Positions 1 through 61,105 of a DNA stretch of 61,105 nucleotides are shown here, piece after piece. The position numbers and the translations under genes are program-made. The DNA is from an uncultured Candidatus Saccharibacteria bacterium. Lineage in GTDB: Bacteria > Patescibacteriota > UBA1384 > VFKW01. A model generated the notes under the pieces. The model worked only from the letters and a program-made list of their open reading frames with translations. It had not been told where the DNA came from and ran no database searches. Each line of letters opens with the position of its first letter. Position 1 is the stretch's first letter. The stretch spans positions 1 through 61,105 of the forward strand of contig CAYZYR010000001.1 in the NCBI GenBank assembly GCA_964482785.1. The letters run 5' to 3'.

Positions 1-2
1 TA

Positions 3-269
3 CTCGAACAGTTGGTAAAGTTAATGAACACAATTCCAATTAATAATCTACGAGCGCAAACAAAGCTAAAAGAGGAAATGGAAAGATATCGAAAATTCAC
101 TGAGACCATTCTGCTGCAAAAAGATAAAAACTCTGAAGTGCCAAAAGTCGATCTCCGCAGCTTTGCCAAATATGTATTAAGGGAGGGGAGTCGCGATGAA
201 AAACGTGAGATAATAAACTGTATTGGAACGACAATTTACTTGAAGGATAGAAAGATTTATCTAAAGTAG
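3..269 (+). CDS. C-terminal fragment of a protein whose start lies upstream of the window; function unknown (tail only loosely recombinase-like)
   Basis: Frame 3 is open from the window edge (LEQLVKLMNT...) to TAA at 267-269. The charged coiled-coil-like segment followed by ...IINCIGTTIYLKDRKIYLK recalls C-termini of large serine recombinases, but no catalytic motif is visible. Confidence 0.4.
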   Translation, partial: LEQLVKLMNTIPINNLRAQTKLKEEMERYRKFTETILLQKDKNSEVPKVDLRSFAKYVLREGSRDEKREIINCIGTTIYLKDRKIYLK

Positions 270-297
270 ATTTTCTAATTAACACACCAACATTATC

Positions 298-846
298 TTA
301 TTTGAGAAATATGGTTGATGGGTAATAATTGCTGATTTTATCAATACCATCAATTTTCAGATTTGAAAAATACCAAAAATCATTATCAGTTAAACAAGAT
401 CCAATATCTTTCTCAATATTGCAAGTAATATTGGGACTAGTCGGAATAATTTTAACGTCTGAATTAGTGTTTATAAATTTGAAATACAAGTTTCTATAGC
501 AAAATACACCTCTTCCACGAAGACCGAATAAGCATAGTGGAGGTGTCCGGACGATGTTTACCGAAGCATTGATACGTTTTCCCGTCTTAATGTCTTCATA
601 GCGATAAAAAGTTGCTGTGCCCTGCAATTCGTATTGTGAAGTTCGCTCAAAGAAATGATTTGGTTTTTCATTCCCAAAGAAGTTGCGGATAGGATAAAAG
701 ATCAACAACAGCACAACGGATATCAAGAGTATAAATTTGTTAACCGTATTCTTATCTTTAAAGTAAATAACAATTGCAAAAAATACTACCCAGATGAGCA
801 GAATTGATAGTTCATCGAGATGAAGATAATAATAGATATCTTGCAT
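298..846 (-). CDS. hypothetical membrane protein
   Basis: 182-aa ORF with two N-terminal hydrophobic helices. No recognisable motif and a weak RBS. Confidence 0.45.
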   Translation of the reverse strand: MQDIYYYLHLDELSILLIWVVFFAIVIYFKDKNTVNKFILLISVVLLLIFYPIRNFFGNEKPNHFFERTSQYELQGTATFYRYEDIKTGKRINASVNIVRTPPLCLFGLRGRGVFCYRNLYFKFINTNSDVKIIPTSPNITCNIEKDIGSCLTDNDFWYFSNLKIDGIDKISNYYPSTIFLK

Positions 847-873
847 AGTCGCTAAGGCTTTTACTTCAAATTA

Positions 874-2253
874 TTATTTTATTGAATTAATAAATCGGTT
901 ATAAACCTCTAGGTCTTGAGTTTTGAAAGCAATATCACCTGTGTTAAGAGTTGTTAGATAATACTCGCCATTTATTTTTAGCTCGGAGATTACTGATAGT
1001 GTATATACTTTATTTAAATTGTCATATGGGCTTGTCGAATACTGTCTGCTGATTTTTGGATTATTTAAATTAATTGTTGTAGCCTTAGCATCTGGATGAT
1101 ATTGTTTTTCAGATTGTATTTGGTAATCATATACTGAAGTGTTCTTCGCATGCTTTGCAGAAAACCCTATTGAGGTGAAATGGCTGCTATGATCTTTACT
1201 GCATGTAGCCATAAAATTATTTGACTTTGCGCCAGCGAAATTTGCAGAAGCTGAGTCAGTAAAATCTTTAGGGATACTGACCACAAAGGTTCCGCTGGTA
1301 CTAATCGTCTTTGAATATGTAATTGTTATGTTTTGCCACTCGCCTTTGCCATCACATGGAGTAACAGCATTTTGATTAGTTTGTGTTTGGGCAACTGGTA
1401 CAGCAGGAACAGGGGAGCTTGTAGTCGGGGTAGATTTGGATGCCTGATAACCATAATCAAAATCAAGTGTCTTTAACAACTTAATTAACTGACTTGCTGA
1501 AAAAGACTTTTCGTAAGTTACAATATTTACTACTCCGTTGGGTTGATCATAGAACAACTGGAGTCCACTAGGCGATGAGTTTGTAACAAATTCGGTTTTA
1601 TAAATCGCCCCCTTGTGCCCATCGTACTCAAATTCTTTAACCAAAGAAGTTTTTTGAGAACTGTTTTGTTGCTGATATTCTTTTATCTTAGAATCGTAAG
1701 TAGTATATTTAGTATTGTAGTCTTGATAGAAACCAACCATATCAACACCGCCAACAGTACCGCTTTTTTCAATTGAGAAATTATAAGTACAATTAAATTT
1801 TCCTATATTGTGTTCTGTTAAGAAATATTTATTAGGAATCATGCCGTTCGTTTTATCAGTAACCAGGCATAGCTTATCAATTTTTCTTGTGACCTTATTT
1901 TTAAATATAAAAAGGTAATAACCAGCCCCTCCAATTAGAAGGATTGTGATTAGTAAGATGATAATTACTGGGGATTTTTTCTTTGTCGAATCACCAATTT
2001 CACCATTATTATTAAGAGTTTGACTGGAAGTGTCATCTGAAATAGAAGGATTTGGATAAATTGAATTAATATTAGAATTTATGGGTGGTGGAATCGTCTG
2101 ATTATTCTCAGATTGTTGAGTTGATAATCGATCGGTAGGCGGATTGCCAATATCCCCACTTTGTCCTAGATTGGCACCTGCAGATACATTTGATGAATTA
2201 TCCTGCATAGTTTCACCTGTTTGTTGTTGTATTGGTAAATCTTCTTCTGGCAT
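874..2253 (-). CDS. hypothetical membrane-anchored protein with low-complexity N-terminus
   Basis: 459-aa ORF with a strong RBS (AGGGAGGG upstream of the ATG on the minus strand). It has an S/N/Q/P-rich N-terminal region, one TM helix (VIIILLITILLIGGAGYYLFIF), then a ~330-aa extracytoplasmic part. Confidence 0.6.
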   Translation of the reverse strand: MPEEDLPIQQQTGETMQDNSSNVSAGANLGQSGDIGNPPTDRLSTQQSENNQTIPPPINSNINSIYPNPSISDDTSSQTLNNNGEIGDSTKKKSPVIIILLITILLIGGAGYYLFIFKNKVTRKIDKLCLVTDKTNGMIPNKYFLTEHNIGKFNCTYNFSIEKSGTVGGVDMVGFYQDYNTKYTTYDSKIKEYQQQNSSQKTSLVKEFEYDGHKGAIYKTEFVTNSSPSGLQLFYDQPNGVVNIVTYEKSFSASQLIKLLKTLDFDYGYQASKSTPTTSSPVPAVPVAQTQTNQNAVTPCDGKGEWQNITITYSKTISTSGTFVVSIPKDFTDSASANFAGAKSNNFMATCSKDHSSHFTSIGFSAKHAKNTSVYDYQIQSEKQYHPDAKATTINLNNPKISRQYSTSPYDNLNKVYTLSVISELKINGEYYLTTLNTGDIAFKTQDLEVYNRFINSIK

Positions 2254-2289
2254 TTTCCCTCCCTTTATTTTTTCATATTGTCGATTAGT

Positions 2290-2625
2290 CTAAGTTGATA
2301 AAGTTATTAAACTGAAAGTATGCGCAAAATAATACAAAATAATTGTTAATAGGCAAAATACAATTCCTAGGGCTGCTTTTTGTTTTGATGTTTTTCTTTT
2401 GTGGGCTACGGCTAATTCGATAAGTGAACTTACAATTCCAAGTAGTAAAAATATTAGCATAGCCGGAAAAGATACTAATAAGATATTAACCGATCCTGCT
2501 TGACATACTCCAATAAAAATAAGAAGACAAATTAATGAGATCAGTCCAAAAATATATCCAAACCTTGAAGGCTGTGGTTGAGGGGATTGGCCTTCCTCAG
2601 ATTGATTTAATCTTAAATTATCCAT
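2290..2625 (-). CDS. small multi-pass membrane protein, unknown function
   Basis: The ORF track starts at TTG 2643. The ATG at 2625 (MDNLRLNQ...) has AAAGGGG about 9 nt upstream. Three hydrophobic helices. Confidence 0.5.
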   Translation of the reverse strand: MDNLRLNQSEEGQSPQPQPSRFGYIFGLISLICLLIFIGVCQAGSVNILLVSFPAMLIFLLLGIVSSLIELAVAHKRKTSKQKAALGIVFCLLTIILYYFAHTFSLITLST

Positions 2626-2702
2626 TGATAATACCCCTTTCAATTATACACTAAACTTTTTACCTACACCAAAAACCCTAAGATTTGTAAGATTTAAACT
2701 GA

Positions 2703-3266
2703 CTATTCAACAATACCCTTGCCTCGTAAGAATTCTTCTGGATCATCAATGCCATTTTCAATTAGAAGCGTGAAAGAATAGCCGAGAGCGTCGGCGAATT
2801 CCATACCCTCAAGTTCCAAACAATCTTCTTCGGGCAAAACTTCACGGCAAGCATTAGCCAGGTCTGTCGAAGAAGGTTCGCCCTCCATCTTAGATTCGGT
2901 GGCCAGATTGCCTAAATCTTCGGGAAAGAGAATAAACGGCTTACTACTATCTACATCACCTAGATCAATCGTTATCACCTCGCCAGAGCTGCTGACGAAC
3001 TCTATGTAACCAAGAGTCTCAAACTCATTAGGGCTGATGACTATAGCCTGATTCATAAGATCGGCACGAGAAATTGGTGTGCCCATCTCTTGGAGATAGG
3101 AAAGGTAGTTTACCTCATAGTCGATTGGATCTATTTCGCCAGCCTCTCTGCGACGCATAAGCTCTTGGTATTGGGCACTAGTCAGATCTACATTTTCGAC
3201 TTGGGGTCCCTCTACGAGCTTGCGAAATTGTTCAGGAATCGAATCATCGTTATTCTCAAATTCCAT
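2703..3266 (-). CDS. acidic hypothetical protein
   Basis: 187-aa ORF with RBS AAAGGAGG upstream of the ATG. Very D/E-rich, with no TM segment and no recognised motif. Confidence 0.55.
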   Translation of the reverse strand: MEFENNDDSIPEQFRKLVEGPQVENVDLTSAQYQELMRRREAGEIDPIDYEVNYLSYLQEMGTPISRADLMNQAIVISPNEFETLGYIEFVSSSGEVITIDLGDVDSSKPFILFPEDLGNLATESKMEGEPSSTDLANACREVLPEEDCLELEGMEFADALGYSFTLLIENGIDDPEEFLRGKGIVE

Positions 3267-3349
3267 AGTTGCCTCCTTTTATGTTCTCTCAACCATAGTT
3301 TATCACTTTCAATCATTAAATTCATCTTTCTCAAACTGGTCAATTTCCA

Positions 3350-3477
3350 TTGACAAAACAGGTTGTTATATGGTATAGTACTACTTAACTTGGGTGTAGG
3401 CCCCGACCTGGAGAGGTATCGTAAAACATACTTGTCTCTTTGCACTGCTAAAGCGAAGACGACGAAAGGTCATTAAC
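3350..3477 (+). promoter_or_regulatory. sigma70-like promoter plus ~100-nt conserved 5' leader of the orphan gene 3478-4023
   Basis: TTGACA (3350-3355), an 18-nt spacer, then TATAGT (3374-3379). The following leader (CTTGGG..GCCCCGACCTGG.GAG...AAAACATA...AGGTCATTAACAT) recurs at 51948-52070. GACCU in the leader can pair with AGGUC overlapping the weak RBS in both copies. Confidence 0.55.
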
Positions 3478-4023
3478 ATGGCACGAATCAGAAAACTTGG
3501 AGAACTCGACTATCCGGACCCTGAAATATGGGGCGATATCGGCAAACTCCCTTTTCGAACTGACAAGGAAGGGGACTCGTATACTGTAAGCATGGTGCTG
3601 AGATTGGATCAACCAATCATTGTGCCAAAACAGGTCATCGACCTGAAGCGAGCTGATATGAGAATCGTCCATCGAGAAGTCATGGGTGATACCACTTCCA
3701 TCTCGACATCGGAAGTGATCAACCATTTAGGTGGCGTGGTCACTGCGGATGGTTACGATATTCTCGATTGTCCTGACCACTGGCCAGCTGTCATATCGCT
3801 GATGCCACAGGAACTTCTCTTGGCAATAAGTAGCCAGCAGCGGCTGAGGGCCAGTATTTCGCTTCGCGCCATGCCGAGCGACAATACTAGTACAACACAT
3901 CTCATGATTTGCCTCCACCAGCTCGATCGGATCGGCTTCCCTGATCGCTTCTTGCAGGCGTTTGCCCGTAAGCTCAACAAGTGGCTTGGGATAGCTCGAA
4001 TGGAGCTTGAAGGGGCGAGTTAA
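3478..4023 (+). CDS. orphan protein, family A (intact copy; decayed paralog at 52069-52623)
   Basis: 181-aa ORF that is visibly GC-richer than its neighbours. It has its own promoter, leader and terminator. The C-terminus FARKLNKWLGIARMELEGAS matches FACKLNKWLAQARHQLAQSSS of the second copy. Confidence 0.7.
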   Translation: MARIRKLGELDYPDPEIWGDIGKLPFRTDKEGDSYTVSMVLRLDQPIIVPKQVIDLKRADMRIVHREVMGDTTSISTSEVINHLGGVVTADGYDILDCPDHWPAVISLMPQELLLAISSQQRLRASISLRAMPSDNTSTTHLMICLHQLDRIGFPDRFLQAFARKLNKWLGIARMELEGAS

Positions 4024-4042
4024 GTTCATTCCTTTCCTTTTA

Positions 4043-4072
4043 GGGCGGGAGATTAGTTTCTCGCCCTTTTAT
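4043..4072 (+). terminator. rho-independent terminator of 3478-4023
   Basis: GGGCGGGAGA...TCTCGCCC hairpin followed by TTTTATT. Confidence 0.6.
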
Positions 4073-4137
4073 TATGCATTTAAAATGGCTTGATCGTGAA
4101 CCTTTTCGGTTCGATATTCCGATCGCTGGTGACAATC

Positions 4138-4168
4138 AAAAAGTCCGAACTCAATGTTCGGACTTTTT
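4138..4168. terminator. bidirectional hairpin terminator downstream of tRNA-Asn
   Basis: AAAAAGTCCGAAC-TCAAT-GTTCGGACTTTTT: a perfect 13-bp stem flanked by A and T runs. Confidence 0.6.
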
Positions 4169-4263
4169 GATTAACAGGTTAGAAACGATTGACGCGTGTC
4201 GGTCTTTGACACGATCAGAACTCTGCTCCGCGAGTAGGACTCGAACCTACAACCTAGTGGTTA

Positions 4264-4772
4264 CACTTAATCCAACTATTACTAGTGGCGTGGACTATCT
4301 CTTCGCCATATCCGTTTACGGGTTTAGGCGCTAGGCGCTTAGTCTCTGAACCTTCCCATAAAATGGGCTTGGCTGCGGATTACCCTTTGTCTGCCATCCA
4401 TTAGGGCTTCCCGTCAATTCACCTAGTTTTCACTCCGACGTTTCCATCGAAGGCTGCATAGAGTGTATTTCTCGGTGGCAATTCGAACAGAGTAAAACGC
4501 ATTTATCTAATTCTGTTTTAGCACTTTCTCAAGATCTGGTATATCCTTTTAAAGAAATACCGAAATCTTTACCAGATAAATAATGGAAATCAAGCGCTTC
4601 CATACATTTATTATAGCCACAGATGTTACACTTACCGCCTTTGTACTTGATAGCATTTTCTTTCAAGATTTTTTGTCTTGTTTTCACTGCTTTTATTAAA
4701 TACTCTCGGCAGTCGGCATATTTTCTTTGATCAATACTCATATAATAATTATATCAGATTGATAAATTCTCT
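4264..4772 (-). ncRNA. group I (IC3-like, tRNA-type) self-splicing intron carrying an HNH ORF
   Basis: - The 5' exon ends in U, which can pair with the guide GCAGCC (rc 4452-4457).
- AAUCCGCAGCCAAGCC is present (rc 4366-4381).
- UCAGAGACUA is present (rc 4340-4349).
- AAACGGAUAUGG is present.
- The terminal residue is G (rc 4264). Confidence 0.8.
4430..4741 (-). pseudogene. intron-encoded HNH homing endonuclease with an in-frame TGA
   Basis: The ORF 4529-4741 ends ...CNICGYNKCMEALDFHYLSGKDFGISLKGYTRS-TGA. The same frame continues ESAKTELDKCVLLCSNCHREIHS..., which completes the HNH motif, to the stop at 4430-4432. Confidence 0.7.
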
Positions 4773-4956
4773 ACAGCCACCCGCTCTACCATTGAGCTAT
4801 CGCGGAATATATATTGTTAAGTTTCCGCCACCCCATCAACTTCTGTGGCGGGCACGGAATAAAAAAGTACCTTTTCAAAGTGCATCAATATTTTAACATC
4901 TAACCAGTTGTCTGTAAAGATGTTTTACTGTGCAATGGCTACGATTGGGGACCGCT

Positions 4957-5817
4957 ATGAATTCATCAGAAGCAAGAGCAATTATTTCAAAACCAAACAA
5001 TTTGGAAAATTTTAAGCAATCGATAAAAAAAGACAGCCTAAATTCTCTCTACATCCTCGCCGACTTCGACCGGACTTTAACCAGAGCCTATTTTGAGGAC
5101 GAATTTATCCCTTCTGTCATTTCAATTTTAAGAAACGGCGGCTTCTTAACTCAAAAATATGCCGACCAAGCCCACGCCCTTTTTAATAAATATCACCCCA
5201 TTGGAATTGATCCCAAAATCCCCGAGTCGGACAAAAAACAAGCTATGTATGAATGGTGGATCACCCATTTCGACCTCCTCATCGACTCCAGTTTAAATAA
5301 AAAAGATATCGTCGAAGTGATAAAATCAAGTAAAATCCAGCTTCGCTATGGTGCCCAAACATTCTTCCAATTCCTCCACACTAAAAATATCCCCCTCATC
5401 ATCCTTTCTTCCGCCACACTCGGCACCGAATCAATCGGTCTCTTTTTAGAAAAAGAAGGTGTCTTAACCAATAATATTCATATTATCTCCAACTCTTTTG
5501 AATGGGATGATAATGGCTTCGCCGAACAAATCCGTGAACCGATCATCCACACTCTAAACAAAAACTAAATTCATCTCGAAGAAATGCCTTTCTATGATCA
5601 AATATCTACTCGTCGTAATGTCTTGTTAGTCGGAGATAGATTATCAGACAACAAAATGATCGAGGGGCAAGATCATAATAATATTTTAAAAATCAGTTTC
5701 TACAATGAAAAAACACCAACTCGTCTAAATGACTATCAAGAAATTTTTGATGTCGTCATAACAGGCGACGGTCCGCTCGATTTTTTAAATAACTTGCTCC
5801 AAGAATTCGATAAATAA
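4957..5817 (+). pseudogene. eukaryote-type pyrimidine 5'-nucleotidase (UMPH-1/NT5C3-like HAD) with an in-frame TAA
   Basis: - Motif I is ADFDRTLT and motif IV is LLVGDRLSD.
- The two track ORFs (4930-5568 and 5584-5817) are in the same frame, separated by TAA 5566-5568.
- The stretch across the stop aligns without a gap to my recollection of NT5C3 (IHVFNKHDG...NIILLGD). Confidence 0.7.
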
Positions 5818-5886
5818 CTTTTAGTTTCGACTTTTATCTGTTATTGTATTTATATAATAGTAGTAGCTGCAATTCGAAGGAGGGGA

Positions 5887-6459
5887 ATGTCTCGAAAACC
5901 AAATATCAAAATTGGCGTTTCTGGTTCGGCCACAAACAACTGCGCTCCAGGCGCCTATAAAAAATCGCGCCAAGTCGGTCAAGCTATAGCCAAACAAGGC
6001 GCCGTTTGCGTAACAGGGGATACTACCGGTGTCCCTCTTTATGCCGCCAGAGGATCACATTCGGCCGGAGGCATCACAGTCGGGATTTCTCCCGCCCATA
6101 GCCAAGAAGATCACGAGCGCCGCTATCGCCTTCCCTTAAACGACATGGATCTTATCATCTACACCGGTTTTGCTTATTCCGGTCGCAACCTATTATTTAT
6201 CCGATCTTGCGACGCCGTTGTTTTCATTTGCGGCCGCATCGGCACTTTAAACGAATTCACCATCGCCTTCGAAGACAAAAAACCGATCGGTATCCTTACC
6301 AAAACAGGTGGCATTACCGAGGAAATAGACAATATCCTTGACGTTGCCCAGCGCGGCCGCAAAAAAATCGTTTTTGATGACAATCCAGACCGCTTAATAA
6401 AAAAATTAATAGAATTAGTAAAACAAGATCACAGAGAAAAATATCACTCTAAAGATTAG
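5887..6459 (+). CDS. TIGR00725/LOG-family (SLOG) Rossmann-fold nucleotide-binding protein
   Basis: IGVSGSA...VTGDTTGVPLYAARGSHSAGGITVGISPA is the pattern typical of LOG / lysine-decarboxylase-like proteins. RBS is AGGAGGGG. Confidence 0.7.
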   Translation: MSRKPNIKIGVSGSATNNCAPGAYKKSRQVGQAIAKQGAVCVTGDTTGVPLYAARGSHSAGGITVGISPAHSQEDHERRYRLPLNDMDLIIYTGFAYSGRNLLFIRSCDAVVFICGRIGTLNEFTIAFEDKKPIGILTKTGGITEEIDNILDVAQRGRKKIVFDDNPDRLIKKLIELVKQDHREKYHSKD

Positions 6460-6470
6460 ATCGGAGTGTC

Positions 6471-7838
6471 ATGAAATTAAAATTCTACGGTGCTGTAAGT
6501 GAAGTCACTGGCTCTAATATATTGGTAGAAACTGAACAATCCCGCTTTTTGGTAGATTGTGGTGTTTTCCAAGGCCGGAAAATGGTCGAAGATCGAAATT
6601 ACGAACCTTTCCCCTATAACGCTCAAAGTATAAAAGCGGTTATTTTAACTCATGCTCATCTCGATCATTGTGGCCGTCTGCCTAAGCTCTATCACGCCGG
6701 CTTCAGAGGTAAAATCTACTCAACCGCTGCCACCAGAGATCTCGCTATAATGTCTCTGACTGACAGTGCCGAAATTATCGAGGAAGAGGCCTCAGAAGAT
6801 GGCCGTCTGCCTTATTTTACTCAAGACGATGTCAATCATCTTGCCCCGCTATTTGAATCAATCAACTATGGTGAAATCGTTGAAAAAATTCCCGGTGTCA
6901 AATTTCGCCTGAGGGAAGCTGGACACATTCTCGGTTCGGCTTCAATAGAAGTATGGGCAGACGGCCAAAAAGCCGTCTTCTCCGGCGATCTTGGCAATCA
7001 TCCAGTTCCCATACTCAGAGAACCCGACAAAATCGACGAGGCCGATATTGTTGTTATGGAGGGCACTTACGGTGATGCCTTTCATGAAAACCTTCAAAAT
7101 CGCAGTAAATATCTCAAAGACGCCATTCATTATATTACCGGACGCAATGGCGTTTTAATGATTCCCTGTTTTGCCATCCAACGTACTCAGGAAATACTTT
7201 ACGAGTTAGATAAGTTAATAATAGACAAACAAATAAAGTCTGATATCCCCATCTTTGTCGACAGCCCGCTTGCCATAGAAGCAACCGAGATTTTCGGTCG
7301 TTATCCCAATCTCTACGATCAGGAAGCTAAGCACATCATGCAAACAAGTGGTGATTTTCTCCATTTTAAAAATCTAAAGTTCACACCTAAAGTCGAAGAT
7401 TCCAAGTCAATCAATTTCGTAGATCCTCCTAAAATCGTTATCGCCGGTAGCGGCATGATTACCGCCGGTCGCATCACTCATCATCTAAGGAGATATATTT
7501 CAGATCCTAATAGCTATCTCCTTATCGTTGGTTATCAAGTAGAAGACTCGACCGGAAGACAGTTAGCAGACGGCTTGCGTCGTATTCATCTTTTTAGAGA
7601 AAACCACATTGTTTGTGCCCAAGTCGAGGTTGCCAGTTGTTTCTCCGCTCATGCAGACCAGAAACAGCTACTTAAATGGCTCGGCCACATCAAAGGTGCT
7701 AAGCAAGTCATCCTCAATCACGGGGAGGCCACCAAATTAACCAGTTTATCACAAGTTATCCACAGTCAGCTCAATATAAATGTCGAAGTCCCATCGACAC
7801 TTGGCCAAGCTTATGACTTTTCCACAGTTTCTGTGTAA
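6471..7838 (+). CDS. MBL-fold beta-CASP ribonuclease (CPSF/RNase J-like)
   Basis: The HAHLDHCGRLP (HxHxDH) motif and the 455-aa length match the MBL + beta-CASP + C-terminal His architecture. Confidence 0.8.
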   Translation: MKLKFYGAVSEVTGSNILVETEQSRFLVDCGVFQGRKMVEDRNYEPFPYNAQSIKAVILTHAHLDHCGRLPKLYHAGFRGKIYSTAATRDLAIMSLTDSAEIIEEEASEDGRLPYFTQDDVNHLAPLFESINYGEIVEKIPGVKFRLREAGHILGSASIEVWADGQKAVFSGDLGNHPVPILREPDKIDEADIVVMEGTYGDAFHENLQNRSKYLKDAIHYITGRNGVLMIPCFAIQRTQEILYELDKLIIDKQIKSDIPIFVDSPLAIEATEIFGRYPNLYDQEAKHIMQTSGDFLHFKNLKFTPKVEDSKSINFVDPPKIVIAGSGMITAGRITHHLRRYISDPNSYLLIVGYQVEDSTGRQLADGLRRIHLFRENHIVCAQVEVASCFSAHADQKQLLKWLGHIKGAKQVILNHGEATKLTSLSQVIHSQLNINVEVPSTLGQAYDFSTVSV

Positions 7839-7864
7839 AAGCTAAATTTAAAAAACAAACGTTA

Positions 7865-7895
7865 AAAATAGTCGGATCTCTCCGACTATTTTATT
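7865..7895 (+). terminator. rho-independent terminator
   Basis: AAAATAGTCGGA-TCTC-TCCGACTATTTT followed by a T-rich run. Confidence 0.65.
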
Positions 7896-8018
7896 TAATA
7901 AAAAGCCTTATCCAACACATTTCTTATCGCAAACCGTTTCTCCATTCACATCATCTTTTAACTATAAAACCACAGTCAATAATAACTAGACATTAAACCT
8001 GTAAACATTTCCTTGCAA

Positions 8019-8058
8019 TATACTCCCCAGTAGTATATTGTGGAAAGCGGGGAGTATA
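8019..8058 (+). promoter_or_regulatory. candidate CsoR-family operator overlapping the promoter
   Basis: TATACTCCCC (8019-8028) and GGGGAGTATA (8049-8058) form a 10-bp inverted repeat. An inner palindrome ATATACT-N7-AGTATAT is also present, and TTGCAA lies at 8013-8018. Confidence 0.45.
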
Positions 8059-8137
8059 AATAGTGGATAAAGTTTCTTCTTATTATCCCAAATACGCCTT
8101 ATCGACTGTCGGACGAAGTATTCATAAAGGATTGAAA

Positions 8138-8380
8138 ATGAACGATTCAACTAACAAAATAATCAGCCGCCTCCATCGCATAGAAGGTCAAGTAAGAGGT
8201 GTCGAAAATATGCTTAGAGAAAAAAAGAGTGTTCCACTCATCATCCAACAACTCGAAGCTGTCCGCTCTGCTACTACCCAAGCGGCCGCCTCCTTGCTTG
8301 AAGATACCGTTTTACAAGAGGGCTATCAGCTCTCTGATCAGGATGTCATAACTCTAAAAAGGATTATTAAAAAAATATAA
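8138..8380 (+). CDS. CsoR/RcnR/FrmR-family (DUF156) transcriptional repressor, Cys-less variant
   Basis: Contains RLHRIEGQVRGVENML. The ATG at 8138 has AAAGGA upstream; the track start GTG 8063 has no RBS. There is no Cys anywhere in the 80-aa product. Confidence 0.7.
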   Translation: MNDSTNKIISRLHRIEGQVRGVENMLREKKSVPLIIQQLEAVRSATTQAAASLLEDTVLQEGYQLSDQDVITLKRIIKKI

Positions 8381-8682
8381 ATTCAAAAAAGAAGAACCCT
8401 AGATCCTGTCTTATCCGCGAGCTTAAAGAAGAAATTAGCGTCGATGTTCCACCTAAAGATTTAACAAAATTTAGCATTTTTACTGCTAAAGCCTCTGGAC
8501 AAGAACAAAAAACCATCCAAATAACTGTCTATACTGTTAATAAATACTTTGGTCAAATATCTATAGATTCAGAAATTGAAGACATCAAATGGATCGATAG
8601 TCATACCAATAATATAAAAATCGACTCTATTTTCGGGCACGAAGTCATCCCACGATTGAAACAACTTGACCTAATAAATTAA
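8371..8682 (+). pseudogene. 5'-truncated NUDIX hydrolase remnant
   Basis: The frame is open with no start codon: ...KKKNPRSCLIRELKEEISVD... This covers the second half of the Nudix box (REUxEE) and the C-terminal domain. The N-terminal ~40 aa are missing, and the frame abuts the end of the preceding gene. Confidence 0.55.
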
Positions 8683-8806
8683 TCATCCAAAGTCGATAAA
8701 TCATATCTGTCATCGCAGATATCTCAAATTTATCTTATAAGAAATACTACCCTATAAATATTAGAATTATATATTTCAATATTTATAATTTTTGATTTTT
8801 AGCTTT

Positions 8807-10348
8807 TTATTTATGAATATAAACAGGCATTCCTACCACAGCCCAATCATAAAGCTCTTTCGCCTGGCCAGCTGCCAAGCGTACGCATCCATGTGATACC
8901 GCTTTTCCAATATCGCTGACCCCTTCTTTTTTCCCAGTTCTCATGTCGACTGGTAACTCATGAAATCCTTGCCACGCTCCCGATTTATCTTGCGCGAAAG
9001 CCATCCACCAAGGCATTATCCAAGGGAATTCTTTCCCAACTGAGGCTTTGTTTTTAATTTTAAATATCCCCTCGCGAGTTGGTGTCGATTTTTTACCAGA
9101 AGAGACTCCATAGGTCTTTACAAGATTTGCCCCTTCCCATAAATACATTTTCTGCTGACTAAGATTGACCTCGATGTATTTTCCTTCATACATCCCTGGC
9201 GTGAACGGAGGATCCACTGTCTTAGTAGCAAAAGATTTAACATCAACCTGTAAAGCTAGATTATAATTTTTATTCTCCACACTACTAGCACTATCCACTG
9301 CTACATTTTCCGCCGGAACCTCTGTTTGTGGCTGAGTCGGCTTTATTTGATAAGTTCCTTCTAAAATAGAAACAATATCATTAACCGTTTTTTCTTTAGT
9401 TAAAGCTCGCCCATCCTTTCCTTCTTGCAAAACACTTCCATCTTTCGATGATAATTGTTTCTCTCGTGGTAGAATGTCGATCTTTTTAGCAATACTAGCT
9501 ACATATTTTGCAATATCATCTTTTTTTAGATTTGCTTTTATTACCCCGCCCTTATAATCAAAGCTAAACCATTTAAGAATATCTCTTCGTTCTAAAGTGT
9601 ATTTTTTATTCTCGAATAATAAAATAATTTTCTTGTCCGATGTCTGTTCTGCCATTTGTTTAGCCTGTGTAAAATCACTCTCTTTAATCTTTGCCTCAAG
9701 GATAGTAGACGGTAGGTTGACAGCAATATTACCATCCCAATTTCCGTTCTTTATTCGACTATTCAAACTTGAATATATTAAATCAGTAACTTTTTCCTTG
9801 TCTACTCCCATTCCTGGCAATTCTTTATCAATAATAAGATTATCATTTTCCAATCGGATTTTTGCATCCACCGGTTCCTTATTAACTTGAGTTATTATCT
9901 CACTCAATTTAACATCAACCTTATTGCGATTTAATCTAAAAGAGATCTTTTCGTTATACTGTTTTCCTTGTAAATAGTCGTAAGCCAAGATAAATGAGTC
10001 TTCGACAAAATTCCCACTATTCTGCTCGCTGTAAAGATTATCAAATGCACTTATCCAACTATATCTTAGCCCTAAGTCTTTAATCGGCAATTCAAATTTT
10101 TTATCGGCAATATCTAAAACTATTTTTTTATTCGTTATATTACCTATTTCATGTTCCAAAATTTTCTTCGACTCGCCGTACTGTTTTCCAGACAGATTTA
10201 TCCCTGCAAAAATCGTACCAGGCCTAAATCTATCTTTATAAAAATACCCAAGTACCATCGGAATAGTCACTGTTAAAATAGCCGCTATAACAATAAAATA
10301 TGCGACCCCGATTCCTATTCGCTTTATTTTAGGATTTCTAAAATTCAA
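8807..10348 (-). CDS. L,D-transpeptidase (YkuD domain) with long N-terminal extracytoplasmic region
   Basis: C-terminal catalytic motif HELPV...SHGCVRL. There is an N-terminal TM anchor. TTG start with GGAG upstream. Confidence 0.8.
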   Translation of the reverse strand: MNFRNPKIKRIGIGVAYFIVIAAILTVTIPMVLGYFYKDRFRPGTIFAGINLSGKQYGESKKILEHEIGNITNKKIVLDIADKKFELPIKDLGLRYSWISAFDNLYSEQNSGNFVEDSFILAYDYLQGKQYNEKISFRLNRNKVDVKLSEIITQVNKEPVDAKIRLENDNLIIDKELPGMGVDKEKVTDLIYSSLNSRIKNGNWDGNIAVNLPSTILEAKIKESDFTQAKQMAEQTSDKKIILLFENKKYTLERRDILKWFSFDYKGGVIKANLKKDDIAKYVASIAKKIDILPREKQLSSKDGSVLQEGKDGRALTKEKTVNDIVSILEGTYQIKPTQPQTEVPAENVAVDSASSVENKNYNLALQVDVKSFATKTVDPPFTPGMYEGKYIEVNLSQQKMYLWEGANLVKTYGVSSGKKSTPTREGIFKIKNKASVGKEFPWIMPWWMAFAQDKSGAWQGFHELPVDMRTGKKEGVSDIGKAVSHGCVRLAAGQAKELYDWAVVGMPVYIHK

Positions 10349-10525
10349 AAAAACTCCAAAATTTTCCGTTACATTAATATTTTAAATTTTGTCATTAATC
10401 TCGTCAATATAGATCTGGTCAAATATTAAGTTTTATGATAATATTATCTTATCTGTCTCTGTAAGTCACTTTTATTCCCCAGTCAAGGCCACTAAGCCAT
10501 CAGCTGTCAATTTATTATATACTAC

Positions 10526-10563
10526 GGGCGTGTAGCTCGCAGGTCGCAGAGCGCTTCTCTTAT
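10526..10563 (+). pseudogene. truncated copy of the tRNA-Ile(UAU) 5' half (positions 1-36)
   Basis: GGGCGTGTAGCTC-GCAGGTCGCA-GAGCGCTTCTCTTAT is identical to the downstream tRNA except for the D-loop. No T arm or 3' acceptor follows. CGCTTCTCTT (10552-10561) pairs with AAGAGAAGCG (10606-10615). Confidence 0.6.
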
Positions 10564-10661
10564 TACAAGATACATAATAACCAATCACTAGGCAAAAAGC
10601 GTAACAAGAGAAGCGGGATTGAGAAAAACCTTAAAAATTAAATAAAGCTTGTTTATTTTAC

Positions 10662-10734
10662 GGGCGTGTAGCTCAGCGGTTAGAGCGCTTCTCTTATAAG
10701 GAAGATGTCGATGGTTCAAATCCATCCACGCCCA
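10662..10734 (+). tRNA. tRNA-Ile(UAU)
   Basis: GGGCGTG TA GCTC AGCGGTTA GAGC G CTTCT CTTATAA GGAAG ATGTC GATGG TTCAAAT CCATC CACGCCC A. CCA is not encoded. A hairpin ATTTGCC-TCTTGC-GGCAAAT lies downstream. Confidence 0.85.
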
Positions 10735-10804
10735 CACAAATTTGCCTCTTGCGGCAAATAATCCCCACATTGACGAGTGTTCATAGCTGGCTTAGTGTGG
10801 AAGT

Positions 10805-11043
10805 ATGGAACAAGAATCTAAAATGATAATTGAAGATTTGGCTGGAATTGCTGCCCAATCATTCACTAATTTAGAGGTTAGTATTGATAAGCGTTTTGAT
10901 CAAGTTGATCGAAGGTTAGATATCTTGTGGAGCAAGGCCAGCTTGATATTAAACTACGCTTAGATAATACGGCTCATAAATTTGAACTCAAGGATCTTGA
11001 AAAACGGGTGGGCTCATTAGAAAATAAAGCAAAGTTCGCCTAA
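10805..11043 (+). pseudogene. small coiled-coil protein gene, apparently frameshifted
   Basis: MEQESKMIIEDLAGIAAQSFTNLEVSIDKRFDQVDRRLDI... stops at 10961-10963. A second frame continues ...VEQGQLDIKLRLDNTAHKFELKDLEKRVGSLENKAKFA to 11043. Together they read as one heptad-rich protein. Confidence 0.4.
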
Positions 11044-11553
11044 TTGTTTATAGAGTACTCAAATATTTCTTCTGTTTTAAGCGCTAAATTTTATATTAAA
11101 CCTTTGATGTCCATATACTTTTCAGATTGAGTTAGTTCTAATAATTGTTCAAAGATCCTCCCCTCGGGGCCACCAAATAAAATTTTTGCTAAAATTTGAA
11201 TTATTGAACGTCGAGCAAGGCGAGACGGGACATTACAATTGCTCTGGAAATTCAGGGCTTAATTTTATGGTATTAAATTGTATTCAGGAATTTTTTCAAA
11301 ATATTTTCGTTCTTCGTTAAGTTAAATACCACCATAAGATATTTCTCCGGCAATTCGTTTATTTCTTACAGAATTACAGCAACAGGCAACTCATTTGCCA
11401 ATCTGAAATGATGCTGTACCATGTTAAAACTAGTCGCACAAACAAGATGACTTTAACTGAGACAGTCGCCTCTATTAATTATAGTCAGTTTTAACTTCGC
11501 TTTTGCAAAAGGAACAGCAATCTAAAAAAGGGGTACTGTACAGTTTTTATATC

Positions 11554-11793
11554 TCATGGTCTATACTGATCCATGATATCTTCAATTATTTTTGGTTTAT
11601 ACTTGGGATAATTTTGGGAGATATACTCGTCAATCATTTCTTGGCCCCCAAACGCGCGACAAGCCTTATCAATGATTGTTCGGTCTATTTTGAAATCTTG
11701 GCCAAATTTTTGTTTTTGGATTTGAAAAAAGTTATCCATGTCAGCATTAAATACCTCTTTAGATAATGGCTGATTGAGATCACATTCTGACAT
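11554..11793 (-). CDS. small hypothetical protein
   Basis: 79-aa ORF with a good RBS (AAAGGAGAAAT-ATG on the minus strand). It overlaps an antisense plus-strand ORF that lacks these signals. Confidence 0.55.
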   Translation of the reverse strand: MSECDLNQPLSKEVFNADMDNFFQIQKQKFGQDFKIDRTIIDKACRAFGGQEMIDEYISQNYPKYKPKIIEDIMDQYRP

Positions 11794-12538
11794 ATTTCTC
11801 CTTTAATTATATTTTATAATTTTAAATATTAAAAAAAGATTAAGAGCATTAATATTTTTACCGAAATCATTTCCTAGTAAAACTCCAAGAAATCATCAAT
11901 TTAACTCCTCATAATTTTATTTTTTGTGAACCTTTAAATAACAACAACTTGCTAGACAAAAATTATCAAAATTTTTTTATATTCTTAAAGATATGTCGAC
12001 AAACTAATACACAAAAGAAAATCAACAAGCTGTTAGCAATCTCTTTCAACTAACAATTTCCGACAATTCCATTGTCTGGCTTGAAAAATAGATCTTTGAC
12101 AATACTACTAACGCTCCTTTAATAAAAACCCAAAATCTTCCCCCAATCCTCAACCAAAAAGATTTTTTCGCAAAATTGAAACAATAATTAAATCAACATC
12201 CAAAAGGTGAGTGCCTTTTCACAATTCTCTACAGAGCCTCAGATATTTTCCTCTTCTTTGACTATATATAGAAAACAACTTTCCCAAAAGCCATTTTTAT
12301 ATTTTTCCACTACTATATATAGTATAGAGTCTAAGCAATCCTACTATTGACAAACTAAAAAACCATTATAAGATAACAACAGGCTATGGTGCTAGTCATC
12401 TTAGGTTAATTCTAGGGTTAAAAGTTTTGCACTATGGTTAAATATTAGAGTAATACTTGCGGAGGGGCCAGGTCGATTTATAAGCCTGTTAAGTAATAAC
12501 TCCGCTCGTTAATAAATTAATATACAGGAGGTCTTTGC

Positions 12539-14716
12539 ATGATCAATTCTATAAAAAAATATTTATCAAGAATAGTGCTACTCTCTATGGTTTGCTACTC
12601 CGCTTTTGGCGTTGTATTCGCTAATATCCAATCAGCTCACGCCACATTCCATACCTATTTTGCAGAAGGTTTTAGCACTAGCTTTCCTGAGTTGGTAAGT
12701 AATGGTTGGACCTTCAGTGAGATCACTGAAACATATCCTTCAATTTATGGCGCCGCCGCCCCGTCCCTAAAATTTGATAGTTCCGGCGATACTTTAATAA
12801 CGCCTGTATTCTCTAATGCTAACAAACTGTCTTTCTGGGCCAGGGGTCAAGCTAATAACACATCAGGCTCTCTAATTATTGATTACAGAGATTCAGCTGA
12901 TTGGCACAATCTTAATAATTTATCAATCGTCAATAGTCAGCCTCAAAATATTGTCTATGATATCCCAGCTTCAGCCGTTCAAATTAGATTTACCTATCTC
13001 AAGACCATTAATAATGTCGCTTTGGACGATGTTTCTGTCTATCTTGATATTGATGACCAGCCCCCGGTAATTACCGGTGTTGAAGATGGAAAATATTATA
13101 ACTCAGATTTAACCATCAATTTTTCCGATGATCAACCTGGTGTTACAGCCCAGCTTAACGGCACCCCATTCTCAAGCGGCACCACAGTTTCCGTTGAAGG
13201 CAGTTATAGTCTGGAAGTAGTCGATCAGGCCGGCAATAAAACCGCCGCCAACTTTATTATCGACAAAACTGCTCCTACTGCTACTGTAAGTTACTCAACT
13301 GTTTACCCTACAACTGAGAACGTAATTGCCACAGTCATTCCCTCTGAAACAATAGTCGAAGGAACCCTCACTCACGAGTTTACAGTCAACGGCTCCTATC
13401 TATTCACCTTTACCGACTTAGCTGGCAATACCGGATCAGTTGAGGCTGTTGTCGCCAATATCGATAGAACCAAGCCAATCGTCACTGTCACCAAAGATCC
13501 TTTATTCGACATCAGCAATCAAAACTACATCGTGACGGTTGAATACTTCGACGACAATCTCGACAAAAAAACCTATATTCTTGATTCATCTACCGAACTA
13601 AACTATGAAGGACCGGTCATCGTTTCGGGAAATGGCACCCACACCTTTGTTGCCATCGCCACGGATAAAGCTGGCAACCGAACCGAATCCGACCTGATCA
13701 CCTTCGTCATCGACACTGAAGGACCATCGGCTCCAACCAACGTCATCGCTTTCGATCATCCAAACGATGCCGGTAAATCAATCGATATCACCTGGCAGCC
13801 CTCAACTTCTCCCGATATCGCAGGATATCAAGTCAAAGTCAGTAAAACAAATGTCGAAGCCGATGCCGACCCCGCTCTCACACAAAATCTCGGCAATATC
13901 ACCAGTACCACTTTAGTTGGTCTCGAAAATAATATTCCTTATTACGTCTTTGTTTCTGGCTTCGATAGCTTCGGCAATGTCGGTAATTCAGGTTATTATC
14001 TTCTTCCAGTTTTCGCCGTAGATAATATCACCCCTCTTATCAGTGCGGTCACTGTCAAGGGTGCCGACATTCTAGAAGTAGCTTATAACTACAATAGTCT
14101 CGGTACTTCCGTTGTTGAATTATATGTTTCCACTGACAAAAATTTCTCCAACTATATAGTAGTAAATCAAAAACCAGCTTCCGGCCTGTTTACTCTTTCG
14201 ACCGTTGATCCGACCAAAACCTATTATTTCAAACTTCAAGCTACCGATCTATTAGGCAATAAATCCGCCTTCTCAGAAATCAAAACTGGTTATATCGGAT
14301 CAGATTACGGCAAAGGCGCCGGTCCAGTCACCATCTCAGCTCTACAGGAGCCAGCCCCGATTGCCGAAGAAGAGCCTGTTGTAATTGCCTCTACAGATAC
14401 GCCCACAGTTAATAACTCTGATAAAGATAACTCTAAAAAAGACAACTCTGCTCCTGAAATAAAAGACGAACCAGAAGTTAAAGGGACTCAAGACAAAAAA
14501 GAAGAATCTTCCAAGAAAAACTGGTTCTTGATTATTCTGCTCTTCGCCGCTGCCGCTGCCGCCTACTATGGATACAAAAAACTCCCTAACGATGATTCAG
14601 GCTCTCCTATCTCTAAATCCAAAGAATCGAACACAGCCCCTAAAACTCAAGAAAATCCAAAGCCGCCAAAGAATGCAACTGATAGCAAGAATAAGAATTT
14701 CAAGAAAAAGAAATAA
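12539..14716 (+). CDS. large secreted surface protein with Ig-like/FN3-like repeats and C-terminal TM anchor
   Basis: It has a signal peptide and repeated beta-rich modules (...DKTAPT..., ...DRTKPI..., ...DTEGPSAPTNV...). A TM helix (WFLIILLFAAAAAAYYGY) and a K-rich tail follow. RBS is CAGGAGG. Confidence 0.7.
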   Translation: MINSIKKYLSRIVLLSMVCYSAFGVVFANIQSAHATFHTYFAEGFSTSFPELVSNGWTFSEITETYPSIYGAAAPSLKFDSSGDTLITPVFSNANKLSFWARGQANNTSGSLIIDYRDSADWHNLNNLSIVNSQPQNIVYDIPASAVQIRFTYLKTINNVALDDVSVYLDIDDQPPVITGVEDGKYYNSDLTINFSDDQPGVTAQLNGTPFSSGTTVSVEGSYSLEVVDQAGNKTAANFIIDKTAPTATVSYSTVYPTTENVIATVIPSETIVEGTLTHEFTVNGSYLFTFTDLAGNTGSVEAVVANIDRTKPIVTVTKDPLFDISNQNYIVTVEYFDDNLDKKTYILDSSTELNYEGPVIVSGNGTHTFVAIATDKAGNRTESDLITFVIDTEGPSAPTNVIAFDHPNDAGKSIDITWQPSTSPDIAGYQVKVSKTNVEADADPALTQNLGNITSTTLVGLENNIPYYVFVSGFDSFGNVGNSGYYLLPVFAVDNITPLISAVTVKGADILEVAYNYNSLGTSVVELYVSTDKNFSNYIVVNQKPASGLFTLSTVDPTKTYYFKLQATDLLGNKSAFSEIKTGYIGSDYGKGAGPVTISALQEPAPIAEEEPVVIASTDTPTVNNSDKDNSKKDNSAPEIKDEPEVKGTQDKKEESSKKNWFLIILLFAAAAAAYYGYKKLPNDDSGSPISKSKESNTAPKTQENPKPPKNATDSKNKNFKKKK

Positions 14717-14739
14717 TCGCGACACAAGAAGCTAAACAA

Positions 14740-14768
14740 AAACCCGCCTCTCAAACGGCGGGTTTTTG
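14740..14768 (+). terminator. rho-independent terminator
   Basis: ACCCGCC-TCTCAAA-CGGCGGGT followed by TTTTTG. Confidence 0.7.
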
Positions 14769-14784
14769 TTTATGATCATAAAAA

Positions 14785-15222
14785 ATGTATAATAATAAAG
14801 CCATGGAAGAAAAACAAAGCAAGTGGAAACAGCTTAGTTCCAACTTTTTAAATATCATTTTAATCGGTTTTTGCCTATATCTAATTTTTCTTATTGGCAA
14901 TACCATCTGGCAAAACTACAATATTAACAAAAAAGCCGAAGCCCTCGACGAGCAGCTTTTAATGACTGAAATAGAGAACTACCGTCTCCGAGATTATCTC
15001 GAGTATTACAAAAGCCCAAGTTACCAAGATATTGAAATCAGAAAAAGATTATTACTCAAAAAACCTGGCGAAAAAGTAGTCTATTTACCCAAGCGCGATC
15101 ATGATAAATCCAGTGGCCCTCTAATTAATAATATTATTATGACCAGCCAAACCAATGAGAAAATCTATCTTCCCAACTACATAAAATGGTGGCGCTTTAT
15201 TTTAAGCGGTTCTGCCGGATAA
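14785..15222 (+). CDS. septum formation initiator (FtsB/DivIC-like) protein
   Basis: An N-terminal TM helix is followed by a coiled coil (...ALDEQLLMTEIENYRLRDYLEYYKSPSYQDIEIRKRLLLKKPGEKVV...). An alternative start is ATG 14803. Confidence 0.6.
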   Translation: MYNNKAMEEKQSKWKQLSSNFLNIILIGFCLYLIFLIGNTIWQNYNINKKAEALDEQLLMTEIENYRLRDYLEYYKSPSYQDIEIRKRLLLKKPGEKVVYLPKRDHDKSSGPLINNIIMTSQTNEKIYLPNYIKWWRFILSGSAG

Positions 15223-15238
15223 TTTGAGAGTTATAAAG

Positions 15239-15312
15239 TGGCTGCGAGTGGATTTGAACCACTGACCTAAGGCTTATGAGTCCTTCGCTCTAACCAACTG
15301 AGCTACGCAGCC
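15239..15312 (-). tRNA. tRNA(CAU), elongator-type (Met, or Ile2 if lysidinylated)
   Basis: rc: GGCTGCG TA GCTC AGTTGGTTA GAGC G AAGGA CTCATAA GCCTT AGGTC AGTGG TTCAAAT CCACT CGCAGCC A. Confidence 0.8.
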
Positions 15313-15345
15313 GTTATTTCGCCACTATTTTATTGAAGATTTTAG

Positions 15346-15416
15346 TTGCGGAGGCAGGAGTTGAACCTGCTTCCCATGGTTATGAGCCACGTGAGATACC
15401 GTTTCTCCACTCCGCA
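15346..15416 (-). tRNA. tRNA(CAU), initiator-like (tRNA-fMet candidate)
   Basis: rc: TGCGGAG TG GAGA AACGGTA TCTC A CGTGG CTCATAA CCATG GGAA GCAGG TTCAACT CCTGC CTCCGCA A. It has A11:U24, a UGGAG start to the D arm as in bacterial initiators, and a weak U1-A72 pair. Only 2 of the 3 G-C pairs are present at the base of the anticodon stem. Confidence 0.7.
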
Positions 15417-15548
15417 ATGATTAATATATCACAAATCAATCTAATCGTCAATCAAAATCTGCGCTGCCAACCCATATAAAAATGTTCCCAAATATCTACA
15501 TTGTTAATCCGATCAATTTATGTTAATATTTAACCTGGAGGTATAAGG

Positions 15549-17327
15549 ATGAAAAATATTCCCATCATTATTTTTATTGCTTTGATTGTTTTTTCTGTTT
15601 GGGGACTACTTGGTTATCAAAAATCACAGGAAGTCAAACAAGTCCCGATCTCAAAAATCTCTCAAGACGTCAAAGATAAAAAAGTCAAAGAAGTCAATGT
15701 CGACGGCACTTCCGTCGTTGCCACTTTAAAAGACGGCACTAAAGAAGAAGCCTTTAAAGAAGAAGGAACCAAAATCCAGGATTATGGCATCACTTCCGAA
15801 AACACTACTGTTAATGTCAAAAATCCTTCCCGCGGTGCTTTTTGGACATCCTTTTTCTATCTCATCTTTCCCGCCCTTATTGTTGTTATTCTATTCTGGC
15901 TAATGTTCCGGCAAGCCCGTTCAGGTAACATGCAAGCCATGACCTTTGGCAAAACCACCGCCAGGCTTTTTAGTGGAAATAAACAGGTTACTTTTGCCGA
16001 TGTCGCCGGATTAGTTGAACCTAAACAAGAACTATATGAGATTGTCGATTTTTTAAAAACTCCCGAAAAATTCCACAAATTGGGAGCCGAAATCCCCCGT
16101 GGTGTCTTGCTAGTTGGTCCTGCCGGAGTAGGTAAAACCTTGCTCGCCAAAGCCGTTGCCGGCGAAGCCGGAGTTCCCTTCTTTTCCCTTTCTGCTTCAG
16201 AATTCGTTGAAATGTTTGTCGGAGTTGGCGCCTCTCGTGTCCGCGATTTATTCCAAAAAGCCAAAAGAAACGCTCCCTGTGTTATCTTTATCGACGAATT
16301 AGATGCCGTTGGTCGTCAGCGTGGTACCGGTTTAGGCGGTAGCCATGATGAACGAGAACAAACTCTCAATCAGATCTTGGTTGAAATGGATGGATTCGAG
16401 ACTGATTCTCGCGTTATTGTTCTCGCTGCTACCAACCGCCCCGATGTCCTTGACCCAGCTCTTCTCCGCCCCGGTCGTTTCGACCGTAAAGTTGTCTTAG
16501 ATGTCCCTGACATAAAAGAAAGAGAAGAAATCTTAAAAGTTCACACCAGAAATAAACCGCTGGCCGAAGATGTCAACTTAGCCAAAATCGCCCAAGCCAC
16601 CCCCGGTCTTTCCGGCGCCGATCTTAAAAACGTTATGAATGAAGCCGCTATCTTGGCTGCTCGCACCGATGAAAAAAAGATTTCTCAAAAATATCTTACT
16701 GAAGCCATCGAAAAAGTAATACTTGGACCCGAAAGAAAATCCCATGTTATGAATCAAGAAGAGAAAAAAATCGCCGCCTATCATGAAGCTGGTCACGCCA
16801 TTGTTGGCCGATTTCTTACTCATACCGACCCAATTCATAAGGTTTCTGTTATTTCTCGCGGAATGGCTCTCGGATACACTTGGAGCCTTCCTTCCGAAGA
16901 TAAACACATGCAATCTAAAAGCAAGTTCCAAGACGAAATCGCTCAACTCTTATCCGGCCGGGTTAGTGAAGAGATATTCTTCAAAGACTCTACCACAGGC
17001 GCTCAAAATGATGTCAAAAGAGCAACCAAAATCGCTCGCGATATGGTCACTGTCTTCGGTATGAGCGAGCTCGGTCCGATCTCTCTCGGTGAGAGAGAAG
17101 AGTATGTTTTTCTCGGCAGAGAACTAGGCGGGCATAAAAACTATTCTGAAGAAACCGCTTCTCTTATCGACCGAGAAATCGCCAAATTTATCCAAGAAGG
17201 TGAAAAAACTGCCAAAGAGACCATCTTAAAACACAAAAACGTTCTAGAAAAATTAGCTAAAAAATTGATCGAAGAAGAAACTGTCGAAGGCAGCGAATTA
17301 GAAACCATCTTCGCTGGCAAAGCCTAA
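15549..17327 (+). CDS. ftsH: ATP-dependent zinc metalloprotease FtsH
   Basis: Walker A GPAGVGKT, the SRH region, zinc motif HEAGHA, and an N-terminal TM pair. RBS is GGAGG. Confidence 0.97.
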
Positions 17328-17362
17328 AAAACCAGCCAAAGGTCAAAAACTAAAAACAAATT

Positions 17363-17387
17363 AAAAAGGCCTCTCATAGGCCTTTTT
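17363..17387 (+). terminator. rho-independent terminator after ftsH
   Basis: AAAAAGGCCT-CTCAT-AGGCCTTTTT. Confidence 0.75.
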
Positions 17388-17419
17388 AATTAAACATCAA
17401 ACAATGATACAATTAATAT

Positions 17420-17956
17420 ATGGTAACTGATTATCCTTACAACAAGCTCTACTGGATTGGCGGATGGCTTTTTGATTTCACCAAAATTATAACCATCTTT
17501 ATTTTTATTATCCTTATCTTACACTTTTTTTTCTATACCATTTTTTCCGTCCAGGGGAACAGCATGGAACCATCTTTAATTAACGGTGATCTCATGCTAA
17601 TAGATCGCATCTCTTACAAATTTCACTTTCCTCAAAGAGGAGATATTATCGCCCTCAATTTTCCCGGAGAAAATAACAGGAAATATGTTAAAAGAATTAT
17701 CGGCTTACCAAACGAAAGTCTGAAGATCGAAAGCGGCCAAATCTTCGTAAACGGCCACCAAACCACTATTTCTGGCATTGAATCAGAAAATATCACCCAA
17801 AAATTAGATATTAAATTAAGCTCAACAGAGTATTTCGTCATCGGAGACAATTTGGCCGTTAGTTCCGACTCCAGGATTTGGGGTCCCTTAACCAAAGATA
17901 GTATCATTGGCAAAGCCGTTTACCGCCTCACTAATAAATTTCAATGGAGTTGGTAA
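17420..17956 (+). CDS. lepB: signal peptidase I
   Basis: GNSMEPSL (catalytic Ser), VKRIIGLPNE (catalytic Lys) and GDNLAVSSDSR boxes. Confidence 0.9.
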   Translation: MVTDYPYNKLYWIGGWLFDFTKIITIFIFIILILHFFFYTIFSVQGNSMEPSLINGDLMLIDRISYKFHFPQRGDIIALNFPGENNRKYVKRIIGLPNESLKIESGQIFVNGHQTTISGIESENITQKLDIKLSSTEYFVIGDNLAVSSDSRIWGPLTKDSIIGKAVYRLTNKFQWSW

Positions 17957-17959
17957 ATA

Positions 17960-19570
17960 TCATCTAACCGATGGCCCCCTTAGTTGTGTCAGCTGGGAGG
18001 ATAATCCACCGATCGTTTTTACAATATCCTCAACCGTAAATTCCGTATTAGATAAGTCCGACTCAATATACCAATCTGGCAGAACAATTCTATAATTTCT
18101 AAATCTCTTCGCCCACATCGATTCAACCTCAAACACTAGCGCATATGGTAAATATTGATAAAACAAACCGCTAGCCGAAGCCATCGCCGGCAACGGCTCC
18201 CGATCTATTAAAAAATTTTTAAAATTATTCCATTCATCCCTTATTTCCATCCCTTTCTTGCTCTGTATTGGTATAAGATAGGCAAATTTAATTATCACAA
18301 ATGAAGATATTAATATTCCAACAAGTGGTATCAATAAAAAAGAAGACCGCAATGTTATCGCTACCCAACATGCCCCGGCCATTGAAATTAAATATAAACA
18401 AATAGCTGCTAGTTTGTATTTAATCCTCTGCTCATGAGGATTCTTGTCAAAGTAACCTAGTTTCGTTACTTCAATATAAACGCCCTCATATATTTTCCTC
18501 ATCCTAGGACTAAATAACTCTTTCGATAAATTTTCCTGCAATTCGTCTTGCTTTGACCATAGTCTGTTATTCGAGAATATTTCATCATATAATTCCACCT
18601 CCCAATCTAGTAGCTGTTCGTCTGGGTTTTTTCTCTTCCCAAATATATATTTGCCCTGTTTTTTTATTATTATCAAATACCCTTTTTGGCATAGGTCAAG
18701 TATCGTCGCCACCAGAGAATGGGAATAAATTTTTTTATCGTACAAAACCCCTACCATAAGAGGGGGAAGATAAAAAGGCGACTTTTCTCTTTTGCCGTCT
18801 TTATTATCAAATTTAACCGCGCTAATCTTTCTCATCCAAATCACCATCAAAAAGACAAAACATATAAGTGGCAACAACAATCCAAAAATCGACCAGAATA
18901 CCAACTCCTCTCCGCTCAAGTTTAAAAATATTTTCCTGTAAAAAGGCAAAGAGAAACTTCCCTTTTGCCAGCTTGCCGTAACAGTTAAGCCCGAATTTCC
19001 CGCCAGATCCGTTGCCCTAAAATTAAGATGATTATCCTCAGTCAATCTGTAATAAGCATTTCCTACCCCATGGAAGGCCAAAACCCTTACAGACTCATTG
19101 TCCACTTTTTTTATCGGCACCTCAGAATAGAAATCAATATCAACCGATGGAATATAAGGATGGTCGCCTGTAACAAAATACCATTTAAATAGTTCTCGGT
19201 CTCCAATGTATTTTATACTCTGGTAATTAGAAAAAATAATATCCCACCTGTTCGCCAAAACTTTGGAGCTGGTCAATCTTATTAAATCATTTTCTTTCTT
19301 CTTTAAAACATCTTGAGTTCTCTGTCCGTCTGCCTCTATTTTTAAATCAGAAGCAAAAGAGGTTCCTAAATTCCAATCCAATTTTTGTGGACGCACCGAT
19401 TGGATCGTGATTTTATAATCAAATCGTCCGTCTTTCCTCGCCTTCGCCGTCGCTTTTACCCTGTCTAACTGTTCCGAATTACCTTTCGCCACACTCAAAA
19501 ACAAACCTGTCGAAAAGACAGATAATATAAATAAAACTAAAAATTTTCTAATCCCTCCCAATTTTTTCAT
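17960..19570 (-). CDS. DUF2207-family membrane protein
   Basis: It has a signal peptide, a ~200-aa extracytoplasmic domain and a TM helix. The cytoplasmic segment YLPPLMVGVLYDKKIYSHSLVATILDLCQKGYLII is typical of DUF2207, and more TM helices follow. I prefer ATG 19570 over the track TTG 19591. Confidence 0.7.
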   Translation of the reverse strand: MKKLGGIRKFLVLFILSVFSTGLFLSVAKGNSEQLDRVKATAKARKDGRFDYKITIQSVRPQKLDWNLGTSFASDLKIEADGQRTQDVLKKKENDLIRLTSSKVLANRWDIIFSNYQSIKYIGDRELFKWYFVTGDHPYIPSVDIDFYSEVPIKKVDNESVRVLAFHGVGNAYYRLTEDNHLNFRATDLAGNSGLTVTASWQKGSFSLPFYRKIFLNLSGEELVFWSIFGLLLPLICFVFLMVIWMRKISAVKFDNKDGKREKSPFYLPPLMVGVLYDKKIYSHSLVATILDLCQKGYLIIIKKQGKYIFGKRKNPDEQLLDWEVELYDEIFSNNRLWSKQDELQENLSKELFSPRMRKIYEGVYIEVTKLGYFDKNPHEQRIKYKLAAICLYLISMAGACWVAITLRSSFLLIPLVGILISSFVIIKFAYLIPIQSKKGMEIRDEWNNFKNFLIDREPLPAMASASGLFYQYLPYALVFEVESMWAKRFRNYRIVLPDWYIESDLSNTEFTVEDIVKTIGGLSSQLTQLRGPSVR

Positions 19571-19655
19571 TCCAATTTCATTATATACCAAACATAATTT
19601 TAATACACTTATGGCTCATCTTAACAAAACCACAATCTTAATATAAGATATAAAT

Positions 19656-21230
19656 ATGATCAAAATTCTAAAAAAAGTAATTCGCAATCCTAGTGGCTTC
19701 CGCTCCGCCTCTATTATACTAATTCTAACCACCTTGCTCAGCAATCTCTTGGGCGCTCTTAGAAATTATTTTTTAACCAGAAATATTCCCGTCGATTCCC
19801 TCGATGTTTATTATGCTTCCTTCAGGCTTCCCGATCTAATCTTAAATCTCATGATCTTGGGCGCTATCTCATCTGCTCTCATGCCGGTCATCAATCAACA
19901 CCTAGAAAAAGAAGAAAAGAAAGAAGCCTGGCATGTTATTAACTCTGTTATCAGTTTAGCTATAGTCGTTCTCTTTCTCGCTGCTATAATATTATTTATC
20001 CTCATGCCTTATCTAACCAATTTGATCGTCCCCGATTTTGAGTTAGCAAAACAAAATTACACCACTTTTATTTCCCGAATTCTCTTGCTATCACCCCTCA
20101 TCTTTGGCGTCTCTTATATCATTAACGGCACTCTTAACTCTTTTCACCGTTTCTTTGCTTCGGCCATTTCTCCTATTGTCTACAATTTAGCCATTATTTT
20201 TGGCGTTGCCATTCTCTCACCAATGTTTGCTCGCGGTGATCCAAAGCAAGTTCTTGTTATCGCTTTTAGCGTCGTGATCGGAGCTCTTCTCCACTTGACC
20301 GTTCAACTACCCTCGATGAAGCATTTGGGCTACAAATTTTGCTGGTCTCTTGACTACAAACATCAATCTGTCCGAAAAATAGGCAAACTCATGATCCCCC
20401 GATCAATCGGTCTTGGCACCAACCAACTCATGTATATTTTCTTCACCGCCCTTGCCTCCGCTCAAGTCGGAAGTGTTAGCTATTTTTCACTTGCCAACGA
20501 TATCCAAACCATGCCCACCGTTGTCTTTGGACTCTCTTTTGCCTCTGCCATCTATCCCGCTCTAACCGGAGCTTTCAATCAGGAAAATGATAAAAAGTTT
20601 TCCCAATACATTACCAAAACCTCCAAAATCATCATCACCCTCATGATTCCCGTTTCTGTTTTGTTTATCTTATTAAATGTTGGCATTATTCAAGCTCTTC
20701 TCGGTTTTGGCTTGCATGATGCCTACTTTACAGGTCGAACTTTAACTCTTTTTTCCGTCTCTTTAGTTTTCTCCGGTCTTGCCCCGCTTTTAGCCAGAGG
20801 GTTTTTTGCCATGCACAACACTCGAACCCCGACCATTGTCAGTATTATAAGTACCGTCTTATCAATTTGTTTTGCTCTGATTTTCAAATCTTACGGAGCT
20901 CCCGGTCTAGCTTTCTCATTTTCCCTCGGCTCTATTTTTAATGCTACCATCTTATATACTCTACTCAAAAAGAAAAACCCCGATATGGACGAGGATGACA
21001 TTATAACCACCTTCTTTAAAGTTTTGCTTATCAGCGCCATTATGGCCGTCGTCGTTCAACTCTTAAAAGGATTTACCAGTAACTGGTTCGATGTAGTCCA
21101 TAGTCGGGTTGGCGTTTTTGCCCAAGTAATCATTTGCGCCGGCGTCGGAGCTAGTTTGTTTATTTCTCTAGCCTATATTTTTAAAATAAAGGAAGTAGAA
21201 TCACTATGGAAACGGGGAGCCAAAAATTAA
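19656..21230 (+). CDS. murJ: lipid II flippase MurJ (MviN)
   Basis: 524 aa and ~14 TM helices. The N-terminal LGALRNYFLTRNIPVDSLDVYYASFRLPDL matches the MurJ signature. Confidence 0.85.
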   Translation: MIKILKKVIRNPSGFRSASIILILTTLLSNLLGALRNYFLTRNIPVDSLDVYYASFRLPDLILNLMILGAISSALMPVINQHLEKEEKKEAWHVINSVISLAIVVLFLAAIILFILMPYLTNLIVPDFELAKQNYTTFISRILLLSPLIFGVSYIINGTLNSFHRFFASAISPIVYNLAIIFGVAILSPMFARGDPKQVLVIAFSVVIGALLHLTVQLPSMKHLGYKFCWSLDYKHQSVRKIGKLMIPRSIGLGTNQLMYIFFTALASAQVGSVSYFSLANDIQTMPTVVFGLSFASAIYPALTGAFNQENDKKFSQYITKTSKIIITLMIPVSVLFILLNVGIIQALLGFGLHDAYFTGRTLTLFSVSLVFSGLAPLLARGFFAMHNTRTPTIVSIISTVLSICFALIFKSYGAPGLAFSFSLGSIFNATILYTLLKKKNPDMDEDDIITTFFKVLLISAIMAVVVQLLKGFTSNWFDVVHSRVGVFAQVIICAGVGASLFISLAYIFKIKEVESLWKRGAKN

Positions 21231-21787
21231 AACAAGAAAATGAATTCTATCAAAACATGGATAAAGCCGGCACCAAAAACTCTTGCAGTTGCACTTCACT
21301 ATCTCTAGTTTTTATATTCCTCTTTCTAATTTCGTCAGTTTTTATATATTTTATCGTCAAAGATCTTAATCAGACAAAAGATGTCAAAATATCCAAATTT
21401 AATATATTCGCAAAAAAGAGAATAGAAAAACAAATTATTATTACCGATCAAAATCTCCAAGAAAAACTCGACAGTCCACTCGGCCTTACTATCCCACTGT
21501 CCGCCAAAAAAGTCGTCATTACCCCAAGCGGCATAAAATTATCCGGAAAAATAAATTCTCTAAGCAAAGAGGAGCTCGTTTTTCTGATCACTCTTTCTAT
21601 AAATGATAAAAAACTTGTCGTTGACCAAGTCAAATTAATCCAGGGACCGCCCTTCACCGCCAAAGTGCTTGAAGTGCCTATTAAAGCCATTAGTACAAGT
21701 TTTATTACTTTATTAAACAGCATGATAGGCGTTCCTATTTCGACATTTGATCTAAAATATGCTAAAATGACAATCACTGCCATATAA
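21206..21787 (+). CDS. hypothetical membrane-anchored protein
   Basis: 193-aa ORF overlapping the murJ end by 25 nt, with a single TM helix. An alternative start is ATG 21257. Confidence 0.5.
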   Translation: METGSQKLKQENEFYQNMDKAGTKNSCSCTSLSLVFIFLFLISSVFIYFIVKDLNQTKDVKISKFNIFAKKRIEKQIIITDQNLQEKLDSPLGLTIPLSAKKVVITPSGIKLSGKINSLSKEELVFLITLSINDKKLVVDQVKLIQGPPFTAKVLEVPIKAISTSFITLLNSMIGVPISTFDLKYAKMTITAI

Positions 21788-21812
21788 ATTACATAGAGGA
21801 GGATTGTGGCAT

Positions 21813-22604
21813 ATGCGCCTGTTCACTGCTGTAGTGAGTATTTGTGTGCTTTTAGCTATTCTGATCGTTCAGTTAATCTGGATCACCAATCGTCCCGGTA
21901 AGAACAGTCCTACTTCTTTACTAACCAATGTCCTGCCAGTTCCGTACCGGATCTCGTCGAAACCAATAGTAGTTATGAAGGAATCCTATTACTATAAAGG
22001 TAGAACATACTTCATTCAGAGATTCGATCATTGCGATCGACTTATCCCCAGATGTATCCTTTATAGCCGTCGCGTTAGTCTTCAGTCAAAGTACTCATCC
22101 AATCAAGTCATGGTGACTCCGGGTGGATACTTTGATCCTCGCTCCCTTAGGCCCGTTGATTTCCTCAAATCGGACGGTAAGGAGATTGTAGGCAGACATA
22201 TCGGCCGAGCCTTCATCTATCGATCCAAGACCGATCAATGGGGCATAAGTATCGACTATCAGCGCTACCGCAATGATCAATCAATAGAGCAAATCTTCGC
22301 CTGTGGAGAGCGGCTCTGCCCTCTGCGATATGATCGGCACGACACAGACTTTTCGTCTCAAAAGTACCAGCAAAAAATAAATATAGAACGTCAAGCGTTC
22401 GCTAGAGCTGTAACAAAAAGAGTGGCTATCGGGCTTGACGCTGAAGGCAATGCTTACATTATCAAGGCAAAGTGCAGACTTACTGAACTAGATGAGTTTA
22501 TGTCTAAAAAATTAGGATGCACTCAAGGTCTAAATCTAGACGGTGGCAGCTCGCTCGATCAAACCCCGTTTATCATTGTCTGGGAGAGGTCATCTTCTCC
22601 CTAA
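21813..22604 (+). CDS. phosphodiester glycosidase family (DUF2233/NAGPA-like) protein
   Basis: The C-terminal GLNLDGGSS motif and N-terminal TM anchor are present. The ATG at 21813 is 11 nt after GAGGAGG. It is GC-richer than the upstream gene. Confidence 0.65.
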   Translation: MRLFTAVVSICVLLAILIVQLIWITNRPGKNSPTSLLTNVLPVPYRISSKPIVVMKESYYYKGRTYFIQRFDHCDRLIPRCILYSRRVSLQSKYSSNQVMVTPGGYFDPRSLRPVDFLKSDGKEIVGRHIGRAFIYRSKTDQWGISIDYQRYRNDQSIEQIFACGERLCPLRYDRHDTDFSSQKYQQKINIERQAFARAVTKRVAIGLDAEGNAYIIKAKCRLTELDEFMSKKLGCTQGLNLDGGSSLDQTPFIIVWERSSSP

Positions 22605-22632
22605 AAGCCTGGGATCACCCAGGCTTCTGTTT
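22605..22632. terminator. bidirectional terminator between convergent genes
   Basis: AAGCCTGGG-ATCAC-CCAGGCTT followed by CTGTTTT. Confidence 0.65.
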
Positions 22633-24497
22633 TATCTATAACCAATTGTGCTAATTATTAAACCGGCCGCCATTAGTAATAATAAACCTGTTATCGCCCC
22701 GATTATTATCTCTTTGGCCTTACTGATAACAGCTGCTTGCCCGGCACTGGTAGTATACATATATCCGCCCCAGATTATCATGATCACTGCTCCTAGAGAT
22801 GCTATTACCATAAACATTCCATATAAATCTTGAATATATTTTTCCAAACTTTCCTCACAAGAAATGAAAGTTCGATCCTCAAAACTGAAAATTGGCACCC
22901 CGAGAGTTACTTGCCCTTTAGGGCACTGTCCACTGCCTTGCGGCATTGAGACCGAACCTCCCGCTCCCTTTCCATCTCCTGCCCCACTTACACTTGTCAC
23001 CGTTACCCGCTTCTCTGCTGTCGCGGCTAATTCATTAAGCTTTTCCGCTTTTGCCCTTAAGATTGAGTTTGTTAGTCCAACCCAAATATTCTTCCATATC
23101 TTCGATGTCCGGTCCATATAATCATTATTTTCGATGTAATCTCCTTGAACCGGCTCCATTCGTTTCTGAATTTGCTCGTTCAAATCGGCCTGTTCTTTAA
23201 AATAAGCCTCAATTTTGTACTCGTACTCTCCTTCAGTTACTTCGTTATCTGTAAATTTCGTCTCGGTTGTCTTAGCAATCACTTCTCCGTCCCTGTAGAT
23301 ATAATACACCTTTGCTTCGCAGATCTGATTCCAAGTTAAATTAACATAGTTACCCGATTCACTTACCTCTCCTGTTGTCTTTCCCTTATTTCCATCGACT
23401 ATTGTTGTATCTGACAGTTCATCCATTTGCATAATACAAACTTTCCTTGTCTGTGGTTTCCCATTTTTAACATCGATCTCATATCGAGCCATATCATTCC
23501 ATTTCCAGATTCCGTTCATATTTTTAAATGTTTTTGCCTGAACCGTATGTTTGCATGCCTGAGTCCCCGCCGCCTCAAAATCCCAGATATATTGATAAGC
23601 AAAATCGTCGCCCGTTATTGTTCTCTTAGCATGATCGCTTGCCAATATTTTTGGCACATAATTCCCCTTACAATCCGTTATCCATAACATAAACTCATCA
23701 TTTTTATGTCCCATAAATTTGGTGTTTATCTGCATCGCGTTATTTGCCCCCAAATCAGCAGACTTGCTAGCAGAGATACTAATCTTACCCTTTATCTCTG
23801 CATTGGCGACGCTATCGAGATTAGTATTATCAATTACCTTCTCTACTCTCAAGGTCGATTTTGATACTTGAAGTATATCTTCGGGAACACAAGGCTCAGA
23901 TAATGGTTTTTTCCCAAACAACGAAATAACCTCGATGTCGTAATTATTTGTATTTTGTGATTGAGGTATAGTCCATTGACTCTCTGCAGTGCAGTTTCCA
24001 GATGTGCATGTCTTTGGGAAGATAGCTTGATTCCACCCTTCTTGCAGAGCTACGCATACCGTCCGTCCGGAACTACCGGCGTCTTTGTTCGGATCCAAGA
24101 CAATATGAGTAATATTAGGAGCATCATAATTAATCGTAACCGTACGAATAGTAATACGGTCTCCTTCCTTAGCAAGATTTGGATTAACAGTCATACCAAA
24201 ACCATAAGAAGGAGAATTTTGACCGTCTTTAGCATTATCACTATCAGGCTTTTTATCTACCTCATCTTTTCTATTGGAGTCAGGTAAAATTATATCAGCC
24301 GCCGCACAAAGCCAATTGTTTTTATTCTCGCATTTCTTATCTATATATTTTTTGCCTTTCTCAATAATATTGTCCTTAGTAACAAAATTATTCCAAGTTT
24401 CTTTCAAGCTAAAAGCCTGAACAGATTTAATATCATGTATTAAAAAACCGCCCGATATTATCAGTGCTATCATTAAAATAAAAGTCTTTTTTAACAT
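22632..24497 (-). CDS. secreted protein with FN3-like region fused to a C-terminal VirB2/TrbC (T4SS pilin)-like two-helix domain
   Basis: It has a signal peptide. The C-terminus is YIQDLYGMFMVIASLGAVIMIIWGGYMYTTSAGQAAVISKAKEIIIGAITGLLLLMAAGLIISTI. The ATG at 24497 follows GGAGGGG. Confidence 0.65.
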   Translation of the reverse strand: MLKKTFILMIALIISGGFLIHDIKSVQAFSLKETWNNFVTKDNIIEKGKKYIDKKCENKNNWLCAAADIILPDSNRKDEVDKKPDSDNAKDGQNSPSYGFGMTVNPNLAKEGDRITIRTVTINYDAPNITHIVLDPNKDAGSSGRTVCVALQEGWNQAIFPKTCTSGNCTAESQWTIPQSQNTNNYDIEVISLFGKKPLSEPCVPEDILQVSKSTLRVEKVIDNTNLDSVANAEIKGKISISASKSADLGANNAMQINTKFMGHKNDEFMLWITDCKGNYVPKILASDHAKRTITGDDFAYQYIWDFEAAGTQACKHTVQAKTFKNMNGIWKWNDMARYEIDVKNGKPQTRKVCIMQMDELSDTTIVDGNKGKTTGEVSESGNYVNLTWNQICEAKVYYIYRDGEVIAKTTETKFTDNEVTEGEYEYKIEAYFKEQADLNEQIQKRMEPVQGDYIENNDYMDRTSKIWKNIWVGLTNSILRAKAEKLNELAATAEKRVTVTSVSGAGDGKGAGGSVSMPQGSGQCPKGQVTLGVPIFSFEDRTFISCEESLEKYIQDLYGMFMVIASLGAVIMIIWGGYMYTTSAGQAAVISKAKEIIIGAITGLLLLMAAGLIISTIGYR

Positions 24498-24604
24498 TTC
24501 CCCTCCAACATATAACATCTACTTTATTATAATATAGTTATGAAATATTTTAAATAGATATTATAAGTCTAGATTAATTACCTCCAATCTGATAGAATAT
24601 ATTC

Positions 24605-26344
24605 ATGAAAAATGTCCGCAATTTTGTCATCATCGCCCATATTGACCACGGCAAATCCACCCTTGCTGATCGATTGCTCGAATCAACCGATTCTATTCCT
24701 TATGGCCAAAATAAAGCCCAAGTCTTAGACACTATGGATCTCGAACGGGAGCGCGGTATTACCATCAAGTTAAATCCTGCTCATATGGCTTATTCTCAAG
24801 ATGGTCAACAATACGTCCTTAATCTGATTGATACTCCCGGTCACGTTGATTTCTCCTACGAAGTAAACCGGTCTTTAGCCGCTGTCGAAGGCGCTCTCTT
24901 AGTTGTTGACGCTACTCAAGGCATTCAGGCTCAAACTATTGCCAATCTTTATCTAGCCCGCCAACATAATTTAAAAATAATTCCCGTCGTCAATAAAATC
25001 GACCTTCCCGCCGCTGAGCCGGAACGCATCGCTCTAGAGATCTGCGAATTATTAAAATGTGACCCGGACGATATTATTTATGCCAGCGCCAAAACAGGCG
25101 AGGGTATTGACGATATTCTAGAAGCCATCATAGATAGAGTTCCTGCCCCCAATTCTCCTCTCGACCAACCACTCAAGGCCCTCGTTTTTGATTCATTTTA
25201 TGATCCTTATCGAGGTGTCGTTGCTTATATTAGAATTATCGACGGCATCCTTACCTCTCGCGATAAAATTAAATTAATGGCCTTAAATACTCAGGTTGAA
25301 ACAGAAGAAGTCGGTCATGTCTGCCTCGGCTACAAAAAAGGGGATAAACTTCAAGCAGGTGATATTGGCTACATCGTCACCGGCTTAAAAAACGTCAATC
25401 TCTGTCGCGTCGGCGATACTATAACTCACCAAAACACTCCTGCCTCCGATCCCCTTCCTGGCTATCATGAACCACAACCCATGGTCTATGCTGCCATTTT
25501 CACCCAGACCGGCGAGTCGGCCCTTCTTCGCGATGCCCTCGATAAATTAAAATTAAATGACTCTTCCTTGGCTTATGAACCCACTAATTCCGACGCTTTC
25601 GGCTATGGATTCCGCGCCGGCTTTTTGGGCCTTCTCCATTTAGAAATTATCAAAGAGCGACTCGAGCGCGAATATAACCTTGAGCTGATCGTTACCACTC
25701 CGTCTGTCGCTTACAAAACCAATCTCATAGGCGGTCAAACCCGTTACGAAGAGCCTTGGGTTGATCTTGAAGTCATTTCTCCTCAAGCCTACATCGGTGC
25801 TATCATGGAAATGACCCAAAACCGCCGCGGTATCTACAAATCTATGGAATATCTCGCCGACCGCGTCATTTTACGCTACGAAGCTCCTCTTTCCAGTCTC
25901 ATCATCGACTACTACGACCAATTAAAATCCCTCTCCCAAGGGTATGCTTCGCTTGCTTACAATTTAATTGGTTACCGTCTCGGCGACTTGGTTAAAATGG
26001 ATATATTCGTCGCCGGCGACAAAATCGATGTCTTGACCCAAATCGTTCCCAGATCAGAAATCTCTACTCGCGCTTTCGCTCTTACCAAAAAACTCAAAGT
26101 TCTTATTCCTCGCCAAATGTTCGAGATCTCTCTTCAAGCCGCTGTTGGAGGCAAGATTATCGCCCGCGAAAACATCCCCGCTATGCGCAAAGATGTCATT
26201 GCCAAACTATATGGTGGTGACATTACTCGAAAAAATAAATTATTAGACAAACAGAAAAAAGGCAAGAAAAAAATGCGTCAACTCGGCCGTGTCGAAATCC
26301 CCTCTGAAGTCTTTATTAATCTTCTTAAAACCAACGACAATTAA
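24605..26344 (+). CDS. lepA: elongation factor 4 (LepA)
   Basis: IIAHIDHGKSTLADRLL, DTPGHVDF and NKID G-motifs, plus the LepA C-terminal domain. Confidence 0.97.
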   Translation: MKNVRNFVIIAHIDHGKSTLADRLLESTDSIPYGQNKAQVLDTMDLERERGITIKLNPAHMAYSQDGQQYVLNLIDTPGHVDFSYEVNRSLAAVEGALLVVDATQGIQAQTIANLYLARQHNLKIIPVVNKIDLPAAEPERIALEICELLKCDPDDIIYASAKTGEGIDDILEAIIDRVPAPNSPLDQPLKALVFDSFYDPYRGVVAYIRIIDGILTSRDKIKLMALNTQVETEEVGHVCLGYKKGDKLQAGDIGYIVTGLKNVNLCRVGDTITHQNTPASDPLPGYHEPQPMVYAAIFTQTGESALLRDALDKLKLNDSSLAYEPTNSDAFGYGFRAGFLGLLHLEIIKERLEREYNLELIVTTPSVAYKTNLIGGQTRYEEPWVDLEVISPQAYIGAIMEMTQNRRGIYKSMEYLADRVILRYEAPLSSLIIDYYDQLKSLSQGYASLAYNLIGYRLGDLVKMDIFVAGDKIDVLTQIVPRSEISTRAFALTKKLKVLIPRQMFEISLQAAVGGKIIARENIPAMRKDVIAKLYGGDITRKNKLLDKQKKGKKKMRQLGRVEIPSEVFINLLKTNDN

Positions 26345-26380
26345 TCTTTACCAATTACCAATTCTTTCGTTATAATCCTC

Positions 26381-26908
26381 TTGGAGGACTATGTGAAAAA
26401 TCGCAAATCATTCCAATATTTTATCTCAGCCCTGATCTTTCTATCCGCAACCGTCAAAACTTACGCTGTTTGTCCAGTTTGCACCGTCGCTGTCGCCGGC
26501 GGTGTTGTCTTGGCCGAAAAATACGGCATCGACAATACCATTACCGGTATCTGGATCGGCGGCCTAACCGTTTCTCTTATTATGTGGACCCAAAATTGGC
26601 TTTCAAATAAAAAATACAAAATAAAATATCAAGAAATTATTGTTCCTCTAGTCTATTTCTTACTTATTCCTCTCCCTTTATTTTTAATGGGCACTATCGG
26701 TAGTCCTTATAAAATGCTTTGGGGTATCGATAAATTACTCCTCGGCATGATCTTCGGCTCGATCGTCTTTTATATTGGTGGCAGTTCTTATCAATATTTG
26801 AAAGCAAAAAACAACAACCACGCTTATTTCCCATTCCAAAAAGTCGTCCAGCCGGTCCTGCCCCTTATTGTTTTAAGTTTTATTTTTTATTTAATTACGA
26901 AAGGGTAG
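26381..26908 (+). CDS. hypothetical integral membrane protein
   Basis: 175-aa ORF with 4-5 TM helices and a CPVC motif in the first helix. The likely true start is GTG 26393, 5 nt after GGAGG. Confidence 0.55.
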   Translation: MEDYVKNRKSFQYFISALIFLSATVKTYAVCPVCTVAVAGGVVLAEKYGIDNTITGIWIGGLTVSLIMWTQNWLSNKKYKIKYQEIIVPLVYFLLIPLPLFLMGTIGSPYKMLWGIDKLLLGMIFGSIVFYIGGSSYQYLKAKNNNHAYFPFQKVVQPVLPLIVLSFIFYLITKG

Positions 26909-26911
26909 CCT

Positions 26912-27457
26912 ATGTCTAAGCAAGAAGTCTCACAGGGTAAAAAAGACAAAATAGATCAGCTTATCAAAAAAATAGAGGACAGTCGCGACAATAAATTAGA
27001 CCTTTCCTCAGACGAAGATCTTTCCATCGCTATCATGAATCTCATTTCTATAGAAGAACATTTCTTTTTCACCGGTGCTAAAACCGGTAAAAACGATTAT
27101 TTTGAGCTATTAAATCAAACTCGACAGATCCGCGGACAACTCTTAAAAAAAATTGTCAAAGATTATAAAGGAGAAGTTTGGTGTATTTCTAAGCATCTAC
27201 TTGCTGCCTCCATGCGCCTTATGGAAGTTGGCACCAAGCAACTTTCTCGCGACAATAAAGAAGAAGCCTATGACATGTTCGAAAAAGCTTACAATCTCTA
27301 CTCCCTTTTCTGGGGCCTAAATCTCAAAGCCCTAGACCTTTCGGACGTTAAATCTCTTGAAGATGACCAGTTAAATAAAAAAGACACTCAAAAAAATGGC
27401 TACATGGGTAAGCTAGGAGAATTAGTCAAAAAAGCCATTGACTGCTGTATCGAATAA
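26912..27457 (+). CDS. hypothetical soluble protein
   Basis: 181-aa ORF with AAAGGG upstream. The sequence looks helical, with no recognised motif. Confidence 0.55.
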   Translation: MSKQEVSQGKKDKIDQLIKKIEDSRDNKLDLSSDEDLSIAIMNLISIEEHFFFTGAKTGKNDYFELLNQTRQIRGQLLKKIVKDYKGEVWCISKHLLAASMRLMEVGTKQLSRDNKEEAYDMFEKAYNLYSLFWGLNLKALDLSDVKSLEDDQLNKKDTQKNGYMGKLGELVKKAIDCCIE

Positions 27458-27627
27458 TTTTTTCTTAACGACATCAAAATTCATCTGTATAATTTGTATT
27501 TGTCTGGGGAGTTAGTTATCCCAAGTGGGTTGGCTAATTTTGTTCTTTATAGGACATGGCCATAAGTTTATCTCATGTTCTATATAGTTCGCCCTAAAAT
27601 CTATCATTGCATAGAGGAAAGCAAAAA

Positions 27628-28263
27628 ATGGAAAGTGACAAGGATGGGAAAGGAATGAGCTGCGACAAAGGAGTGTCTGACAAAGAAGACATTCCCGCCA
27701 AGAAGCTGATGCTCGTAAGAGCGGCCTACGATGAGAATATCAAGGGACGGCCTGCTAATGAATTGATGGCTATTGGACGCTCTCTAATGTTCAATCTCCA
27801 GTCTGGATGGAGCAGTATTACTCCTCCCTGTCGAGCAAGTCTAGAGCAAATACTAGAAGGGTATGGACAAAAGGTCAGGACAAGTTGCCATGAGGCTTTT
27901 AGTAATGCCGTTACTGGACACGGCATCCATAAGAACCATCTCAATAATATTTTGACACTGGTATCTACTCATCGTATCACTCAGATCGAAGCATGTTTCC
28001 GATATGGTAAACTGGGTAATATTCCACAGCAGGTGTCGTGCTTAAGAGGAGCACTTAAGAGTATAATCGCTGAATCCACAGGCAATATCTTGGTTGTATT
28101 ACCTGTGATCAAAGCCGATCTTGCTCTCTATTCGCTCATACACTCGAATAACCATCCCACTCTTAAGGAGATCCCGTACATGTTCTCTGACTGCAAGGCA
28201 GTCGAAGTCGATCTGGTCGGCAATCAGGTCATCGACTTCAGTTCCCTCTCTCTTACGAGCTGA
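27628..28263 (+). CDS. orphan protein (GC-richer single-gene cassette)
   Basis: The ATG at 27628 follows AGAGGAAAG. A TATAAT -10 lies near 27490, and the ~125-nt leader contains the hairpin CTGGGGA-N8-TCCCAAG. A terminator follows immediately. No recognised domain. Confidence 0.55.
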   Translation: MESDKDGKGMSCDKGVSDKEDIPAKKLMLVRAAYDENIKGRPANELMAIGRSLMFNLQSGWSSITPPCRASLEQILEGYGQKVRTSCHEAFSNAVTGHGIHKNHLNNILTLVSTHRITQIEACFRYGKLGNIPQQVSCLRGALKSIIAESTGNILVVLPVIKADLALYSLIHSNNHPTLKEIPYMFSDCKAVEVDLVGNQVIDFSSLSLTS

Positions 28264-28275
28264 CTCCAACCAGCT

Positions 28276-28307
28276 AAAAAGGGGCCCTCTCTCGAGGGTC
28301 CATTTTT
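28276..28307. terminator. bidirectional terminator between convergent genes
   Basis: AAAAAGGGGCCCTC-TCTC-GAGGGTCCATTTTT. Confidence 0.7.
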
Positions 28308-28322
28308 ACATTACTCTCCAAA

Positions 28323-28574
28323 TCACTCCCAAAAACTATTCACCTGAGTATTTACATGAGTGATATTATCAAGTGTTTTACGCACTTTCTTGTTCTCTTT
28401 TCTTACCGCTGTATTAATTACATCCATTCGATCACTATCTGCCTCTACTCGATCAATGTAATTCAATGTTGAAGTCGTAAATTTATACAGAAAAACCGTT
28501 AAAGCTATCGCGCTTACAATCGACAACCACTGTATCGGTTTAGAAACCGGATCTCTCCACATCTCAGCCTCCAT
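28323..28574 (-). CDS. small single-TM coiled-coil protein, translationally coupled to the upstream giant gene
   Basis: The ATG overlaps the stop of the 1610-aa gene (TAATG at 28572-28576). One TM helix. Confidence 0.55.
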   Translation of the reverse strand: MEAEMWRDPVSKPIQWLSIVSAIALTVFLYKFTTSTLNYIDRVEADSDRMDVINTAVRKENKKVRKTLDNITHVNTQVNSFWE

Positions 28575-31500
28575 TAGTTAATATTCACTACTGTATCGCC
28601 TCCCATATTCAATATCGCAAAATTTTGCATTGATTGAATAAATGGAGCCTCTGCCTTGTATTTACCTTTAGTGACAACTCTCGCATAATATACCACAGCT
28701 TTATTAATACTGTCATTATATATCTGAAAAGTTGTCTTCTGTCCCTCAACAGTGGTCGGATAATTAAATTGAGCCTCTTTGCTAAAAGTCGAAATTCCTG
28801 TAATCGGTTTCAATCCCGAAGGTAGAAAATCTACAATTTTGTATATATTGCCATCATTACCGTTAATCTTAGGGGTTAATGTGATTTTAACAATATCCCC
28901 ATCTTTGAATACATTAGTGTTTTTCCCTGCCACGCTGTAAGACCTTGTTACACTAAGAGAATTACTCAACTGTTCCGCCGCTGGCCGATTACTTTCCATT
29001 ACTTGGCTGATAAGTCCGACTTTCCCCTTGATAGAGTTAAATTTCAATTTCCCCATCTCTTCTTCTGTCAACGATAATCTATAGATTTTACCTTTTTCCA
29101 GCTCAATTTTTTTACTCTTATTACCCACAGAATAATTAAAAGACACTCCATTATTCGAAATATCGCCCAAATACTTAGCCATTAGTGCCCTTTCAATCGA
29201 TATTAAATCTTCTCTTGGCATATTATCCACCGCAAATCTGATAAGATTTGGGTACTCATACCTCTGCAATCTAGTCGCCAATACTGCCGCCAGCGCCGTA
29301 ATTTTTATCGTCGCCTCTTCGTTTTCCTGTTTGTCAACATAATAATATATGCCTTTTTTTACTATCTCGCTGGCGACCGATTTAATATAAAGATCTCTTG
29401 CCGTTTCCAAATCTCCCAATCTGGTTAAGCCCAAAGCCACAAAAAGCGCTTCCCTGGTCGTCAATTCGCCCTTAGCCATGTCTTGTAATCTTGACAATAG
29501 CGGTTGGTCTAAACCTGCCAATCCATACAACGCCATTGTCCTTCTCGTTTTGTCTACTTTTTGATCTGACAATGATTTATTGAAATACCTAATCAAATCA
29601 GTTTTGTTCAAATCACCACTTCCTAAATCCATCGCTTTAGCCGAAAGCTCCAGATCATTATCAGAATAAGGCAATATCGCTAATCCTCCATTTTTAGTGT
29701 AGCTAGCGACCGACTCATCATAAGGTAATAATTGCTCGCCAAAATCGTTAATTAAAGAATCAGCAGCATATCGACGCGCCATTATTTGATCAAGCCTTTT
29801 CCCATTGTCAAAGTACAATCCCTTCAAAATATTGTACATCATACTCTTATCTTCGGCCGAGATCAGTAAGGCTGTACGTCCCTCGTCGCTCGCCTTAATC
29901 TTTGACAAATCCTTCGAAAGAGGATAATAATACTGCTTTTCAATTTGATAGTTACTATCTTTGACCACTATTTTCCGCATAATTCCATCATTATAACTGC
30001 CGATTTGCGTTTTGATCCTGATCTCATGCTCTCCTGCCGGCAATGTTCCCAGATCAATCATCGCTTGATTATTCTTATCTCCCACAACCTGTTTCTCGAT
30101 ATTAAGACTCCTTACGCTCACATCGTAAGTTGCTGTTCCTTCTTTACTCTTCTCTCCGAAGGTTCTCAACCTCAGATTTACCTGATCGCCTGTTAAATAA
30201 GTATCATTTAATGTCGCGTCCACAAAAACCGGCTTCCCAACTGGGATAAATGCTTCACTCTGACCCACTTCCAAATCAGACGTTACCCCGTGAACCAGGG
30301 TTTTAAATGAAGTTATATTGTCAGGAAGAGTAAATTCAAACGATGCTTTCCCCGCCCCATCAGTTTCAATTGTTTTATAAGCTGGCACATCAATTAACTT
30401 AAATCGATATTCATCGCCTCCGCCGCCCCCGCCGCCATCAAACACGTCAAATAAATTTTTATGGGAAGATCTGGAATAATACCTTGACCTGACAATATTA
30501 TAAATATCGTCTAGAATATTATTCTCTCCCTCATTTGTCTTCAAAGCTTCATCTGTAACTGCTATATTCAATTTCGTCTTTTTTCCTTTGCCGTTTTTAT
30601 CTTTTACATTTAAACTGATCTTTGCTTTCTCTCTCGGCTTGTATTTCTTTTTATCGAAACTGATCGCCATATCCAGCTTTCGTTCATTTTTGTCAAATAC
30701 GAGATTTACCAAATTTGACTCTTTAAATGTTCTGCCGTCAAACCATACCCCGTTAATATAAACATTAGGTAAATCTTCCGATTTATATTCATAATCTAAA
30801 GACGGTATATCTTGTATCTCAAAAGATTTTATCGTCGAATCGGATCTTATAAATACAAACTGATCTTTTGGTGGCAATTCCAATCCCTGTCCACTCAGTT
30901 TCAAGGTTGTTTTGTCTCCAATTTTATATCTCCTCTCTCCACTCAGGGCACTCTCGTCCGTCAAAATCAATCCTGACTCACCTACATAAGAGTCTCCTGC
31001 GGTTGAATAATAATTCATATCTTTAACTGTCCGCCCTTGACTATCAGTCGCGCTCATTTCAATTTTGTATCTTTTTTCTTTTTCCAAATCGCTAAGATTA
31101 TACGTCGCCTTGCCCTCTTTGTCGGTCTTCACTGTAAAATCTTTAATTTTATGTTCAATTACCGAATAAGCAAATTGTTCCTTCATCGCCTTAGTTATTG
31201 GATCGTAATATTCACCCGTCTTCGTCTTAATATCTTCTATCCAAAACACCGTCCCATTCACCTGCTGGTTTGCTCTCGGCGCTCCAATATGATCATCCGA
31301 ATTCAACTCGTTGTCATTCGCTTGTATCTCTAATTTTCCATTTTTAACCTGATCTTTCAAAAATATCGTCGACTCTAAGACCTGCAATCCGGACCTTCCC
31401 ACGATCTCAGCCTCTTCCGATGCACTCGACGAGATTGACATTCTTAGATAGTGTGGATAGTTACTGCCCTTATTATATATCGGTTTAACTTTAAAAGTTG

Positions 31501-33406
31501 CCACTCCGCTCGCATTGGTTTTTACACTACCATTTATCGGGTTAGTTGAATCACTGTTTGAATAATCCAGTGTCAAATTGCCAACCGGCGTCCCCTCAAA
31601 AAACGTCGCCTTAGCCGAAAAAATTACCTCTTCTCCTGAATAGATAATTTTTTTATCTTGCGTTAATGTCAAACTGTATGCCGGTTTTGTATACTGTTGT
31701 ATGTCCAAATACTGACGCAAAACAATTTTGTCATCATTTTTAATGTATAGATAATACGATCCACCCGGCATCAAATCTTTAATCTCTAAATTACTCGTGA
31801 ATGTCCCATAATTATCTAGTGAAATTTCTTTTCGACCGATCATCGTCTCACTATTATCAGTCCAATTATATTGAATGACCTCTGCCTTCAATCTCCCGAT
31901 TTTCGAACCATCTCTCGATTTAATTACCCCCCAAAAATTAATCTTATCAGTCGGTAGGTATTGAACTTTGTCTGTCGTTAAGTAGGAGTAATATTTGCCA
32001 TCGCTAGTCGTTACCCCGGGCATCCAATGGCCAGATATTCCGTTCCAAACCATCGGTATCAAAAGGGGAATTTTCCCACCATAATTAACCTCGAAAAATT
32101 TAAAATCTTGTGCACGACTAAGGTATAAAGTATCTAAAGTATCACTCAAATCTTCAAAATCTTTGCCTTTTGTCTCAATCAGTGCTACTCCTTCGCTATT
32201 TGTCTGCCCCAACTCCGATCCCCCAAATAGACTAATCTTCGCTCCCGAAATTGATTTTTTACTTTTAATATCTTTAAGCCACACTAAACTTTTGTCTTTG
32301 GTCGAGCTTAAATAACTGGCAACATCAGTAGCTTGCAAAGTCGTTACATTATAATTGCCCTCGATTTTATTGACTAAAATATAATAACCTTCTCCAAGCA
32401 CATTCGGCAACTCTAAATACCGATGGCTACCTCGATTGTTAATTGTCAATTCATAACTTCCCGATTTCTTCTTAGCCATTCCTGCCAACACTGAAGTGTT
32501 AACTCGATCATCCGCCCAGGCATACTTGCCGACCAAGTCCATATACGTATCAATAAAAGTTTTTGCCTCGGAAAATTTATAAGCGTCGATAGTTACTTTT
32601 TGTCCGTCCTCAATATTTTCTGTATAAATATCTAGTACCGCTTTCTCCTGCAAGTTAGCCTCATTAAAATCTTGCACAAAAGTAATATCCTGTCTGACCG
32701 CTGTCGATCCAGAAGCTTTAGTTGCAAATCTTATCACATAATCTTTCCCTAGCTTCTCACCCGTTTCCTTCACTGTCAGATCCTTGCTAATGGTCACAAA
32801 GTAGGCTGTATCCGCCTTCATTTGAGATTGGGATGGTTTAATAATTAAAACCTCACCCTTCTCTTCAGTCGTAAAGCTAGCACTAGGCTCAAATTTAACC
32901 ATATCTTTGACTGATTCAAAACCAGACCTATTAAAAACAATCTCTATCCCCGTATTTACCGGCACTTCATTCGTCTTGTCTTTTGGCGTAGAACCAATCA
33001 CTTGAAAAGGCGCTTTTACCTGAAAAGCCCATTGGTACGTACGATCCAACCCTGATGTTTGAGGCAGAGAAAATCGATAAATATCATCTGATGCCATTTC
33101 CTCTTTCAAGCTGACTCTTATCGAGCTGTTCGGCAATTTATTCACCGTAAAATCTACTTCAGGCTCTATCAGCAAATTTTTCTTTACCCAGTTTTTATCA
33201 ATCGATCCCTTCGCTTTTATCACAAAACTGCTATTTTTTGCGATCCCAAATATATCCTGACTCTCAGGTTCTAAAGAAAAGTTGCTTGCCATCACTCGCT
33301 TGATCGGCGCCTCTTTATTGAGCATTAGCAAACTAACACCCGCCACGCTGGCCAAAACAACCACCGTCAGTATTGCTATATAAATCGATCTTACTTTTTT
33401 AGTCAT
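28574..33406 (-). CDS. alpha-2-macroglobulin-like / MG-domain giant surface protein
   Basis: 1610 aa with an N-terminal TM anchor and a long series of beta-sandwich-like modules. A helical-repeat region near the C-terminus (..LYGLAGL.., ..ALFVALGLTRLGD..) resembles a thioester-domain toroid. RBS is AGGGAGGG. Confidence 0.6.
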   Translation of the reverse strand: MTKKVRSIYIAILTVVVLASVAGVSLLMLNKEAPIKRVMASNFSLEPESQDIFGIAKNSSFVIKAKGSIDKNWVKKNLLIEPEVDFTVNKLPNSSIRVSLKEEMASDDIYRFSLPQTSGLDRTYQWAFQVKAPFQVIGSTPKDKTNEVPVNTGIEIVFNRSGFESVKDMVKFEPSASFTTEEKGEVLIIKPSQSQMKADTAYFVTISKDLTVKETGEKLGKDYVIRFATKASGSTAVRQDITFVQDFNEANLQEKAVLDIYTENIEDGQKVTIDAYKFSEAKTFIDTYMDLVGKYAWADDRVNTSVLAGMAKKKSGSYELTINNRGSHRYLELPNVLGEGYYILVNKIEGNYNVTTLQATDVASYLSSTKDKSLVWLKDIKSKKSISGAKISLFGGSELGQTNSEGVALIETKGKDFEDLSDTLDTLYLSRAQDFKFFEVNYGGKIPLLIPMVWNGISGHWMPGVTTSDGKYYSYLTTDKVQYLPTDKINFWGVIKSRDGSKIGRLKAEVIQYNWTDNSETMIGRKEISLDNYGTFTSNLEIKDLMPGGSYYLYIKNDDKIVLRQYLDIQQYTKPAYSLTLTQDKKIIYSGEEVIFSAKATFFEGTPVGNLTLDYSNSDSTNPINGSVKTNASGVATFKVKPIYNKGSNYPHYLRMSISSSASEEAEIVGRSGLQVLESTIFLKDQVKNGKLEIQANDNELNSDDHIGAPRANQQVNGTVFWIEDIKTKTGEYYDPITKAMKEQFAYSVIEHKIKDFTVKTDKEGKATYNLSDLEKEKRYKIEMSATDSQGRTVKDMNYYSTAGDSYVGESGLILTDESALSGERRYKIGDKTTLKLSGQGLELPPKDQFVFIRSDSTIKSFEIQDIPSLDYEYKSEDLPNVYINGVWFDGRTFKESNLVNLVFDKNERKLDMAISFDKKKYKPREKAKISLNVKDKNGKGKKTKLNIAVTDEALKTNEGENNILDDIYNIVRSRYYSRSSHKNLFDVFDGGGGGGGDEYRFKLIDVPAYKTIETDGAGKASFEFTLPDNITSFKTLVHGVTSDLEVGQSEAFIPVGKPVFVDATLNDTYLTGDQVNLRLRTFGEKSKEGTATYDVSVRSLNIEKQVVGDKNNQAMIDLGTLPAGEHEIRIKTQIGSYNDGIMRKIVVKDSNYQIEKQYYYPLSKDLSKIKASDEGRTALLISAEDKSMMYNILKGLYFDNGKRLDQIMARRYAADSLINDFGEQLLPYDESVASYTKNGGLAILPYSDNDLELSAKAMDLGSGDLNKTDLIRYFNKSLSDQKVDKTRRTMALYGLAGLDQPLLSRLQDMAKGELTTREALFVALGLTRLGDLETARDLYIKSVASEIVKKGIYYYVDKQENEEATIKITALAAVLATRLQRYEYPNLIRFAVDNMPREDLISIERALMAKYLGDISNNGVSFNYSVGNKSKKIELEKGKIYRLSLTEEEMGKLKFNSIKGKVGLISQVMESNRPAAEQLSNSLSVTRSYSVAGKNTNVFKDGDIVKITLTPKINGNDGNIYKIVDFLPSGLKPITGISTFSKEAQFNYPTTVEGQKTTFQIYNDSINKAVVYYARVVTKGKYKAEAPFIQSMQNFAILNMGGDTVVNIN

Positions 33407-33513
33407 TTATCCCTCCCTTCTTCATGACCTTGTCTTCTATATAAAAGATAAGTTGCTCCTCCTAGGAACATTAAGCCTATTAAACCGATAATCACCCATT
33501 TTGGCATTGCCAT
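33403..33513 (-). CDS. candidate 36-aa single-TM microprotein coupled to the giant gene
   Basis: MAMPKWVIIGLIGLMFLGGATYLLYRRQGHEEGRDK. Its TGA overlaps the ATG of the 1610-aa gene (ATGA). The RBS is weak. Confidence 0.3.
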   Translation of the reverse strand: MAMPKWVIIGLIGLMFLGGATYLLYRRQGHEEGRDK

Positions 33514-33699
33514 TAATTCGTCTTTTAACTGATTTAAAACAATTATTATCAGCGCCGTTGATCCTCAATATGTCATTATCTTATATTTAGCAACGATCCC
33601 TCCAACTATAATAAGTATACTTTCAAATGCCAGTAATAGTCCATAGAAATATTTATCCTCGTCCCCTCCATCTGAGAGATATGTTTACATTTCTATATT

Positions 33700-33988
33700 A
33701 ATACTTTTTACCTCGCCAAAGCAATATGTATGTCTCGTTTTTTAGCAAACAAATACAAAGTTATAACCATTAAAATCAATAGCGTCCAAACTTATCTGCC
33801 AAAGCACCTGACGGCACTTCAGCGATAAGTCCGATTGTAAACGCCAATCCATCAAGGATACCAACTCGCTGATCATTAATAAAAAGACGATAAAAATACA
33901 GCCACGCTGCACCGACAAACCATATATTTGTCACTGTTCGGTAAACAATATATTTTCTTGATAGCCATTGCTGATTCTCTGTCATCAT
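33700..33988 (-). pseudogene. remnant of an MFS transporter N-terminus
   Basis: The 70-aa ORF ends at ...GALADKFGRY (MFS motif A-like). Another frame continues LILMVITLYLFAKK... and then degenerates. Confidence 0.45.
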
Positions 33989-34107
33989 TTAGTAATTATC
34001 AAACACTTTAAAAAAATATTCCCCCCAAGAAAATATCTGGGTTTGGCTCCGCCAAAGCCTAGAAAAAATCGCCCATTCGGGCGACAACATCTCGGAAAGT
34101 TCCATTT

Positions 34108-34193
34108 TGGTGCTTGGGAGAGGACTCGAACCTCCATGGGTTTTACCCCGCTAGCTCCTAAGGCTAGTGCGTCTACCATTTCGCCACCCAAGC
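34108..34193 (-). tRNA. tRNA-Leu(UAG)
   Basis: rc: GCTTGGG TG GCGAAATGGTAGACGC A CTAGC CTTAGGA GCTAG, a long variable arm, then GGAGG TTCGAGT CCTCT CCCAAGC A CCA. CCA is encoded. Confidence 0.9.
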
Positions 34194-34224
34194 ATCTTAT
34201 TATCCATCACATCAATCACAAACA

Positions 34225-34683
34225 TCAATTCGCTGTCACTTTGTCTTTCAATTTATCAAATATACCCTCGCCGATCCCTTTCACATCCTTCAGTTGGTCG
34301 ATCGAACTGAACCGTCCAATCTTATTCCGATACTCTATTATCGCCGTCGCTTTGCTCGGTCCGATCCCCGGCAAACTATCTAATGCCGCTGCGTCTGCCG
34401 AATTAATATCCACTAATCCATTTGTTTCGGTTGCTTCCACCCTTCCCTCTGTTGTACCGGCTAGTGACTTTTCCGTCGCCGCCCTCTGTTCCTGTAAACT
34501 ATTTATCGTTTCAGTCATCTCTCTTTTTTCGCGCTCCCAATTCTCCTTTTCCACCATTATAGCATTTTTCTCTCTTGTCAAAGCGTCCTTCTGCTCTTCA
34601 AAAAGCAATATAATTCCACCCAAAGCAATAAACAATATCAAGCCGATCGTGATCGCGCTATTGTGTTTCTCTAGCCATTTCAA
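34225..34683 (-). CDS. comEA: competence protein ComEA (helix-hairpin-helix DNA receptor)
   Basis: An N-terminal TM helix and the C-terminal INSADAAALDSLPGIGPSKATAIIEYR...LKDVKGIGEGIFDKLKD tandem HhH motifs. Confidence 0.85.
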   Translation of the reverse strand: MKWLEKHNSAITIGLILFIALGGIILLFEEQKDALTREKNAIMVEKENWEREKREMTETINSLQEQRAATEKSLAGTTEGRVEATETNGLVDINSADAAALDSLPGIGPSKATAIIEYRNKIGRFSSIDQLKDVKGIGEGIFDKLKDKVTAN

Positions 34684-34692
34684 AATTTCCCC

Positions 34693-36795
34693 CTACTCTA
34701 AGTGTCTTGTATTTCTAAATTCCTCAAGTTTCGAAATCAATATCGGATAATTACTTAAATCGGCCCTCATTATTTTCTCCGCCGCCGATCTAGTTTTTTG
34801 TATCAATATTGTATCAGTTAATGACGCCATTTTCAAGTCAGGTAAACCTGATTGACGAATTCCCGCCAATTCTCCCGGTCCTCTCAAAGCCAGATCCTTC
34901 TCCGCCAGTTTAAATCCGTCGCTGCTTTCAACCAAAGCCCTCAATCTTTCTTCCGTGTTTTTCGACCAGCTGTTCGCAAAAAGCAGACAATAAGATTGAT
35001 GTTTTCCTCTCCCAACTCGTCCTCTAAACTGATGAAGTTGCGCCAGCCCAAATCTCTCCGCCCCTTCAATCATCATTACTGTCGCATTCGGTACATCAAT
35101 TCCCACTTCAATCACAGCTGTCGACACTAAAATCGCCAATTTTCCTTCGCTAAAATCTCTCATTACTTCTTCTTTTTCCTTATTTTTCATTTTTCCATGC
35201 AAAAGCCCGATTTTAAATTCCGGGAAAATTTCCTTTGACAATTTCTCATATTCTTCAATCGCTGATTTTTTCTCTACCTCAAATAGCTCCGCCTGACTCA
35301 GTGAATTCTCAATCTCCGCTTCAGTTGTTTCTTCAATTTTCCCTTCATTATCTTTTTGTTTTTTGTTTTTTACTTTTTGATTTATAAGAGGGCAAACCAC
35401 AAAAACCTGTCTCCCTTCATCAACCTCTTTTTTAATAAATGAATATGCTTTCATTCTTTCATTCGGCGATACGATCCTTGTTTTGATCACTTGTCTTCCC
35501 GCCGGCAATTCGTCAATGATTGAAATATCTAAATCACCGTATAAAGCCAATGCCAATGTTCGCGGGATCGGCGTCGCCGTCATCGACAACAAATGTGGCA
35601 TTGCCCCCTTCTGGTCACCAGCAGTCAGTTGCCTGTTGCGCAGCTTACCTCGCTGGGCTACTCCAAACCGATGCTGTTCATCAACAACCAACAGTCCAAG
35701 TCTTGGATATTCCATCTTATCCTGAATCAGCGCCTGTGTTCCCACTATCACATCAGCTTTATGATGATCATCCTTTACACTCCCCGTCACTAACGCTACT
35801 TTAATCTCAAAAGGGGAGAGTAGCTTAGATAAATTATTAAAATGTTGTTTAGCTAAAATTTCTGTCGGTGCCATCCATACGGCCTGATAACCGCTTTTTA
35901 CTATTACCAGACAAGCTATCGCTCCTACCACCGTTTTCCCCGAGCCAACATCACCTTCCAATAGACGGTTCATCGGATGCGATTTTCCCAGATCTTTCAC
36001 GATCTCCCACGCCGTTTTCCTCTGCGCGTTAGTCAAATCAAATGAAAGACTGGACACAAACCCCTTCAAAACAGCCTCGTCCACAGACATTGCCACACCG
36101 ATTTCTGTACCCGCTTCAGTTCGAGTTTGCGCCATCGATAAATTTATTAAAAACAACTCGTCAAAGGCCAATCGATATTTCGCCGCCTCCAATGCCTCAA
36201 GCGAACTCGGATGATGAATTTGCCTTGCCGCCTCAGCCAAATCAACCAAATCATATTCATCCTTCACTTCTTCTGGCAACCAATCTTCCAAATTATCAAC
36301 AAAATGTAAAGCCTGAGAAATAATCTTTTCATAAATCTTCGATGAAATCCCATTCGATTCAACGTAAACCGGCTCGATCCTCTCTTCTCGAATTATAATC
36401 GGCCCACTCAAGTTCCGCTCTTTATTCTTCCAATCATAGTCAATTTTGCCGTGCAACGTTACCGGCATATTTACCTTTATCATTCTCTCGATAAAACCCT
36501 GATTAAACCAAACCGCTTTGATTTCTCCTGTCTCGTCTTCCACCGTCGCCTTCACCACCATCATATGTTTTACTCTTGTTCGATCTTTTGTGATTGCTGT
36601 GATCCGTCCTTTAATCGTCACTTCCTGATCGCGGTTGCACCAGATAATCGGTGTAAAATTGCGATAGTCTTCCCATTTTCTCGGATAATAAAATAACAGG
36701 TCTTTAATTGTCGAAAGACCGATTTTTTCAAGTTTTTCACTGATCTTTGGCCCCACTCCTGAAAGACCCCTGATTGATAAATTCAAATCTAACAT
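34693..36795 (-). CDS. recG: ATP-dependent DNA helicase RecG
   Basis: GDVGSGKT, DEQHRFG and TATPIPRTLA motifs, plus the wedge-domain N-terminus. I prefer ATG 36795 (MLDLNLSIRGLSGVGPK...) over the track TTG 36816. Confidence 0.95.
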   Translation of the reverse strand: MLDLNLSIRGLSGVGPKISEKLEKIGLSTIKDLLFYYPRKWEDYRNFTPIIWCNRDQEVTIKGRITAITKDRTRVKHMMVVKATVEDETGEIKAVWFNQGFIERMIKVNMPVTLHGKIDYDWKNKERNLSGPIIIREERIEPVYVESNGISSKIYEKIISQALHFVDNLEDWLPEEVKDEYDLVDLAEAARQIHHPSSLEALEAAKYRLAFDELFLINLSMAQTRTEAGTEIGVAMSVDEAVLKGFVSSLSFDLTNAQRKTAWEIVKDLGKSHPMNRLLEGDVGSGKTVVGAIACLVIVKSGYQAVWMAPTEILAKQHFNNLSKLLSPFEIKVALVTGSVKDDHHKADVIVGTQALIQDKMEYPRLGLLVVDEQHRFGVAQRGKLRNRQLTAGDQKGAMPHLLSMTATPIPRTLALALYGDLDISIIDELPAGRQVIKTRIVSPNERMKAYSFIKKEVDEGRQVFVVCPLINQKVKNKKQKDNEGKIEETTEAEIENSLSQAELFEVEKKSAIEEYEKLSKEIFPEFKIGLLHGKMKNKEKEEVMRDFSEGKLAILVSTAVIEVGIDVPNATVMMIEGAERFGLAQLHQFRGRVGRGKHQSYCLLFANSWSKNTEERLRALVESSDGFKLAEKDLALRGPGELAGIRQSGLPDLKMASLTDTILIQKTRSAAEKIMRADLSNYPILISKLEEFRNTRHLE

Positions 36796-36922
36796 ATCAG
36801 GCCAATTATAGCCCAAAACCAGACGAAAACCAAGAAATTAGAAGTCAAATGATCAATTTTTAACGTAAAATATCGTAAAATACTCAATGATAAATGTTCA
36901 TGGAAAAGGAGAAACGACGATA

Positions 36923-37555
36923 ATGGCCGCCTACAGAGAGGTAATATCAGTTAAACGAGATCTAGCAGCCCATTTTAGTTGCGACGCTGATGCACTAGGC
37001 TTAGACGACGTTACTATGATCGACTACGACATAAGAAATGAAGAGGCTTTTGGGGGACAGGACAGACATGGAATTACCTTGGATCGGGCCATCGTTGACA
37101 ATCCCATCTTGACCTTTACTTGTAAGAGTACTGTCGAACTGGCCACCGATATGATTTATCATGTCTGTAAAGACTATCCTAACGTAAGAATTCTACCTCG
37201 CGACGCAGATCACGTGATCATCAAGTCTGTTTATGAGTCAATATTTCGTAAAGAGGGAATTAAAGATTCCTTAGCAATAGAACTCATCGGCATGGCTGAC
37301 CCAAACACTTCAGGTCTTCTTCGGGATTTTTCCAACTGCCCTTTTGACGATAAGGAGAAAATGTTCAGAAACTTGGAAAAAGCTCATTATCTTGGATATA
37401 CTGGCACCGGCCAGGAAATCATCCAAGCCATTTCCGATGGCAAACTTTCCAAACCAGGGTTCTTCGAAGAGCGAATGCTCATGGGCATCTTCTGTGATAT
37501 TGCTCACTCTCTATCGTGTGCCGACAACACACTCAATGAGACCGTGCATCACTAA
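36923..37555 (+). CDS. orphan protein (GC-richer single-gene cassette)
   Basis: The ATG at 36923 follows GGAAAAGGAGAAA. The product is 210 aa with no recognised domain. It sits between recG and ruvA, which are both on the minus strand. Confidence 0.55.
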   Translation: MAAYREVISVKRDLAAHFSCDADALGLDDVTMIDYDIRNEEAFGGQDRHGITLDRAIVDNPILTFTCKSTVELATDMIYHVCKDYPNVRILPRDADHVIIKSVYESIFRKEGIKDSLAIELIGMADPNTSGLLRDFSNCPFDDKEKMFRNLEKAHYLGYTGTGQEIIQAISDGKLSKPGFFEERMLMGIFCDIAHSLSCADNTLNETVHH

Positions 37556-37885
37556 CTAGTCGAACAATCACAGTTCGTGCCTACAACTCTGATGACCGGT
37601 GGTAAACTGGAGGAGACCAATTTCATATTAAGGAATATATCTCTGCCGGATAATTCCATCGCTGTTCCCTAGAAGCTCGCTTCCAAGTACTGGTTCGCAA
37701 GTGCAACATTACTTACTGCGATCGACGATGATCCCCAAGGCCTAAAGTCTCGCTACGATGTGAATTTTATCGGATACATTCAGCTCGGCGTCATCTCTGG
37801 CTTTGATGCCCACTAGTCTGCGTTGTTCCTCCTCTCTCCTCCCTAATTCGCTTAGTAAATGGACTATCCACAAGCGATCAAACTA

Positions 37886-37916
37886 AAAAAGGCCGACTCG
37901 GGAGAGTCAGCCTTTT
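37886..37916 (+). terminator. rho-independent terminator closing the 36.9-37.9 kb cassette
   Basis: AAAAAGGCCGACTC-GGGA-GAGTCAGCCTTTT. Confidence 0.6.
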
Positions 37917-37975
37917 AACTTTTTCTCTTCAACACCATTAAAATTCATTTATTATATAATACACAATGACTAATC

Positions 37976-38536
37976 CTAATGTTTCATCTTCTGCAAGGCC
38001 CAAGTCAACCTCACCTGCATCCCATGCGCCTCGTCCGGAATGCATTTTATACATTCCAAAATCTCGCTTTGTTTATAACCGAGCTGCTCCAGTGCTGCCA
38101 CCAAGTCAGCATCTTCACCGCTCTCCTCTGGAATAAGATTTTCATTATTGCCAGAAATCTTACTTTTTAATTCCACGATTATTTTAGCCGCCAATTTTTT
38201 ACCCACTCCCGAAATCGTACATAGAAAAGTCGAGTCCCCAGTCATTATCGATTTTTTAACCTTATCAATACTACCCGTCGCGATGATCGCCATTGCCATC
38301 TTCGGCCCCACCCCAGAAACCGTCAACAAAACCTCAAAAAATCTCATCTCTTCAACAGTCGAAAAACCATACAAATCATTCACTTCTTCCTTTATATGAT
38401 GATGAATATAAAATCTTGTCTCGCTTCCCGTTTTAAAATCCCCCCAACAATATATCTTGTAGCCAATATTATTTACATCCAAAATAACCCAGCTGTCTTG
38501 CTGATAATCCACTTTCCCTTTTAGCATTCCAATCAT
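37976..38536 (-). CDS. ruvA: Holliday junction DNA helicase subunit RuvA
   Basis: MIGMLKGKV... OB-fold N-terminus and HhH motifs (VSGVGPKMA, ISGVGKKLA). The ATG overlaps the ROK gene stop (ATGA). Confidence 0.9.
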   Translation of the reverse strand: MIGMLKGKVDYQQDSWVILDVNNIGYKIYCWGDFKTGSETRFYIHHHIKEEVNDLYGFSTVEEMRFFEVLLTVSGVGPKMAMAIIATGSIDKVKKSIMTGDSTFLCTISGVGKKLAAKIIVELKSKISGNNENLIPEESGEDADLVAALEQLGYKQSEILECIKCIPDEAHGMQVRLTWALQKMKH

Positions 38537-39375
38537 CGCTTTGCTCCTATCATGTCTAGTCCCACTCTGCCCGCTCCCAACAACCCCGCCGTTTGAGCAT
38601 TCTGACTTACTTTTATCGGTAGGTATTTGATTTTTTCATAAACCAAATCAAAACTTTTAACCCCACTTCCATCCAGCAAGATAAGCTCCGGGTCAAACAG
38701 CATAATTATATTTTTAATCGCTGCTTTCAAATAATCACCAATATAAGCAAATATTTCCCTCGAGTCCTTATTTCCTTCTCTCGCCTGTTCGGCGATCTCT
38801 TCCAGACTTACCCCAACTCTCGACTTTATCGCTGCTCCACCAATCAAAGATTCCAAACAACCCCGATGTCCCATAGCACAATCCGGCCCGTCCTCATCCA
38901 CAATCATATGACCGATCTCTCCTGCCAGCTTACTATGTCCTCTATAAATATGATTATCGCAAATAATCGCTCCCCCTACCCCTGTTCCCCAAATAATCAT
39001 CGCCACATTTTTTAACCCCTTCGCCTCTCCTATCCAATGCTCTCCGATTAAAGCCGCATTTGCGTCCCTTTCCAACCCAACCGGCAGGTGATAACGATCC
39101 TCTAAAATTTCTTTAATTTTCACATTATGCAAGTCTGGCAAATTAGGCGGATTCAATATCATCCCCGCCTCCAAGTCAATCGGTCCAGGCACCCCGATCC
39201 CGATCGCCAAAATCTCCGGCTTTATCATTTTATCGATCAGTTCAATCAATCTCGATAACGCTGCCCCGTCAGCACTCATTGTACGGATTTTCTCTTGCTC
39301 TAAAATGTTGCCTTTTCCATCAATTATTCCCGCTCTAATATGTGTCCCGCCTAAATCTACTCCCAATACTCTCAT
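38533..39375 (-). CDS. ROK-family sugar kinase (glucokinase-like)
   Basis: The N-terminal VLGVDLGGTHIR ATP-binding motif and the CAMGHRGCLES zinc motif are present. Confidence 0.85.
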   Translation of the reverse strand: MRVLGVDLGGTHIRAGIIDGKGNILEQEKIRTMSADGAALSRLIELIDKMIKPEILAIGIGVPGPIDLEAGMILNPPNLPDLHNVKIKEILEDRYHLPVGLERDANAALIGEHWIGEAKGLKNVAMIIWGTGVGGAIICDNHIYRGHSKLAGEIGHMIVDEDGPDCAMGHRGCLESLIGGAAIKSRVGVSLEEIAEQAREGNKDSREIFAYIGDYLKAAIKNIIMLFDPELILLDGSGVKSFDLVYEKIKYLPIKVSQNAQTAGLLGAGRVGLDMIGAKR

Positions 39376-40319
39376 ACTGCCCCCACCGCTTTTACCGGTT
39401 CCAAAGACGCCAGTAACTCATTTATCTTCAAAGTTCCAGCGCAAAGAACCCGATCTGCTGCCCCATAGTAAATAATTAATTCACCATCCTTCTCAATCAT
39501 TCCACACGAAAATGTCACATTATCCACCACTCCGTTTTTTTCATAATCCTCTTCCGGCTCCAAAAATGGCTCTTGACTTCTGGCGATTACCTTGCTCGGA
39601 TCGTTCAAATCCAAAAGCATCGCCCCCTGTCTGTAAACATGCTGTTCATCGACTCCATGATAAATAAGCAGCCATCCCTCAGGCGTTCGAATAGGAGAAG
39701 GCCCAGCTCCAATACGATCATTGTCCCACATCCCTTCTCTTGGACCGGCTATTACTTTATTATCATCCCATCGATACCACGTTTCGCCAGAACACATACA
39801 AATATTCGGATATTCTCGATGTAGTAAATGAATTTTATCATTAATTCTCTCCGGGAAAAGCGCTCCATCCTTGCTATCAAGCTCGTCTATCACCACTTGA
39901 TCTCGCTCGAAATTTTTAAAATCCTTTGTCCTTGCCAATGAAACCCGTACTCTCCACGGCCGGTCTGTTGCCCACACCGGATGAGGATGATTTGGTGGAT
40001 AAAGCGAAGCCGCCACATAAACCAGATGGTACTCTTCATCAAAATAACAAATCCTCGGGTCCTCAATTCCCATCACCTCAAATTCATTATATTGTTCCGG
40101 TTCTAATAATGGTTTGTCAAAACGTTCAAAATTATACCCGTCCTGACTAACAGCCAATCCTAACCTTGAAATCCCGTCCTGACCGATCGCCCTATAAATC
40201 AGCTTTATTTCGCCTCCAACCTTAATTGCTGCCGCATTCAAAACAGCCTTAGCTTCCCAAGCCAAATCTTTCCTTGGTTGCAAAATAGGGTTTTTTTGAT
40301 ATTTATTAAAAATTTTCAT
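39372..40319 (-). CDS. GH130-family glycoside phosphorylase/hydrolase (beta-mannoside-type)
   Basis: NPIL...W..KAVLNAAA, GIEDPRI and a five-bladed-propeller-like pattern. The ATG at 40319 follows AAGGAG. Confidence 0.75.
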   Translation of the reverse strand: MKIFNKYQKNPILQPRKDLAWEAKAVLNAAAIKVGGEIKLIYRAIGQDGISRLGLAVSQDGYNFERFDKPLLEPEQYNEFEVMGIEDPRICYFDEEYHLVYVAASLYPPNHPHPVWATDRPWRVRVSLARTKDFKNFERDQVVIDELDSKDGALFPERINDKIHLLHREYPNICMCSGETWYRWDDNKVIAGPREGMWDNDRIGAGPSPIRTPEGWLLIYHGVDEQHVYRQGAMLLDLNDPSKVIARSQEPFLEPEEDYEKNGVVDNVTFSCGMIEKDGELIIYYGAADRVLCAGTLKINELLASLEPVKAVGAV

Positions 40320-40411
40320 CTCCACTCCTTGCTTGATCATAATAATTCCTCAGTCTTGCGTCAAGCTGGAACTTAAAAACTAGAGGGAGTTCTCCTCCCT
40401 CTAGTTCAGGT

Positions 40412-42871
40412 CTAATTTACAAATTTTCCAATCGGCGCTGCTTTTGGCCTTTCCTCTTTTTTCTCTTCTTTCTTCGCCTCTCCCATTGTCACTTCAACAA
40501 TGTGCATGCCGCTAGCATATGGCGGGATTACATTCCCCTCGATCGCTTTTCCGTCCACCATTATCGACGCGATCTGCGTCATCGCGCCCTGCGGATTTTT
40601 TATCTTAATAAAATAAGTCGCTCCCCTAAAAGTCCTTTTGACTTCATATTCCTTCCATTCTTTTGGAATACAAGGACTGATCTCTAATCCATCCAATGTT
40701 GGTTTAACCCCGCATATATAATCAATACAGGCTCTCCAGAACCAACTCGCCGATCCTGTACACCATGTAAAAGAACCACGTCCAAATTCAGGATGAGGCG
40801 GCCCGTAAACAAACTCCGAATAAACAAAAGGCTCTACCCTATATTTTTCCGGATTTTTCCCTCTCGTCATAAATGACGTTCTTTTCCACATCTCATAGGC
40901 ACGCTCACCCCGCCCCAGCAGACATTCAGCCACTACTCCCCATGAAACCGGATGATTAAATATCGCTCCGTTTTCTTTCGTACCTGGCGTAAATTGCGAA
41001 ATAATACCAAACTGCTTAGAAGGTTTCATATATGGCGGCGTAAACATCGTCGGGCCATATTCTGTCATCAAATTATCCCATACCGAATCCATCGCCATTA
41101 CCGCTCGCTCACCCTCGGCTACCCCCGACATGATCGCCCATGTTTGCCCATTAATATCAATTTTTGCTTCTTTATTCTTATTACTTCCGATCGGCGTCTT
41201 GTCTTCGTGTGTCGCTCGAATATACCATTTCCCATCCCAAAACTCTTCGTTTAAGGTCTTCTTTACTTTATCATATGTTCCTCTATATCTCTCTGCCAGA
41301 TCTTTTTGTCCCACTTTATCCAATATCGGCATCAGCTCCTTTAAATTCCAGCATAGTTGATTTGCCACCATCGCCGATTCGCCCATGCCCTCACCATTCA
41401 ATGCATCATTCCAGTCCGCCGTTCTCCTATGTGGAATTCCTCGTCTTGAGCAATGTTGCAAAGTATACTCGATCGCCCGCACCAAGTGCTCTAAGACCGT
41501 CGCTTCGCCGTAGTCCTTATACGGAACATATTCGCCCAAAAATGAAACATCGCCTGTTTCCTTAATAAACAATATTACTGCCATCACCAGCCACATCGTA
41601 TCATCTGAATGATTTGTGATCGGCCCTCTTTCTGCCAGCGGATCCCAGTTGTGAACCGTGTGTCCCTCTGTAAACTGATAAGACAGTAAAGTTAAAACTC
41701 GCTTCTTTGACAATTTTATATCATTCGGCAGAGTTCCCAATATATGCTGACTCATATCGCGATAGCCATAAATCGCCCCGCCGCCCACATAATACGAATC
41801 CATCAAAGACCACTGCACTGTCATCCACGCCTGATATTTATTCCAAAAATTCACTGAAATATTAAAATCCGGATCCGGCGTTTTCACTGTTACCTTTTCC
41901 AGATAATTCTTCCACCAAGCCAGCAATTCTTCGTACGCTCTCGCCACTGCCCCATGGTCCTGATATTTCTTGACTAATTTTTTCTCAATTCCCAGATTAT
42001 CAAACGACCATTCCTGTTTTTTTAAATCATAATTTTCTCTCTTTTCTGCACCTAAAATAACATCAAATATAAACTCTTCTCCCGCCTCAAGAGTAATATT
42101 TTTTTGCAATGCCCCCACTGAATGATGTCCATCGCCCTGGCTTCCATGCAACTTCCCGTCTAGCACTGATTTTGGATGCCCTATTGATCCATACATACCC
42201 GTAAATTTTTCTTTATAACAATCAAATCCATCTACCGTGGTATTAATCGTCAAAAATGCCACCTTATCCCAAGGAACTCCTACTGCGTCCGGTCTATCCC
42301 AGCGCCTTTTTGTCCCATATATCACTCCATCTTCATAACTTAAATCATTAAATAAATCATTAAAACTCGCCTCCGCCAAATTAGCATGATGATTTCCCAA
42401 GCTCCATTCCACATAAACAAACAAAGACAAATTTCTTTTCTTTGTCGACTTGTTTTTTACTTTTGCCATCCAAAGTTCACACGTATCCTTTAGTGGCACA
42501 AAATAAGTTACATCTCCTTCTATTCCATTAGTAATGCAATTAACTTTCGTATATCCGATCCCATGCCTCGCTTCAAAAAACTCCGGCTTCACACAAACCG
42601 GCTGCCAAGTCAAACCCCAGATTTCACCCGTATCATTATCCCTCACATAGATATATCTGCCCGGCCGATCATATATCAACCCCTCGCCCGGCTGTTCTTT
42701 TAAAATTCGATTATAGCCGGCATCCCCAATCCAAGAATATCCGCCGCCTGTTTGCGAGATAAGTGCCATGTATTCACCATTAGTAATATGATTTACCCAT
42801 GGTTTAGGCGTATCTGGTCTAGTAATGATATATTCATCACCTAATTTTGAAAAATGACCATAATTTGGCAT
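40412..42871 (-). CDS. GH94-family glycoside phosphorylase (cellobiose/cellodextrin/chitobiose phosphorylase-like)
   Basis: The N-terminus YGHFSKLGDEYIITRPDTPKPWVNHI...GGGYSW...GRYIYVRD follows the GH94 N-terminal pattern. Length is 819 aa. RBS is TAGGAGG. Confidence 0.8.
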   Translation of the reverse strand: MPNYGHFSKLGDEYIITRPDTPKPWVNHITNGEYMALISQTGGGYSWIGDAGYNRILKEQPGEGLIYDRPGRYIYVRDNDTGEIWGLTWQPVCVKPEFFEARHGIGYTKVNCITNGIEGDVTYFVPLKDTCELWMAKVKNKSTKKRNLSLFVYVEWSLGNHHANLAEASFNDLFNDLSYEDGVIYGTKRRWDRPDAVGVPWDKVAFLTINTTVDGFDCYKEKFTGMYGSIGHPKSVLDGKLHGSQGDGHHSVGALQKNITLEAGEEFIFDVILGAEKRENYDLKKQEWSFDNLGIEKKLVKKYQDHGAVARAYEELLAWWKNYLEKVTVKTPDPDFNISVNFWNKYQAWMTVQWSLMDSYYVGGGAIYGYRDMSQHILGTLPNDIKLSKKRVLTLLSYQFTEGHTVHNWDPLAERGPITNHSDDTMWLVMAVILFIKETGDVSFLGEYVPYKDYGEATVLEHLVRAIEYTLQHCSRRGIPHRRTADWNDALNGEGMGESAMVANQLCWNLKELMPILDKVGQKDLAERYRGTYDKVKKTLNEEFWDGKWYIRATHEDKTPIGSNKNKEAKIDINGQTWAIMSGVAEGERAVMAMDSVWDNLMTEYGPTMFTPPYMKPSKQFGIISQFTPGTKENGAIFNHPVSWGVVAECLLGRGERAYEMWKRTSFMTRGKNPEKYRVEPFVYSEFVYGPPHPEFGRGSFTWCTGSASWFWRACIDYICGVKPTLDGLEISPCIPKEWKEYEVKRTFRGATYFIKIKNPQGAMTQIASIMVDGKAIEGNVIPPYASGMHIVEVTMGEAKKEEKKEERPKAAPIGKFVN

Positions 42872-42897
42872 TAATCCTCCTAACTCAAAGGTTTCGC

Positions 42898-43881
42898 TTA
42901 TTTAAATAGTTCATTATCTCTAGCCTCGAGTGCCAGCTCTAAGCTCGTTTTACCTTCTTCCAGTGAAACTCTTGGCCTAAATTCCGGACTCTCAATCTTT
43001 CGCACCAAATCTCTCATCACATCCTTTACTAATTCTCGATAATAAGCATCTTTGCTCACGCTTATCTTTTCTTCCTCCACAATAATCTCGCCCCATTCAT
43101 TCTCGTACTCCATCTTAAACGACATCGGGATCCAGCCATTCACCTCAATATAACCTTTTTCAAAAATAAACTTCCCCCAATTCCTCTCCAGATTCTCCGG
43201 TTTGTCAAAAGCGTGGTAAAAAGTAGCAATCACTCCTCCAGGATACTCAACCACAGCCAATGTTTCTCTCGGTGATGGTGTATAAGAGGCCGCTTTTGTC
43301 GGCACTTGTCCTACTACCGATGTAAAAATATCAAAAAAATGAACCCCATGCTCAACCAATAGTCCGCCACTAACATTTTTATCAAATAACCAATGCGAGT
43401 CAGGCAGATGCCCACTAGCGTAATTTTCAAATAATATTCTCTTTAGCTTCCCCAATTTTCCTGATTTCGCCACTTCCTTCACTCGCACATAAATATTAGT
43501 GTATCTCATCACGTATCCAATAGTCGCCACCACCCCGTATTCATCCGCTGTTTTAATTATGCTTTCAGCCTGTTCCTTAGAGATAGCTAAAGGCTTTTCC
43601 ACTAGAAACGCCTTTCCCGCTCTAGCACATTCAATCGCCATTTCTGCATGCAAATCAGGCGGAGTCATAATTGCTACAATATCAATTTCTGGATCGTTAA
43701 CAATCTCCTTATAATCAGTTGCAGCTTTTGGAATTGAAAATTCTTTAGCAAAATTTTCCACCGCTTCCTTGTTGCGCGCTGATACTGCCACCACCTCAAC
43801 TTCTTTCATTGACTGATAGTTTTCTACACAAAAACGACCAAACCCGCCGATCCCAATCGCGCCGATTTTATAAACTTTCAT
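42898..43881 (-). CDS. Gfo/Idh/MocA-family NAD(P)-dependent oxidoreductase
   Basis: The N-terminal Rossmann motif IGAIGIGGFGRF and the EKP motif (FLVEKPLA) are present. Confidence 0.85.
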   Translation of the reverse strand: MKVYKIGAIGIGGFGRFCVENYQSMKEVEVVAVSARNKEAVENFAKEFSIPKAATDYKEIVNDPEIDIVAIMTPPDLHAEMAIECARAGKAFLVEKPLAISKEQAESIIKTADEYGVVATIGYVMRYTNIYVRVKEVAKSGKLGKLKRILFENYASGHLPDSHWLFDKNVSGGLLVEHGVHFFDIFTSVVGQVPTKAASYTPSPRETLAVVEYPGGVIATFYHAFDKPENLERNWGKFIFEKGYIEVNGWIPMSFKMEYENEWGEIIVEEEKISVSKDAYYRELVKDVMRDLVRKIESPEFRPRVSLEEGKTSLELALEARDNELFK

Positions 43882-43914
43882 AAACCCTCCATATCATGTT
43901 TCAATCATAACATT

Positions 43915-44964
43915 TTATCGAGCTTGAACAAGTTTTTCCCGATCTTGTTCCAGTTTCACCATTACCAAATAGGCCAAAATATAACACACTATCGATTCTG
44001 CTCCCTGATTTAGATTTACTCCCCCATCAGTTAATCCATCAAATATCCCATCCGTTTTCTCGTCTATCAGAGATCTTTTTTGAATATTGTTCCCCGAAAA
44101 CCAGCCCCACCACAGTTCCGCCGCTTCAGCATATTCTTCTTCTTTTGTTAGTTTAAAAGCCAGAGCATGTGCCAATACCATATCTGCCGCATCAACCACC
44201 TGTTGGTCATAAATTGCCTTTTTTCGTCTTTTTAAATACCACCCGTTTTGTCCAATCGGCGCCGGGACGCCTTCAAATAAACATTTATTATGAAGGAATT
44301 TTAAACTCCTCAATCCTATTTTCTTGTAAACCTTATCTCCAGTCAATTTGTAAGCCAACATCATAGCATAAGGCATAATCGCATTTGAATAAGTCAAATG
44401 ATCCTCAAACCATTGCCACGACTCCGTTTCGTGCTCCATATAATCTTTTACCAAAGTATCTGCTATCTTCTTCACCTTTTTCTTATCACCCACAAAATAA
44501 TATCCCAGCATCGAGAAAGCTTTTGCTCTTTCATATTTAATAGATCTCAGATCAAATCTAAAATTATCCAAAATAACCAATGCTTTTTTGGATAATTCTT
44601 TCGAAATCTCCGGCTTGCTCGCCACATATCCCAAAGCCCATATTGTCCTACCTTGCGAATCTTGCGACCCGCACAAATCTATGAAGTTACCATTTGAGCT
44701 GGCAAAATTATGGAAAAATCCTGAAGGCATTTGTGCTCTTTCAATATATCGCAGGTATATTTTTGCCAAATCAAGCACTTTTGCATCACCATATATTTCA
44801 TAGTATTGAAAACAAGCGATCAACATTCTGGCATTATCATCAATAGAATAACCAAATTTTTTATCTGGTTCACTAAAACGACTATGCTGGTATAATCCCT
44901 TTGGCGTAGTTAATTTATATATGTGTTTGAGAGACGGCGGGGTCATCAATAAGGTTTTTGTCAT
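43915..44964 (-). CDS. hypothetical protein, possibly (alpha/alpha)6-barrel glycosidase-like
   Basis: 349-aa ORF overlapping the GT4 gene end by up to 50 nt. The helical-repeat composition (..DDNARMLIA.., ..GRTIWALGYV..) suggests the fold, but the assignment is tentative. Confidence 0.5.
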   Translation of the reverse strand: MTKTLLMTPPSLKHIYKLTTPKGLYQHSRFSEPDKKFGYSIDDNARMLIACFQYYEIYGDAKVLDLAKIYLRYIERAQMPSGFFHNFASSNGNFIDLCGSQDSQGRTIWALGYVASKPEISKELSKKALVILDNFRFDLRSIKYERAKAFSMLGYYFVGDKKKVKKIADTLVKDYMEHETESWQWFEDHLTYSNAIMPYAMMLAYKLTGDKVYKKIGLRSLKFLHNKCLFEGVPAPIGQNGWYLKRRKKAIYDQQVVDAADMVLAHALAFKLTKEEEYAEAAELWWGWFSGNNIQKRSLIDEKTDGIFDGLTDGGVNLNQGAESIVCYILAYLVMVKLEQDREKLVQAR

Positions 44965-46183
44965 TTGTTTTACCCAATTTGACTTCTTTGGTGATAAGCC
45001 AAAAAAGATTTAAATGTTTTAAAGCGACGTTTGACCAAATCATCGTTCTACCGTATGCGTATGCTTTTTTTTCAATTGCTCTTCTTTTTTCCGGATTATC
45101 TAATAATTCATTAATTCTTTTTGCAATTAAATCTGGATTTTTAAACGGCACCAGTACACCTCTTTCCTCGTCAAGCACTTCTGTCGCATATAAATATTCC
45201 GTCGAAACACATGGCCTGCCCGCTCCCAATGCATAAGACAGTGTTCCGGAAGTTATCTGTTGCGGGTCAAGATAAGGTGAAATATACAAATCCGATGCTC
45301 TTAGATACAATATTAACTCATCCAAGGACAAATATCTATTGATAAATTCCACATTATTTTGAATATTTTTATCTTTTATTAGTCTTTTAAGACTATCCCT
45401 GTATTTTTCCCCGTCCTTTTTCTTCAAGTTCGGGTGCGTCGCCCCGATAATCAAAAATTTCAAGTCCGGATATTTCTCTACCACTTTCGGCAAAGCTTCA
45501 ATCACATATTCAATCCCTTTACCCGGGTTTATCAATCCGAAAGTCGATAAAGTCGTCTTTCCCTGTAAACCCAGTTCATTCTTAAAATGAATTGTCGGCC
45601 CGTATGCAATATCAGGCACACCATGTGGAATAACTACTACTTTTTCTTTTGGAATGCCATAAACACTGGCCAAACGATCTGACGCCGCTCCAATCATTAC
45701 TACGATCGCTGTAGCGTATTCAGCAATTTCTTGCACGATTTTCTGTCTTTCCTCACCCGGCTCTTCCAAAACCGTATGAAACGTCACCACTATCGGTTTT
45801 TTAATCTGCTTCATAAAATCTACCACATATGACCCATGTCTACCGCCAAAAATCCCAAATTCATGTTGGATATGAATAATATCAGCGCTCGACTGGTTGA
45901 TGTAGTCTGCCGCTTTGGCGTAACTATCCAAATCGTCTTGCTTTACTCTATATTTTACTTCCCAAGGATATTCTCTCTCATCCGACTCACTCTCATCTAT
46001 CGCCATGATCTCAGCCAAACAAAGAGGATTAAGTACATTAATCGCTGTTGTCAAATCTTTCGTGAAAGTAGCAATACCGCATTCTCTCGGTATATAACTA
46101 CCTACGTAAATAACCCTCGCAACTTTTTCCTGTTGTGCCAATTTAATACCCAATGAATTTTCTGTCATGTTAAACCTTTTCAA
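44915..46183 (-). CDS. GT4-family (GT-B) glycosyltransferase
   Basis: The N-terminal YVGSYIPRECGIATFTKDL and the C-terminal E-x7-E-type region (..EERGVLVPFKNPD..) are present. Confidence 0.8.
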   Translation of the reverse strand: MKRFNMTENSLGIKLAQQEKVARVIYVGSYIPRECGIATFTKDLTTAINVLNPLCLAEIMAIDESESDEREYPWEVKYRVKQDDLDSYAKAADYINQSSADIIHIQHEFGIFGGRHGSYVVDFMKQIKKPIVVTFHTVLEEPGEERQKIVQEIAEYATAIVVMIGAASDRLASVYGIPKEKVVVIPHGVPDIAYGPTIHFKNELGLQGKTTLSTFGLINPGKGIEYVIEALPKVVEKYPDLKFLIIGATHPNLKKKDGEKYRDSLKRLIKDKNIQNNVEFINRYLSLDELILYLRASDLYISPYLDPQQITSGTLSYALGAGRPCVSTEYLYATEVLDEERGVLVPFKNPDLIAKRINELLDNPEKRRAIEKKAYAYGRTMIWSNVALKHLNLFWLITKEVKLGKTNDKNLIDDPAVSQTHI

Positions 46184-46322
46184 TTTAGGTAAAATATACT
46201 ATGATTTACCTGTTGTTTATGTATCACACAGTTTGAAGTATAAATAGATAATATTGAAAAAACTCCAAAAAGTCAATGTCTAATCAATCTATTATCAGGT
46301 TAAATACCTCCGCAGGAGCCAG

Positions 46323-47339
46323 ATGACCAAATATGATTACAAATCCCTAAAAAATATCGATCAAAAGCTCGAAAATATCATCACTAAGCTCAACCTTGAG
46401 GACACTCCACCGGTGGTTGATTTTCTCATCTCAAAAAGCAAATTCTATTTTGCCACACCTGTCTACAAAAATCAGAAAGTGATTTTCAAAGCTCGTATCG
46501 CCGACCATCGTGTCTTAAAAAAATCCGGCAAACAATTTCAAATCGAGCGAAGATTTATCCATAATTTACAGAAATATTATTCTCGCGAGCCTCTCGTCAG
46601 CCGCATCCCACGCTGTCTCGCCTCCCAACACAAAGATTTCGAATGGATGATTTCCGAATTCATCGACGGTCAAACCATCGGTCAAAATATGCTCTCTTTT
46701 GAAAATCCGGATAAACAGACCATCAACGAAATCATCAATTTACTTTTAGATATTCAATCTTTTCCCATGACCGAATTTATCCAAAAACATAAATGGACAT
46801 CGGCTATGCGCCGGAGTAATTATGAAAGATATGAGCGCTCTTATTATAAATTTACTAAAAATTATACTTCTATTCTCTCCAAATTTTTATCCGCTAAAGA
46901 CCTCAAAAAAGCCAAAGAAATCCTTCTTTCTCACAGCGATCTGATAGACGATTCTTGCACTATTTTGGCCCATGGCGATTTTCAACCAACTAATATTTTT
47001 ATAAGCCACGATCAGGCTGTCGCCATCGACTGGGAAAGCCTCTGTCTTGGCAACTCCGCTATCGATATTGCCACTCTTTGGCAGAGAATGACATCAGATC
47101 CTACCCTGCGCCAATATTTCCTTCAGGAATCCTCAAAAAGTTCTGTTCAAAAAGACAACTTCCCACAATTATTCCAGACAAACATTCTCATTACTCTTAT
47201 GGGTGAATTCGCCATTTGGCAAAGCGAACTCGAAAACGACAATCCGGACACTCAAAAACTTGCCCGGCAATCACTGGAATTATGTTACAATAACTACATG
47301 CAGGCTTTAAATGGTGAAAAGATAGAAAATTATGAATAA
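46323..47339 (+). CDS. APH/choline-kinase-fold phosphotransferase (kinase K1)
   Basis: A beta3 Lys context VIFKARI, catalytic loop HGDFQPTNIF and metal-binding IDWES. RBS is AGGAG. Confidence 0.8.
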   Translation: MTKYDYKSLKNIDQKLENIITKLNLEDTPPVVDFLISKSKFYFATPVYKNQKVIFKARIADHRVLKKSGKQFQIERRFIHNLQKYYSREPLVSRIPRCLASQHKDFEWMISEFIDGQTIGQNMLSFENPDKQTINEIINLLLDIQSFPMTEFIQKHKWTSAMRRSNYERYERSYYKFTKNYTSILSKFLSAKDLKKAKEILLSHSDLIDDSCTILAHGDFQPTNIFISHDQAVAIDWESLCLGNSAIDIATLWQRMTSDPTLRQYFLQESSKSSVQKDNFPQLFQTNILITLMGEFAIWQSELENDNPDTQKLARQSLELCYNNYMQALNGEKIENYE

Positions 47340-48060
47340 AGACTTTAAAGAAAAAAGAAACTTCATTGATCCTCTAAGCGACCACAAAAAAGGAATTGTC
47401 TTCTCCAGGAAAATGCCGGAGAAGTCAATTTTTGACCAACCTTTTCTTTCCCAAGAAAGAGAAAAATCAAAAAACCAGCCCACAGTCTGTTTTGATCTCG
47501 ACGGCACTATCCGCGGCTGGGATGGCATAAAGTTTGAAGGTTTTCTAAGAAAAAACTTAAAACCACTCCTTAAACATCTCAAACAAAATGGTTATCGATT
47601 AGTCATTTGGAGCGCCACCACCAAAGATTCCCTCCAGCAAACTATTAACAAATATCCGGAATTGGAAGAATATTTTGACACTTTTATTGCCGCCGAACAT
47701 TTTTGTTTCAAATTTTTATCCGAAGATCAAAAAAATTTAGCCAGGAAAGAAAATCCTGATTATTACCAGTGGCTCTATGATCTGACAGATGAGAAAGGTT
47801 CAAAAATTTCAAACCCCTTATTTAGACCGCCAAAAAATATAAAATTTTTAAAATATAAAATTCTAATTGACGACAATCCCAATATCGTTAAAGAAGCCAA
47901 TCACTTTAAATATGATTATATTAAATTATTTACTTATGCTTACAAAAATCCGGACATAAAAAAAGACTTCCCCAAAAAGCTTGCAAGAGAATTGGAAGAA
48001 AATTTCAAACTAAACCTAGTTAGATTGATAGAGACTTATATGGAAAAACAGCATGCCTAA
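47332..48060 (+). CDS. FCP1/SCP (NIF)-like HAD phosphatase (P1)
   Basis: DxDxT motif CFDLDGTIR, motif II LVIWSATT, and ..KILIDDNP.. The ATG overlaps the K1 stop (ATGAATAA). Confidence 0.75.
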   Translation: MNKDFKEKRNFIDPLSDHKKGIVFSRKMPEKSIFDQPFLSQEREKSKNQPTVCFDLDGTIRGWDGIKFEGFLRKNLKPLLKHLKQNGYRLVIWSATTKDSLQQTINKYPELEEYFDTFIAAEHFCFKFLSEDQKNLARKENPDYYQWLYDLTDEKGSKISNPLFRPPKNIKFLKYKILIDDNPNIVKEANHFKYDYIKLFTYAYKNPDIKKDFPKKLARELEENFKLNLVRLIETYMEKQHA

Positions 48061-49075
48061 ATACGACTACAAACCCCTAAAAGACATCGAGAAAAAAGTT
48101 AATAATGTTATGGACAAGCTCCATATCCAACCTTATAATTCCGTCGCCGAAGCCATCCAAGGCAAACAAAACTTCTTCGTTACCGATACCGCCTATCACA
48201 ATTCCCGGGTAATGTTTAAAGCCCGGATCGCCGACCATCGCGTCCTCCGTCAAAAAGGCAAAAATTTTAAAAATGAAAGGCGTTTTTTGCGTTCTCTCCA
48301 AAAAGTCGATCCCGAAAACCCCATTACTACCTGTATGCCCAGATACCTAAAATCGCAGATGACTTCCTGTGAATGGCTCATGTGTGAATTCATCGACAAA
48401 AAAACTATCGGTTCCAGTAATATTTCCTATGACAGTCCCAACACCGAAGAAATCCTAAAAATCGTTAAACTTCTCCGCAACATTCAGATTTTTCCCATTC
48501 AAAAATTCTGTCGTACCCATCACTGGACCAAATCCTTTCAATGGAACGACTTCAATTTTTACCATGAACTCTTCCATAAAGTCCTTCGTACTAAGCGTCC
48601 TACCCTGCAAAAAATCCTCACCAAAGAGGAAATAGATTTAGCTGACGGAATTATTTTAGGCAACCAACCCCTTCTTGACGGCGCTTGTACTCTCTTAAGT
48701 CACGGCGACTTTCATCCCGCCAATATCATCATCAATGGCAACGCCATCGCTATCGACTGGGAAACATTGCACATCGACAATGCCGCCTGGGATCTCGCCA
48801 CTCTTTGGATGCGAATGGTCGGCCACCAAGAAGAAAGACGTCTCTTGTTACAGGAATTTGCCAAAAAGACCCAACAAAAAGAATATTTCCCCGATCTCTT
48901 CCGCTTAAATATTCTCTGTCGTATGTTTGAGGAAATCGCTATGATCTGGCACCCTCTTTCCTACCGAGACGATCTCCCTGACTGGAAACTAAAACTTTAT
49001 TCTAAAAATTTAGAAATATCAAAAGAAAATTTTAAAACAGCCATCAAAGGAGGTAGCTTCAATGACTACGATTAA
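48053..49075 (+). CDS. APH/choline-kinase-fold phosphotransferase (kinase K2, paralog of K1)
   Basis: VMFKARI, HGDFHPANII and IDWET. It is colinear with K1 from MxKYDYKxLKxI onward. The ATG overlaps the P1 stop (ATGCCTAA). Confidence 0.8.
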   Translation: MPKYDYKPLKDIEKKVNNVMDKLHIQPYNSVAEAIQGKQNFFVTDTAYHNSRVMFKARIADHRVLRQKGKNFKNERRFLRSLQKVDPENPITTCMPRYLKSQMTSCEWLMCEFIDKKTIGSSNISYDSPNTEEILKIVKLLRNIQIFPIQKFCRTHHWTKSFQWNDFNFYHELFHKVLRTKRPTLQKILTKEEIDLADGIILGNQPLLDGACTLLSHGDFHPANIIINGNAIAIDWETLHIDNAAWDLATLWMRMVGHQEERRLLLQEFAKKTQQKEYFPDLFRLNILCRMFEEIAMIWHPLSYRDDLPDWKLKLYSKNLEISKENFKTAIKGGSFNDYD

Positions 49076-49817
49076 TTTTAAAAGTGAACAACAATTTGTC
49101 GATCCTTTAAACGATGATTTAACAAGAGTCAAATATTCCACCAAATTCGTCCGCGGTACCATTTTTAATCAAGAATTCGCTCTGACTGAACGCGCCAAAG
49201 CCGAAAAACAAAAGACGATCGTTTTTGATTTTGACGGCACTCTTCGCGGTTGGGACAATAAAAATCAAGAAGGATTTCTTAGGCATTATCTAAAAAAAGT
49301 CTTAGCCGAACTCAAAAATAAAGGCTATCGTCTGGTCATTTGGTCTGCCTCAAACAAAGACTCGATTCAGCAAACTTTAAATAAATATCCCGACTTTGAA
49401 GAGTATTTTGATTTAATAATCTCCGCCGAGAATTATAGCTATCCTTTTGTCTCAATCGAGGATAGAGAATTCCTCCGCACCGACAATCCCGCTTATTTCA
49501 AAGTAATGCTTGAAGTCAAAGACAACCCCATCAAAGCCAGCAACGGCATGAGCATCTATCGTCCCCCTAAAAACATAAATTTTCTAAATTACAGCATAAT
49601 CGTTGAAGACGATCCCGTCGCCATGGAAGAAGCAAGAGATTTTGGTTTCAGTTGTATCAAGGTTTTTTCCTATACTTATGAAAACCCCGACGTTTCCGAT
49701 GTGCCCGAAGAGGTTGTTGAACAAGCCAATGAAGATTTCAAAAACAATATGGTCGACCGCATCGTCGCCATAGTCGAAAATAAACCACTCGTCGAACCCC
49801 AGATCTACATCGCCTAA
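49062..49817 (+). CDS. FCP1/SCP (NIF)-like HAD phosphatase (P2, paralog of P1)
   Basis: VFDFDGTLR, LVIWSASN and ..IIVEDDP.. It overlaps K2 by 14 nt. Confidence 0.75.
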   Translation: MTTINFKSEQQFVDPLNDDLTRVKYSTKFVRGTIFNQEFALTERAKAEKQKTIVFDFDGTLRGWDNKNQEGFLRHYLKKVLAELKNKGYRLVIWSASNKDSIQQTLNKYPDFEEYFDLIISAENYSYPFVSIEDREFLRTDNPAYFKVMLEVKDNPIKASNGMSIYRPPKNINFLNYSIIVEDDPVAMEEARDFGFSCIKVFSYTYENPDVSDVPEEVVEQANEDFKNNMVDRIVAIVENKPLVEPQIYIA

Positions 49818-50160
49818 TTATCTCACTCATTCTATCTGTTATTCTATATAAAATCTAAAATAATAACTTTTATAATCAGTCAACCACAGAAATTAAATCA
49901 TACTCCGGTCAAATGATTGGCCCAACCGCTAAGACAATTTTAACCTATAATTTATTCACAAAATGATTTAATTTTGAGTTGCATTATAACTTGCTAGGAG
50001 TAGAGATCATAGAAGGGTGGGGAGCGCGTACTAGCATCCCCATCCTCCTACATAAAAATAACCAAACATTTTTATTAAAATGAATTCCATGTGTCCTTGA
50101 ACCCAAAAAAACTGCAAGATCTCTTTTGTAAAAAATCTCTAATTCATTAATAAAAATATT

Positions 50161-50637
50161 TTACAAAAACCTGCTCATCGTCGTCGATGTAATCGCAATT
50201 GCCAGAGCATCCGCCGCATCGTCCGGCTTCGGAATCTCTTTCAGACCTAAAATCCCTTGAACCATCTTCTGGATTTGTCTCTTTTCCGCCCTCCCGTACC
50301 CTGTCAAGGCCTGTTTAACCTGTAAAGGTGTAAATTCTGTTATTTTAACACCCGCTTTTTTTGCCGCCAGAACTACCACCCCTCGTGCTTCTCCCACCGT
50401 CATTACCGTCGTCACATTTCTAGCAAAAAATAATTTTTCAACTGCCACCACATCCGGTTTGTATTTTTCAATAATTGAGGTAATACTATCGAAAATCAAA
50501 ACCAGTCTCTCAGTGATCTCAGTATGAGCCGGTGTACTAATACAACCATAATCAACCAGTTCCACTTTTCTTCCTTCATAATTAATAATCCCATAGCCTA
50601 ATCTACCTGTTCCCGGATCAATTCCTAAAATTCTCAC
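50161..50637 (-). CDS. ruvC: crossover junction endodeoxyribonuclease RuvC
   Basis: MRILGIDPGTGRLGYGII..., with acidic catalytic residues in the conserved positions. 158 aa. Confidence 0.92.
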   Translation of the reverse strand: MRILGIDPGTGRLGYGIINYEGRKVELVDYGCISTPAHTEITERLVLIFDSITSIIEKYKPDVVAVEKLFFARNVTTVMTVGEARGVVVLAAKKAGVKITEFTPLQVKQALTGYGRAEKRQIQKMVQGILGLKEIPKPDDAADALAIAITSTTMSRFL

Positions 50638-50685
50638 TCCACTCCTTGTTCTAATTATTGCCGTGCCCTAAAAGGACATGGCAAT

Positions 50686-51060
50686 CTATTTTTTAAAATA
50701 ATCAAATTCCGGCCTTCGATCTACTATCCAAAAAGCCTTTTTAATATCATCTATATAAAAAATATCTACAATTTTATATTTCCCCGAAGTCGTATTTTTT
50801 TCCAAGTTATGAGTTACTTCTAAAATATGCACCAATCCCCAATAAATCCACTTGCCCTCAACATTTTCAACTAAAAAAGTTCTTACTGGAGGAGTATGAA
50901 AAATCCTCACGCTAGGTTTATCACAGAACTCAAAAACACGATCATTAAAATCTTCTGCGCGAAAAGGATTTTTTTCATGTTCTAATAAAATTAGTTCCTT
51001 TGGAAACCCTTGCTCTCTAGTAATTTGTAAAGTGTCATTAATCTCTATGTAGCTTCCCAT
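50686..51060 (-). CDS. conserved hypothetical protein in the yebC-ruvC operon
   Basis: The ORF lies directly downstream of yebC. ATG is at 51060; the track start is GTG 51069. No recognised motif. Confidence 0.55.
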   Translation of the reverse strand: MGSYIEINDTLQITREQGFPKELILLEHEKNPFRAEDFNDRVFEFCDKPSVRIFHTPPVRTFLVENVEGKWIYWGLVHILEVTHNLEKNTTSGKYKIVDIFYIDDIKKAFWIVDRRPEFDYFKK

Positions 51061-51069
51061 ATCTCCCAC

Positions 51070-51819
51070 TTAAGCCAATTTCTCCAAAATCTCATCTGAA
51101 ATATCAAAATTACTTGAAACCGATGTCACATCATCAAGATCTTCCAAGTTGCTCATCAATTTTAATATTTGAGCGGCCGTTTTTTCGTCCCCAACTGCAA
51201 TCATAGTTGTTGGTTCCCAAGACAAATTTACCTCGCTCGCTTCATATCCTGCTTCAGTCATCGCTTGTCGCACTTTATCAGTCTCCTTCACTTCTGCATA
51301 CACAGTCATCTCATTGCCCGCTACTTCCACATCTTTCGCCCCCGCTTCTATCGCTGCTAGCTCCGCCTCTTCTCCATCTTTGCCTTCCAGTGGAAAATTC
51401 AAAACACCTCGTTTTTTAAATTGATAAGCAACCGAACCGCTCTCTGCCAATTTACCGCCGATTTTATTAAAAACCGCTTTAACTTCAGCCGACGTCCGGT
51501 TGCGATTATCTGTTGCCGCTTCAATCAGCATTCCCGTCCCGCCCGGTCCATAAGCCTCATACATAATATCTTCAATCCGCGCTGTTCCTCCCTCGCCCGT
51601 TCCGCGCTTGATCGCCCGCTCAATATTTTCTTTTGGCATGTTGCCTTGCTTTGCCTTGTCAACCGCAATTCTTAACATAAAATTCATCGACGGATCGCCG
51701 CCTCCTTGTCTGGCCGCAATCGAGATCGTATTTGCCAGTCTCGTAAAAACGCTCGAACGCTTCGCATCCGCCGCCCCTTTAGCCCTTTTTATCGTAGCCC
51801 ATTTACTATGTCCACTCAT
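51070..51819 (-). CDS. yebC: YebC/PmpR-family DNA-binding transcriptional regulator
   Basis: MSGHSKWATIKRAKGAADAKRSSVFTRL... is the canonical YebC N-terminus. Confidence 0.93.
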   Translation of the reverse strand: MSGHSKWATIKRAKGAADAKRSSVFTRLANTISIAARQGGGDPSMNFMLRIAVDKAKQGNMPKENIERAIKRGTGEGGTARIEDIMYEAYGPGGTGMLIEAATDNRNRTSAEVKAVFNKIGGKLAESGSVAYQFKKRGVLNFPLEGKDGEEAELAAIEAGAKDVEVAGNEMTVYAEVKETDKVRQAMTEAGYEASEVNLSWEPTTMIAVGDEKTAAQILKLMSNLEDLDDVTSVSSNFDISDEILEKLA

Positions 51820-51947
51820 AATTTCTCCTTCTCCGCTGTCATTCCGGACCCTATCCGGAATCTACTCTATCGTCAGGCCGTGTAATTATTCTTCGAGTCT
51901 GTCGAGAAGTTAACCTTGTTCTCGCTCATTATACCATATCATCTCCC

Positions 51948-52068
51948 CTGACAAAAGCCCTCAAATCTGTTAACATTTTAACCATCTTGGGCTTATGCCC
52001 CGACCTGGCGAGATTTCAAAACATACATACCGTTTGCTTAATAGAGCAATAACGGCGAGGTCATTAAC
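51948..52068 (+). promoter_or_regulatory. second copy of the family-A promoter and leader
   Basis: CTGACAAAA...TAACAT...CTTGGGCTTATGCCCCGACCTGGCGAG..AAAACATAC...GGCGAGGTCATTAACAT aligns with 3350-3477. Confidence 0.5.
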
Positions 52069-52623
52069 ATATCGCGAAGGGTTCAAATAGAAAAGTTAGG
52101 AAAACTCTCCTATGATAACAGTCTAGTATCAAACAGCGATGAGTCCATCATCTTTTCTCTCAAGCTGTTTGCACCGATCAGATTATTGGAAGAACTTGTC
52201 TTGTCTATTAAAGCTGAACTGAAACGAAGAAATTCTTAGGATGAGCGACATCATTGCGCATGCCCATATTGCCCTGAAAGTGAACTAGTCATCCTGCTAT
52301 CTGATTATGATGAGGTATTTAACTGGGAGAAAAGTGATCGTCATCCGTGTTATTCTGCGAGAACACACTTACTGATTTTACGGTGCTTACCGCCTGATCT
52401 TCGGTTAGCTTTGAAAAGCCAGAAAATGTACGACATACGTGTATGGTTCGAACCGGCTGAGTTTGAAGAAAATGATCTATTAAACGGCGGGTTCGATATT
52501 GAGCTATATCTCTGGTTGGATGAAAAAATTAGAAAACCCGCCCGCTTACTTCACTCCTTCGCCTGCAAGCTCAACAAATGGCTGGCTCAGGCCCGCCATC
52601 AGCTCGCTCAATCATCTTCCTAG
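52069..52623 (+). pseudogene. decayed paralog of 3478-4023 (start ATG->ATA, in-frame TAG)
   Basis: One frame reads ISRRVQIEKLGKLSYD... (compare MARIRKLGELDYPD), has TAG at 52237-52239, and then continues to ...FACKLNKWLAQARHQLAQSSS. Only the last 70 codons appear as an ORF in the track. Confidence 0.65.
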
Positions 52624-52640
52624 TCCGCATCTAACCTATA

Positions 52641-52671
52641 AAGCGGGAGTATCAAAGCCCCCGCTTTTTTC
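52641..52671 (+). terminator. rho-independent terminator
   Basis: AGCGGG-N12-CCCGCT followed by TTTTTTC. Confidence 0.65.
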
Positions 52672-52730
52672 TTACCCTTTTTCTTTTACCAATTTTCCAC
52701 ATTTTAAAACATACCTTTTAAAATGTATAA

Positions 52731-53579
52731 TTATTTCACTACTTTAAAACTCATTCCATCGCTTTCAAACCCAACTCTTCCGTCGTTGTCTGTTCTAAAT
52801 ACTTTTACCCCATTGTTAAAAAGTAAATCCAGCACCGATTTCTTCGGATGACCATATCTATTTTTCTTTCCAACCGAGATTACCGCTATATTAGGTCGTA
52901 TCATCTCCAGCCATTTCTCATTTAATCCGGTCGCGCTTCCATGATGCGGCACTTTTAATAATTGCGATGAATAAATATTTTGCAATCCCTCTATCTCTTC
53001 AACCTGCCTCTTTCCTAAATCGCCGGTCACTAGCATGCTCGTTTTACCATAACTCCATCTTGTCACAACATTCGCATTGTGCTGATCTTCGGGAGCCTTA
53101 CCCTGAAAATCGCCAATCGGATACAAAACCTCCGCTCGAACTTGTTCAAACTCTCTTGTGTATCCCGCTTTCACCACTGAGGTTCTAATCTTCTTGCTCT
53201 TGATGATCTTTAAAAGATTAATATAATCATCACTTGTATGAATAGCCCCTGAAAGCCAGATTTCATCAACTTCATATCTTTCTAAAACCGGCAGCAATCC
53301 CGCGATATGATCACTGTGATTATGAGAAATAACTACCAAATTTATCTCCCTATCGTAAGGCTTCATCACCTGGCCTAGCTCTGTAAGTACCCTATCATTC
53401 GGTCCCCCGTCTATCAACGCGTCCTTCCCATTTGGCATTTCAATATAAGTCGCATCTCCTTGCCCCACATTCAAAAACCAAACTCTAAACCCTGGTTCAC
53501 TGTGCGAAAAAACCAAAGACCAGATTACTCCCGCCATTATACATAACGCAATCAAAAGGCTTTTATTGAGCGACCGCAT
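52731..53579 (-). CDS. comEC: ComEC C-terminal metallo-beta-lactamase domain protein (separate ORF)
   Basis: An N-terminal TM helix, then FLNVGQGDATYIE...LIDGG...ISHNHSDHIAG (HxHxDH). It overlaps the upstream ORF by 17-56 nt in a different frame. Confidence 0.8.
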   Translation of the reverse strand: MRSLNKSLLIALCIMAGVIWSLVFSHSEPGFRVWFLNVGQGDATYIEMPNGKDALIDGGPNDRVLTELGQVMKPYDREINLVVISHNHSDHIAGLLPVLERYEVDEIWLSGAIHTSDDYINLLKIIKSKKIRTSVVKAGYTREFEQVRAEVLYPIGDFQGKAPEDQHNANVVTRWSYGKTSMLVTGDLGKRQVEEIEGLQNIYSSQLLKVPHHGSATGLNEKWLEMIRPNIAVISVGKKNRYGHPKKSVLDLLFNNGVKVFRTDNDGRVGFESDGMSFKVVK

Positions 53580-54729
53580 CTCTTTTCCCAACCTTTCTAT
53601 AAATAATCCAGCATACAATCCCTAAGTAAACAAAAATGACCCAACCATTATTTTTAATTTCCAAAGAAGCAAAAGGCAGTCCAGCCAAAATCTCTACCAT
53701 CTTTATTATAATTTTCATCACAAATACAGTCGCCAGACTCAAAACTATCCCCAAGGGCAAAAATATTATCCCTCCTATCAATCCAATAAAACCAACCAAC
53801 ATCGCCAAAGGAATAAATGGCAGCACTAAAGTATTGGAAATAGGGGAGACCAAAGAAACATCCGCAAAATGATACAAAATAATCGGTACCGTAAATATCT
53901 GCGCCGCCAAAGTCGTCGCCAATGCCTCCTTCAAGATTTTTGGCCACTTCCGCATAAATTTTAATTTATCCAGCCAACTCTCTACTTCTGTCGAGAAAAA
54001 TATCAATCCAACCGTCGCCGCAAAAGATAACTGAAAACCAATATCCCCCAATAATCCCGGCTCTACCAACACCATCAGCCACCCCGTAAAAACTAAAGCG
54101 TTGATCGAATACGCCTTTCTGCCTAACAATTTTCCAAAGACGACCAGTCCACCCATCAGTCCCGCTCTGACCACCGAAGCCGATCCTCCTGCGATCAGCA
54201 CAAAAAGCAATATCGCCAACAGTGTCAAATAATTTCTCATCCTAAAACCCAAAGACGAAAACAGCCTGTATATCAAATTAATTAATATTGTAATATTATA
54301 CCCGGAAACAGCCACTATGTGCATCAGCCCCGTCGTCTTAAACATACTTTTAAGCTCATATCCAAAATCCCTCGAACCCAAAAGCAAACCACACAAAAAC
54401 CCACTGTAAGGCTCCGGCAAAATTCTCCCAATAATAGACCCGGTATAGTCTCTCATTTGCCCCATTTTAAAAACCAAGTACTCAAATCCTGCTACTTGAA
54501 TAGCTACTTTCTCGCCTAAATATAAACTATAGCCAATCCCCGCGAACAAACCCACTCCGCCAACCGCCAAATATTTTTCAACTTTACCTCTAGCAAAATT
54601 AAAATAAATAGCAAGCAACAATAAAATTACTATCCCAATAGTCGAAAAATTTCCAGCCAAATAAGTTTTCAGTCCGCACCCCGCCCCAAAACAACAACAA
54701 AACACTAAAAATAACCTTGACTTGCTCAT
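53563..54729 (-). CDS. comEC: ComEC/Rec2 competence (DNA channel) domain protein
   Basis: A polytopic membrane protein with ..GLLLGSRD...TGLMHIVAVSGYNITIL.. (competence-domain signature). The N-terminal OB/DUF4131 region is very short. Confidence 0.8.
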   Translation of the reverse strand: MSKSRLFLVFCCCFGAGCGLKTYLAGNFSTIGIVILLLLAIYFNFARGKVEKYLAVGGVGLFAGIGYSLYLGEKVAIQVAGFEYLVFKMGQMRDYTGSIIGRILPEPYSGFLCGLLLGSRDFGYELKSMFKTTGLMHIVAVSGYNITILINLIYRLFSSLGFRMRNYLTLLAILLFVLIAGGSASVVRAGLMGGLVVFGKLLGRKAYSINALVFTGWLMVLVEPGLLGDIGFQLSFAATVGLIFFSTEVESWLDKLKFMRKWPKILKEALATTLAAQIFTVPIILYHFADVSLVSPISNTLVLPFIPLAMLVGFIGLIGGIIFLPLGIVLSLATVFVMKIIIKMVEILAGLPFASLEIKNNGWVIFVYLGIVCWIIYRKVGKRDAVAQ

Positions 54730-54775
54730 AAGAACATTCTAACATAAGAACAGAAAGCATGCCGAAAGGAGCAAA

Positions 54776-55351
54776 ATGACAAAAACACCAAAAGAAGAAA
54801 AGAAAACATCTGCTGAAGCTAAAAAGCTACAAAAAGAAAACGAAACTCTACACAAAGCTACCGAAAAGCAAGAGAAAGAAATCGAAGATCTCAAAAAACA
54901 TCTTGCTTATCTATCGGCCGATTTTGACAATTACTGCAAGCGAACAGAGAAAGAAAAAAACCAGGCTTCTTCCGTTGCCAATTCCGAATTAGTCATCAGT
55001 ATTTTCCCTATTTTAGACAATTTCCGTCGTGCCACAGAACACACTCCCAATATATCTTTAGACAACGAAACAGCTCCCCAGCTCTCTGAGGACGATTTAA
55101 GAAAAATCAATGCCTATTTTGAAGGAGTACGCCAGATCGAAAAGCAATTAGAAGAAGTGCTCATCAATACAGGTTTAACGCGGGTAGAAACGATCAACAA
55201 ACCTTTTGACCCAAGGACAATGGAGGCTATTGCCTATGAACCCCATCCCGAGCTAGGCGAAGATATTGTCATTGATGAACTCGAGGGTGGCTACTGCTTA
55301 AACGATCAAGTCATTAGACCAGCCAAAGTTCGCGTTTCATCAGGTCCATAG
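54776..55351 (+). CDS. grpE: nucleotide exchange factor GrpE
   Basis: A coiled-coil N-terminus, LSADFDNYCKRTEKE, and a beta-domain C-terminus. RBS is AAAGGAG. Confidence 0.9.
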   Translation: MTKTPKEEKKTSAEAKKLQKENETLHKATEKQEKEIEDLKKHLAYLSADFDNYCKRTEKEKNQASSVANSELVISIFPILDNFRRATEHTPNISLDNETAPQLSEDDLRKINAYFEGVRQIEKQLEEVLINTGLTRVETINKPFDPRTMEAIAYEPHPELGEDIVIDELEGGYCLNDQVIRPAKVRVSSGP

Positions 55352-55367
55352 TCTCCCTAAGGAGGGG

Positions 55368-56218
55368 ATGCATCTAAATAAATTTTTCAAATCTGATGTA
55401 AAAAACTTTCGGTATCTTTTGTTATCTTTCATTTTTTCATTATCCATTATCCCCGTTTTCGCCGCTGAAGAAAATAAACAATCGCCCTATTGTTTTACCG
55501 ATACCCATCTGGTCTGGCTTGAAACCAATCCCGAAAAGAAAATAATGATAAACGATCTCGAAACTGGTCTCAACACCCCTGCTCTCGTCTTTTCCAAAAA
55601 TGACCTTATCCCAACCGATTTATCCTGCAATGGCGATATCGTTTCCTGGCAAAGTATCTCCAGTCTAGACAACCAAAGCCATCAAGTCATTAAATATCTA
55701 AACCTTACCGACAAAACTGTAAAAAAGTTTGATCTCTCTTCTTCCGCCTACAAAAAACCTTTTATCAAACTACTTTCTCTCAAGAAATTAACCTTTCCTT
55801 GAAGAATGAAAACAATCGATCTAGGTTTTAACCCTTTTTCCATTCACGCCAAAAATAGGGTCGAATACTCCGGCCTCACAAACCCCAACCCCAAGCTAAC
55901 CGTAACCCTTTCTCCCAGTGTAAGTCAAAAAATAACCGCCGGCAAAAACGGCACATGGTCTTATCTTTTAGATTCCAGCACTCTCAAACTTATCCATGAA
56001 GAATATTCTCCTCCATCATCGTCGCCGACCCCTTCACCTGCTTACAATCAGATCCTCTTGACCTAGCTAAATTTACCTTAAGAAAATATCTCTCTATAAC
56101 CACTATTATCGAAGAAGATTATTACAATCCAATTAATCGCAACAGTATTTTTTTGATCAGTTTAGATATTTTCCTCGTCATCGCCTTAATCGTCGAAATG
56201 ACCCTACGTTATCGATAA
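55368..56218 (+). pseudogene. secreted/membrane protein gene disrupted by an in-frame TGA and a frameshift
   Basis: The track ORFs 55368-55802 and 55806-56066 share a frame and are separated only by TGA 55800-55802. After ~56040 a different frame continues ...SDPLDLAKFTLRKYLSITTIIEEDYYNPINRNSIFLISLDIFLVIALIVEMTLRYR, a C-terminal TM segment, to 56218. Confidence 0.5.
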
Positions 56219-56354
56219 GTTTTAGGTTTGCCCATCTTTAGTAAAAAGAAAAAACATACCAATTCTGACCAGTCTATCGCTCCTCAGGATACCTCCCAAA
56301 CCCTCAAAAACTAAAATAATTCCCCAGAACAGACACTCTTTGGCAGAAACCCTC

Positions 56355-56383
56355 TTGACAAAATGTAAAGTGACCTTTACATT
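56355..56383 (+). promoter_or_regulatory. dnaK promoter with a perfect palindromic operator
   Basis: TTGACA (56355-56360) is followed by AATGTAAAG-TGAC-CTTTACATT (56362-56383). This covers the spacer and the putative -10 TACATT. Confidence 0.5.
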
Positions 56384-56493
56384 ATTACTATAGATATTTA
56401 AATAACTAATTCCCACAATTTCACCAAACCCCATTAAGTTATAAAGTTGTTGGTAATAAATTGCCGGTTATTAGTTTAAAGAAAGGAGTTCCT

Positions 56494-58398
56494 ATGCCAA
56501 AAACAATTGGAATCGATCTCGGAACGACCAATTCGGTAGTAGCTGTTATGGAGGGTGGCAAGCCTAAAGTTATCCCATCAACCGAAGGCTCAAATACTAT
56601 CCCATCTATCGTCGCCGTCGCTAAGAACGGCGAGAGATTGGTTGGCCAACTGGCAAAACGCCAAGCTGTCACCAATCCAGAAAACACCATTTTTTCAGTT
56701 AAGCGCCTGATCGGACACCGCTTTGAAGATGAAGAAGTACAGACCGATTTAAAATTAATGCCCTATAAAATCGTCAAAGCCAACGGCGGTGTAAACGTCA
56801 TTATGGGCGGTAAAGAATATTCTCCTCAAGAGATCTCTGCTTTTATCCTTCAAAAATTGAAAGCAGATGCTGAAGCCTATCTTGGCGAAACCATTACCGA
56901 CGCTGTTATCACTGTTCCGGCCTATTTCAATGATTCCGAACGTCAAGCCACTAAGGATGCTGGTAAAATCGCTGGCTTAAATGTCCAGCGTATCGTCAAC
57001 GAGCCTACCGCCTCAGCTATGGCCTATGGTCTCGACAAGAAGAAAGAAGGCAAAATCGCTGTCTATGACTTTGGCGGCGGAACTTTTGACATCACTATTC
57101 TTGAGGTCGGTGATGGTGTTTTCGAAGTAAAATCCACCAACGGCGACACTCATCTTGGTGGCGATGATCTCGACCAAAAAATCATGGACTGGATTATCGA
57201 TGAATTCAAAAAACAAGAAGGTCAAGATCTAAGAAATGAAAAAGCCGCCATCCAGCGTGTCAAAGAAGCTGCCGAAAAGGCCAAAATCGAACTTTCTAAC
57301 TCTCAAGAAACCGAAATAAATCTTCCATTTGTTACCGCCGATGCCAACGGTCCTAAACACTTGATAATGAAATTAACCCGCTCCAAACTTGAACAATTAA
57401 CAGAAAGTCTAATCAAAAAAACTGTCCCAATTTGCGAAGCCGCTATGAAAGACGCCGGCGTCTCCAAAAAAGACATCGACGAAGTCATTCTCGTCGGTGG
57501 CATGACTAGAATGCCTCTGATTCAAAAAACCGTTGAAGAAATCTTCGGCAAAGAACCTTCCAAAGGCGTCAATCCGGACGAAGTCGTCGGTCTTGGCGCC
57601 GCCACTCTAGGGGGAGTTCTAACCGGCGAGGTCAAAGATCTCCTGCTTCTTGACGTCACTCCGCTAACTCTTGGTATTGAAACTTTGGGTAGTGTCATGA
57701 CTCCGTTAATTGACAGAAATACCACCATCCCAACTTCTAAAAGTCAAATCTTTTCCACTGCCGTCGACAATCAAACCACTGTTGAAATTCACGTTCTCCA
57801 AGGTGAGAGGCCGATGGCCGGCGACAACCGGACTCTAGGCCGTTTTATCTTAGACGGTATTCCCCCTTCTCCTCGTGGCATTCCTCAGGTCGAGGTAACA
57901 TTTGACATTGATGCCAACGGTATTCTTCACGTTAAGGCTGTCGACAAAGCTACCGGCAAAGAACAAAAAATCACCATCACCTCTTCGAGCGGGCTTTCTG
58001 AAACTGAGATCGAAAGAATGCAAAAAGAAGCCGAATCCCACGCCGAAGAAGACAAAAAGAAAAAAGAAACTATCGAAGCACGTAACATCGCTGAAAATCT
58101 AGTTTACTCTACAGAAAAAACCTTAAAAGAAGCTGGCGACAAAATTACTCCCGAAATGAAAAAAGAAGTCGAGGATAAGGTCGCAAAAATCAAAGAAATC
58201 ATTGCCAAATCAGATGCCACATCCGATGAGATCAAATCTGCCAGTGATGAACTTTCCGAAGCTATTCAGAAAGTTGGTTCAGCTATGTACGAACAAGCCA
58301 AAAACCAGCAACCGCCGGAAGAGTCGAAAGAAGAATCAAAAACCGAAGAGCCAAAAGAAGAATCAAAAGGTTCTGACGAAGGTGAGCAGATCAAATAA
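56494..58398 (+). CDS. dnaK: molecular chaperone DnaK (Hsp70)
   Basis: [22 protein letters not shown] and the EEVD-less acidic tail. ATG 56494 follows AAAGGAG; the track start 56461 is upstream. Confidence 0.97.
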
Positions 58399-58420
58399 GT
58401 CCATAATCCAAAAAACTATT

Positions 58421-58448
58421 TTGTCATCTGCTCGTCATTATGTATAAT
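58421..58448 (+). promoter_or_regulatory. candidate promoter for dnaJ
   Basis: TTGTCA, a 16-nt spacer, then TATAAT preceded by TG. It lies ~185 nt upstream of the dnaJ ATG, and the leader contains the hairpin GGCGGAG-N7-CTCCGCC (58582-58602). Confidence 0.45.
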
Positions 58449-58635
58449 ACAATTCTTCTCAAGCAAAGAGCGCAGTAAGTCAGTCCATCACAGGATCTAA
58501 TAAAACGTTCAGACACACAAATCAGAATTTTTTGAACTTACAGGTAAGCTTCTTGAGAACTACAAGGATTTATGATATGTTGGCGGAGTAATTTTCTCCG
58601 CCTCATACATAAGTTTTGGTGGTAAGGTAATAAGA

Positions 58636-59265
58636 ATGAAAAAAGATTATTATGAAGTGCTCGGCGTCTCAAAAGGTGCCTCGCCCGAAGAAATCAAAAA
58701 AGCATACAGAAAACTTGCCCTGCAATATCATCCTGATCGCGCCGGCAAGTCCGCTGAAGAAAAATTCAAAGAAGTAAATGAAGCCTATCAAGTCTTATCC
58801 GACCCTCAAAAGAGAGCCGCTTATGATCAATTTGGCCACGCTGGTGTCGGTGCTGGCGGCCCCAGCGGTTTCGGCAGAGCCGGAACCCAAGGTGGTTTTG
58901 GCGGCTCCGGTGGGGGCGGCTTTGATTTTTCAGGTGGCTTTGGTTTTGGTGGTGGTGGACTTGGCAGTATCTTCGAAGATCTGTTCGAAGGAGCTTTTTC
59001 CACTGTTCAAGCCGAAATGAATATTTCAATCACCCAAGCTGTCTTAGGAGATGAGATCGAATTTCAAACCCAAACTGGCGAAAAATTAAGACTAAAAATC
59101 CCTGCCGGAGTCCAAGACGGCTCTCAATTTAGATTTCGCGGACGCGGCGCTCAAACGCGCCGCGGCAGAGGTGACCTCGTCATCACTCTCAGCGTACAGA
59201 TCCCTAAACGCCTTACCAAAGAGCAAAAACGCCTCTACGAGCAACTCAGAAATCTCGAAAAATAA
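58636..59265 (+). CDS. dnaJ: short DnaJ-family co-chaperone (J domain + G/F region + one C-terminal domain, no zinc finger)
   Basis: KDYYEVLGV...YHPDR has the HPD motif. The G/F-rich stretch [23 protein letters not shown] follows. No CxxCxGxG repeats are present in the 209-aa product. Confidence 0.85.
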
Positions 59266-59341
59266 CATCTATTAAACTCATCGAAAAGAAATAATAGAAT
59301 ATAATTAATTATCAACTTCTTAACGCCTTAAGGAGGGATTT

Positions 59342-59419
59342 ATGGAATATGGGATTCTCATCTTCATTTTTTTCTTTTTTATTTTTCCCGGCATCAAACT
59401 ACTTTATCAATACGAATAA
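59342..59419 (+). CDS. candidate 25-aa hydrophobic microprotein
   Basis: MEYGILIFIFFFFIFPGIKLLYQYE, preceded by the strong RBS AAGGAGGG. Confidence 0.35.
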   Translation: MEYGILIFIFFFFIFPGIKLLYQYE

Positions 59420-59496
59420 GCTGTCGTCTTCACCTTAGAAAAATATTCCTCAACCAAACAATCCGGTCTGCGCTGGATCCCCCCTTTACCCGAACT

Positions 59497-59673
59497 ATGT
59501 GTAAAGTCGATATGAGAATTAAAACCGCCGAAATCACGGCCGTCTCTCCAGCCGCCATTACTTTACATATTCTCCAAACTATTCGCGACATCGCCTCGGA
59601 CCCTTCAGAAAAAATCGTCATTTTTGCCCCAACTGACACACAACAGACAATAAAATCACTCATAGGCAAATAA
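59497..59673 (+). CDS. candidate small protein (53-58 aa), coupled to the downstream gene
   Basis: ...MRIKTAEITAVSPAAITLHILQTIRDIASDPSEKIVIFAPTDTQQTIKSLIGK. Its TAA overlaps the next ATG (TAATG at 59671-59675). There is no clear RBS. The competing minus-strand ORF 59430-59669 looks like an antisense artefact. Confidence 0.3.
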   Translation: MCKVDMRIKTAEITAVSPAAITLHILQTIRDIASDPSEKIVIFAPTDTQQTIKSLIGK

Positions 59674-60446
59674 TGCCTAAAGATTATCCTCTCTCTGGCA
59701 ATCCTTCTCTCGGCGGCGTAGTCAGTTTTCTGCGAAATTCACAACAATCGCAGCCTCTTATCTATCGCAGCGACAATTATATTCTCCAAAGAAACAAACA
59801 TTACCTCCAAATTACCTTCAACTATGATTTATAGTTTGTTCATTCCATCCTGCCTCGCATTCCATTCAATGAAAGGATAATAATAGAGGCTGGGACTCCT
59901 TTTATTAAAAAGGAAGGTATGGCTGGAGTACGCGCCATTTCCTCGATCTGGCCCGGCAAAGTCGTCGCCGACATGGAAGTTTCCGATAGTGCTTTAGGTG
60001 AAGTCGAAATGGCCAGAGCCGTCGGCGCTACCGCTATCATCGTCGCCGGCCAAGCTCCCAAAGAAACACGAGACCTATTTATTGCTTCTTGTAAAACAAA
60101 TAAACTTATCCCAATGGTAGATATGATTGGCGTGAATGATCCCATTAAGGTTATTAGACAATTAAAAAGTCAGTCCAATGTCGTTATTCTCCACAAAGGC
60201 CGCAACGAAGAAACCGCTCGCGGCAAAGTGATCGAATACAGGCACGTTAAGCGCATCAAGTATAAATACGATATTATTATTTCAGTTGTTGGCGGTGTGG
60301 ATATCAAAGAAGCCTGCAACTCCGTTTTTAACGGCGCCAATATCATCGTTGCCAATCTTGTCCAATCCGGCGATCTCTGGGAAGGTATTCCAATAAATTC
60401 AAATATAGCTCAGCTAGCCAATCAATTTTTAACAAACATCGAATAA
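59673..60446 (+). pseudogene. 3-hexulose-6-phosphate synthase / OMP-decarboxylase-superfamily protein with an in-frame TAG
   Basis: The track ORF 59919-60446 begins in the middle of the conserved IIIEAGTPFIKKEG-MAGVRA...VADMEV region. The same frame is open back to ATG 59673 except for TAG 59832-59834 (..LQITFNYDL*FVHSILPRIPFNERIIIEAGTP..). Confidence 0.6.
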
Positions 60447-60620
60447 AATTTTCGCCCATTATCTAACTATTAGTCAGAATCTATCGTTCTGAGCCTATCT
60501 TAACCTTGTGGACAACAGGCAAAATATTCCAGACATGAGTTTTCCTTACAGACTTTATCAACTTGACACCAGATCTCAAGCGATGATACGCTAGTTATAG
60601 TAAATAGGAGGGATGGTCTA

Positions 60621-61105
60621 ATGAATGTTCCCTCGTGGGATTTGTTTATTATCATATTTTTAATCATTGCCATTGGTTTTGGCTTTATCTTACAGCGCGA
60701 CAAAGTAGTGGTATTTTTATTATCGAACTTTTCAGGTATAGTTGTTTCGCAAACAGTCTCCGAACCAGTGAAACTCTTTTTCAGTGGTAATAAAACATTA
60801 GCCGATTCAGTTTGGATTCAGGCTAATGTTTCTCCTTTTGCCATCCAAGTAGCCATATTTATGTTAGTCGCTTTTCTTGTCGCTGGTAAATCAGGATTAG
60901 GTGGTAAAGGTCCAAAAGGCATTCTATCTCCAGTTGAGATTATTGCCTTCAGTTTTTTTAACGCCGTTTTATTTCTCTCCGCTATCGCTTCTTTCATGCT
61001 GCCCGAAATGAGACAAGGTATCCAAGAAGCCTCTAAATTAGCTAAGTTTATAATCACTTATAAATTATTCTGGATGGTCGCCCCGATTATTCTAATCATC
61101 TTCAC
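60621..61105 (+). CDS. CvpA-like integral membrane protein, 3'-truncated by the window end
   Basis: ATG 60621 follows TAGGAGGG. The frame is open to the window edge: MNVPSWDLFIIIFLIIAIGFGFILQRDKVVVFLLSNFSGIVVSQ..., with several TM helices. It is absent from the ORF track because it has no stop. Confidence 0.55.
   Translation, partial: MNVPSWDLFIIIFLIIAIGFGFILQRDKVVVFLLSNFSGIVVSQTVSEPVKLFFSGNKTLADSVWIQANVSPFAIQVAIFMLVAFLVAGKSGLGGKGPKGILSPVEIIAFSFFNAVLFLSAIASFMLPEMRQGIQEASKLAKFIITYKLFWMVAPIILIIF

Follow-up and report, generated by a model that had tools for sequence, protein, structure and literature searches.

How does a cell read a tRNA gene that is interrupted in its anticodon loop, and can the insert still remove itself once the enzyme that would spread it has decayed? 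We address this for the minus strand of a 61,105-nt contig (the window, i.e., the whole stretch of DNA analysed). From the letters alone, the initial annotation had proposed that positions 4226–4806 hold a tRNA-Asn(GUU) gene, split by a group I intron of 509 nt with an open reading frame (ORF), and had regarded this host as unusual. Here we describe the gene and the intron, follow its relatives through other genomes and compare it with known tRNA introns.

Results

A split tRNA-Asn(GUU) gene and its uninterrupted orthologues

Run in its default mode, ARAGORN listed four tRNA genes in the window, all of them outside 4226–4806. In intron mode, and likewise on the ligated exons, the program called tRNA-Asn(gtt), in agreement with the proposal that the two parts form a canonical tRNA. 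Exon 1 (4773–4806, minus strand) supplies the acceptor 5' strand, the D arm, the 5' anticodon stem and C32–U35, and its 3' end reads …GGCUGU. Exon 2 (4226–4263, minus strand) continues with U36–A38, the 3' anticodon stem, the variable loop, the T arm, the acceptor 3' strand and the discriminator G73; CCA is not encoded. Both exon sequences are as originally quoted, with 509 nt between them, and according to ARAGORN both are canonical and free of defects. Joined at the predicted exon–exon junction (…GAGCGGGTGGCTGT-TAACCACTAGG…), they give a 72-nt tRNA with the anticodon loop CUGUUAA. The best full-length annotated matches of this 72-mer were all tRNA-Asn, at 82–85% identity. U1:A72 together with G73 recurs across the family and was counted in 91 of the 104 listed members; the remaining 13 appear to be one-base offsets in the gene start set by ARAGORN. 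Roughly 58 nt downstream of the tRNA, a hairpin followed by a T-run was read from the sequence (4138–4168, minus strand; AAAAAGTCCGAAC-ATTGA-GTTCGGACTTTTT). It probably is an intrinsic terminator, and a consensus terminator scan did not list it. A promoter scan around the tRNA-Asn gene gave matches no more frequent than chance.

The window also carries FtsH, MurJ, LepA, RecG and DnaK. Its LepA is 77–80% identical to proteins from metagenome-assembled genomes (MAGs) and shares about 60% identity with proteins of Patescibacteria and Berkelbacteria, and judged by sequence the host is a CPR bacterium. A phage origin of the window was considered and rejected, since Lak megaphage matches extend over only part of the intron ORF and the five genes named above are present. 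The UMPH-1 gene adjacent to the split tRNA contains an in-frame TAA, which may reflect relaxed selection on this part of the MAG or errors in its assembly.

Gene identity and splice junction were confirmed by uninterrupted orthologues at the syntenic locus. Beside SLOG and beta-CASP genes, four relatives (L125, GCA_030647355.1; L127; L128, GCA_040961635.1; L129) carry an uninterrupted tRNA-Asn(GTT) reading …CCUGUUAAG…; three of these loci are distinct, as L129 duplicates L128 from the same organism. At the same SLOG/beta-CASP locus the intron is present in the window, in L002 and in L126, the latter two with an intact ORF. Among the relatives sharing the locus, the beta-CASP neighbour is 57–71% identical. 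The intron is thus polymorphic for presence and absence at one locus, which is consistent with homing or with precise loss. Together with the guide pairing described below and the ARAGORN calls, these orthologues bear out both the tRNA-Asn(GUU) host and the insertion between nucleotides 35 and 36.

The ribozyme core is conserved and covaries

The insert extends from A+1 to ω-G (4264–4772, minus strand), with boundaries set by ARAGORN and the intronless orthologues. It matched Rfam RF00028 (Intron_gpI) at 4272–4566(−) with 85.3 bits (E = 2.5e-20; the gathering score is 50), a result that upholds the assignment to group I. The match covers the full length of the model (positions 1–253) and is the sole non-tRNA Rfam match in the window; relatives of the window intron scored 77–87 bits. 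The motifs of the initial annotation were all recovered, namely GCAGCC at 4452–4457, AAUCCGCAGCCAAGCC at 4366–4381, UCAGAGACUA at 4340–4349 and AAACGGAUAUGG, which lies within P8. The terminal G is ω-G at 4264, at a junction that agrees with the uninterrupted orthologues. A pattern of two core motifs and the 3' junction had one match in the window and none in 100 shuffles.

The proposed internal guide GCAGCC (4452–4457, minus strand) pairs with GGCUGU of exon 1 to form P1, which puts a U35·G wobble at the 5' splice site; the U immediately 5' of the guide pairs with intron A+1. In a 72-sequence alignment, GCAG-C of the guide is invariant, pairs with C32–U35 and stands immediately 5' of P2. The pair beside the wobble (intron +1 : guide −1) covaries, with A:U in 24, G:C in 18, C:G in 17, U:A in 3 and G:U in 2 cases (64/83 paired). 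Invariant guide and covarying neighbour support its role as the internal guide. An exact 6-mer complement between guide and exon 1 was found in 40 of 104 listed members, but this test is overly strict, as P1 in many cases is lengthened on the intron side and not further into the exon. An unconstrained search for the best P1 over the whole intron yielded a mean of 7.9 bp versus 7.3 bp in shuffled sequences and picked G·U-rich pseudo-helices in the ORF; the guide position was finally anchored by homology.

For the core, we projected the hand-drawn P2–P9 structure of the window on an alignment of 72 non-redundant ribozyme parts that run from the guide to ω-G. Standard pairs filled 87.7% of the cells in the proposed structure, compared with 71.4% after shuffling and 33–45% in slid registers, and double-sided changes numbered 712 versus 241 and 99–197, respectively. 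Compensatory changes were found among the 72 members in P2, P3, P4/P5, P6, P6a and P8. P2 (4434–4451, minus strand, as are all the following helices) is a hairpin with a GAAA tetraloop; double-sided changes occur at each of its pairs, and 91% of its cells are paired. P3 (4420–4426 with 4331–4337) encloses P4, P5, P6, P6a and the P7 5' strand (4340–4346) in a segment (4331–4426) supported by covariation, with 96% of cells paired in P3, 83.6% in merged P4/P5, 96% in P6 and 94% in P6a. P8 (4304–4330), with its tetraloop-receptor-like motif CCUAAA…UAUGG, is paired in 98.9% of cells, and four of its four pairs covary. The P7 3' strand UAGUCC (4292–4297, in the segment 4292–4330) lies between P8 and P9. 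The P9 hairpin (4272–4288, GUAA loop) and the 3' tail AUUAAGUG, which ends in ω-G (together 4264–4288), were read from the sequence. Invariance of P7 carries no weight, because the family search pattern fixed CAGAGACUA and AUAGUCC, and it fixed the …GUG/UAA 3' junction as well. P9 has a low pairing score, which arises from a loss of register in the alignment around its loop. In some relatives, P7 and P3' are separated by an additional hairpin.

Features of the window intron that would be consistent with subgroup IC3 are the P2 GAAA loop, the P8 CCUAAA…UAUGG motif, the lack of P5abc and a short P9. We take the P2 tetraloop and the P8 motif to resemble the L2/P8 tertiary contact of the Azoarcus type. 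All 49 of 49 modelled core positions form a standard pair in the window, and 31 of 31 family-invariant nucleotides are kept. The window ribozyme hence looks intact.

A decayed HNH endonuclease gene occupies the P1 loop

An ORF between the 5' splice site and the guide had been noted before, and it is present there, in a P1 loop of about 310 nt. Translation and comparison with 119 homologs mark it (4430–4741, minus strand) as a homing-endonuclease pseudogene of the HNH type. Its open part comprises 70 codons (4532–4741) and is followed by an in-frame TGA (4529–4531, W71stop), a position at which 118 of 119 homologs encode Trp. The histidine of the HNH motif, again present in 118 of 119 homologs, is replaced by tyrosine (H54Y, codon 4580–4582), and two arginines that are invariant in 119/119 homologs are lost (R11C and R23Q). 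Beyond this stop, the remnant frame crosses the guide and P2 and reaches a further TGA in J2/3. The nonsense codon and the loss of the catalytic His and of two invariant Arg imply that the endonuclease is dead and the intron immobile; we regard the ORF as a pseudogene and not as a functional gene.

The intron ORF has 662 homologs, many of them from Patescibacteria. Two intact relatives (P0001 and P0004) match the HNH endonuclease PHROG 2255 with E = 2e-29 and 9e-24. The restored window ORF reached only 13.2 bits with Pfam HNH (threshold 21.4), yet it is 83% identical to P0001. Searched against PDB sequences, the HNH protein gave no more than a marginal match to a McrA motif (E = 0.018). [quoted passage not shown] In the literature searched, which lay mostly outside subscription journals, we found no paper on the HNH gene of this intron class, its P1-loop position or its overlap with the guide.

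The intron family is widespread and bimodal in length

Relatives were gathered via homologs of the intron ORF and by scanning a single genome for each GTDB species with a DNA pattern. Among the matches listed, 124 loci fitted the pattern, and 104 of them rebuild as …CUGU/intron …GUG/UAA…. The same split tRNA-Asn occurs in at least 101 species-representative genomes. Lineage labels were taken from record titles, and the following genome counts are lower bounds and not representative. Saccharibacteria account for at least 21 genomes (at least 7 with long, ORF-size introns), other Patescibacteria for at least 16 (at least 5 long), Chloroflexota for at least 11 (at least 5 long), Omnitrophota for at least 7 (at least 3 long) and Acidobacteriota for at least 5 (at least 3 long). 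At least 8 genomes are labelled Gammaproteobacteria (at least 1 long intron), and at least 13 are unclassified (at least 3 long). No long intron was seen among the matches listed for Cyanobacteria (at least 15 genomes), Deltaproteobacteria (at least 2), Planctomycetota (at least 2) and Peregrinibacteria (at least 1).

Intron length in the 104 listed members is bimodal, with 74 introns of 190–352 nt and 30 of 497–675 nt. The distance from guide to ω-G is about 220 nt in short and long introns alike, whereas that from the 5' splice site to the guide has a median of 13 nt in short and 326 nt in long ones. The whole length difference thus lies between 5' splice site and guide, which places the extra sequence in the P1 loop. 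About 22 of the 30 long introns among the matches listed contain an intact ORF of 100–120 amino acids that starts 20–45 nt past the splice site. Their reading frame takes in the guide, mostly as xxG-CAG-Cxx (Gln-Pro/Leu), and after it P2, and closes in or beyond J2/3. With such a frame in the HNH gene, translation would exclude the formation of P1 and vice versa. ORF decay similar to that in the window was found in L043, L051, L084 and L103, and by frameshift in L054.

Free-standing and replaced endonucleases

In some members the endonuclease gene lies outside the intron. Two Saccharibacteria loci (L068, L076) have an ORF-less intron and, on the same strand, a free-standing HNH homolog that ends 51–54 nt upstream of exon 1. 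A Limnocylindria locus (L113) combines an ORF-less intron with a double-HNH ORF 73 nt downstream. A further case is the 436-kb IMG/VR viral contig IMGVR_UViG_3300032782_000001 (L130), with 36 tRNA genes in 15 kb. Its tRNA-Asn is split by a 227-nt ORF-less family member (RF00028, 76.6 bits), directly downstream of which lies a free-standing HNH homolog of 180 amino acids (53% identity over 87 amino acids, E = 3e-30), and this gene is followed by a second, uninterrupted tRNA-Asn. In the Acidobacteriota member L059, a LAGLIDADG ORF takes the place of the HNH gene (Pfam LAGLIDADG_3, 24.4 bits vs 22.5). A rough neighbour-joining tree groups the free-standing proteins together, with about 60% similarity to the intron-borne ones.

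Discussion

Proposed splicing of the window intron

Our analyses make it very probable that the window holds a tRNA-Asn(GUU) gene of a Patescibacteria (CPR) bacterium with a self-splicing group I intron of the Asn.4Ug class at U35/U36, in which the HNH endonuclease is dead and which has become an immobile passenger. Splicing would follow standard group I chemistry. The tRNA-Asn gene and the intron would be transcribed as a single precursor, in which the guide, 315 nt into the intron, would pair with the end of exon 1 to form P1 and place the U35·G wobble at the cleavage site. After folding of the P3–P9 core, an external guanosine bound in P7 would attack the 5' splice site. The terminal G (4264) would then replace the guanosine in its site, and the freed 3'-OH of U35 would attack the 3' splice site, so that exon ligation would restore a normal 72-nt tRNA with its CUGUUAA loop. 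In relatives, the intact HNH enzyme presumably cuts intronless tRNA-Asn genes and thereby spreads the intron. The window intron, by contrast, would persist as an immobile passenger because splicing is retained. The homing cycle predicts decay of the endonuclease ahead of the ribozyme (PMC3984707), and the window intron, with a decayed endonuclease gene and a retained ribozyme, represents this stage.

Split in this way, the gene escapes standard tRNA finders, and the genome would consequently seem to be without tRNA-Asn. Even intron-aware ARAGORN gives a wrong label, Thr or Asp, to more than half of the relatives listed.

Alternative readings of the locus

The label Thr is not arbitrary, as the junction …GGCU-GU/A…AAG-UG/UAACC can be read in two registers, both of which have U at −1 and G at ω. 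In one of them the loop reads CUGUUAA, i.e., Asn(GUU); in the other it reads CUUGUAA, and the gene would be a tRNA-Thr(UGU) whose splice site lies two nucleotides farther upstream, behind U33, and whose intron ends in …AAG. On the 124 pattern-matching loci listed, ARAGORN called Thr(tgt) 56 times and Asn 47 times. In the Thr register, however, U33 would stand opposite a guide A and the U·G wobble would be lost; moreover, the tRNA body has U1:A72 and G73, and its best annotated matches are tRNA-Asn. Decisively, the uninterrupted genes at the syntenic locus read CUGUUAA, which rules out the Thr reading, and we give it virtually no credence. A second challenge concerns the TGA in the endonuclease gene, which sits exactly where 118 of 119 homologs have Trp. 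Reassignment of TGA occurs in some bacteria with reduced genomes, and if TGA were decoded as Trp here, the HNH gene would be intact and the intron still mobile. Against this, LepA, FtsH, DnaK and RecG are full length under code 11 with Trp as TGG, three of 24 long ORFs terminate in TGA with further stops within a few codons, and the neighbouring broken gene UMPH-1 is interrupted by TAA and not by TGA. These observations exclude recoding. In addition, the closest relative (L002, 83% identical) has TGG at this very codon, and H54Y, R11C and R23Q would remain at otherwise invariant positions of the window ORF. Recoding thus appears most implausible, and we read the TGA as a genuine stop in the window genome.

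Having retained tRNA-Asn as the host and the HNH gene as dead, one may still ask whether the whole locus has died, i.e., whether the intron no longer splices and this tRNA-Asn copy is a pseudogene, with an intact tRNA-Asn elsewhere serving the cell. Decay of the endonuclease gene and the in-frame TAA of UMPH-1 would fit such a reading. So would the Logan contigs assembled from the same sequencing run, which have breaks within exon 1, at positions 4778 and 4802 of the window; the breaks hint that the exon 1 sequence may be present in a second context, as another copy, in the same sample. Yet neither exon has a defect and the ribozyme keeps every modelled core pair and every family-invariant nucleotide, in line with the order of decay that the homing cycle predicts (PMC3984707). 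ARAGORN found no second tRNA-Asn gene on the 61-kb contig, and complete CPR genomes are reported to need their intron-containing tRNAs for a full tRNA set (PMC8172020). It is hence plausible that the split gene is the sole copy in its genome, in which case splicing would be essential, as the initial annotation had supposed. On balance, we consider a dead locus improbable and favour an intron that still splices.

A series of endonuclease arrangements at one site

The free-standing HNH layouts match the scenarios of collaborative homing and endonuclease invasion (PMC3984707), with cleavage of tRNA-Asn genes as the putative activity of these enzymes. We may speculate that, at a single target site, the Asn.4Ug family preserves every stage in the life of a mobile group I intron from birth to death, a reading that we put forward tentatively and hold to be possible rather than probable. 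Its stages may be the ORF-less intron, the ORF-less intron with a free-standing HNH gene, the HNH gene in the P1 loop, the swap for LAGLIDADG as in L059 and the decayed gene as in the window. If this holds, the viral contig L130 would provide a phage-encoded tRNA gene with a group I intron and thus a possible vector between phyla. The family spans at least nine labelled bacterial lineages and this huge-phage-like contig, and as a family-level series its endonuclease arrangements may be new. Free-standing, embedded, replaced and decayed endonucleases at one site would make it a natural system in which the assembly of mobile introns can be tested. Splicing itself is directly testable in cultured cyanobacteria that have the ORF-less form, Oscillatoria sp. 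PCC 10802 and Microseira wollei NIES-4236.

Comparison with known tRNA introns

The host and the insertion site are not new, contrary to what the initial annotation had assumed. Williams 2020 (bioRxiv 10.1101/2020.01.27.920355) extended the bacterial tRNA-intron types from the four classical ones to 21, and the seed alignment of that work already includes Pam37.Asn.4Ug, a tRNA-Asn intron that is inserted 3' of the fourth loop nucleotide and has U at −1 and G at ω. The published seed is 93–96% identical to L018, L007 (Floridaenema), L077 and L010 (Phormidium), with 96% to L018. Pairwise local alignment of the window ribozyme with 12 Williams seeds gave scores of 54–82 and no clear winner; the link from window to seed runs through L018, a member of the same family alignment as the window. 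By these relations we assign the window intron to the known Asn.4Ug class. Both have a tRNA-Asn host, the insertion after the fourth anticodon-loop nucleotide (U35/U36), U at −1 and ω-G, and the seed shares with the window family the guide, GGGUGAAUU, CAGAGACUA, AGCGCC, GAGAUAGUCCAC and the …AAGUG 3' end. In contrast, the seed comes from a cyanobacterium, measures 272 nt and lacks an ORF, whereas the window intron is 509 nt long, belongs to a CPR bacterium and carries an HNH pseudogene in its P1 loop. The window thus adds one CPR example to a known intron class, with the endonuclease lost and the ribozyme kept.

Like the window intron, the IC3 introns of Azoarcus tRNA-Ile(CAU) and cyanobacterial tRNA-Leu(UAA) have a compact P1–P9 architecture in the anticodon loop. 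These classical introns also share the P2 GAAA loop, the P8 receptor-like motif, the short P9, …CCAAG… and …AGAGACUA…AUAGUCC. Their host tRNAs differ from that of the window, they contain no ORF, and in the Williams numbering the insertion sites are 35/36 for the window versus 34/35 for Leu.3Ug and 36/37 for Ile2.5Ug. The Synechocystis tRNA-fMet intron encodes I-Ssp6803I (Bonocora & Shub 2001, in PMC3984707). It occupies another host tRNA and another site, and the endonuclease gene in the window has decayed. PD-(D/E)XK is the endonuclease family of I-Ssp6803I, in contrast to the HNH type of the window family. In collaborative homing and endonuclease invasion (PMC3984707), finally, the layout proposed to precede composite mobile introns is the one seen in relatives of the window intron and not in the window itself.

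Surroundings of the split tRNA-Asn

The UMPH-1 (pyrimidine 5'-nucleotidase) gene adjoining the split tRNA-Asn (window 4930-5817, plus strand) is divided by an in-frame TAA at 5566-5568, and its orthologue in L002, the closest relative, is intact with 303 aa. The broken gene is a second pseudogene less than 1 kb away from the first, unless the stop reflects a sequence error. Both the window (4712-4725, minus strand) and L002 (L002:2984-2994) carry an extended -10-like TGNTATAAT motif (TGATATAAT), located about 7 nt 5' of the HNH start codon. No obvious Shine-Dalgarno sequence precedes this start codon in either of the two, and the motif may act as an internal promoter for a leaderless HNH mRNA.

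Two contigs independently assembled from the window's own sequencing run (L001 and L003; Logan SRR8925826) are identical to the window. Both stop inside exon 1 of the tRNA-Asn, where they overlap by 25 nt (window 4778-4802). The assembly graph seems to branch at exon 1, perhaps because the sample includes a related strain or another copy of tRNA-Asn. Elsewhere in the window, 10662-10735 (plus strand) encodes a tRNA-Ile whose anticodon is the rare UAU, and this tRNA is conserved in place in all close relatives (L125-L129). This suggests that AUA is decoded in this CPR clade without the usual lysidine-modified CAU tRNA.

Related introns and endonuclease genes

The intron pattern was also matched at eight Bacteroidales/Rikenellaceae loci (L023, L024, L063, L070, L099, L104, L115 and L116), in which exon 2 starts with UAAAAGCAAGAG and contains a long variable arm. 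Judged by these exons, they are probably tRNA-Leu(UAA) genes split after U33, i.e., the Leu.2Ug type of Williams, which ARAGORN miscalled as Phe, Lys or Gln. In the supplementary file gpI.sto of Williams 2020, the seed in row Pgr210.Thr.2Ug has exactly the same P1 as Wba81.Asp.4Ug (CUGUC with GGCAG), and its U.G wobble falls after CUGU. Therefore, the 'Thr.2Ug' type may be an Asp.4Ug intron, with a register ambiguity as in the Asn.4Ug family.

According to a 2014 review (PMC3984707), phage introns had until then been known from protein-coding genes only. L130 (IMGVR_UViG_3300032782_000001), a 436-kb viral contig with 36 tRNA genes within 15 kb, contains a tRNA-Asn split by a 227-nt ORF-less intron of the Asn.4Ug family. 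Directly 3' of it lies a free-standing HNH homolog (2242-2784), and after this comes another tRNA-Asn (2787-2861), which is uninterrupted; the whole arrangement lies at L130:1926-2861. Four short IMG/VR viral contigs (L131-L134) fit the intron core pattern with a 3' flank that is not tRNA; these are presumably group I introns inside phage protein-coding genes.

Endonuclease arrangements also vary among cellular relatives. In L059 (JANNYB010000148.1, Acidobacteriota), a LAGLIDADG ORF of 137 aa takes the place of the HNH gene within an Asn intron of 675 nt and scores over the threshold for Pfam LAGLIDADG_3. At three further loci the intron is ORF-less and the HNH homolog is free-standing, separated from the split tRNA-Asn by 51-73 nt: upstream on the same strand in the Saccharibacteria L068 (DIRZ01000002.1) and L076 (CAZVUR010000041.1), and downstream, as a double-HNH ORF, in the Limnocylindria MAG L113 (JBGPKU010000087.1). 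By analogy, the gene layout of these three loci resembles collaborative homing.

Follow-up and report, generated by a model that had tools for sequence, protein, structure and literature searches.

The window examined here, a stretch of 61,105 nucleotides from an uncultured Candidatus Saccharibacteria bacterium, contains six reading frames that a first-pass annotation described as genes interrupted only by single in-frame stop codons, with all three stop codons represented. This raises the question of whether such stops are errors of assembly, sense codons of an altered code, sites of leaky termination or lesions in genes that are being lost. It is suggested here that four of the six are very probably recent nonsense loss-of-function mutations, and that the accessory and mobile genes concerned are undergoing ordinary pseudogenisation, still at an early stage. 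The phenomenon is one already known, and current understanding of it is unchanged. The features discussed are collected in Table 1.

Table 1. Interrupted genes, remnants and associated features of the window, with supported stops outside it (G000, source genome; G002, sister genome of the same family)
Feature	Position	Strand	Detail
tRNA-Asn(GUU) gene	4226..4806	-	exon 1, 4773-4806; exon 2, 4226-4263
Group I intron (tRNA-Asn(GUU), anticodon loop), hosting the HNH ORF	4264..4772	-	Rfam RF00028
HNH homing-endonuclease ORF, intron-encoded, apparently degenerating	4431..4741	-	in-frame TGA 4529-4531
UMPH-1 family pyrimidine 5'-nucleotidase	4957..5817	+	single TAA 5566-5568
NUDIX remnant, 5'-truncated	8371..8682	+	Pfam PF00293, E 8.8e-5
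Possible N-terminal remnant of an MFS transporter, weak	33776..33988	-	Pfam MFS_1
74-codon frame, unsupported as a gene	37592..37816	+	TAG 37670-37672
Probable pseudogene copy of orphan gene 3478-4023 (Family A)	52069..52623	+	ATA at start position 52069-52071; TAG 52237-52239
ORFan "secreted protein" frame	55368..56066	+	TGA 55800-55802
HPS / OMP-decarboxylase (HUMPS) family gene	59781..60446	+	TAG 59832-59834
Nonsense lesion elsewhere in G000	C13:20915		Big_5 domain
Nonsense lesion elsewhere in G000	C13:25689		
Nonsense lesion elsewhere in G000	C12:28152		
Nonsense lesion elsewhere in G000	C21:16424		recombinase
Nonsense lesion elsewhere in G000	C18:8246		GH1 gene
Nonsense lesion elsewhere in G000	C5:2564		IS transposase remnant
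Ortholog-supported stop in G002	RC3:875		
Ortholog-supported stop in G002	RC10:78545		
Ortholog-supported stop in G002	RC12:229939		

Comparison with homologues, which the first-pass annotation had proposed as a check, showed intact homologues aligning in frame across four of the six stops, and these four are regarded as genuine interruptions. In the nucleotidase the Pfam UMPH-1 domain spans the stop (residues 49-292, E 6.5e-61), and the ORF is intact in four relatives, with E or Q at the stop column. About 180 homologues of this patchily distributed gene, with a length of around 282 amino acids, are present in the database. The TAA cuts the gene into parts of 203 and 77 amino acids, and the same split is found in Logan contigs from two runs. 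All other invariant residues are retained on both sides of the stop and there is no second lesion, so that the description of the genes as broken solely by single stops holds for the nucleotidase alone; the other three each carry further damage. A search of the databases for an intact allele from the same species found none, nor did they hold any genome of that species, the nearest homologue being 52% identical.

The TGA of the HNH ORF stands in place of an invariant Trp, the sequence TRSW being present at this point in all 11 aligned relatives, and the catalytic HH common to the same relatives (11/11) has become HY, a His-to-Tyr change that constitutes a second lesion. The ORF sits within a group I intron that splits a host gene, as is evident from the RF00028 match at 4272-4566 (85 bits, Rfam) and from the exons, which ARAGORN reports as a canonical tRNA-Asn(gtt) once the intron is removed. 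Since ARAGORN finds no second tRNA-Asn gene across the assembly, self-splicing of the intron would be expected still to take place, and the endonuclease appears to be decaying inside an intron whose ribozyme the only tRNA-Asn would still need. The distribution of the ORF is patchy (24 of 162 class genomes) and it is absent from the same-family genomes G001 and G002, while other copies are also damaged, one (in G012) by a TAA and another (in G028) by being split into two pieces. RF00028 adjoins the ORF in 6 of the 11 relatives' HNH loci that were searched. Selenocysteine at the TGA was considered and ruled out, as every homologue has Trp at that column. Goddard and Burt reportedly described a homing cycle in which homing endonucleases are gained, degenerate and are lost. 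The present case resembles such degeneration in that a group I intron surrounds the ORF, its distribution is sporadic and damaged copies occur among intact ones. The classical group I introns, however, lie in the tRNA-Leu(UAA) of cyanobacteria and plastids and in tRNA-fMet, whereas the host here is the tRNA-Asn(GUU) of a CPR bacterium.

The remaining two genuine interruptions are each accompanied by a changed start codon. The Family-A frame is colinear with its paralogue at 3478-4023, and has lost its start codon, ATA being found instead of ATG, in addition to acquiring the TAG. In the HPS-like gene, alignments with homologues of 221 amino acids cover 97-100% of the frame as joined across the stop, and the TAG is codon 18 of about 221, counted from the ATT at 59781-59783. 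This ATT occupies the position of the start Met in the homologues, and the start ATG has been lost as well. The composition of the gene is foreign-like and its closest named homologues are of Chloroflexi type, for which reasons it was likely acquired from elsewhere.

Two of the six sites could not be upheld as interrupted genes. No homologue spans the TGA in the "secreted protein" frame, an ORFan for which searches of 162 class genomes and a database of 5.8 billion proteins gave no match; since an ATG comes one codon past the TGA, this frame could be either a single gene with an interruption or a pair of small neighbouring genes. The 74-codon frame, in turn, showed neither a Pfam domain, nor a paralogue, nor homology in G002. 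Among the decayed remnants also listed in the first-pass annotation, the truncated NUDIX gene was confirmed, with only positions 43-119 of the 134 in the profile being matched, and the possible MFS remnant gave a weak match (E 0.03) to positions 26-61 of 347. The other two entries in that list, at 10805-11043 and near 56040, are putative frameshifts. The proposal that stops arise faster than indels in this genome was not supported, truncated and apparently frameshifted remnants being about as common within the window as nonsense lesions.

It might be argued that the stops are artefacts of assembly or consensus calling, or variants of a minority strain, and that the dominant genes are intact. 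In public assemblies, "pseudogenes" with internal stops frequently turn out to be errors of assembly, above all at low coverage (PMC11017572), and the source assembly is a MAG in 38 contigs. Against this, contigs from Logan (SRR8925826 and SRR8925817), which uses an independent assembler although its contigs may share source libraries with the MAG, are 100% identical over the sites at 4529, 5566, 55800 and 59832, and that at 5566 was recovered from two different runs. This identity makes assembler error unlikely. Moreover, three of the genes contain a second independent lesion, which would be unexpected from random base-call error, and no such interruptions were seen in the other genes examined. 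An artefact is accordingly quite unlikely as an explanation, although a minority intact allele may be present beside the stop alleles. If the stops are in the DNA, it has still to be asked how they are read. UGA is recoded in some CPR lineages, and the HNH TGA falls on an invariant Trp position, as might be anticipated if a stop codon were reassigned or ambiguous in the manner of code 25 or code 4 relatives (CPR, Mollicutes). Yet the interruptions are not confined to one stop codon but include all three, just ~1% of genes are affected, and TGA terminates ~16% of long ORFs (TAA ~58%, TAG ~25%). The search for suppressor-like tRNAs and release-factor genes that had been called for in the first-pass annotation also pointed away from recoding: both RF1 and RF2 are intact, RF2 at 438.8 bits being above the curated cut-off, and no suppressor was found in the whole assembly among 39 ARAGORN tRNAs and the intron-split tRNA-Asn that ARAGORN missed. 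The tRNA-Trp has the anticodon CCA only, and no tRNA anticodon reads a stop. The resemblance to the code 25 lineages (UGA=Gly; Gracilibacteria, Absconditabacteria) extends to the shared superphylum and to in-frame UGA within conserved genes, but unlike them this genome retains RF2, ends many genes with TGA, and shows rare events involving three stops. The release factors, tRNA set and terminator usage together rule out recoding; the standard genetic code is in use, and we give reassignment practically no credence.

Under the standard code the genes might nevertheless be kept partly functional, and be conditionally expressed, through leaky termination, that is, near-cognate readthrough of TGA, TAG and TAA. 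Near-cognate readthrough of UGA to Trp is the commonest type in bacteria and the HNH TGA lies at a Trp codon; the nucleotidase, with its one lesion and with every invariant residue kept on either side, is also in keeping with such an explanation, and this gene could conceivably be expressed through rare readthrough. However, RF1 and RF2 are intact and there is no suppressor tRNA, and the nucleotidase stop is a TAA followed by A, a context that is an efficient terminator. In three of the four genes a start codon or the catalytic His has been lost, and readthrough would therefore not rescue those three. Leaky termination is for these reasons considered unlikely. More speculatively, slow translation combined with near-cognate readthrough at a low level may supply an episymbiont-type lineage with enough product for nonsense alleles to be tolerated, so that genes with a single stop, the nucleotidase among them, would be dimmed rather than dead, with their local clustering reflecting hitch-hiking or a bottleneck in a digester population; this we regard as very improbable.

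Early-stage pseudogenisation, by comparison, accommodates both the lesions and their targets. Each lesion for which an ancestor could be inferred is a G/C-to-A/T change: TGG to TGA, CAT to TAT, ATG to ATA, ATG to ATT, GAA or CAA to TAA and, on contig C18, TGG to TAG. The earlier reading of gene decay under AT-biased mutation fits this spectrum and the accessory or mobile nature of the genes, although it had also included an unusual density of lesions and two sites that were not established. It is proposed that the usual G/C-to-A/T mutational bias generates the lesions, and that nonsense changes, in many cases accompanied by a lost start codon or catalytic residue, inactivate dispensable genes of a small genome of the CPR/Patescibacteria type. 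The targets would be the homing endonuclease carried by the group I intron, a patchily distributed nucleotidase, the paralogue of an orphan gene and an HPS-like gene, and relaxed selection on these would allow the lesions to persist. Ribosomes would stop at the lesions under the standard code, making the genes early-stage pseudogenes, and this stage would precede their erasure by indels and deletions. Loss of function is suggested by the positions of the stops and by the second lesions (loss of the start, catalytic His to Tyr); the relaxation of selection and the direction of mutation are likewise probable readings of the sequence. The internal-stop bacterial pseudogenes recognised as a class by NCBI PGAP, and the early decay of genes in host-associated bacteria of small population size, are similar in several ways, with nonsense codons in well-conserved ORFs that have intact homologues elsewhere, a G/C-to-A/T spectrum, truncated or frameshifted remnants alongside, and accessory targets. 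The scale, however, is different, as recently host-restricted bacteria have hundreds of pseudogenes and the verified lesions here amount to ~1% of genes. The chief benefit is to annotation: the four ORF pairs in the window are better labelled as pseudogenes than as paired short hypothetical proteins, and the genome is to be read with the standard code. If pseudogenisation is correct, the window shows, on a small scale but cleanly, how gene loss begins in a CPR genome, with G/C-to-A/T-biased point lesions arising before indels, and would also illustrate decay of a homing endonuclease within the intron of the cell's only tRNA-Asn.

It was also proposed initially that interrupted genes are unusually dense in this region, a view that counts of ORF pairs, reciprocal tblastn and coding density do not support. 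Same-frame ORF pairs separated by a single stop number 124 in the source genome and 118 in its sister, and most of them are ordinary gene junctions according to Pfam. Reciprocal tblastn limited to non-overlapping longest ORFs served as the matched control, and gave 3-4 ortholog-supported stops in the source genome versus 2-3 in G002; when unrestricted, it was dominated by off-frame shadow ORFs such as the conserved, spurious-looking frame at C7:34459. Two other screens were less discriminating, Pfam searches of concatenated stop-flank windows missing short or ORFan cases, including the HPS-like gene and the known epimerase stop of G002, and codon-usage scoring of stop flanks discriminating weakly, with one of the six sites recovered. 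At least ten nonsense lesions were verified genome-wide, and four of these fall in the window, which is 6.8% of the genome (nominal p ~0.003), a comparison that is confounded since reading by eye was applied to the window and a strict automated screen to the remainder. The coding density of the window, at 0.857, is close to the 0.851 of the genome.

Homology supports the interruptions that the first-pass annotation had pointed out in the HNH, nucleotidase, family-A and HPS-like genes of the window, but neither an interrupted gene at 37670 nor the claimed unusual density of such genes. We read these cases as dispensable genes in an early and ordinary stage of pseudogenisation, with nothing new in kind. 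The nucleotidase is the sole case with a single lesion. Its UMPH-1 domain spans the stop (residues 49-292 of the joined frame, E 6.5e-61), and the conserved motifs stay in register across it, as had been proposed. Four relatives have uninterrupted ORFs of 41-47% identity; their residue in the stop column is E or Q, and about 60 invariant columns are shared on the two sides of it. About 180 homologues in the database are intact at around 282 aa, the closest with 52% identity, and the distribution of the gene among relatives is patchy (4/40).

Features of the window and interrupted genes elsewhere in the source assembly (C5 to C21, other contigs)
Feature	Position	Strand	Stop	Inferred lesion	Remarks
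tRNA-Asn(GUU)	4226-4806	minus			split in anticodon loop by 509-nt group I intron carrying HNH ORF
Group I intron	4272-4566	minus			Rfam, 85 bits
HNH frame, 103 codons	4741-4431	minus	TGA 4529-4531		within group I intron
Nucleotidase frame			TAA 5566-5568	GAA or CAA to TAA	stop = residue 213 of joined frame; Pfam UMPH-1
Family-A paralogue	52069-52623		TAG 52237-52239	ATG to ATA	colinear with 3478-4023 gene
HPS-like gene			TAG 59832-59834	ATG to ATT	
IS transposase remnant	C5:2198-2788		TAA		
Small secreted-protein family member (multi-copy)	C12:28152				targeted search
Big_5/peptidase-C39-like protein	C13:20915		in-frame		
Conserved protein, ~435 aa	C13:25689				targeted search; at least 9 intact relatives span stop
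GH1 glycosidase	C18:7413-8563		several, incl. 8246	TGG to TAG	
Serine-type recombinase	C21:16424		in-frame		

The HNH frame lies in a tRNA gene. Two tRNA halves can be read in the intron flanks. Once 4773-4806 and 4226-4263 are joined, ARAGORN recognises a canonical tRNA-Asn(gtt), which it does not detect unless the intron is taken out; there is no second tRNA-Asn among the 39 tRNAs it detected in the assembly. HNH homologues are present in 24 of 162 class genomes and are mostly intact (about 107-110 aa). That the frame runs on across the TGA is borne out by all 11 aligned copies, which have TRSW at this column; all 11 also have HH where the window copy has HY, and the alignment implies changes of TGG to TGA and CAT to TAT. 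Among the relatives' copies one has a TAA and one is in two pieces. The case is one of familiar homing endonuclease gene degeneration, with the ribozyme retained by the host.

The other two genes had also been described as interrupted by single stops only, and here each has a second lesion. The HPS-like gene has 488 homologues, mostly of 221 aa and 53-60% identity, whose alignments take in 97-100% of the 220-aa joined frame and read YLQI(A/T)FNYDL-[stop]-FV around the stop, with Ala in the relatives at the stop column; their start Met aligns with ATT at 59781-59783, near which there is no ATG, GTG or TTG, so that this gene carries two lesions. The family-A copies have leader elements and a C-terminal FA.KLNKWL motif in common, and the TAG falls in the colinear frame, but the ATG of the intact copy is replaced by ATA (52069-52071) in the paralogue. 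Within 3330-4075 and 51900-52660, conserved leader blocks, CTTGGG..GCCCCGACCTGG.GAG and AGGTCATTAACAT, stand upstream of the respective coding regions, and the proteins are highly diverged despite them. In the plus-strand spacer between the DnaJ-like and HPS-like genes (59360-59700), weak two-frame matches to one 257-aa ORF of the same-family genome G002 (RC10:56742-57512, E 2.6e-4) suggest that another, frameshifted gene remnant is possible.

Neither Pfam nor a search for paralogues or G002 homologues gave a match to the 74-codon frame around TAG 37670-37672, which is no evidence of a gene. For TGA 55800-55802 nothing significant crosses the stop in the 162 class genomes, the one match that does so being weak (residues 120-213, E 0.0015), and the frame has zero homologues in a 5.8-billion-protein set. 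An ATG follows one codon past this TGA; the region could hold a pair of small genes, or else an ORFan pseudogene.

Internal-stop pseudogenes are often due to assembly error (PMC11017572). Independently assembled Logan contigs of SRR8925826 and SRR8925817 have the nucleotidase halves (203 and 77 aa) called as separate genes, and those of SRR8925826 carry the HNH N-terminal, HPS-like C-terminal and ORFan (55800) pieces, all 100% identical to the window. This disfavours a MAG-specific consensus error, although the contigs give no allele frequencies and so answer the caution only partly. A modified code is contradicted, since no stop-reading anticodon occurs among the 39 ARAGORN tRNAs of the whole assembly, RF1 (C6) and RF2 (C12) are both intact, and long ORFs terminate in TAA (382), TAG (164) and TGA (107); the genetic code is standard. 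The proposal of decay under AT bias is supported by the lesions: every one with an inferable ancestral codon is G/C-to-A/T, the direction in which bacterial mutation is generally biased. The affected genes are mobile (endonuclease), patchy (nucleotidase) or compositionally foreign-like, with GC skew near zero in the family-A paralogue and HPS-like gene against about -0.2 in the backbone. We infer that pseudogenisation is probably furthered by the low effective population sizes of organisms of this type. As to the classical decay also reported, the NUDIX gene is indeed truncated (profile positions 43-119 of 134), but the MFS match in Pfam is weak.

The nearest relatives in the comparison were two same-family genomes, G001 and G002. 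Non-overlapping ORF pairs in a common frame with one stop between them number 124 in the source assembly and 118 in G002; those with the next start codon at least 10 codons off number 42 and 29 (nominal p 0.02). Pfam was run on these 42 pairs and on the 47 near-start pairs that have no separate orthologues in G002: nearly all were ordinary gene junctions, with a domain spanning the stop only in the nucleotidase, Big_5 and GH1 (8246) pairs. Reciprocal tblastn against the complete G002 sequence gave ortholog-supported stops in the Big_5-like, recombinase and GH1 (8246) genes, and in G002 at RC3:875, RC10:78545 and, more weakly, RC12:229939. The matched comparison is 3-4 against 2-3, which lends no support to an unusual density. 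Window and outside cases together give at least 10 verified nonsense lesions, about 1% of some 900 genes. Four of these in 6.8% of the sequence look like clustering (p 0.0012 for 4/8; about 0.003 by hand estimate for 4/10). For this comparison, however, the window was read by eye and the rest screened automatically; that screen recovered only one of the four real window cases, and under uniform criteria 1/4 lesions fall in the window (p = 0.25). The G002 orthologue of the window gene 2703-3266 (about 78545 on its contig C10, pieces L046/L047) has an in-frame stop at a Ser column, so lesions of this kind are present in a relative too.

The source assembly (892 kb, 38 contigs, about 40% GC), in which the window is contig C1, and its relatives (0.5-1.3 Mb) are of CPR/Patescibacteria style. 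A tRNA-Ile at 10662-10735 (+) has the anticodon UAU; the genome has just two tRNAs with CAU and gives no match to TilS, so lysidine is apparently not used for AUA decoding. Coding density in the window (0.857) equals the genome mean (0.851), is lower on contigs C2, C12 and C18, and is 0.884 in G002. Plus-strand GC skew in the window is strongly negative (-0.15 to -0.34) beyond about 5 kb, whereas it is near zero in the first 5 kb and several GC-richer cassettes.

Follow-up and report, generated by a model that had tools for sequence, protein, structure and literature searches.

A duplicated APH-fold kinase and HAD phosphatase gene pair adjoining a sugar island in Berkelbacteria-like CPR bacteria

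Introduction

HprK/P, AceK and PFK-2/FBPase-2 control carbohydrate metabolism. FN3K, an APH-clan kinase, and MDP-1, a protein-fructosamine-6-phosphatase, act in turn on glycated proteins, and the prodrug schemes AmiN/AmiO and StrA/StrK pair a kinase with a reactivating phosphatase. Sucrose-phosphate and GlcNAc-inositol-phosphate synthesis, each followed by a phosphatase, are precedents for a phosphorylate-modify-dephosphorylate order, as is ACAD10 in ether-lipid metabolism, and a logic of phosphate relocation is followed by HldE/GmhB in heptose synthesis and by MupP/AmgK in MurNAc recycling. The HAD domain of ACAD10 is of the capped HAD-IA type. This protein has 1-O-alkylglycerol kinase and alkyl-acetyl-glycerophosphate phosphatase activities, its HAD phosphatase and APH-fold kinase thereby acting on different intermediates of one pathway, that of ether lipids (PMC13596139); the HAD phosphatase and APH-fold kinase of MupP/AmgK likewise act on different intermediates of one pathway (PMC5371407).

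Here we describe a four-gene locus, K1-P1-K2-P2, in a 61,105-nt stretch of DNA (the window), and compare it with these systems.

Results

The locus consists of four overlapping plus-strand ORFs in which kinase and phosphatase alternate, with coordinates exactly as an earlier note on this DNA had claimed; direct reading of the three junctions also bore out the overlaps it had described (Table 1). AGGAG is found 6 nt upstream of the K1 ATG, and an AAGGAGG Shine-Dalgarno sequence lies upstream of P2. The AGTCAAT block in the region upstream of K1 corresponds on the minus strand to a TTGACT -35 element, with TATTAT 17 nt further on, and is present in nearly all related loci; the K-P genes and the GT4 glycosyltransferase gene are separate, divergent transcription units. 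The two pairs are paralogous, as had been proposed, with 40% identity between K1 and K2 over their full length (E 3e-84) and 44% between P1 and P2 (E 3e-74), both far past chance.

Table 1. Positions in the window of the K-P genes, their junctions and the neighbouring sugar island
Feature	Position	Strand	Characteristics
ruvA, left island border	37976-38536	-	Pfam; border same in L001 and L017
ROK-family sugar kinase	38533-39375	-	Pfam ROK E 4e-56; ROK glucokinase subfamily
GH130 beta-1,2-mannoside phosphorylase	39372-40340	-	Pfam; NCBIfam beta-1,2-mannobiose phosphorylase E 2e-85; PDB E 2e-70
GH94 disaccharide phosphorylase	40412-42871	-	Pfam E 4e-116; PDB chitobiose/cellobiose phosphorylases E ~1e-143
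GFO/IDH/MocA sugar oxidoreductase	42898-43881	-	Pfam
Six-hairpin (alpha/alpha)6 glycosidase-like protein	43915-44964	-	overlaps GT4; weak GH127/GH76/GH88; PDB 7tem E 1e-7
GT4 glycosyltransferase	44915-46183	-	Pfam Glycos_transf_1 / Glyco_transf_4; divergent from K1
Divergent intergenic region, common to K1 and GT4 operon	46184-46322	none	conserved AGTCAAT block
K1	46323-47339	+	APH-fold kinase, divergent paralogue, 338 aa; PF01636 E 2e-14
K1 body, very different allele in sister strain	46367-47283	+	nucleotide comparison of window and L004
K1/P1 overlap	47332-47339	+	ATGAATAA, 8 nt, read in sequence
P1	47332-48060	+	capless HAD phosphatase, K1 partner, 242 aa; NIF 21.8 bits; HAD motifs I-IV
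P1/K2 overlap	48053-48060	+	ATGCCTAA, 8 nt, read in sequence
K2	48053-49075	+	APH-fold kinase, 340 aa; PF01636 E 8e-15; orthologue of relatives' single kinase
K2/P2 overlap	49062-49075	+	ATGACTACGATTAA, 14 nt, read in sequence
P2	49062-49817	+	capless HAD phosphatase, 251 aa; orthologue of relatives' single phosphatase
ruvC, right island border, convergent with P2	50161-50637	-	Pfam RuvC E 8e-55; border same in all related loci

The kinases belong to the APH family, as had been recognised, matching PF01636 at 54-56 bits (Pfam cutoff 23.2). Alignment showed their catalytic motifs to be intact (Lys56 in FKAR, Glu75, H217-G-D219...N224 and D235-W-E), suggesting that both are catalytically competent. 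No characterised subfamily profile was matched in profile searches, Pfam gave no Fructosamin_kin match, and no FN3K structure was among the top 50 Foldseek matches; weak matches were found to the same-clan peptide and protein kinases SalKC/LanKC, LxmK and SrkA. The best Foldseek matches of the AlphaFold model of K2 (pLDDT 84) are small-molecule kinases, which make up 49 of the top 50 neighbours and include APH(9), APH(2''), AmiN, corramycin phosphotransferase, NahK, MTR kinase and choline kinase; the exception, at rank 48, is leader-peptide-bound TvaE. These matches have TM-scores of 0.45-0.58 and identities of at most 16%, and their ranking is biased since the PDB is rich in resistance kinases.

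Alignment of the phosphatases revealed the motifs D56-x-D58-G/E-T, W-S95-A, K170 and D-D183-x-P, by which both appear to be catalytically competent; the first motif is DLDET in most relatives. Their N-terminal extension, pointed out previously, is real, with six invariant residues (F6, D14, P15, F35, F39 and E43), and a helical insertion separates motifs II and III. The designation FCP1/NIF-type in the earlier note holds in that these are HAD enzymes with NIF-like motifs, but the Pfam NIF scores are borderline (P1 21.8 and P2 22.2 bits; cutoff 21.8), and MDP-1 and the T4 PNKP phosphatase are closer in structure. P2 matched DUF705 (baculovirus 38K; E 7e-8, above cutoff) and HAD-IIIC (36.9 bits; cutoff 35.75) better than NIF. 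With the P2 model (pLDDT 81), the best Foldseek matches were MDP-1 (1u7p, E 1.6e-5) and the T4 PNKP phosphatase (5uj0, E 1.4e-4), with CTDNEP1 and TIM50 ranking below them; UBLCP1, phage PNKPs, 38K and the capless HADs HisB-N, KdsC/YrbI and KDN-9-P phosphatase also appeared, and the top 50 held no SCP1 or FCP1 entry. An eight-repeat relative of the phosphatases, P0021, matches NIF at E 1e-33. Both P1 and P2 match phrog_1238, annotated as heptose-pathway, the PHROGs matches being weak and uninformative, and PADLOC returned a single weak match of Cas1 to P2 (E 0.0025) that is evidently spurious. Neither the kinases nor the phosphatases could be placed in a characterised subfamily, contrary to one outcome that the earlier note had said would refute it.

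Among 5.8 billion protein clusters, only about 14 kinases and 10 phosphatases of these families were found, all from Berkelbacteria-like CPR bacteria. Wherever the sequence continues, the phosphatase follows the kinase (twice each in the window and in the sister strain L004, and in L001, L002, L003, L006/7, L008, L009, L013, L014 and L019), and the overlap of 8 or 14 nt recurs in L001, L002, L003, L006, L008, L009 and L014, so the pairing is conserved across the related loci, contrary to the other refuting outcome named in the earlier note. In a distant relative, P0073 (623 aa), the two are fused, with the phosphatase domain at residues 54-271 and the kinase domain at 345-617 (E 3.6e-28 to the kinase profile), and its gene occupies the same slot, between GT4 / six-hairpin / GFO / GH94 / ruvA and ruvC-yebC. 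Always together and fused in a relative, K and P clearly work as one obligate unit. More distantly, L016 contains a phosphatase and a kinase (25% identity, E 2e-6) that are convergent and adjoin ruvC, which the kinase overlaps by 4 nt, and P0028, a distant phosphatase homologue in L015, is the divergent neighbour of a Hanks-type Ser/Thr kinase (Pkinase, E 7e-34).

The K-P unit always adjoins an island of GT4, six-hairpin, oxidoreductase and GH94 genes, which in the window spans 11.6 kb inserted between ruvA and ruvC. GT4 is the invariable neighbour of the kinase (L001-L004, L006-L009, L013 and L017), and the six-hairpin gene is kept in all longer loci. The neighbourhood survey thus upheld the suggested linkage to GH94 in relatives; that to GH130 was seen in L001, L002 and L006, where the contigs are long enough, whereas both GH130 and ROK are absent from the fusion lineage (L017). 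As the known loci are confined to one narrow clade, part of this linkage could be inherited synteny. The PDB matches of GT4 include the phosphorylated-acceptor users MshA (3c4q) and sucrose-phosphate synthase (6kih), and the best NCBIfam matches of the GFO/IDH/MocA protein are IolG-like and UDP-GlcNAc 3-dehydrogenase-like, both below cutoff. No hydrophobic segment or signal peptide was found in any island protein, and the pathway is predicted to be cytoplasmic and soluble.

K2-P2 is the ancestral copy. K2 shares 59-66% identity with the kinases of L001 and L009. K1-P1 is an older paralogue that is present in another species too; K1 groups with L004_K1 and P0002 in a clade of its own, and P1 forms a clade with P0019. 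Compared with the sister strain, the K1 body has only about 55% nucleotide identity against about 95% in its flanks, the change between the two levels being abrupt and falling within the first ~15 and the last ~17 codons; at the protein level the identities are 44% for K1, 95% for P1, 97% for K2 and 98% for P2. In the same comparison, dN/dS was 0.12 for P1, 0.06 for K2 and 0.04 for P2 (RuvC, 0.11), and these three proteins are under purifying selection. Against L002, the kinase and phosphatase are 51% and 50% identical and GT4 and GH94 73% each, indicating that K and P evolve faster than the sugar enzymes of the island.

Discussion

The earlier note regarded kinase and phosphatase as opposing enzymes. 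The catalytic pair is real, but opposition was assumed, and sequential action in one pathway fits equally. Our tentative preference is that the two handle consecutive intermediates in the glycoside pathway of the island, a sequential mechanism being the most likely and futile opposition less so. K and P would be made together from the overlapping genes, probably associate physically, and would belong to a cytoplasmic pathway comprising GT4, the six-hairpin protein, GFO/IDH/MocA and GH94, joined in some loci by GH130 and ROK. The kinase would phosphorylate an acceptor, either a sugar or an aglycone, on a hydroxyl group, the phospho-intermediate would be processed, most plausibly through glycosylation by GT4, and the phosphatase would take the phosphate off the product; the second K-P unit may extend the pathway to a second substrate. 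We infer the substrate class and the order of steps. This sequential reading is supported by the obligate pairing, the unvarying presence of GT4 and the six-hairpin gene nearby, the soluble nature of the island proteins, the small-molecule kinases around K, the precedents of ACAD10 and MupP/AmgK and the purifying selection, and the GT4 matches to phosphorylated-acceptor enzymes are suggestive only. Against it, the closest relatives of P (NIF, 38K, MDP-1 and PNKP) are mostly enzymes of proteins or nucleic acids and not of free sugar phosphates, K fits no characterised subfamily by profile and has low TM-scores, both proteins outpace the island sugar enzymes in evolution, the replacement of the K1 allele between strains is unusual for a core metabolic step, and K-P and GT4 lie in different transcription units.

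Those relatives of P are what speaks for a reversible protein phospho-switch, one of the two hypotheses raised before, in which K would phosphorylate a target, possibly an island enzyme, and P would reverse this, the pair or fused P-K working like HprK/P or AceK with metabolites tipping glycoside synthesis versus breakdown. The NIF matches (at the cutoff for P1 and P2, strong for P0021), the DUF705 match of P2, its structural matches to MDP-1, CTDNEP1, TIM50 and UBLCP1, and the weak kinase matches to SalKC/LanKC, LxmK and SrkA all suit it. K and P also evolve quickly and the K1 allele has been swapped, as would befit protein-recognising proteins. The Hanks-type kinase beside P0028 adds a further hint, but it is one case in a distant homologue. 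Given that the top 50 structural neighbours of K include no kinase that acts on folded proteins, that neither a candidate target nor a sensory domain was found, and that opposing enzymes constitutively co-translated 1:1 would cycle ATP unless regulated, we consider such a switch unlikely. The other earlier hypothesis, that anomeric sugar-1-kinases of the NahK/AmgK/maltokinase kind feed or complement GH94 and GH130 while P1 and P2 proofread wrong sugar phosphates, gained no specific support. The island phosphorylases do handle alpha-Glc/GlcNAc-1-P and alpha-Man-1-P, two kinases and two phosphorylases in the window match tidily, and the structural neighbours of K2 at ranks 11-20 include NahK and MTR kinase. 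Yet NahK itself is at rank 11 with 13% identity, below the antibiotic kinases, and no specific sequence or profile likeness to NahK, AmgK or Mak was detected; the phosphorylases already supply sugar-1-phosphates and the ROK kinase serves the freed sugar. Since most relatives have one K-P unit with both phosphorylases, and the fusion lineage GH94 only, the two-to-two match is not general, and a dedicated proofreading phosphatase co-translated or fused with each kinase is without precedent, making this quite improbable.

Phosphate relocation, with K and P acting at different positions of one sugar, would let a reduced genome do without a phosphogluco- or phosphomannomutase, by a route from sugar-6-P through sugar-1,6-bisP to sugar-1-P or the reverse. 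CPR genomes are indeed reduced and the island yields sugar-1-phosphates, HisB-N, KdsC/YrbI and KDN-9-P phosphatase act on small sugar phosphates, P1 and P2 share the phrog_1238 match, and the pathway logic is established (PMC5371407). We nevertheless think such a bypass very unlikely, because one ATP would be spent per sugar, cancelling the energy gain of phosphorolysis, and because neither the constant GT4/six-hairpin tie nor the K1 allele swap is explained. That strain-specific swap would suit an arms race in which K, by phosphorylation, disarms a toxic glycoside or a compound resembling an aminoglycoside, made by the cell or by a neighbour, and P reverses the modification as in AmiN/AmiO and StrA/StrK, and K2 is structurally most similar to kinases of resistance or self-resistance (APH(9), APH(2''), AmiN, corramycin phosphotransferase and Mph). 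However, the PDB is heavily enriched in such kinases, P has no signal peptide although known reactivating phosphatases work extracellularly, the island contains no biosynthetic core genes or exporter, and the PADLOC and PHROGs results offer nothing firmer, so that this role is highly improbable. Barely credible is nucleic-acid end healing by a PNKP-like 5'-kinase/3'-phosphatase tied to the neighbouring ruvC, ruvA and recG. P2 counts the T4 Pnkp phosphatase domain and phage PNKPs among its closest structural counterparts, and ruvC adjoins in every locus, with the overlapping kinase gene in L016, but the ruv genes merely border the sugar island, and the APH fold of K includes a helical substrate lobe of the kind usual in small-molecule kinases. 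Every polynucleotide kinase characterised so far is, to our knowledge, a P-loop enzyme.

Compared with known systems, HprK/P, AceK and PFK-2/FBPase-2 resemble K-P in locking kinase and phosphatase activities in one unit. They differ in fold, having P-loop kinases, a kinase-like fold of its own with a shared active site (AceK) or a histidine phosphatase, and no regulatory target like theirs was identified for K-P. T4 Pnkp and bacterial Pnkp1 combine a kinase with a capless HAD phosphatase that act at two positions of one substrate, and P2 has the PNKP phosphatase domain among its structural neighbours; however, their kinase is a P-loop enzyme and that of K-P is APH-fold, and nothing at the locus points to a nucleic-acid substrate. 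The NIF (FCP1/SCP) and 38K (DUF705) families share with P the DxDx(T) motif, an (I/V)DDxP motif IV and the capless architecture. P scores only marginally in them, ranks closer to MDP-1 and PNKP in structure, has its own N-terminal extension and motif II-III insertion, and comes from bacteria, where it has an APH-fold kinase as its partner. P2 matches MDP-1 (HAD-IIIC) better than any other structure and exceeds the HAD-IIIC cutoff, but K lies outside the fructosamine-kinase family, and MDP-1 is not linked or fused to FN3K.

MupP/AmgK and HldE/GmhB comprise a HAD phosphatase and a sugar kinase, APH-fold in AmgK, acting in one pathway at different sugar positions (PMC5371407). Their genes show no obligate pairing, overlap or fusion, MupP belongs to the capped HAD-IA type, and profile searches placed neither K nor P in these families. 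ACAD10 differs from K-P in that P is capless and NIF/IIIC-like, K-P has no ACAD domain, and its context is bacterial and sugar-related instead of lipid metabolism; no specific sequence relationship was detectable (ACAD11 structure 8v3v, only E 0.95). Like P0073, however, ACAD10 is a single polypeptide in which a HAD phosphatase domain precedes an APH-fold kinase domain.

Two overlapping kinase and phosphatase gene pairs

As the earlier note had claimed, two APH-fold kinases (K1 and K2) and two HAD phosphatases (P1 and P2) are encoded by four ORFs on the plus strand, whose positions agree with its own. All three of the junction overlaps listed there were found, of 8 nt (ATGAATAA), 8 nt (ATGCCTAA) and 14 nt (ATGACTACGATTAA), and K and P are co-translated. 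The proposed paralogy of the two colinear pairs was likewise borne out, with K1 and K2 sharing 40% identity (E 3e-84) and P1 and P2 sharing 44% (E 3e-74). Relative to the sister strain of the window (L004), dN/dS was 0.12 for P1, 0.06 for K2 and 0.04 for P2, compared with 0.11 for RuvC. P1, K2 and P2 are working genes.

Positions of the four kinase and phosphatase genes in the window
Gene	Position	Strand	Type
K1	46323-47339	+	ORF
P1	47332-48060	+	ORF
K2	48053-49075	+	ORF
P2	49062-49817	+	ORF

Conserved pairing of K and P

In the related loci from other genomes and metagenomes, a P gene follows K wherever the sequence continues (L001, L002, L003, L004, L006/7, L008, L009, L013, L014 and L019); the pairing is therefore conserved in relatives. 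The 8- or 14-nt K/P overlap was found in the window and in L001, L002, L003, L006, L008, L009 and L014. Most related loci have the arrangement K-P, and K-P-K-P is present in the window and the sister strain. L019, which comes from a clearly different species, begins with K1-type, P1-type and K2-type genes, its P1 and K2 being 55% and 63% identical to those of the window, and L014 (280-2443) has the arrangement K-P-P', with a second phosphatase gene directly after the first.

A K-profile search of 129 P-family matches uncovered a 623-aa protein, P0073, in which a P domain (residues 54-271, 27% identical to P2) is fused to a K domain (residues 345-617, E 3.6e-28, 24% identical to K2). Its gene occupies the same chromosomal slot as the K-P genes of the window, with recG, ruvA and genes for GH94, GFO, six-hairpin and GT4 proteins to one side and ruvC, yebC, a gene for an MBL-fold protein and comEC to the other. 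The two genes are convergent in L016, where a distant P faces a distant kinase of the APH type (25% identical to K2, E 2e-6), whose gene overlaps ruvC. The same two domains thus occur in three gene arrangements, including a fusion in the opposite order, which is strong evidence that K and P function as a unit. For a case made from genome data only, the association is exceptionally well founded, given the overlaps in about a dozen loci, the fusion in the same slot, the re-oriented pair and the duplication of the whole unit in two species.

K is a small-molecule-type kinase

K1 and K2 match the Pfam APH profile (PF01636) with 54.3 and 55.7 bits, respectively (curated cutoff 23.2), and the beta3 Lys, HGDxxxxN loop and IDWE motifs listed in the earlier note are present. 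An alignment of 11 sequences showed the beta3 Lys (K56), the alphaC Glu (E75), the catalytic loop (H217/D219/N224) and the metal-binding Asp (D235-W-E) to be invariant, and the N-terminus of K likewise has an invariant motif, M-x-K-Y-x-Y-K-x-L. The AlphaFold model of K2 (pLDDT 84) folds as a bilobal kinase whose substrate lobe is helical. When this model was compared with the PDB by Foldseek, 70 matches were obtained at E <= 1e-3, the best 50 of which are all APH-clan kinases. The structural matches have identities of <=16% and TM scores of 0.45-0.58, and are led by APH(9), APH(2''), amicoumacin kinase and corramycin phosphotransferase, followed by NahK, MTR kinase and choline kinase.

PDB sequence and family-profile searches with K returned nothing significant, and the profile-search listing against the PDB contained neither NahK nor Mak. 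NCBIfam gave far-sub-threshold matches only (thiamine kinase, APH(3'), LxmK and SrkA), and neither NCBIfam nor Pfam matched K to the NahK/AmgK/maltokinase subfamily. An analogy with fructosamine kinase and MDP-1 was rejected, since K gave no match to the fructosamine-kinase family. Together, the APH-clan matches at low identity and the lack of a subfamily match in the AlphaFold, Foldseek and profile results indicate that K is a small-molecule-type kinase without a close known relative.

P is a capless HAD phosphatase at the border of the NIF family

In the alignment of P, the residues of HAD motifs I-IV (D56, D58, T60, S95, K170 and D183) are fully or almost fully conserved. Against Pfam NIF (PF03031, curated cutoff 21.8), P1 and P2 score 21.8 and 22.2 bits, and higher scores were obtained for their relatives P0021 (116 bits) and P0026 (26 bits). 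P2 matches PF05152 (DUF705, baculovirus 38K) with 32.7 bits (E 7e-8, cutoff 20.4), for which P1 is not listed. For TIGR01684, the two scores of 42.5 and 21.8 bits both lie below the cutoff of 134, and for HAD-IIIC (TIGR01681, the MDP-1/FkbH group) P2 lies above the cutoff of 35.75 with 36.9 bits and P1 below it with 27.0 bits. PDB sequence and family-profile searches with P gave nothing significant.

The model of P2 (pLDDT 81) is a capless HAD with a Rossmann-like core and a short two-strand hairpin after motif I (residues 62-73). A helical insertion specific to the family lies between motifs II and III, and the helix at the N-terminus, where P carries a conserved F-x-DP-L motif, is well packed. 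The best structural matches of P2 in the PDB are MDP-1 (top), a Listeria orphan, T4 PNKP phosphatase, AcMNPV 38K, CTDNEP1, TIM50, HisB-N and KdsC, CTDNEP1 and TIM50 ranking 10 and 14, below both MDP-1 and PNKP. Among viral protein models, giant-virus NIF proteins, 38K and phage PNKPs were matched. Most P relatives read DLDET... (I/V)DDDP. The FCP1/NIF-type assignment made in the earlier note therefore stands in part: all four HAD motifs are kept and NIF-like, but the NIF score lies exactly at the cutoff and neither SCP1 nor FCP1 is among the best 50 structural matches of P2. Going by the motifs, P may fairly be called "NIF-like"; its membership of the NIF family is only borderline.

Neither K nor P belongs to any characterised subfamily, and the profile and structure searches placed neither in an ordinary one. 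Judged from their motifs, both are predicted to be catalytically competent.

K-P belongs to a soluble glycoside island

The K-P unit is divergent from a GT4 glycosyltransferase gene, and this is constant in the related loci, L014 being the differing case with a plus-strand ORF fragment upstream in place of the usual GT4. The GT4 gene overlaps a six-hairpin glycosidase-like gene, beyond which lie genes for a GFO/IDH/MocA oxidoreductase and then a GH94 phosphorylase that resembles chitobiose and cellobiose phosphorylases (E about 1e-143). Linkage of the pairs to GH94 and GH130 had been proposed in the earlier note; the GH94 linkage is conserved in relatives, including the fusion lineage (the P0073 locus), whereas the GH130 beta-1,2-mannoside phosphorylase (E 2e-70), together with a ROK kinase, is present in most lineages and absent from the fusion lineage. 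Since that lineage lacks both, the conserved core consists of GT4, six-hairpin, GFO, GH94, K and P. No hydrophobic segment or signal peptide was found in any island protein and no transporter in the island, indicating that the pathway is cytoplasmic and soluble. The tie of K-P to this soluble glycoside island is fixed.

Alignment of the GT4-K intergenic region revealed a conserved sigma-70-like GT4 promoter and a GT4 ribosome-binding site; it contained no obvious palindrome, and a shared operator was rejected. No terminator 3' of P2 passed a simple plus-strand scan. Within the 343-nt spacer from P2 to the ruvC end (49818-50160) there is an inverted repeat rich in G+C, GGGTGGGGA...TCCCCATCC (about 50016-50045); the spacer is 83-90% conserved relative to L004, below the flanking genes, and gave no Rfam match.

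The genes ruvA and ruvC are usually neighbours. At 37976-50637 of the window they are split by the 11.6-kb sugar island, and the same split was observed in L001, L002, L006 and L017. Between ruvC and yebC lies a 127-aa ORF (50686-51069) without a family match.

Narrow distribution of the K-P unit

When 5.8 billion protein clusters were searched through a word index with K1 as the query, 10 kinases were returned, and a K family profile found 14 in the same clusters, all full-length and all of the K family; the phosphatases found among these clusters numbered 8. Exhaustive HMMER searching of 1.84 billion representatives with a P profile yielded four full-length clusters and 131 matches in total at E <= 1e-3. 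Scans of 185,579 species (one genome each) and of JGI metagenomes gave two loci each, one of the former named Candidatus Berkelbacteria; both scans were pattern-based and blind to distant relatives, for which the exhaustive HMMER run was needed. The distribution of the K-P unit is limited to one small branch within the Candidate Phyla Radiation (CPR).

A mobile or viral origin of K-P was dropped, since no relative was found when viral contigs were scanned with the P alignment. PADLOC gave no meaningful defence-system match for K1, P1, K2, P2, the GT4 or the six-hairpin protein, and an anti-phage defence system was dropped on this account. The phage-family matches in PHROGs were weak and uninformative.

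The P-type domain, with an IFDxxF..ER..S N-terminal element, is frequently part of giant proteins (2,000-6,156 aa) outside the window (P0021-P0147). Eight copies stand in tandem in P0021 (Pfam NIF, E 1e-33), and in P0023 the domain is accompanied by a PPDK_N and a PEP-utiliser (dikinase) domain.

Evolution of the two copies and replacement of the K1 allele

The single pair found in relatives is orthologous to K2-P2. K1-P1 groups with P0002, L004_K1, P0019 and L019 in a clade that is separate and older. Compared with L002, identity is 90% for YebC, 73% for both GT4 and GH94, 51% for K and 50% for P; K and P evolve faster than the neighbouring genes.

The window and L004 share about 95% DNA identity across the locus, but only ~55% within K1 (roughly 46367-47283 of the window versus 915-1830 of L004), and the edges of this block are sharp, each falling within a conserved gene end (the first ~15 and the last ~17 codons). 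At the protein level, K1 is 44% identical between the two strains, against 95% for P1, 97% for K2 and 98% for P2, and the catalytic motifs are kept in both K1 alleles. Because the divergence (~45% over ~900 bp) hits all base types and comes with indels, a diversity-generating retroelement was rejected as its source, and the K1 allele has been replaced through recombination at the conserved ends of the gene rather than altered by adenine-targeted or other local mutation. K1 may be exposed to diversifying selection, or its alleles may supply different substrates to a tolerant P1.

Other features of the window

On the minus strand (~4222-4806), a tRNA gene, for which ARAGORN made no call, is interrupted by a ~500-nt group I intron (Rfam RF00028, 85 bits, 4272-4566), its 5' half (TCCGCGATAGCTCAATGGTAGAGCGGGTGGCTGT...) lying near 4806-4770 and its 3' half (...GGTTCGAGTCCTACTCGCGGAGCA) near 4262-4222. 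The intron contains a 70-aa ORF (4529-4741) with a CxxC...H motif, which by eye appears HNH endonuclease-like. Genes for a eukaryote-type pyrimidine 5'-nucleotidase (UMPH-1, E 2e-38), an SLOG cluster 4 (LOG-like) protein and a beta-CASP RNase stand in a row at 4930-7838. A NAGPA-type phosphodiester glycosidase gene (21804-22604, plus strand) adjoins a minus-strand gene (22632-24518) whose 628-aa product carries a type IV secretion pilin domain at its C-terminus. The 1,610-aa bacterial alpha-2-macroglobulin-like protein encoded at 28574-33406 on the minus strand (A2M, MG2, bMG3 and bMG10 domains) is an expensive gene product for a small genome.

Proposed role of K-P

Of the functions considered, an ordinary, if novel, metabolic step is the likeliest for K-P. 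The reading we favour, tentatively, is that K and P act sequentially on successive intermediates of the island pathway: the kinase would phosphorylate an acceptor, the phospho-intermediate would then be processed, most plausibly through glycosylation by GT4, and the phosphatase would strip the phosphate from the product. The routes through sucrose-6-phosphate and GlcNAc-inositol-phosphate, in which a glycosyltransferase is followed by a phosphatase, have the same logic. PDB matches of the GT4 protein include MshA and a sucrose-phosphate synthase, a likeness that is suggestive only as a hint of a phosphorylated-acceptor route. ACAD10 is a precedent in which a single polypeptide combines a HAD phosphatase with an APH-fold kinase, the two acting on two intermediates of one pathway (PMC13596139), and MupP/AmgK offers a bacterial sugar example of such pathway logic (PMC5371407).

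The main rival is that K-P is a protein phospho-switch. The substrates of the P relatives NIF, 38K, MDP-1 and PNKP are macromolecules, a distant homologue of P (P0028; L015 3-1918, GCA_023265565.1) divergently adjoins a Hanks-type Ser/Thr kinase (Pkinase, E 7e-34), and the fast evolution of both K and P points the same way; we nevertheless consider such a switch rather unlikely. A bolder version, in which a new bifunctional switch, made of an APH-fold kinase and a NIF-like HAD phosphatase either as two co-translated subunits or as a single fused protein, would reversibly phosphorylate an island protein or glycan, toggling the CPR bacterium between making and consuming glycosides, and K1-P1 allele swapping would reflect diversifying selection from a host or phage partner, is unlikely. 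So, to a greater degree, is the proposal of the earlier note that an anomeric kinase is paired with a proofreading phosphatase; a specific tie of K to NahK/maltokinase found no support, with no subfamily profile matched and NahK only at Foldseek rank 11 for K2 (13% identity, TM about 0.52-0.55). Relocation of phosphate as a mutase bypass is improbable, antibiotic handling by the pair slightly more so, and healing of nucleic-acid ends would be very surprising. Sequential action on pathway intermediates is the reading we retain, its chemistry being putative.

Significance and comparison with known modules

To our knowledge, carbohydrate metabolism and host dependence in the CPR are poorly understood, and the substrate of K-P, once solved, would define what the conserved GT4/GH94 island makes or consumes. 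The wider P domain family is essentially unstudied. The lineage is narrow; the genomic case for the unit is strong and testable, and K and P are a small soluble protein pair that can be directly expressed and assayed.

A kinase and a phosphatase locked in one unit are rare, and PNKP, HprK/P, PFK-2/FBPase-2 and ACAD10 each revealed distinctive biology. No description of a K-P module was found in the searchable literature. K-P works like these bifunctional kinase/phosphatase modules and is a member of none: the kinase domain of PNKP is of the P-loop type, whereas K has the APH fold; ACAD10 contains an ACAD domain, which K-P lacks; and the phosphatase of K-P is a marginal NIF/IIIC-type HAD.
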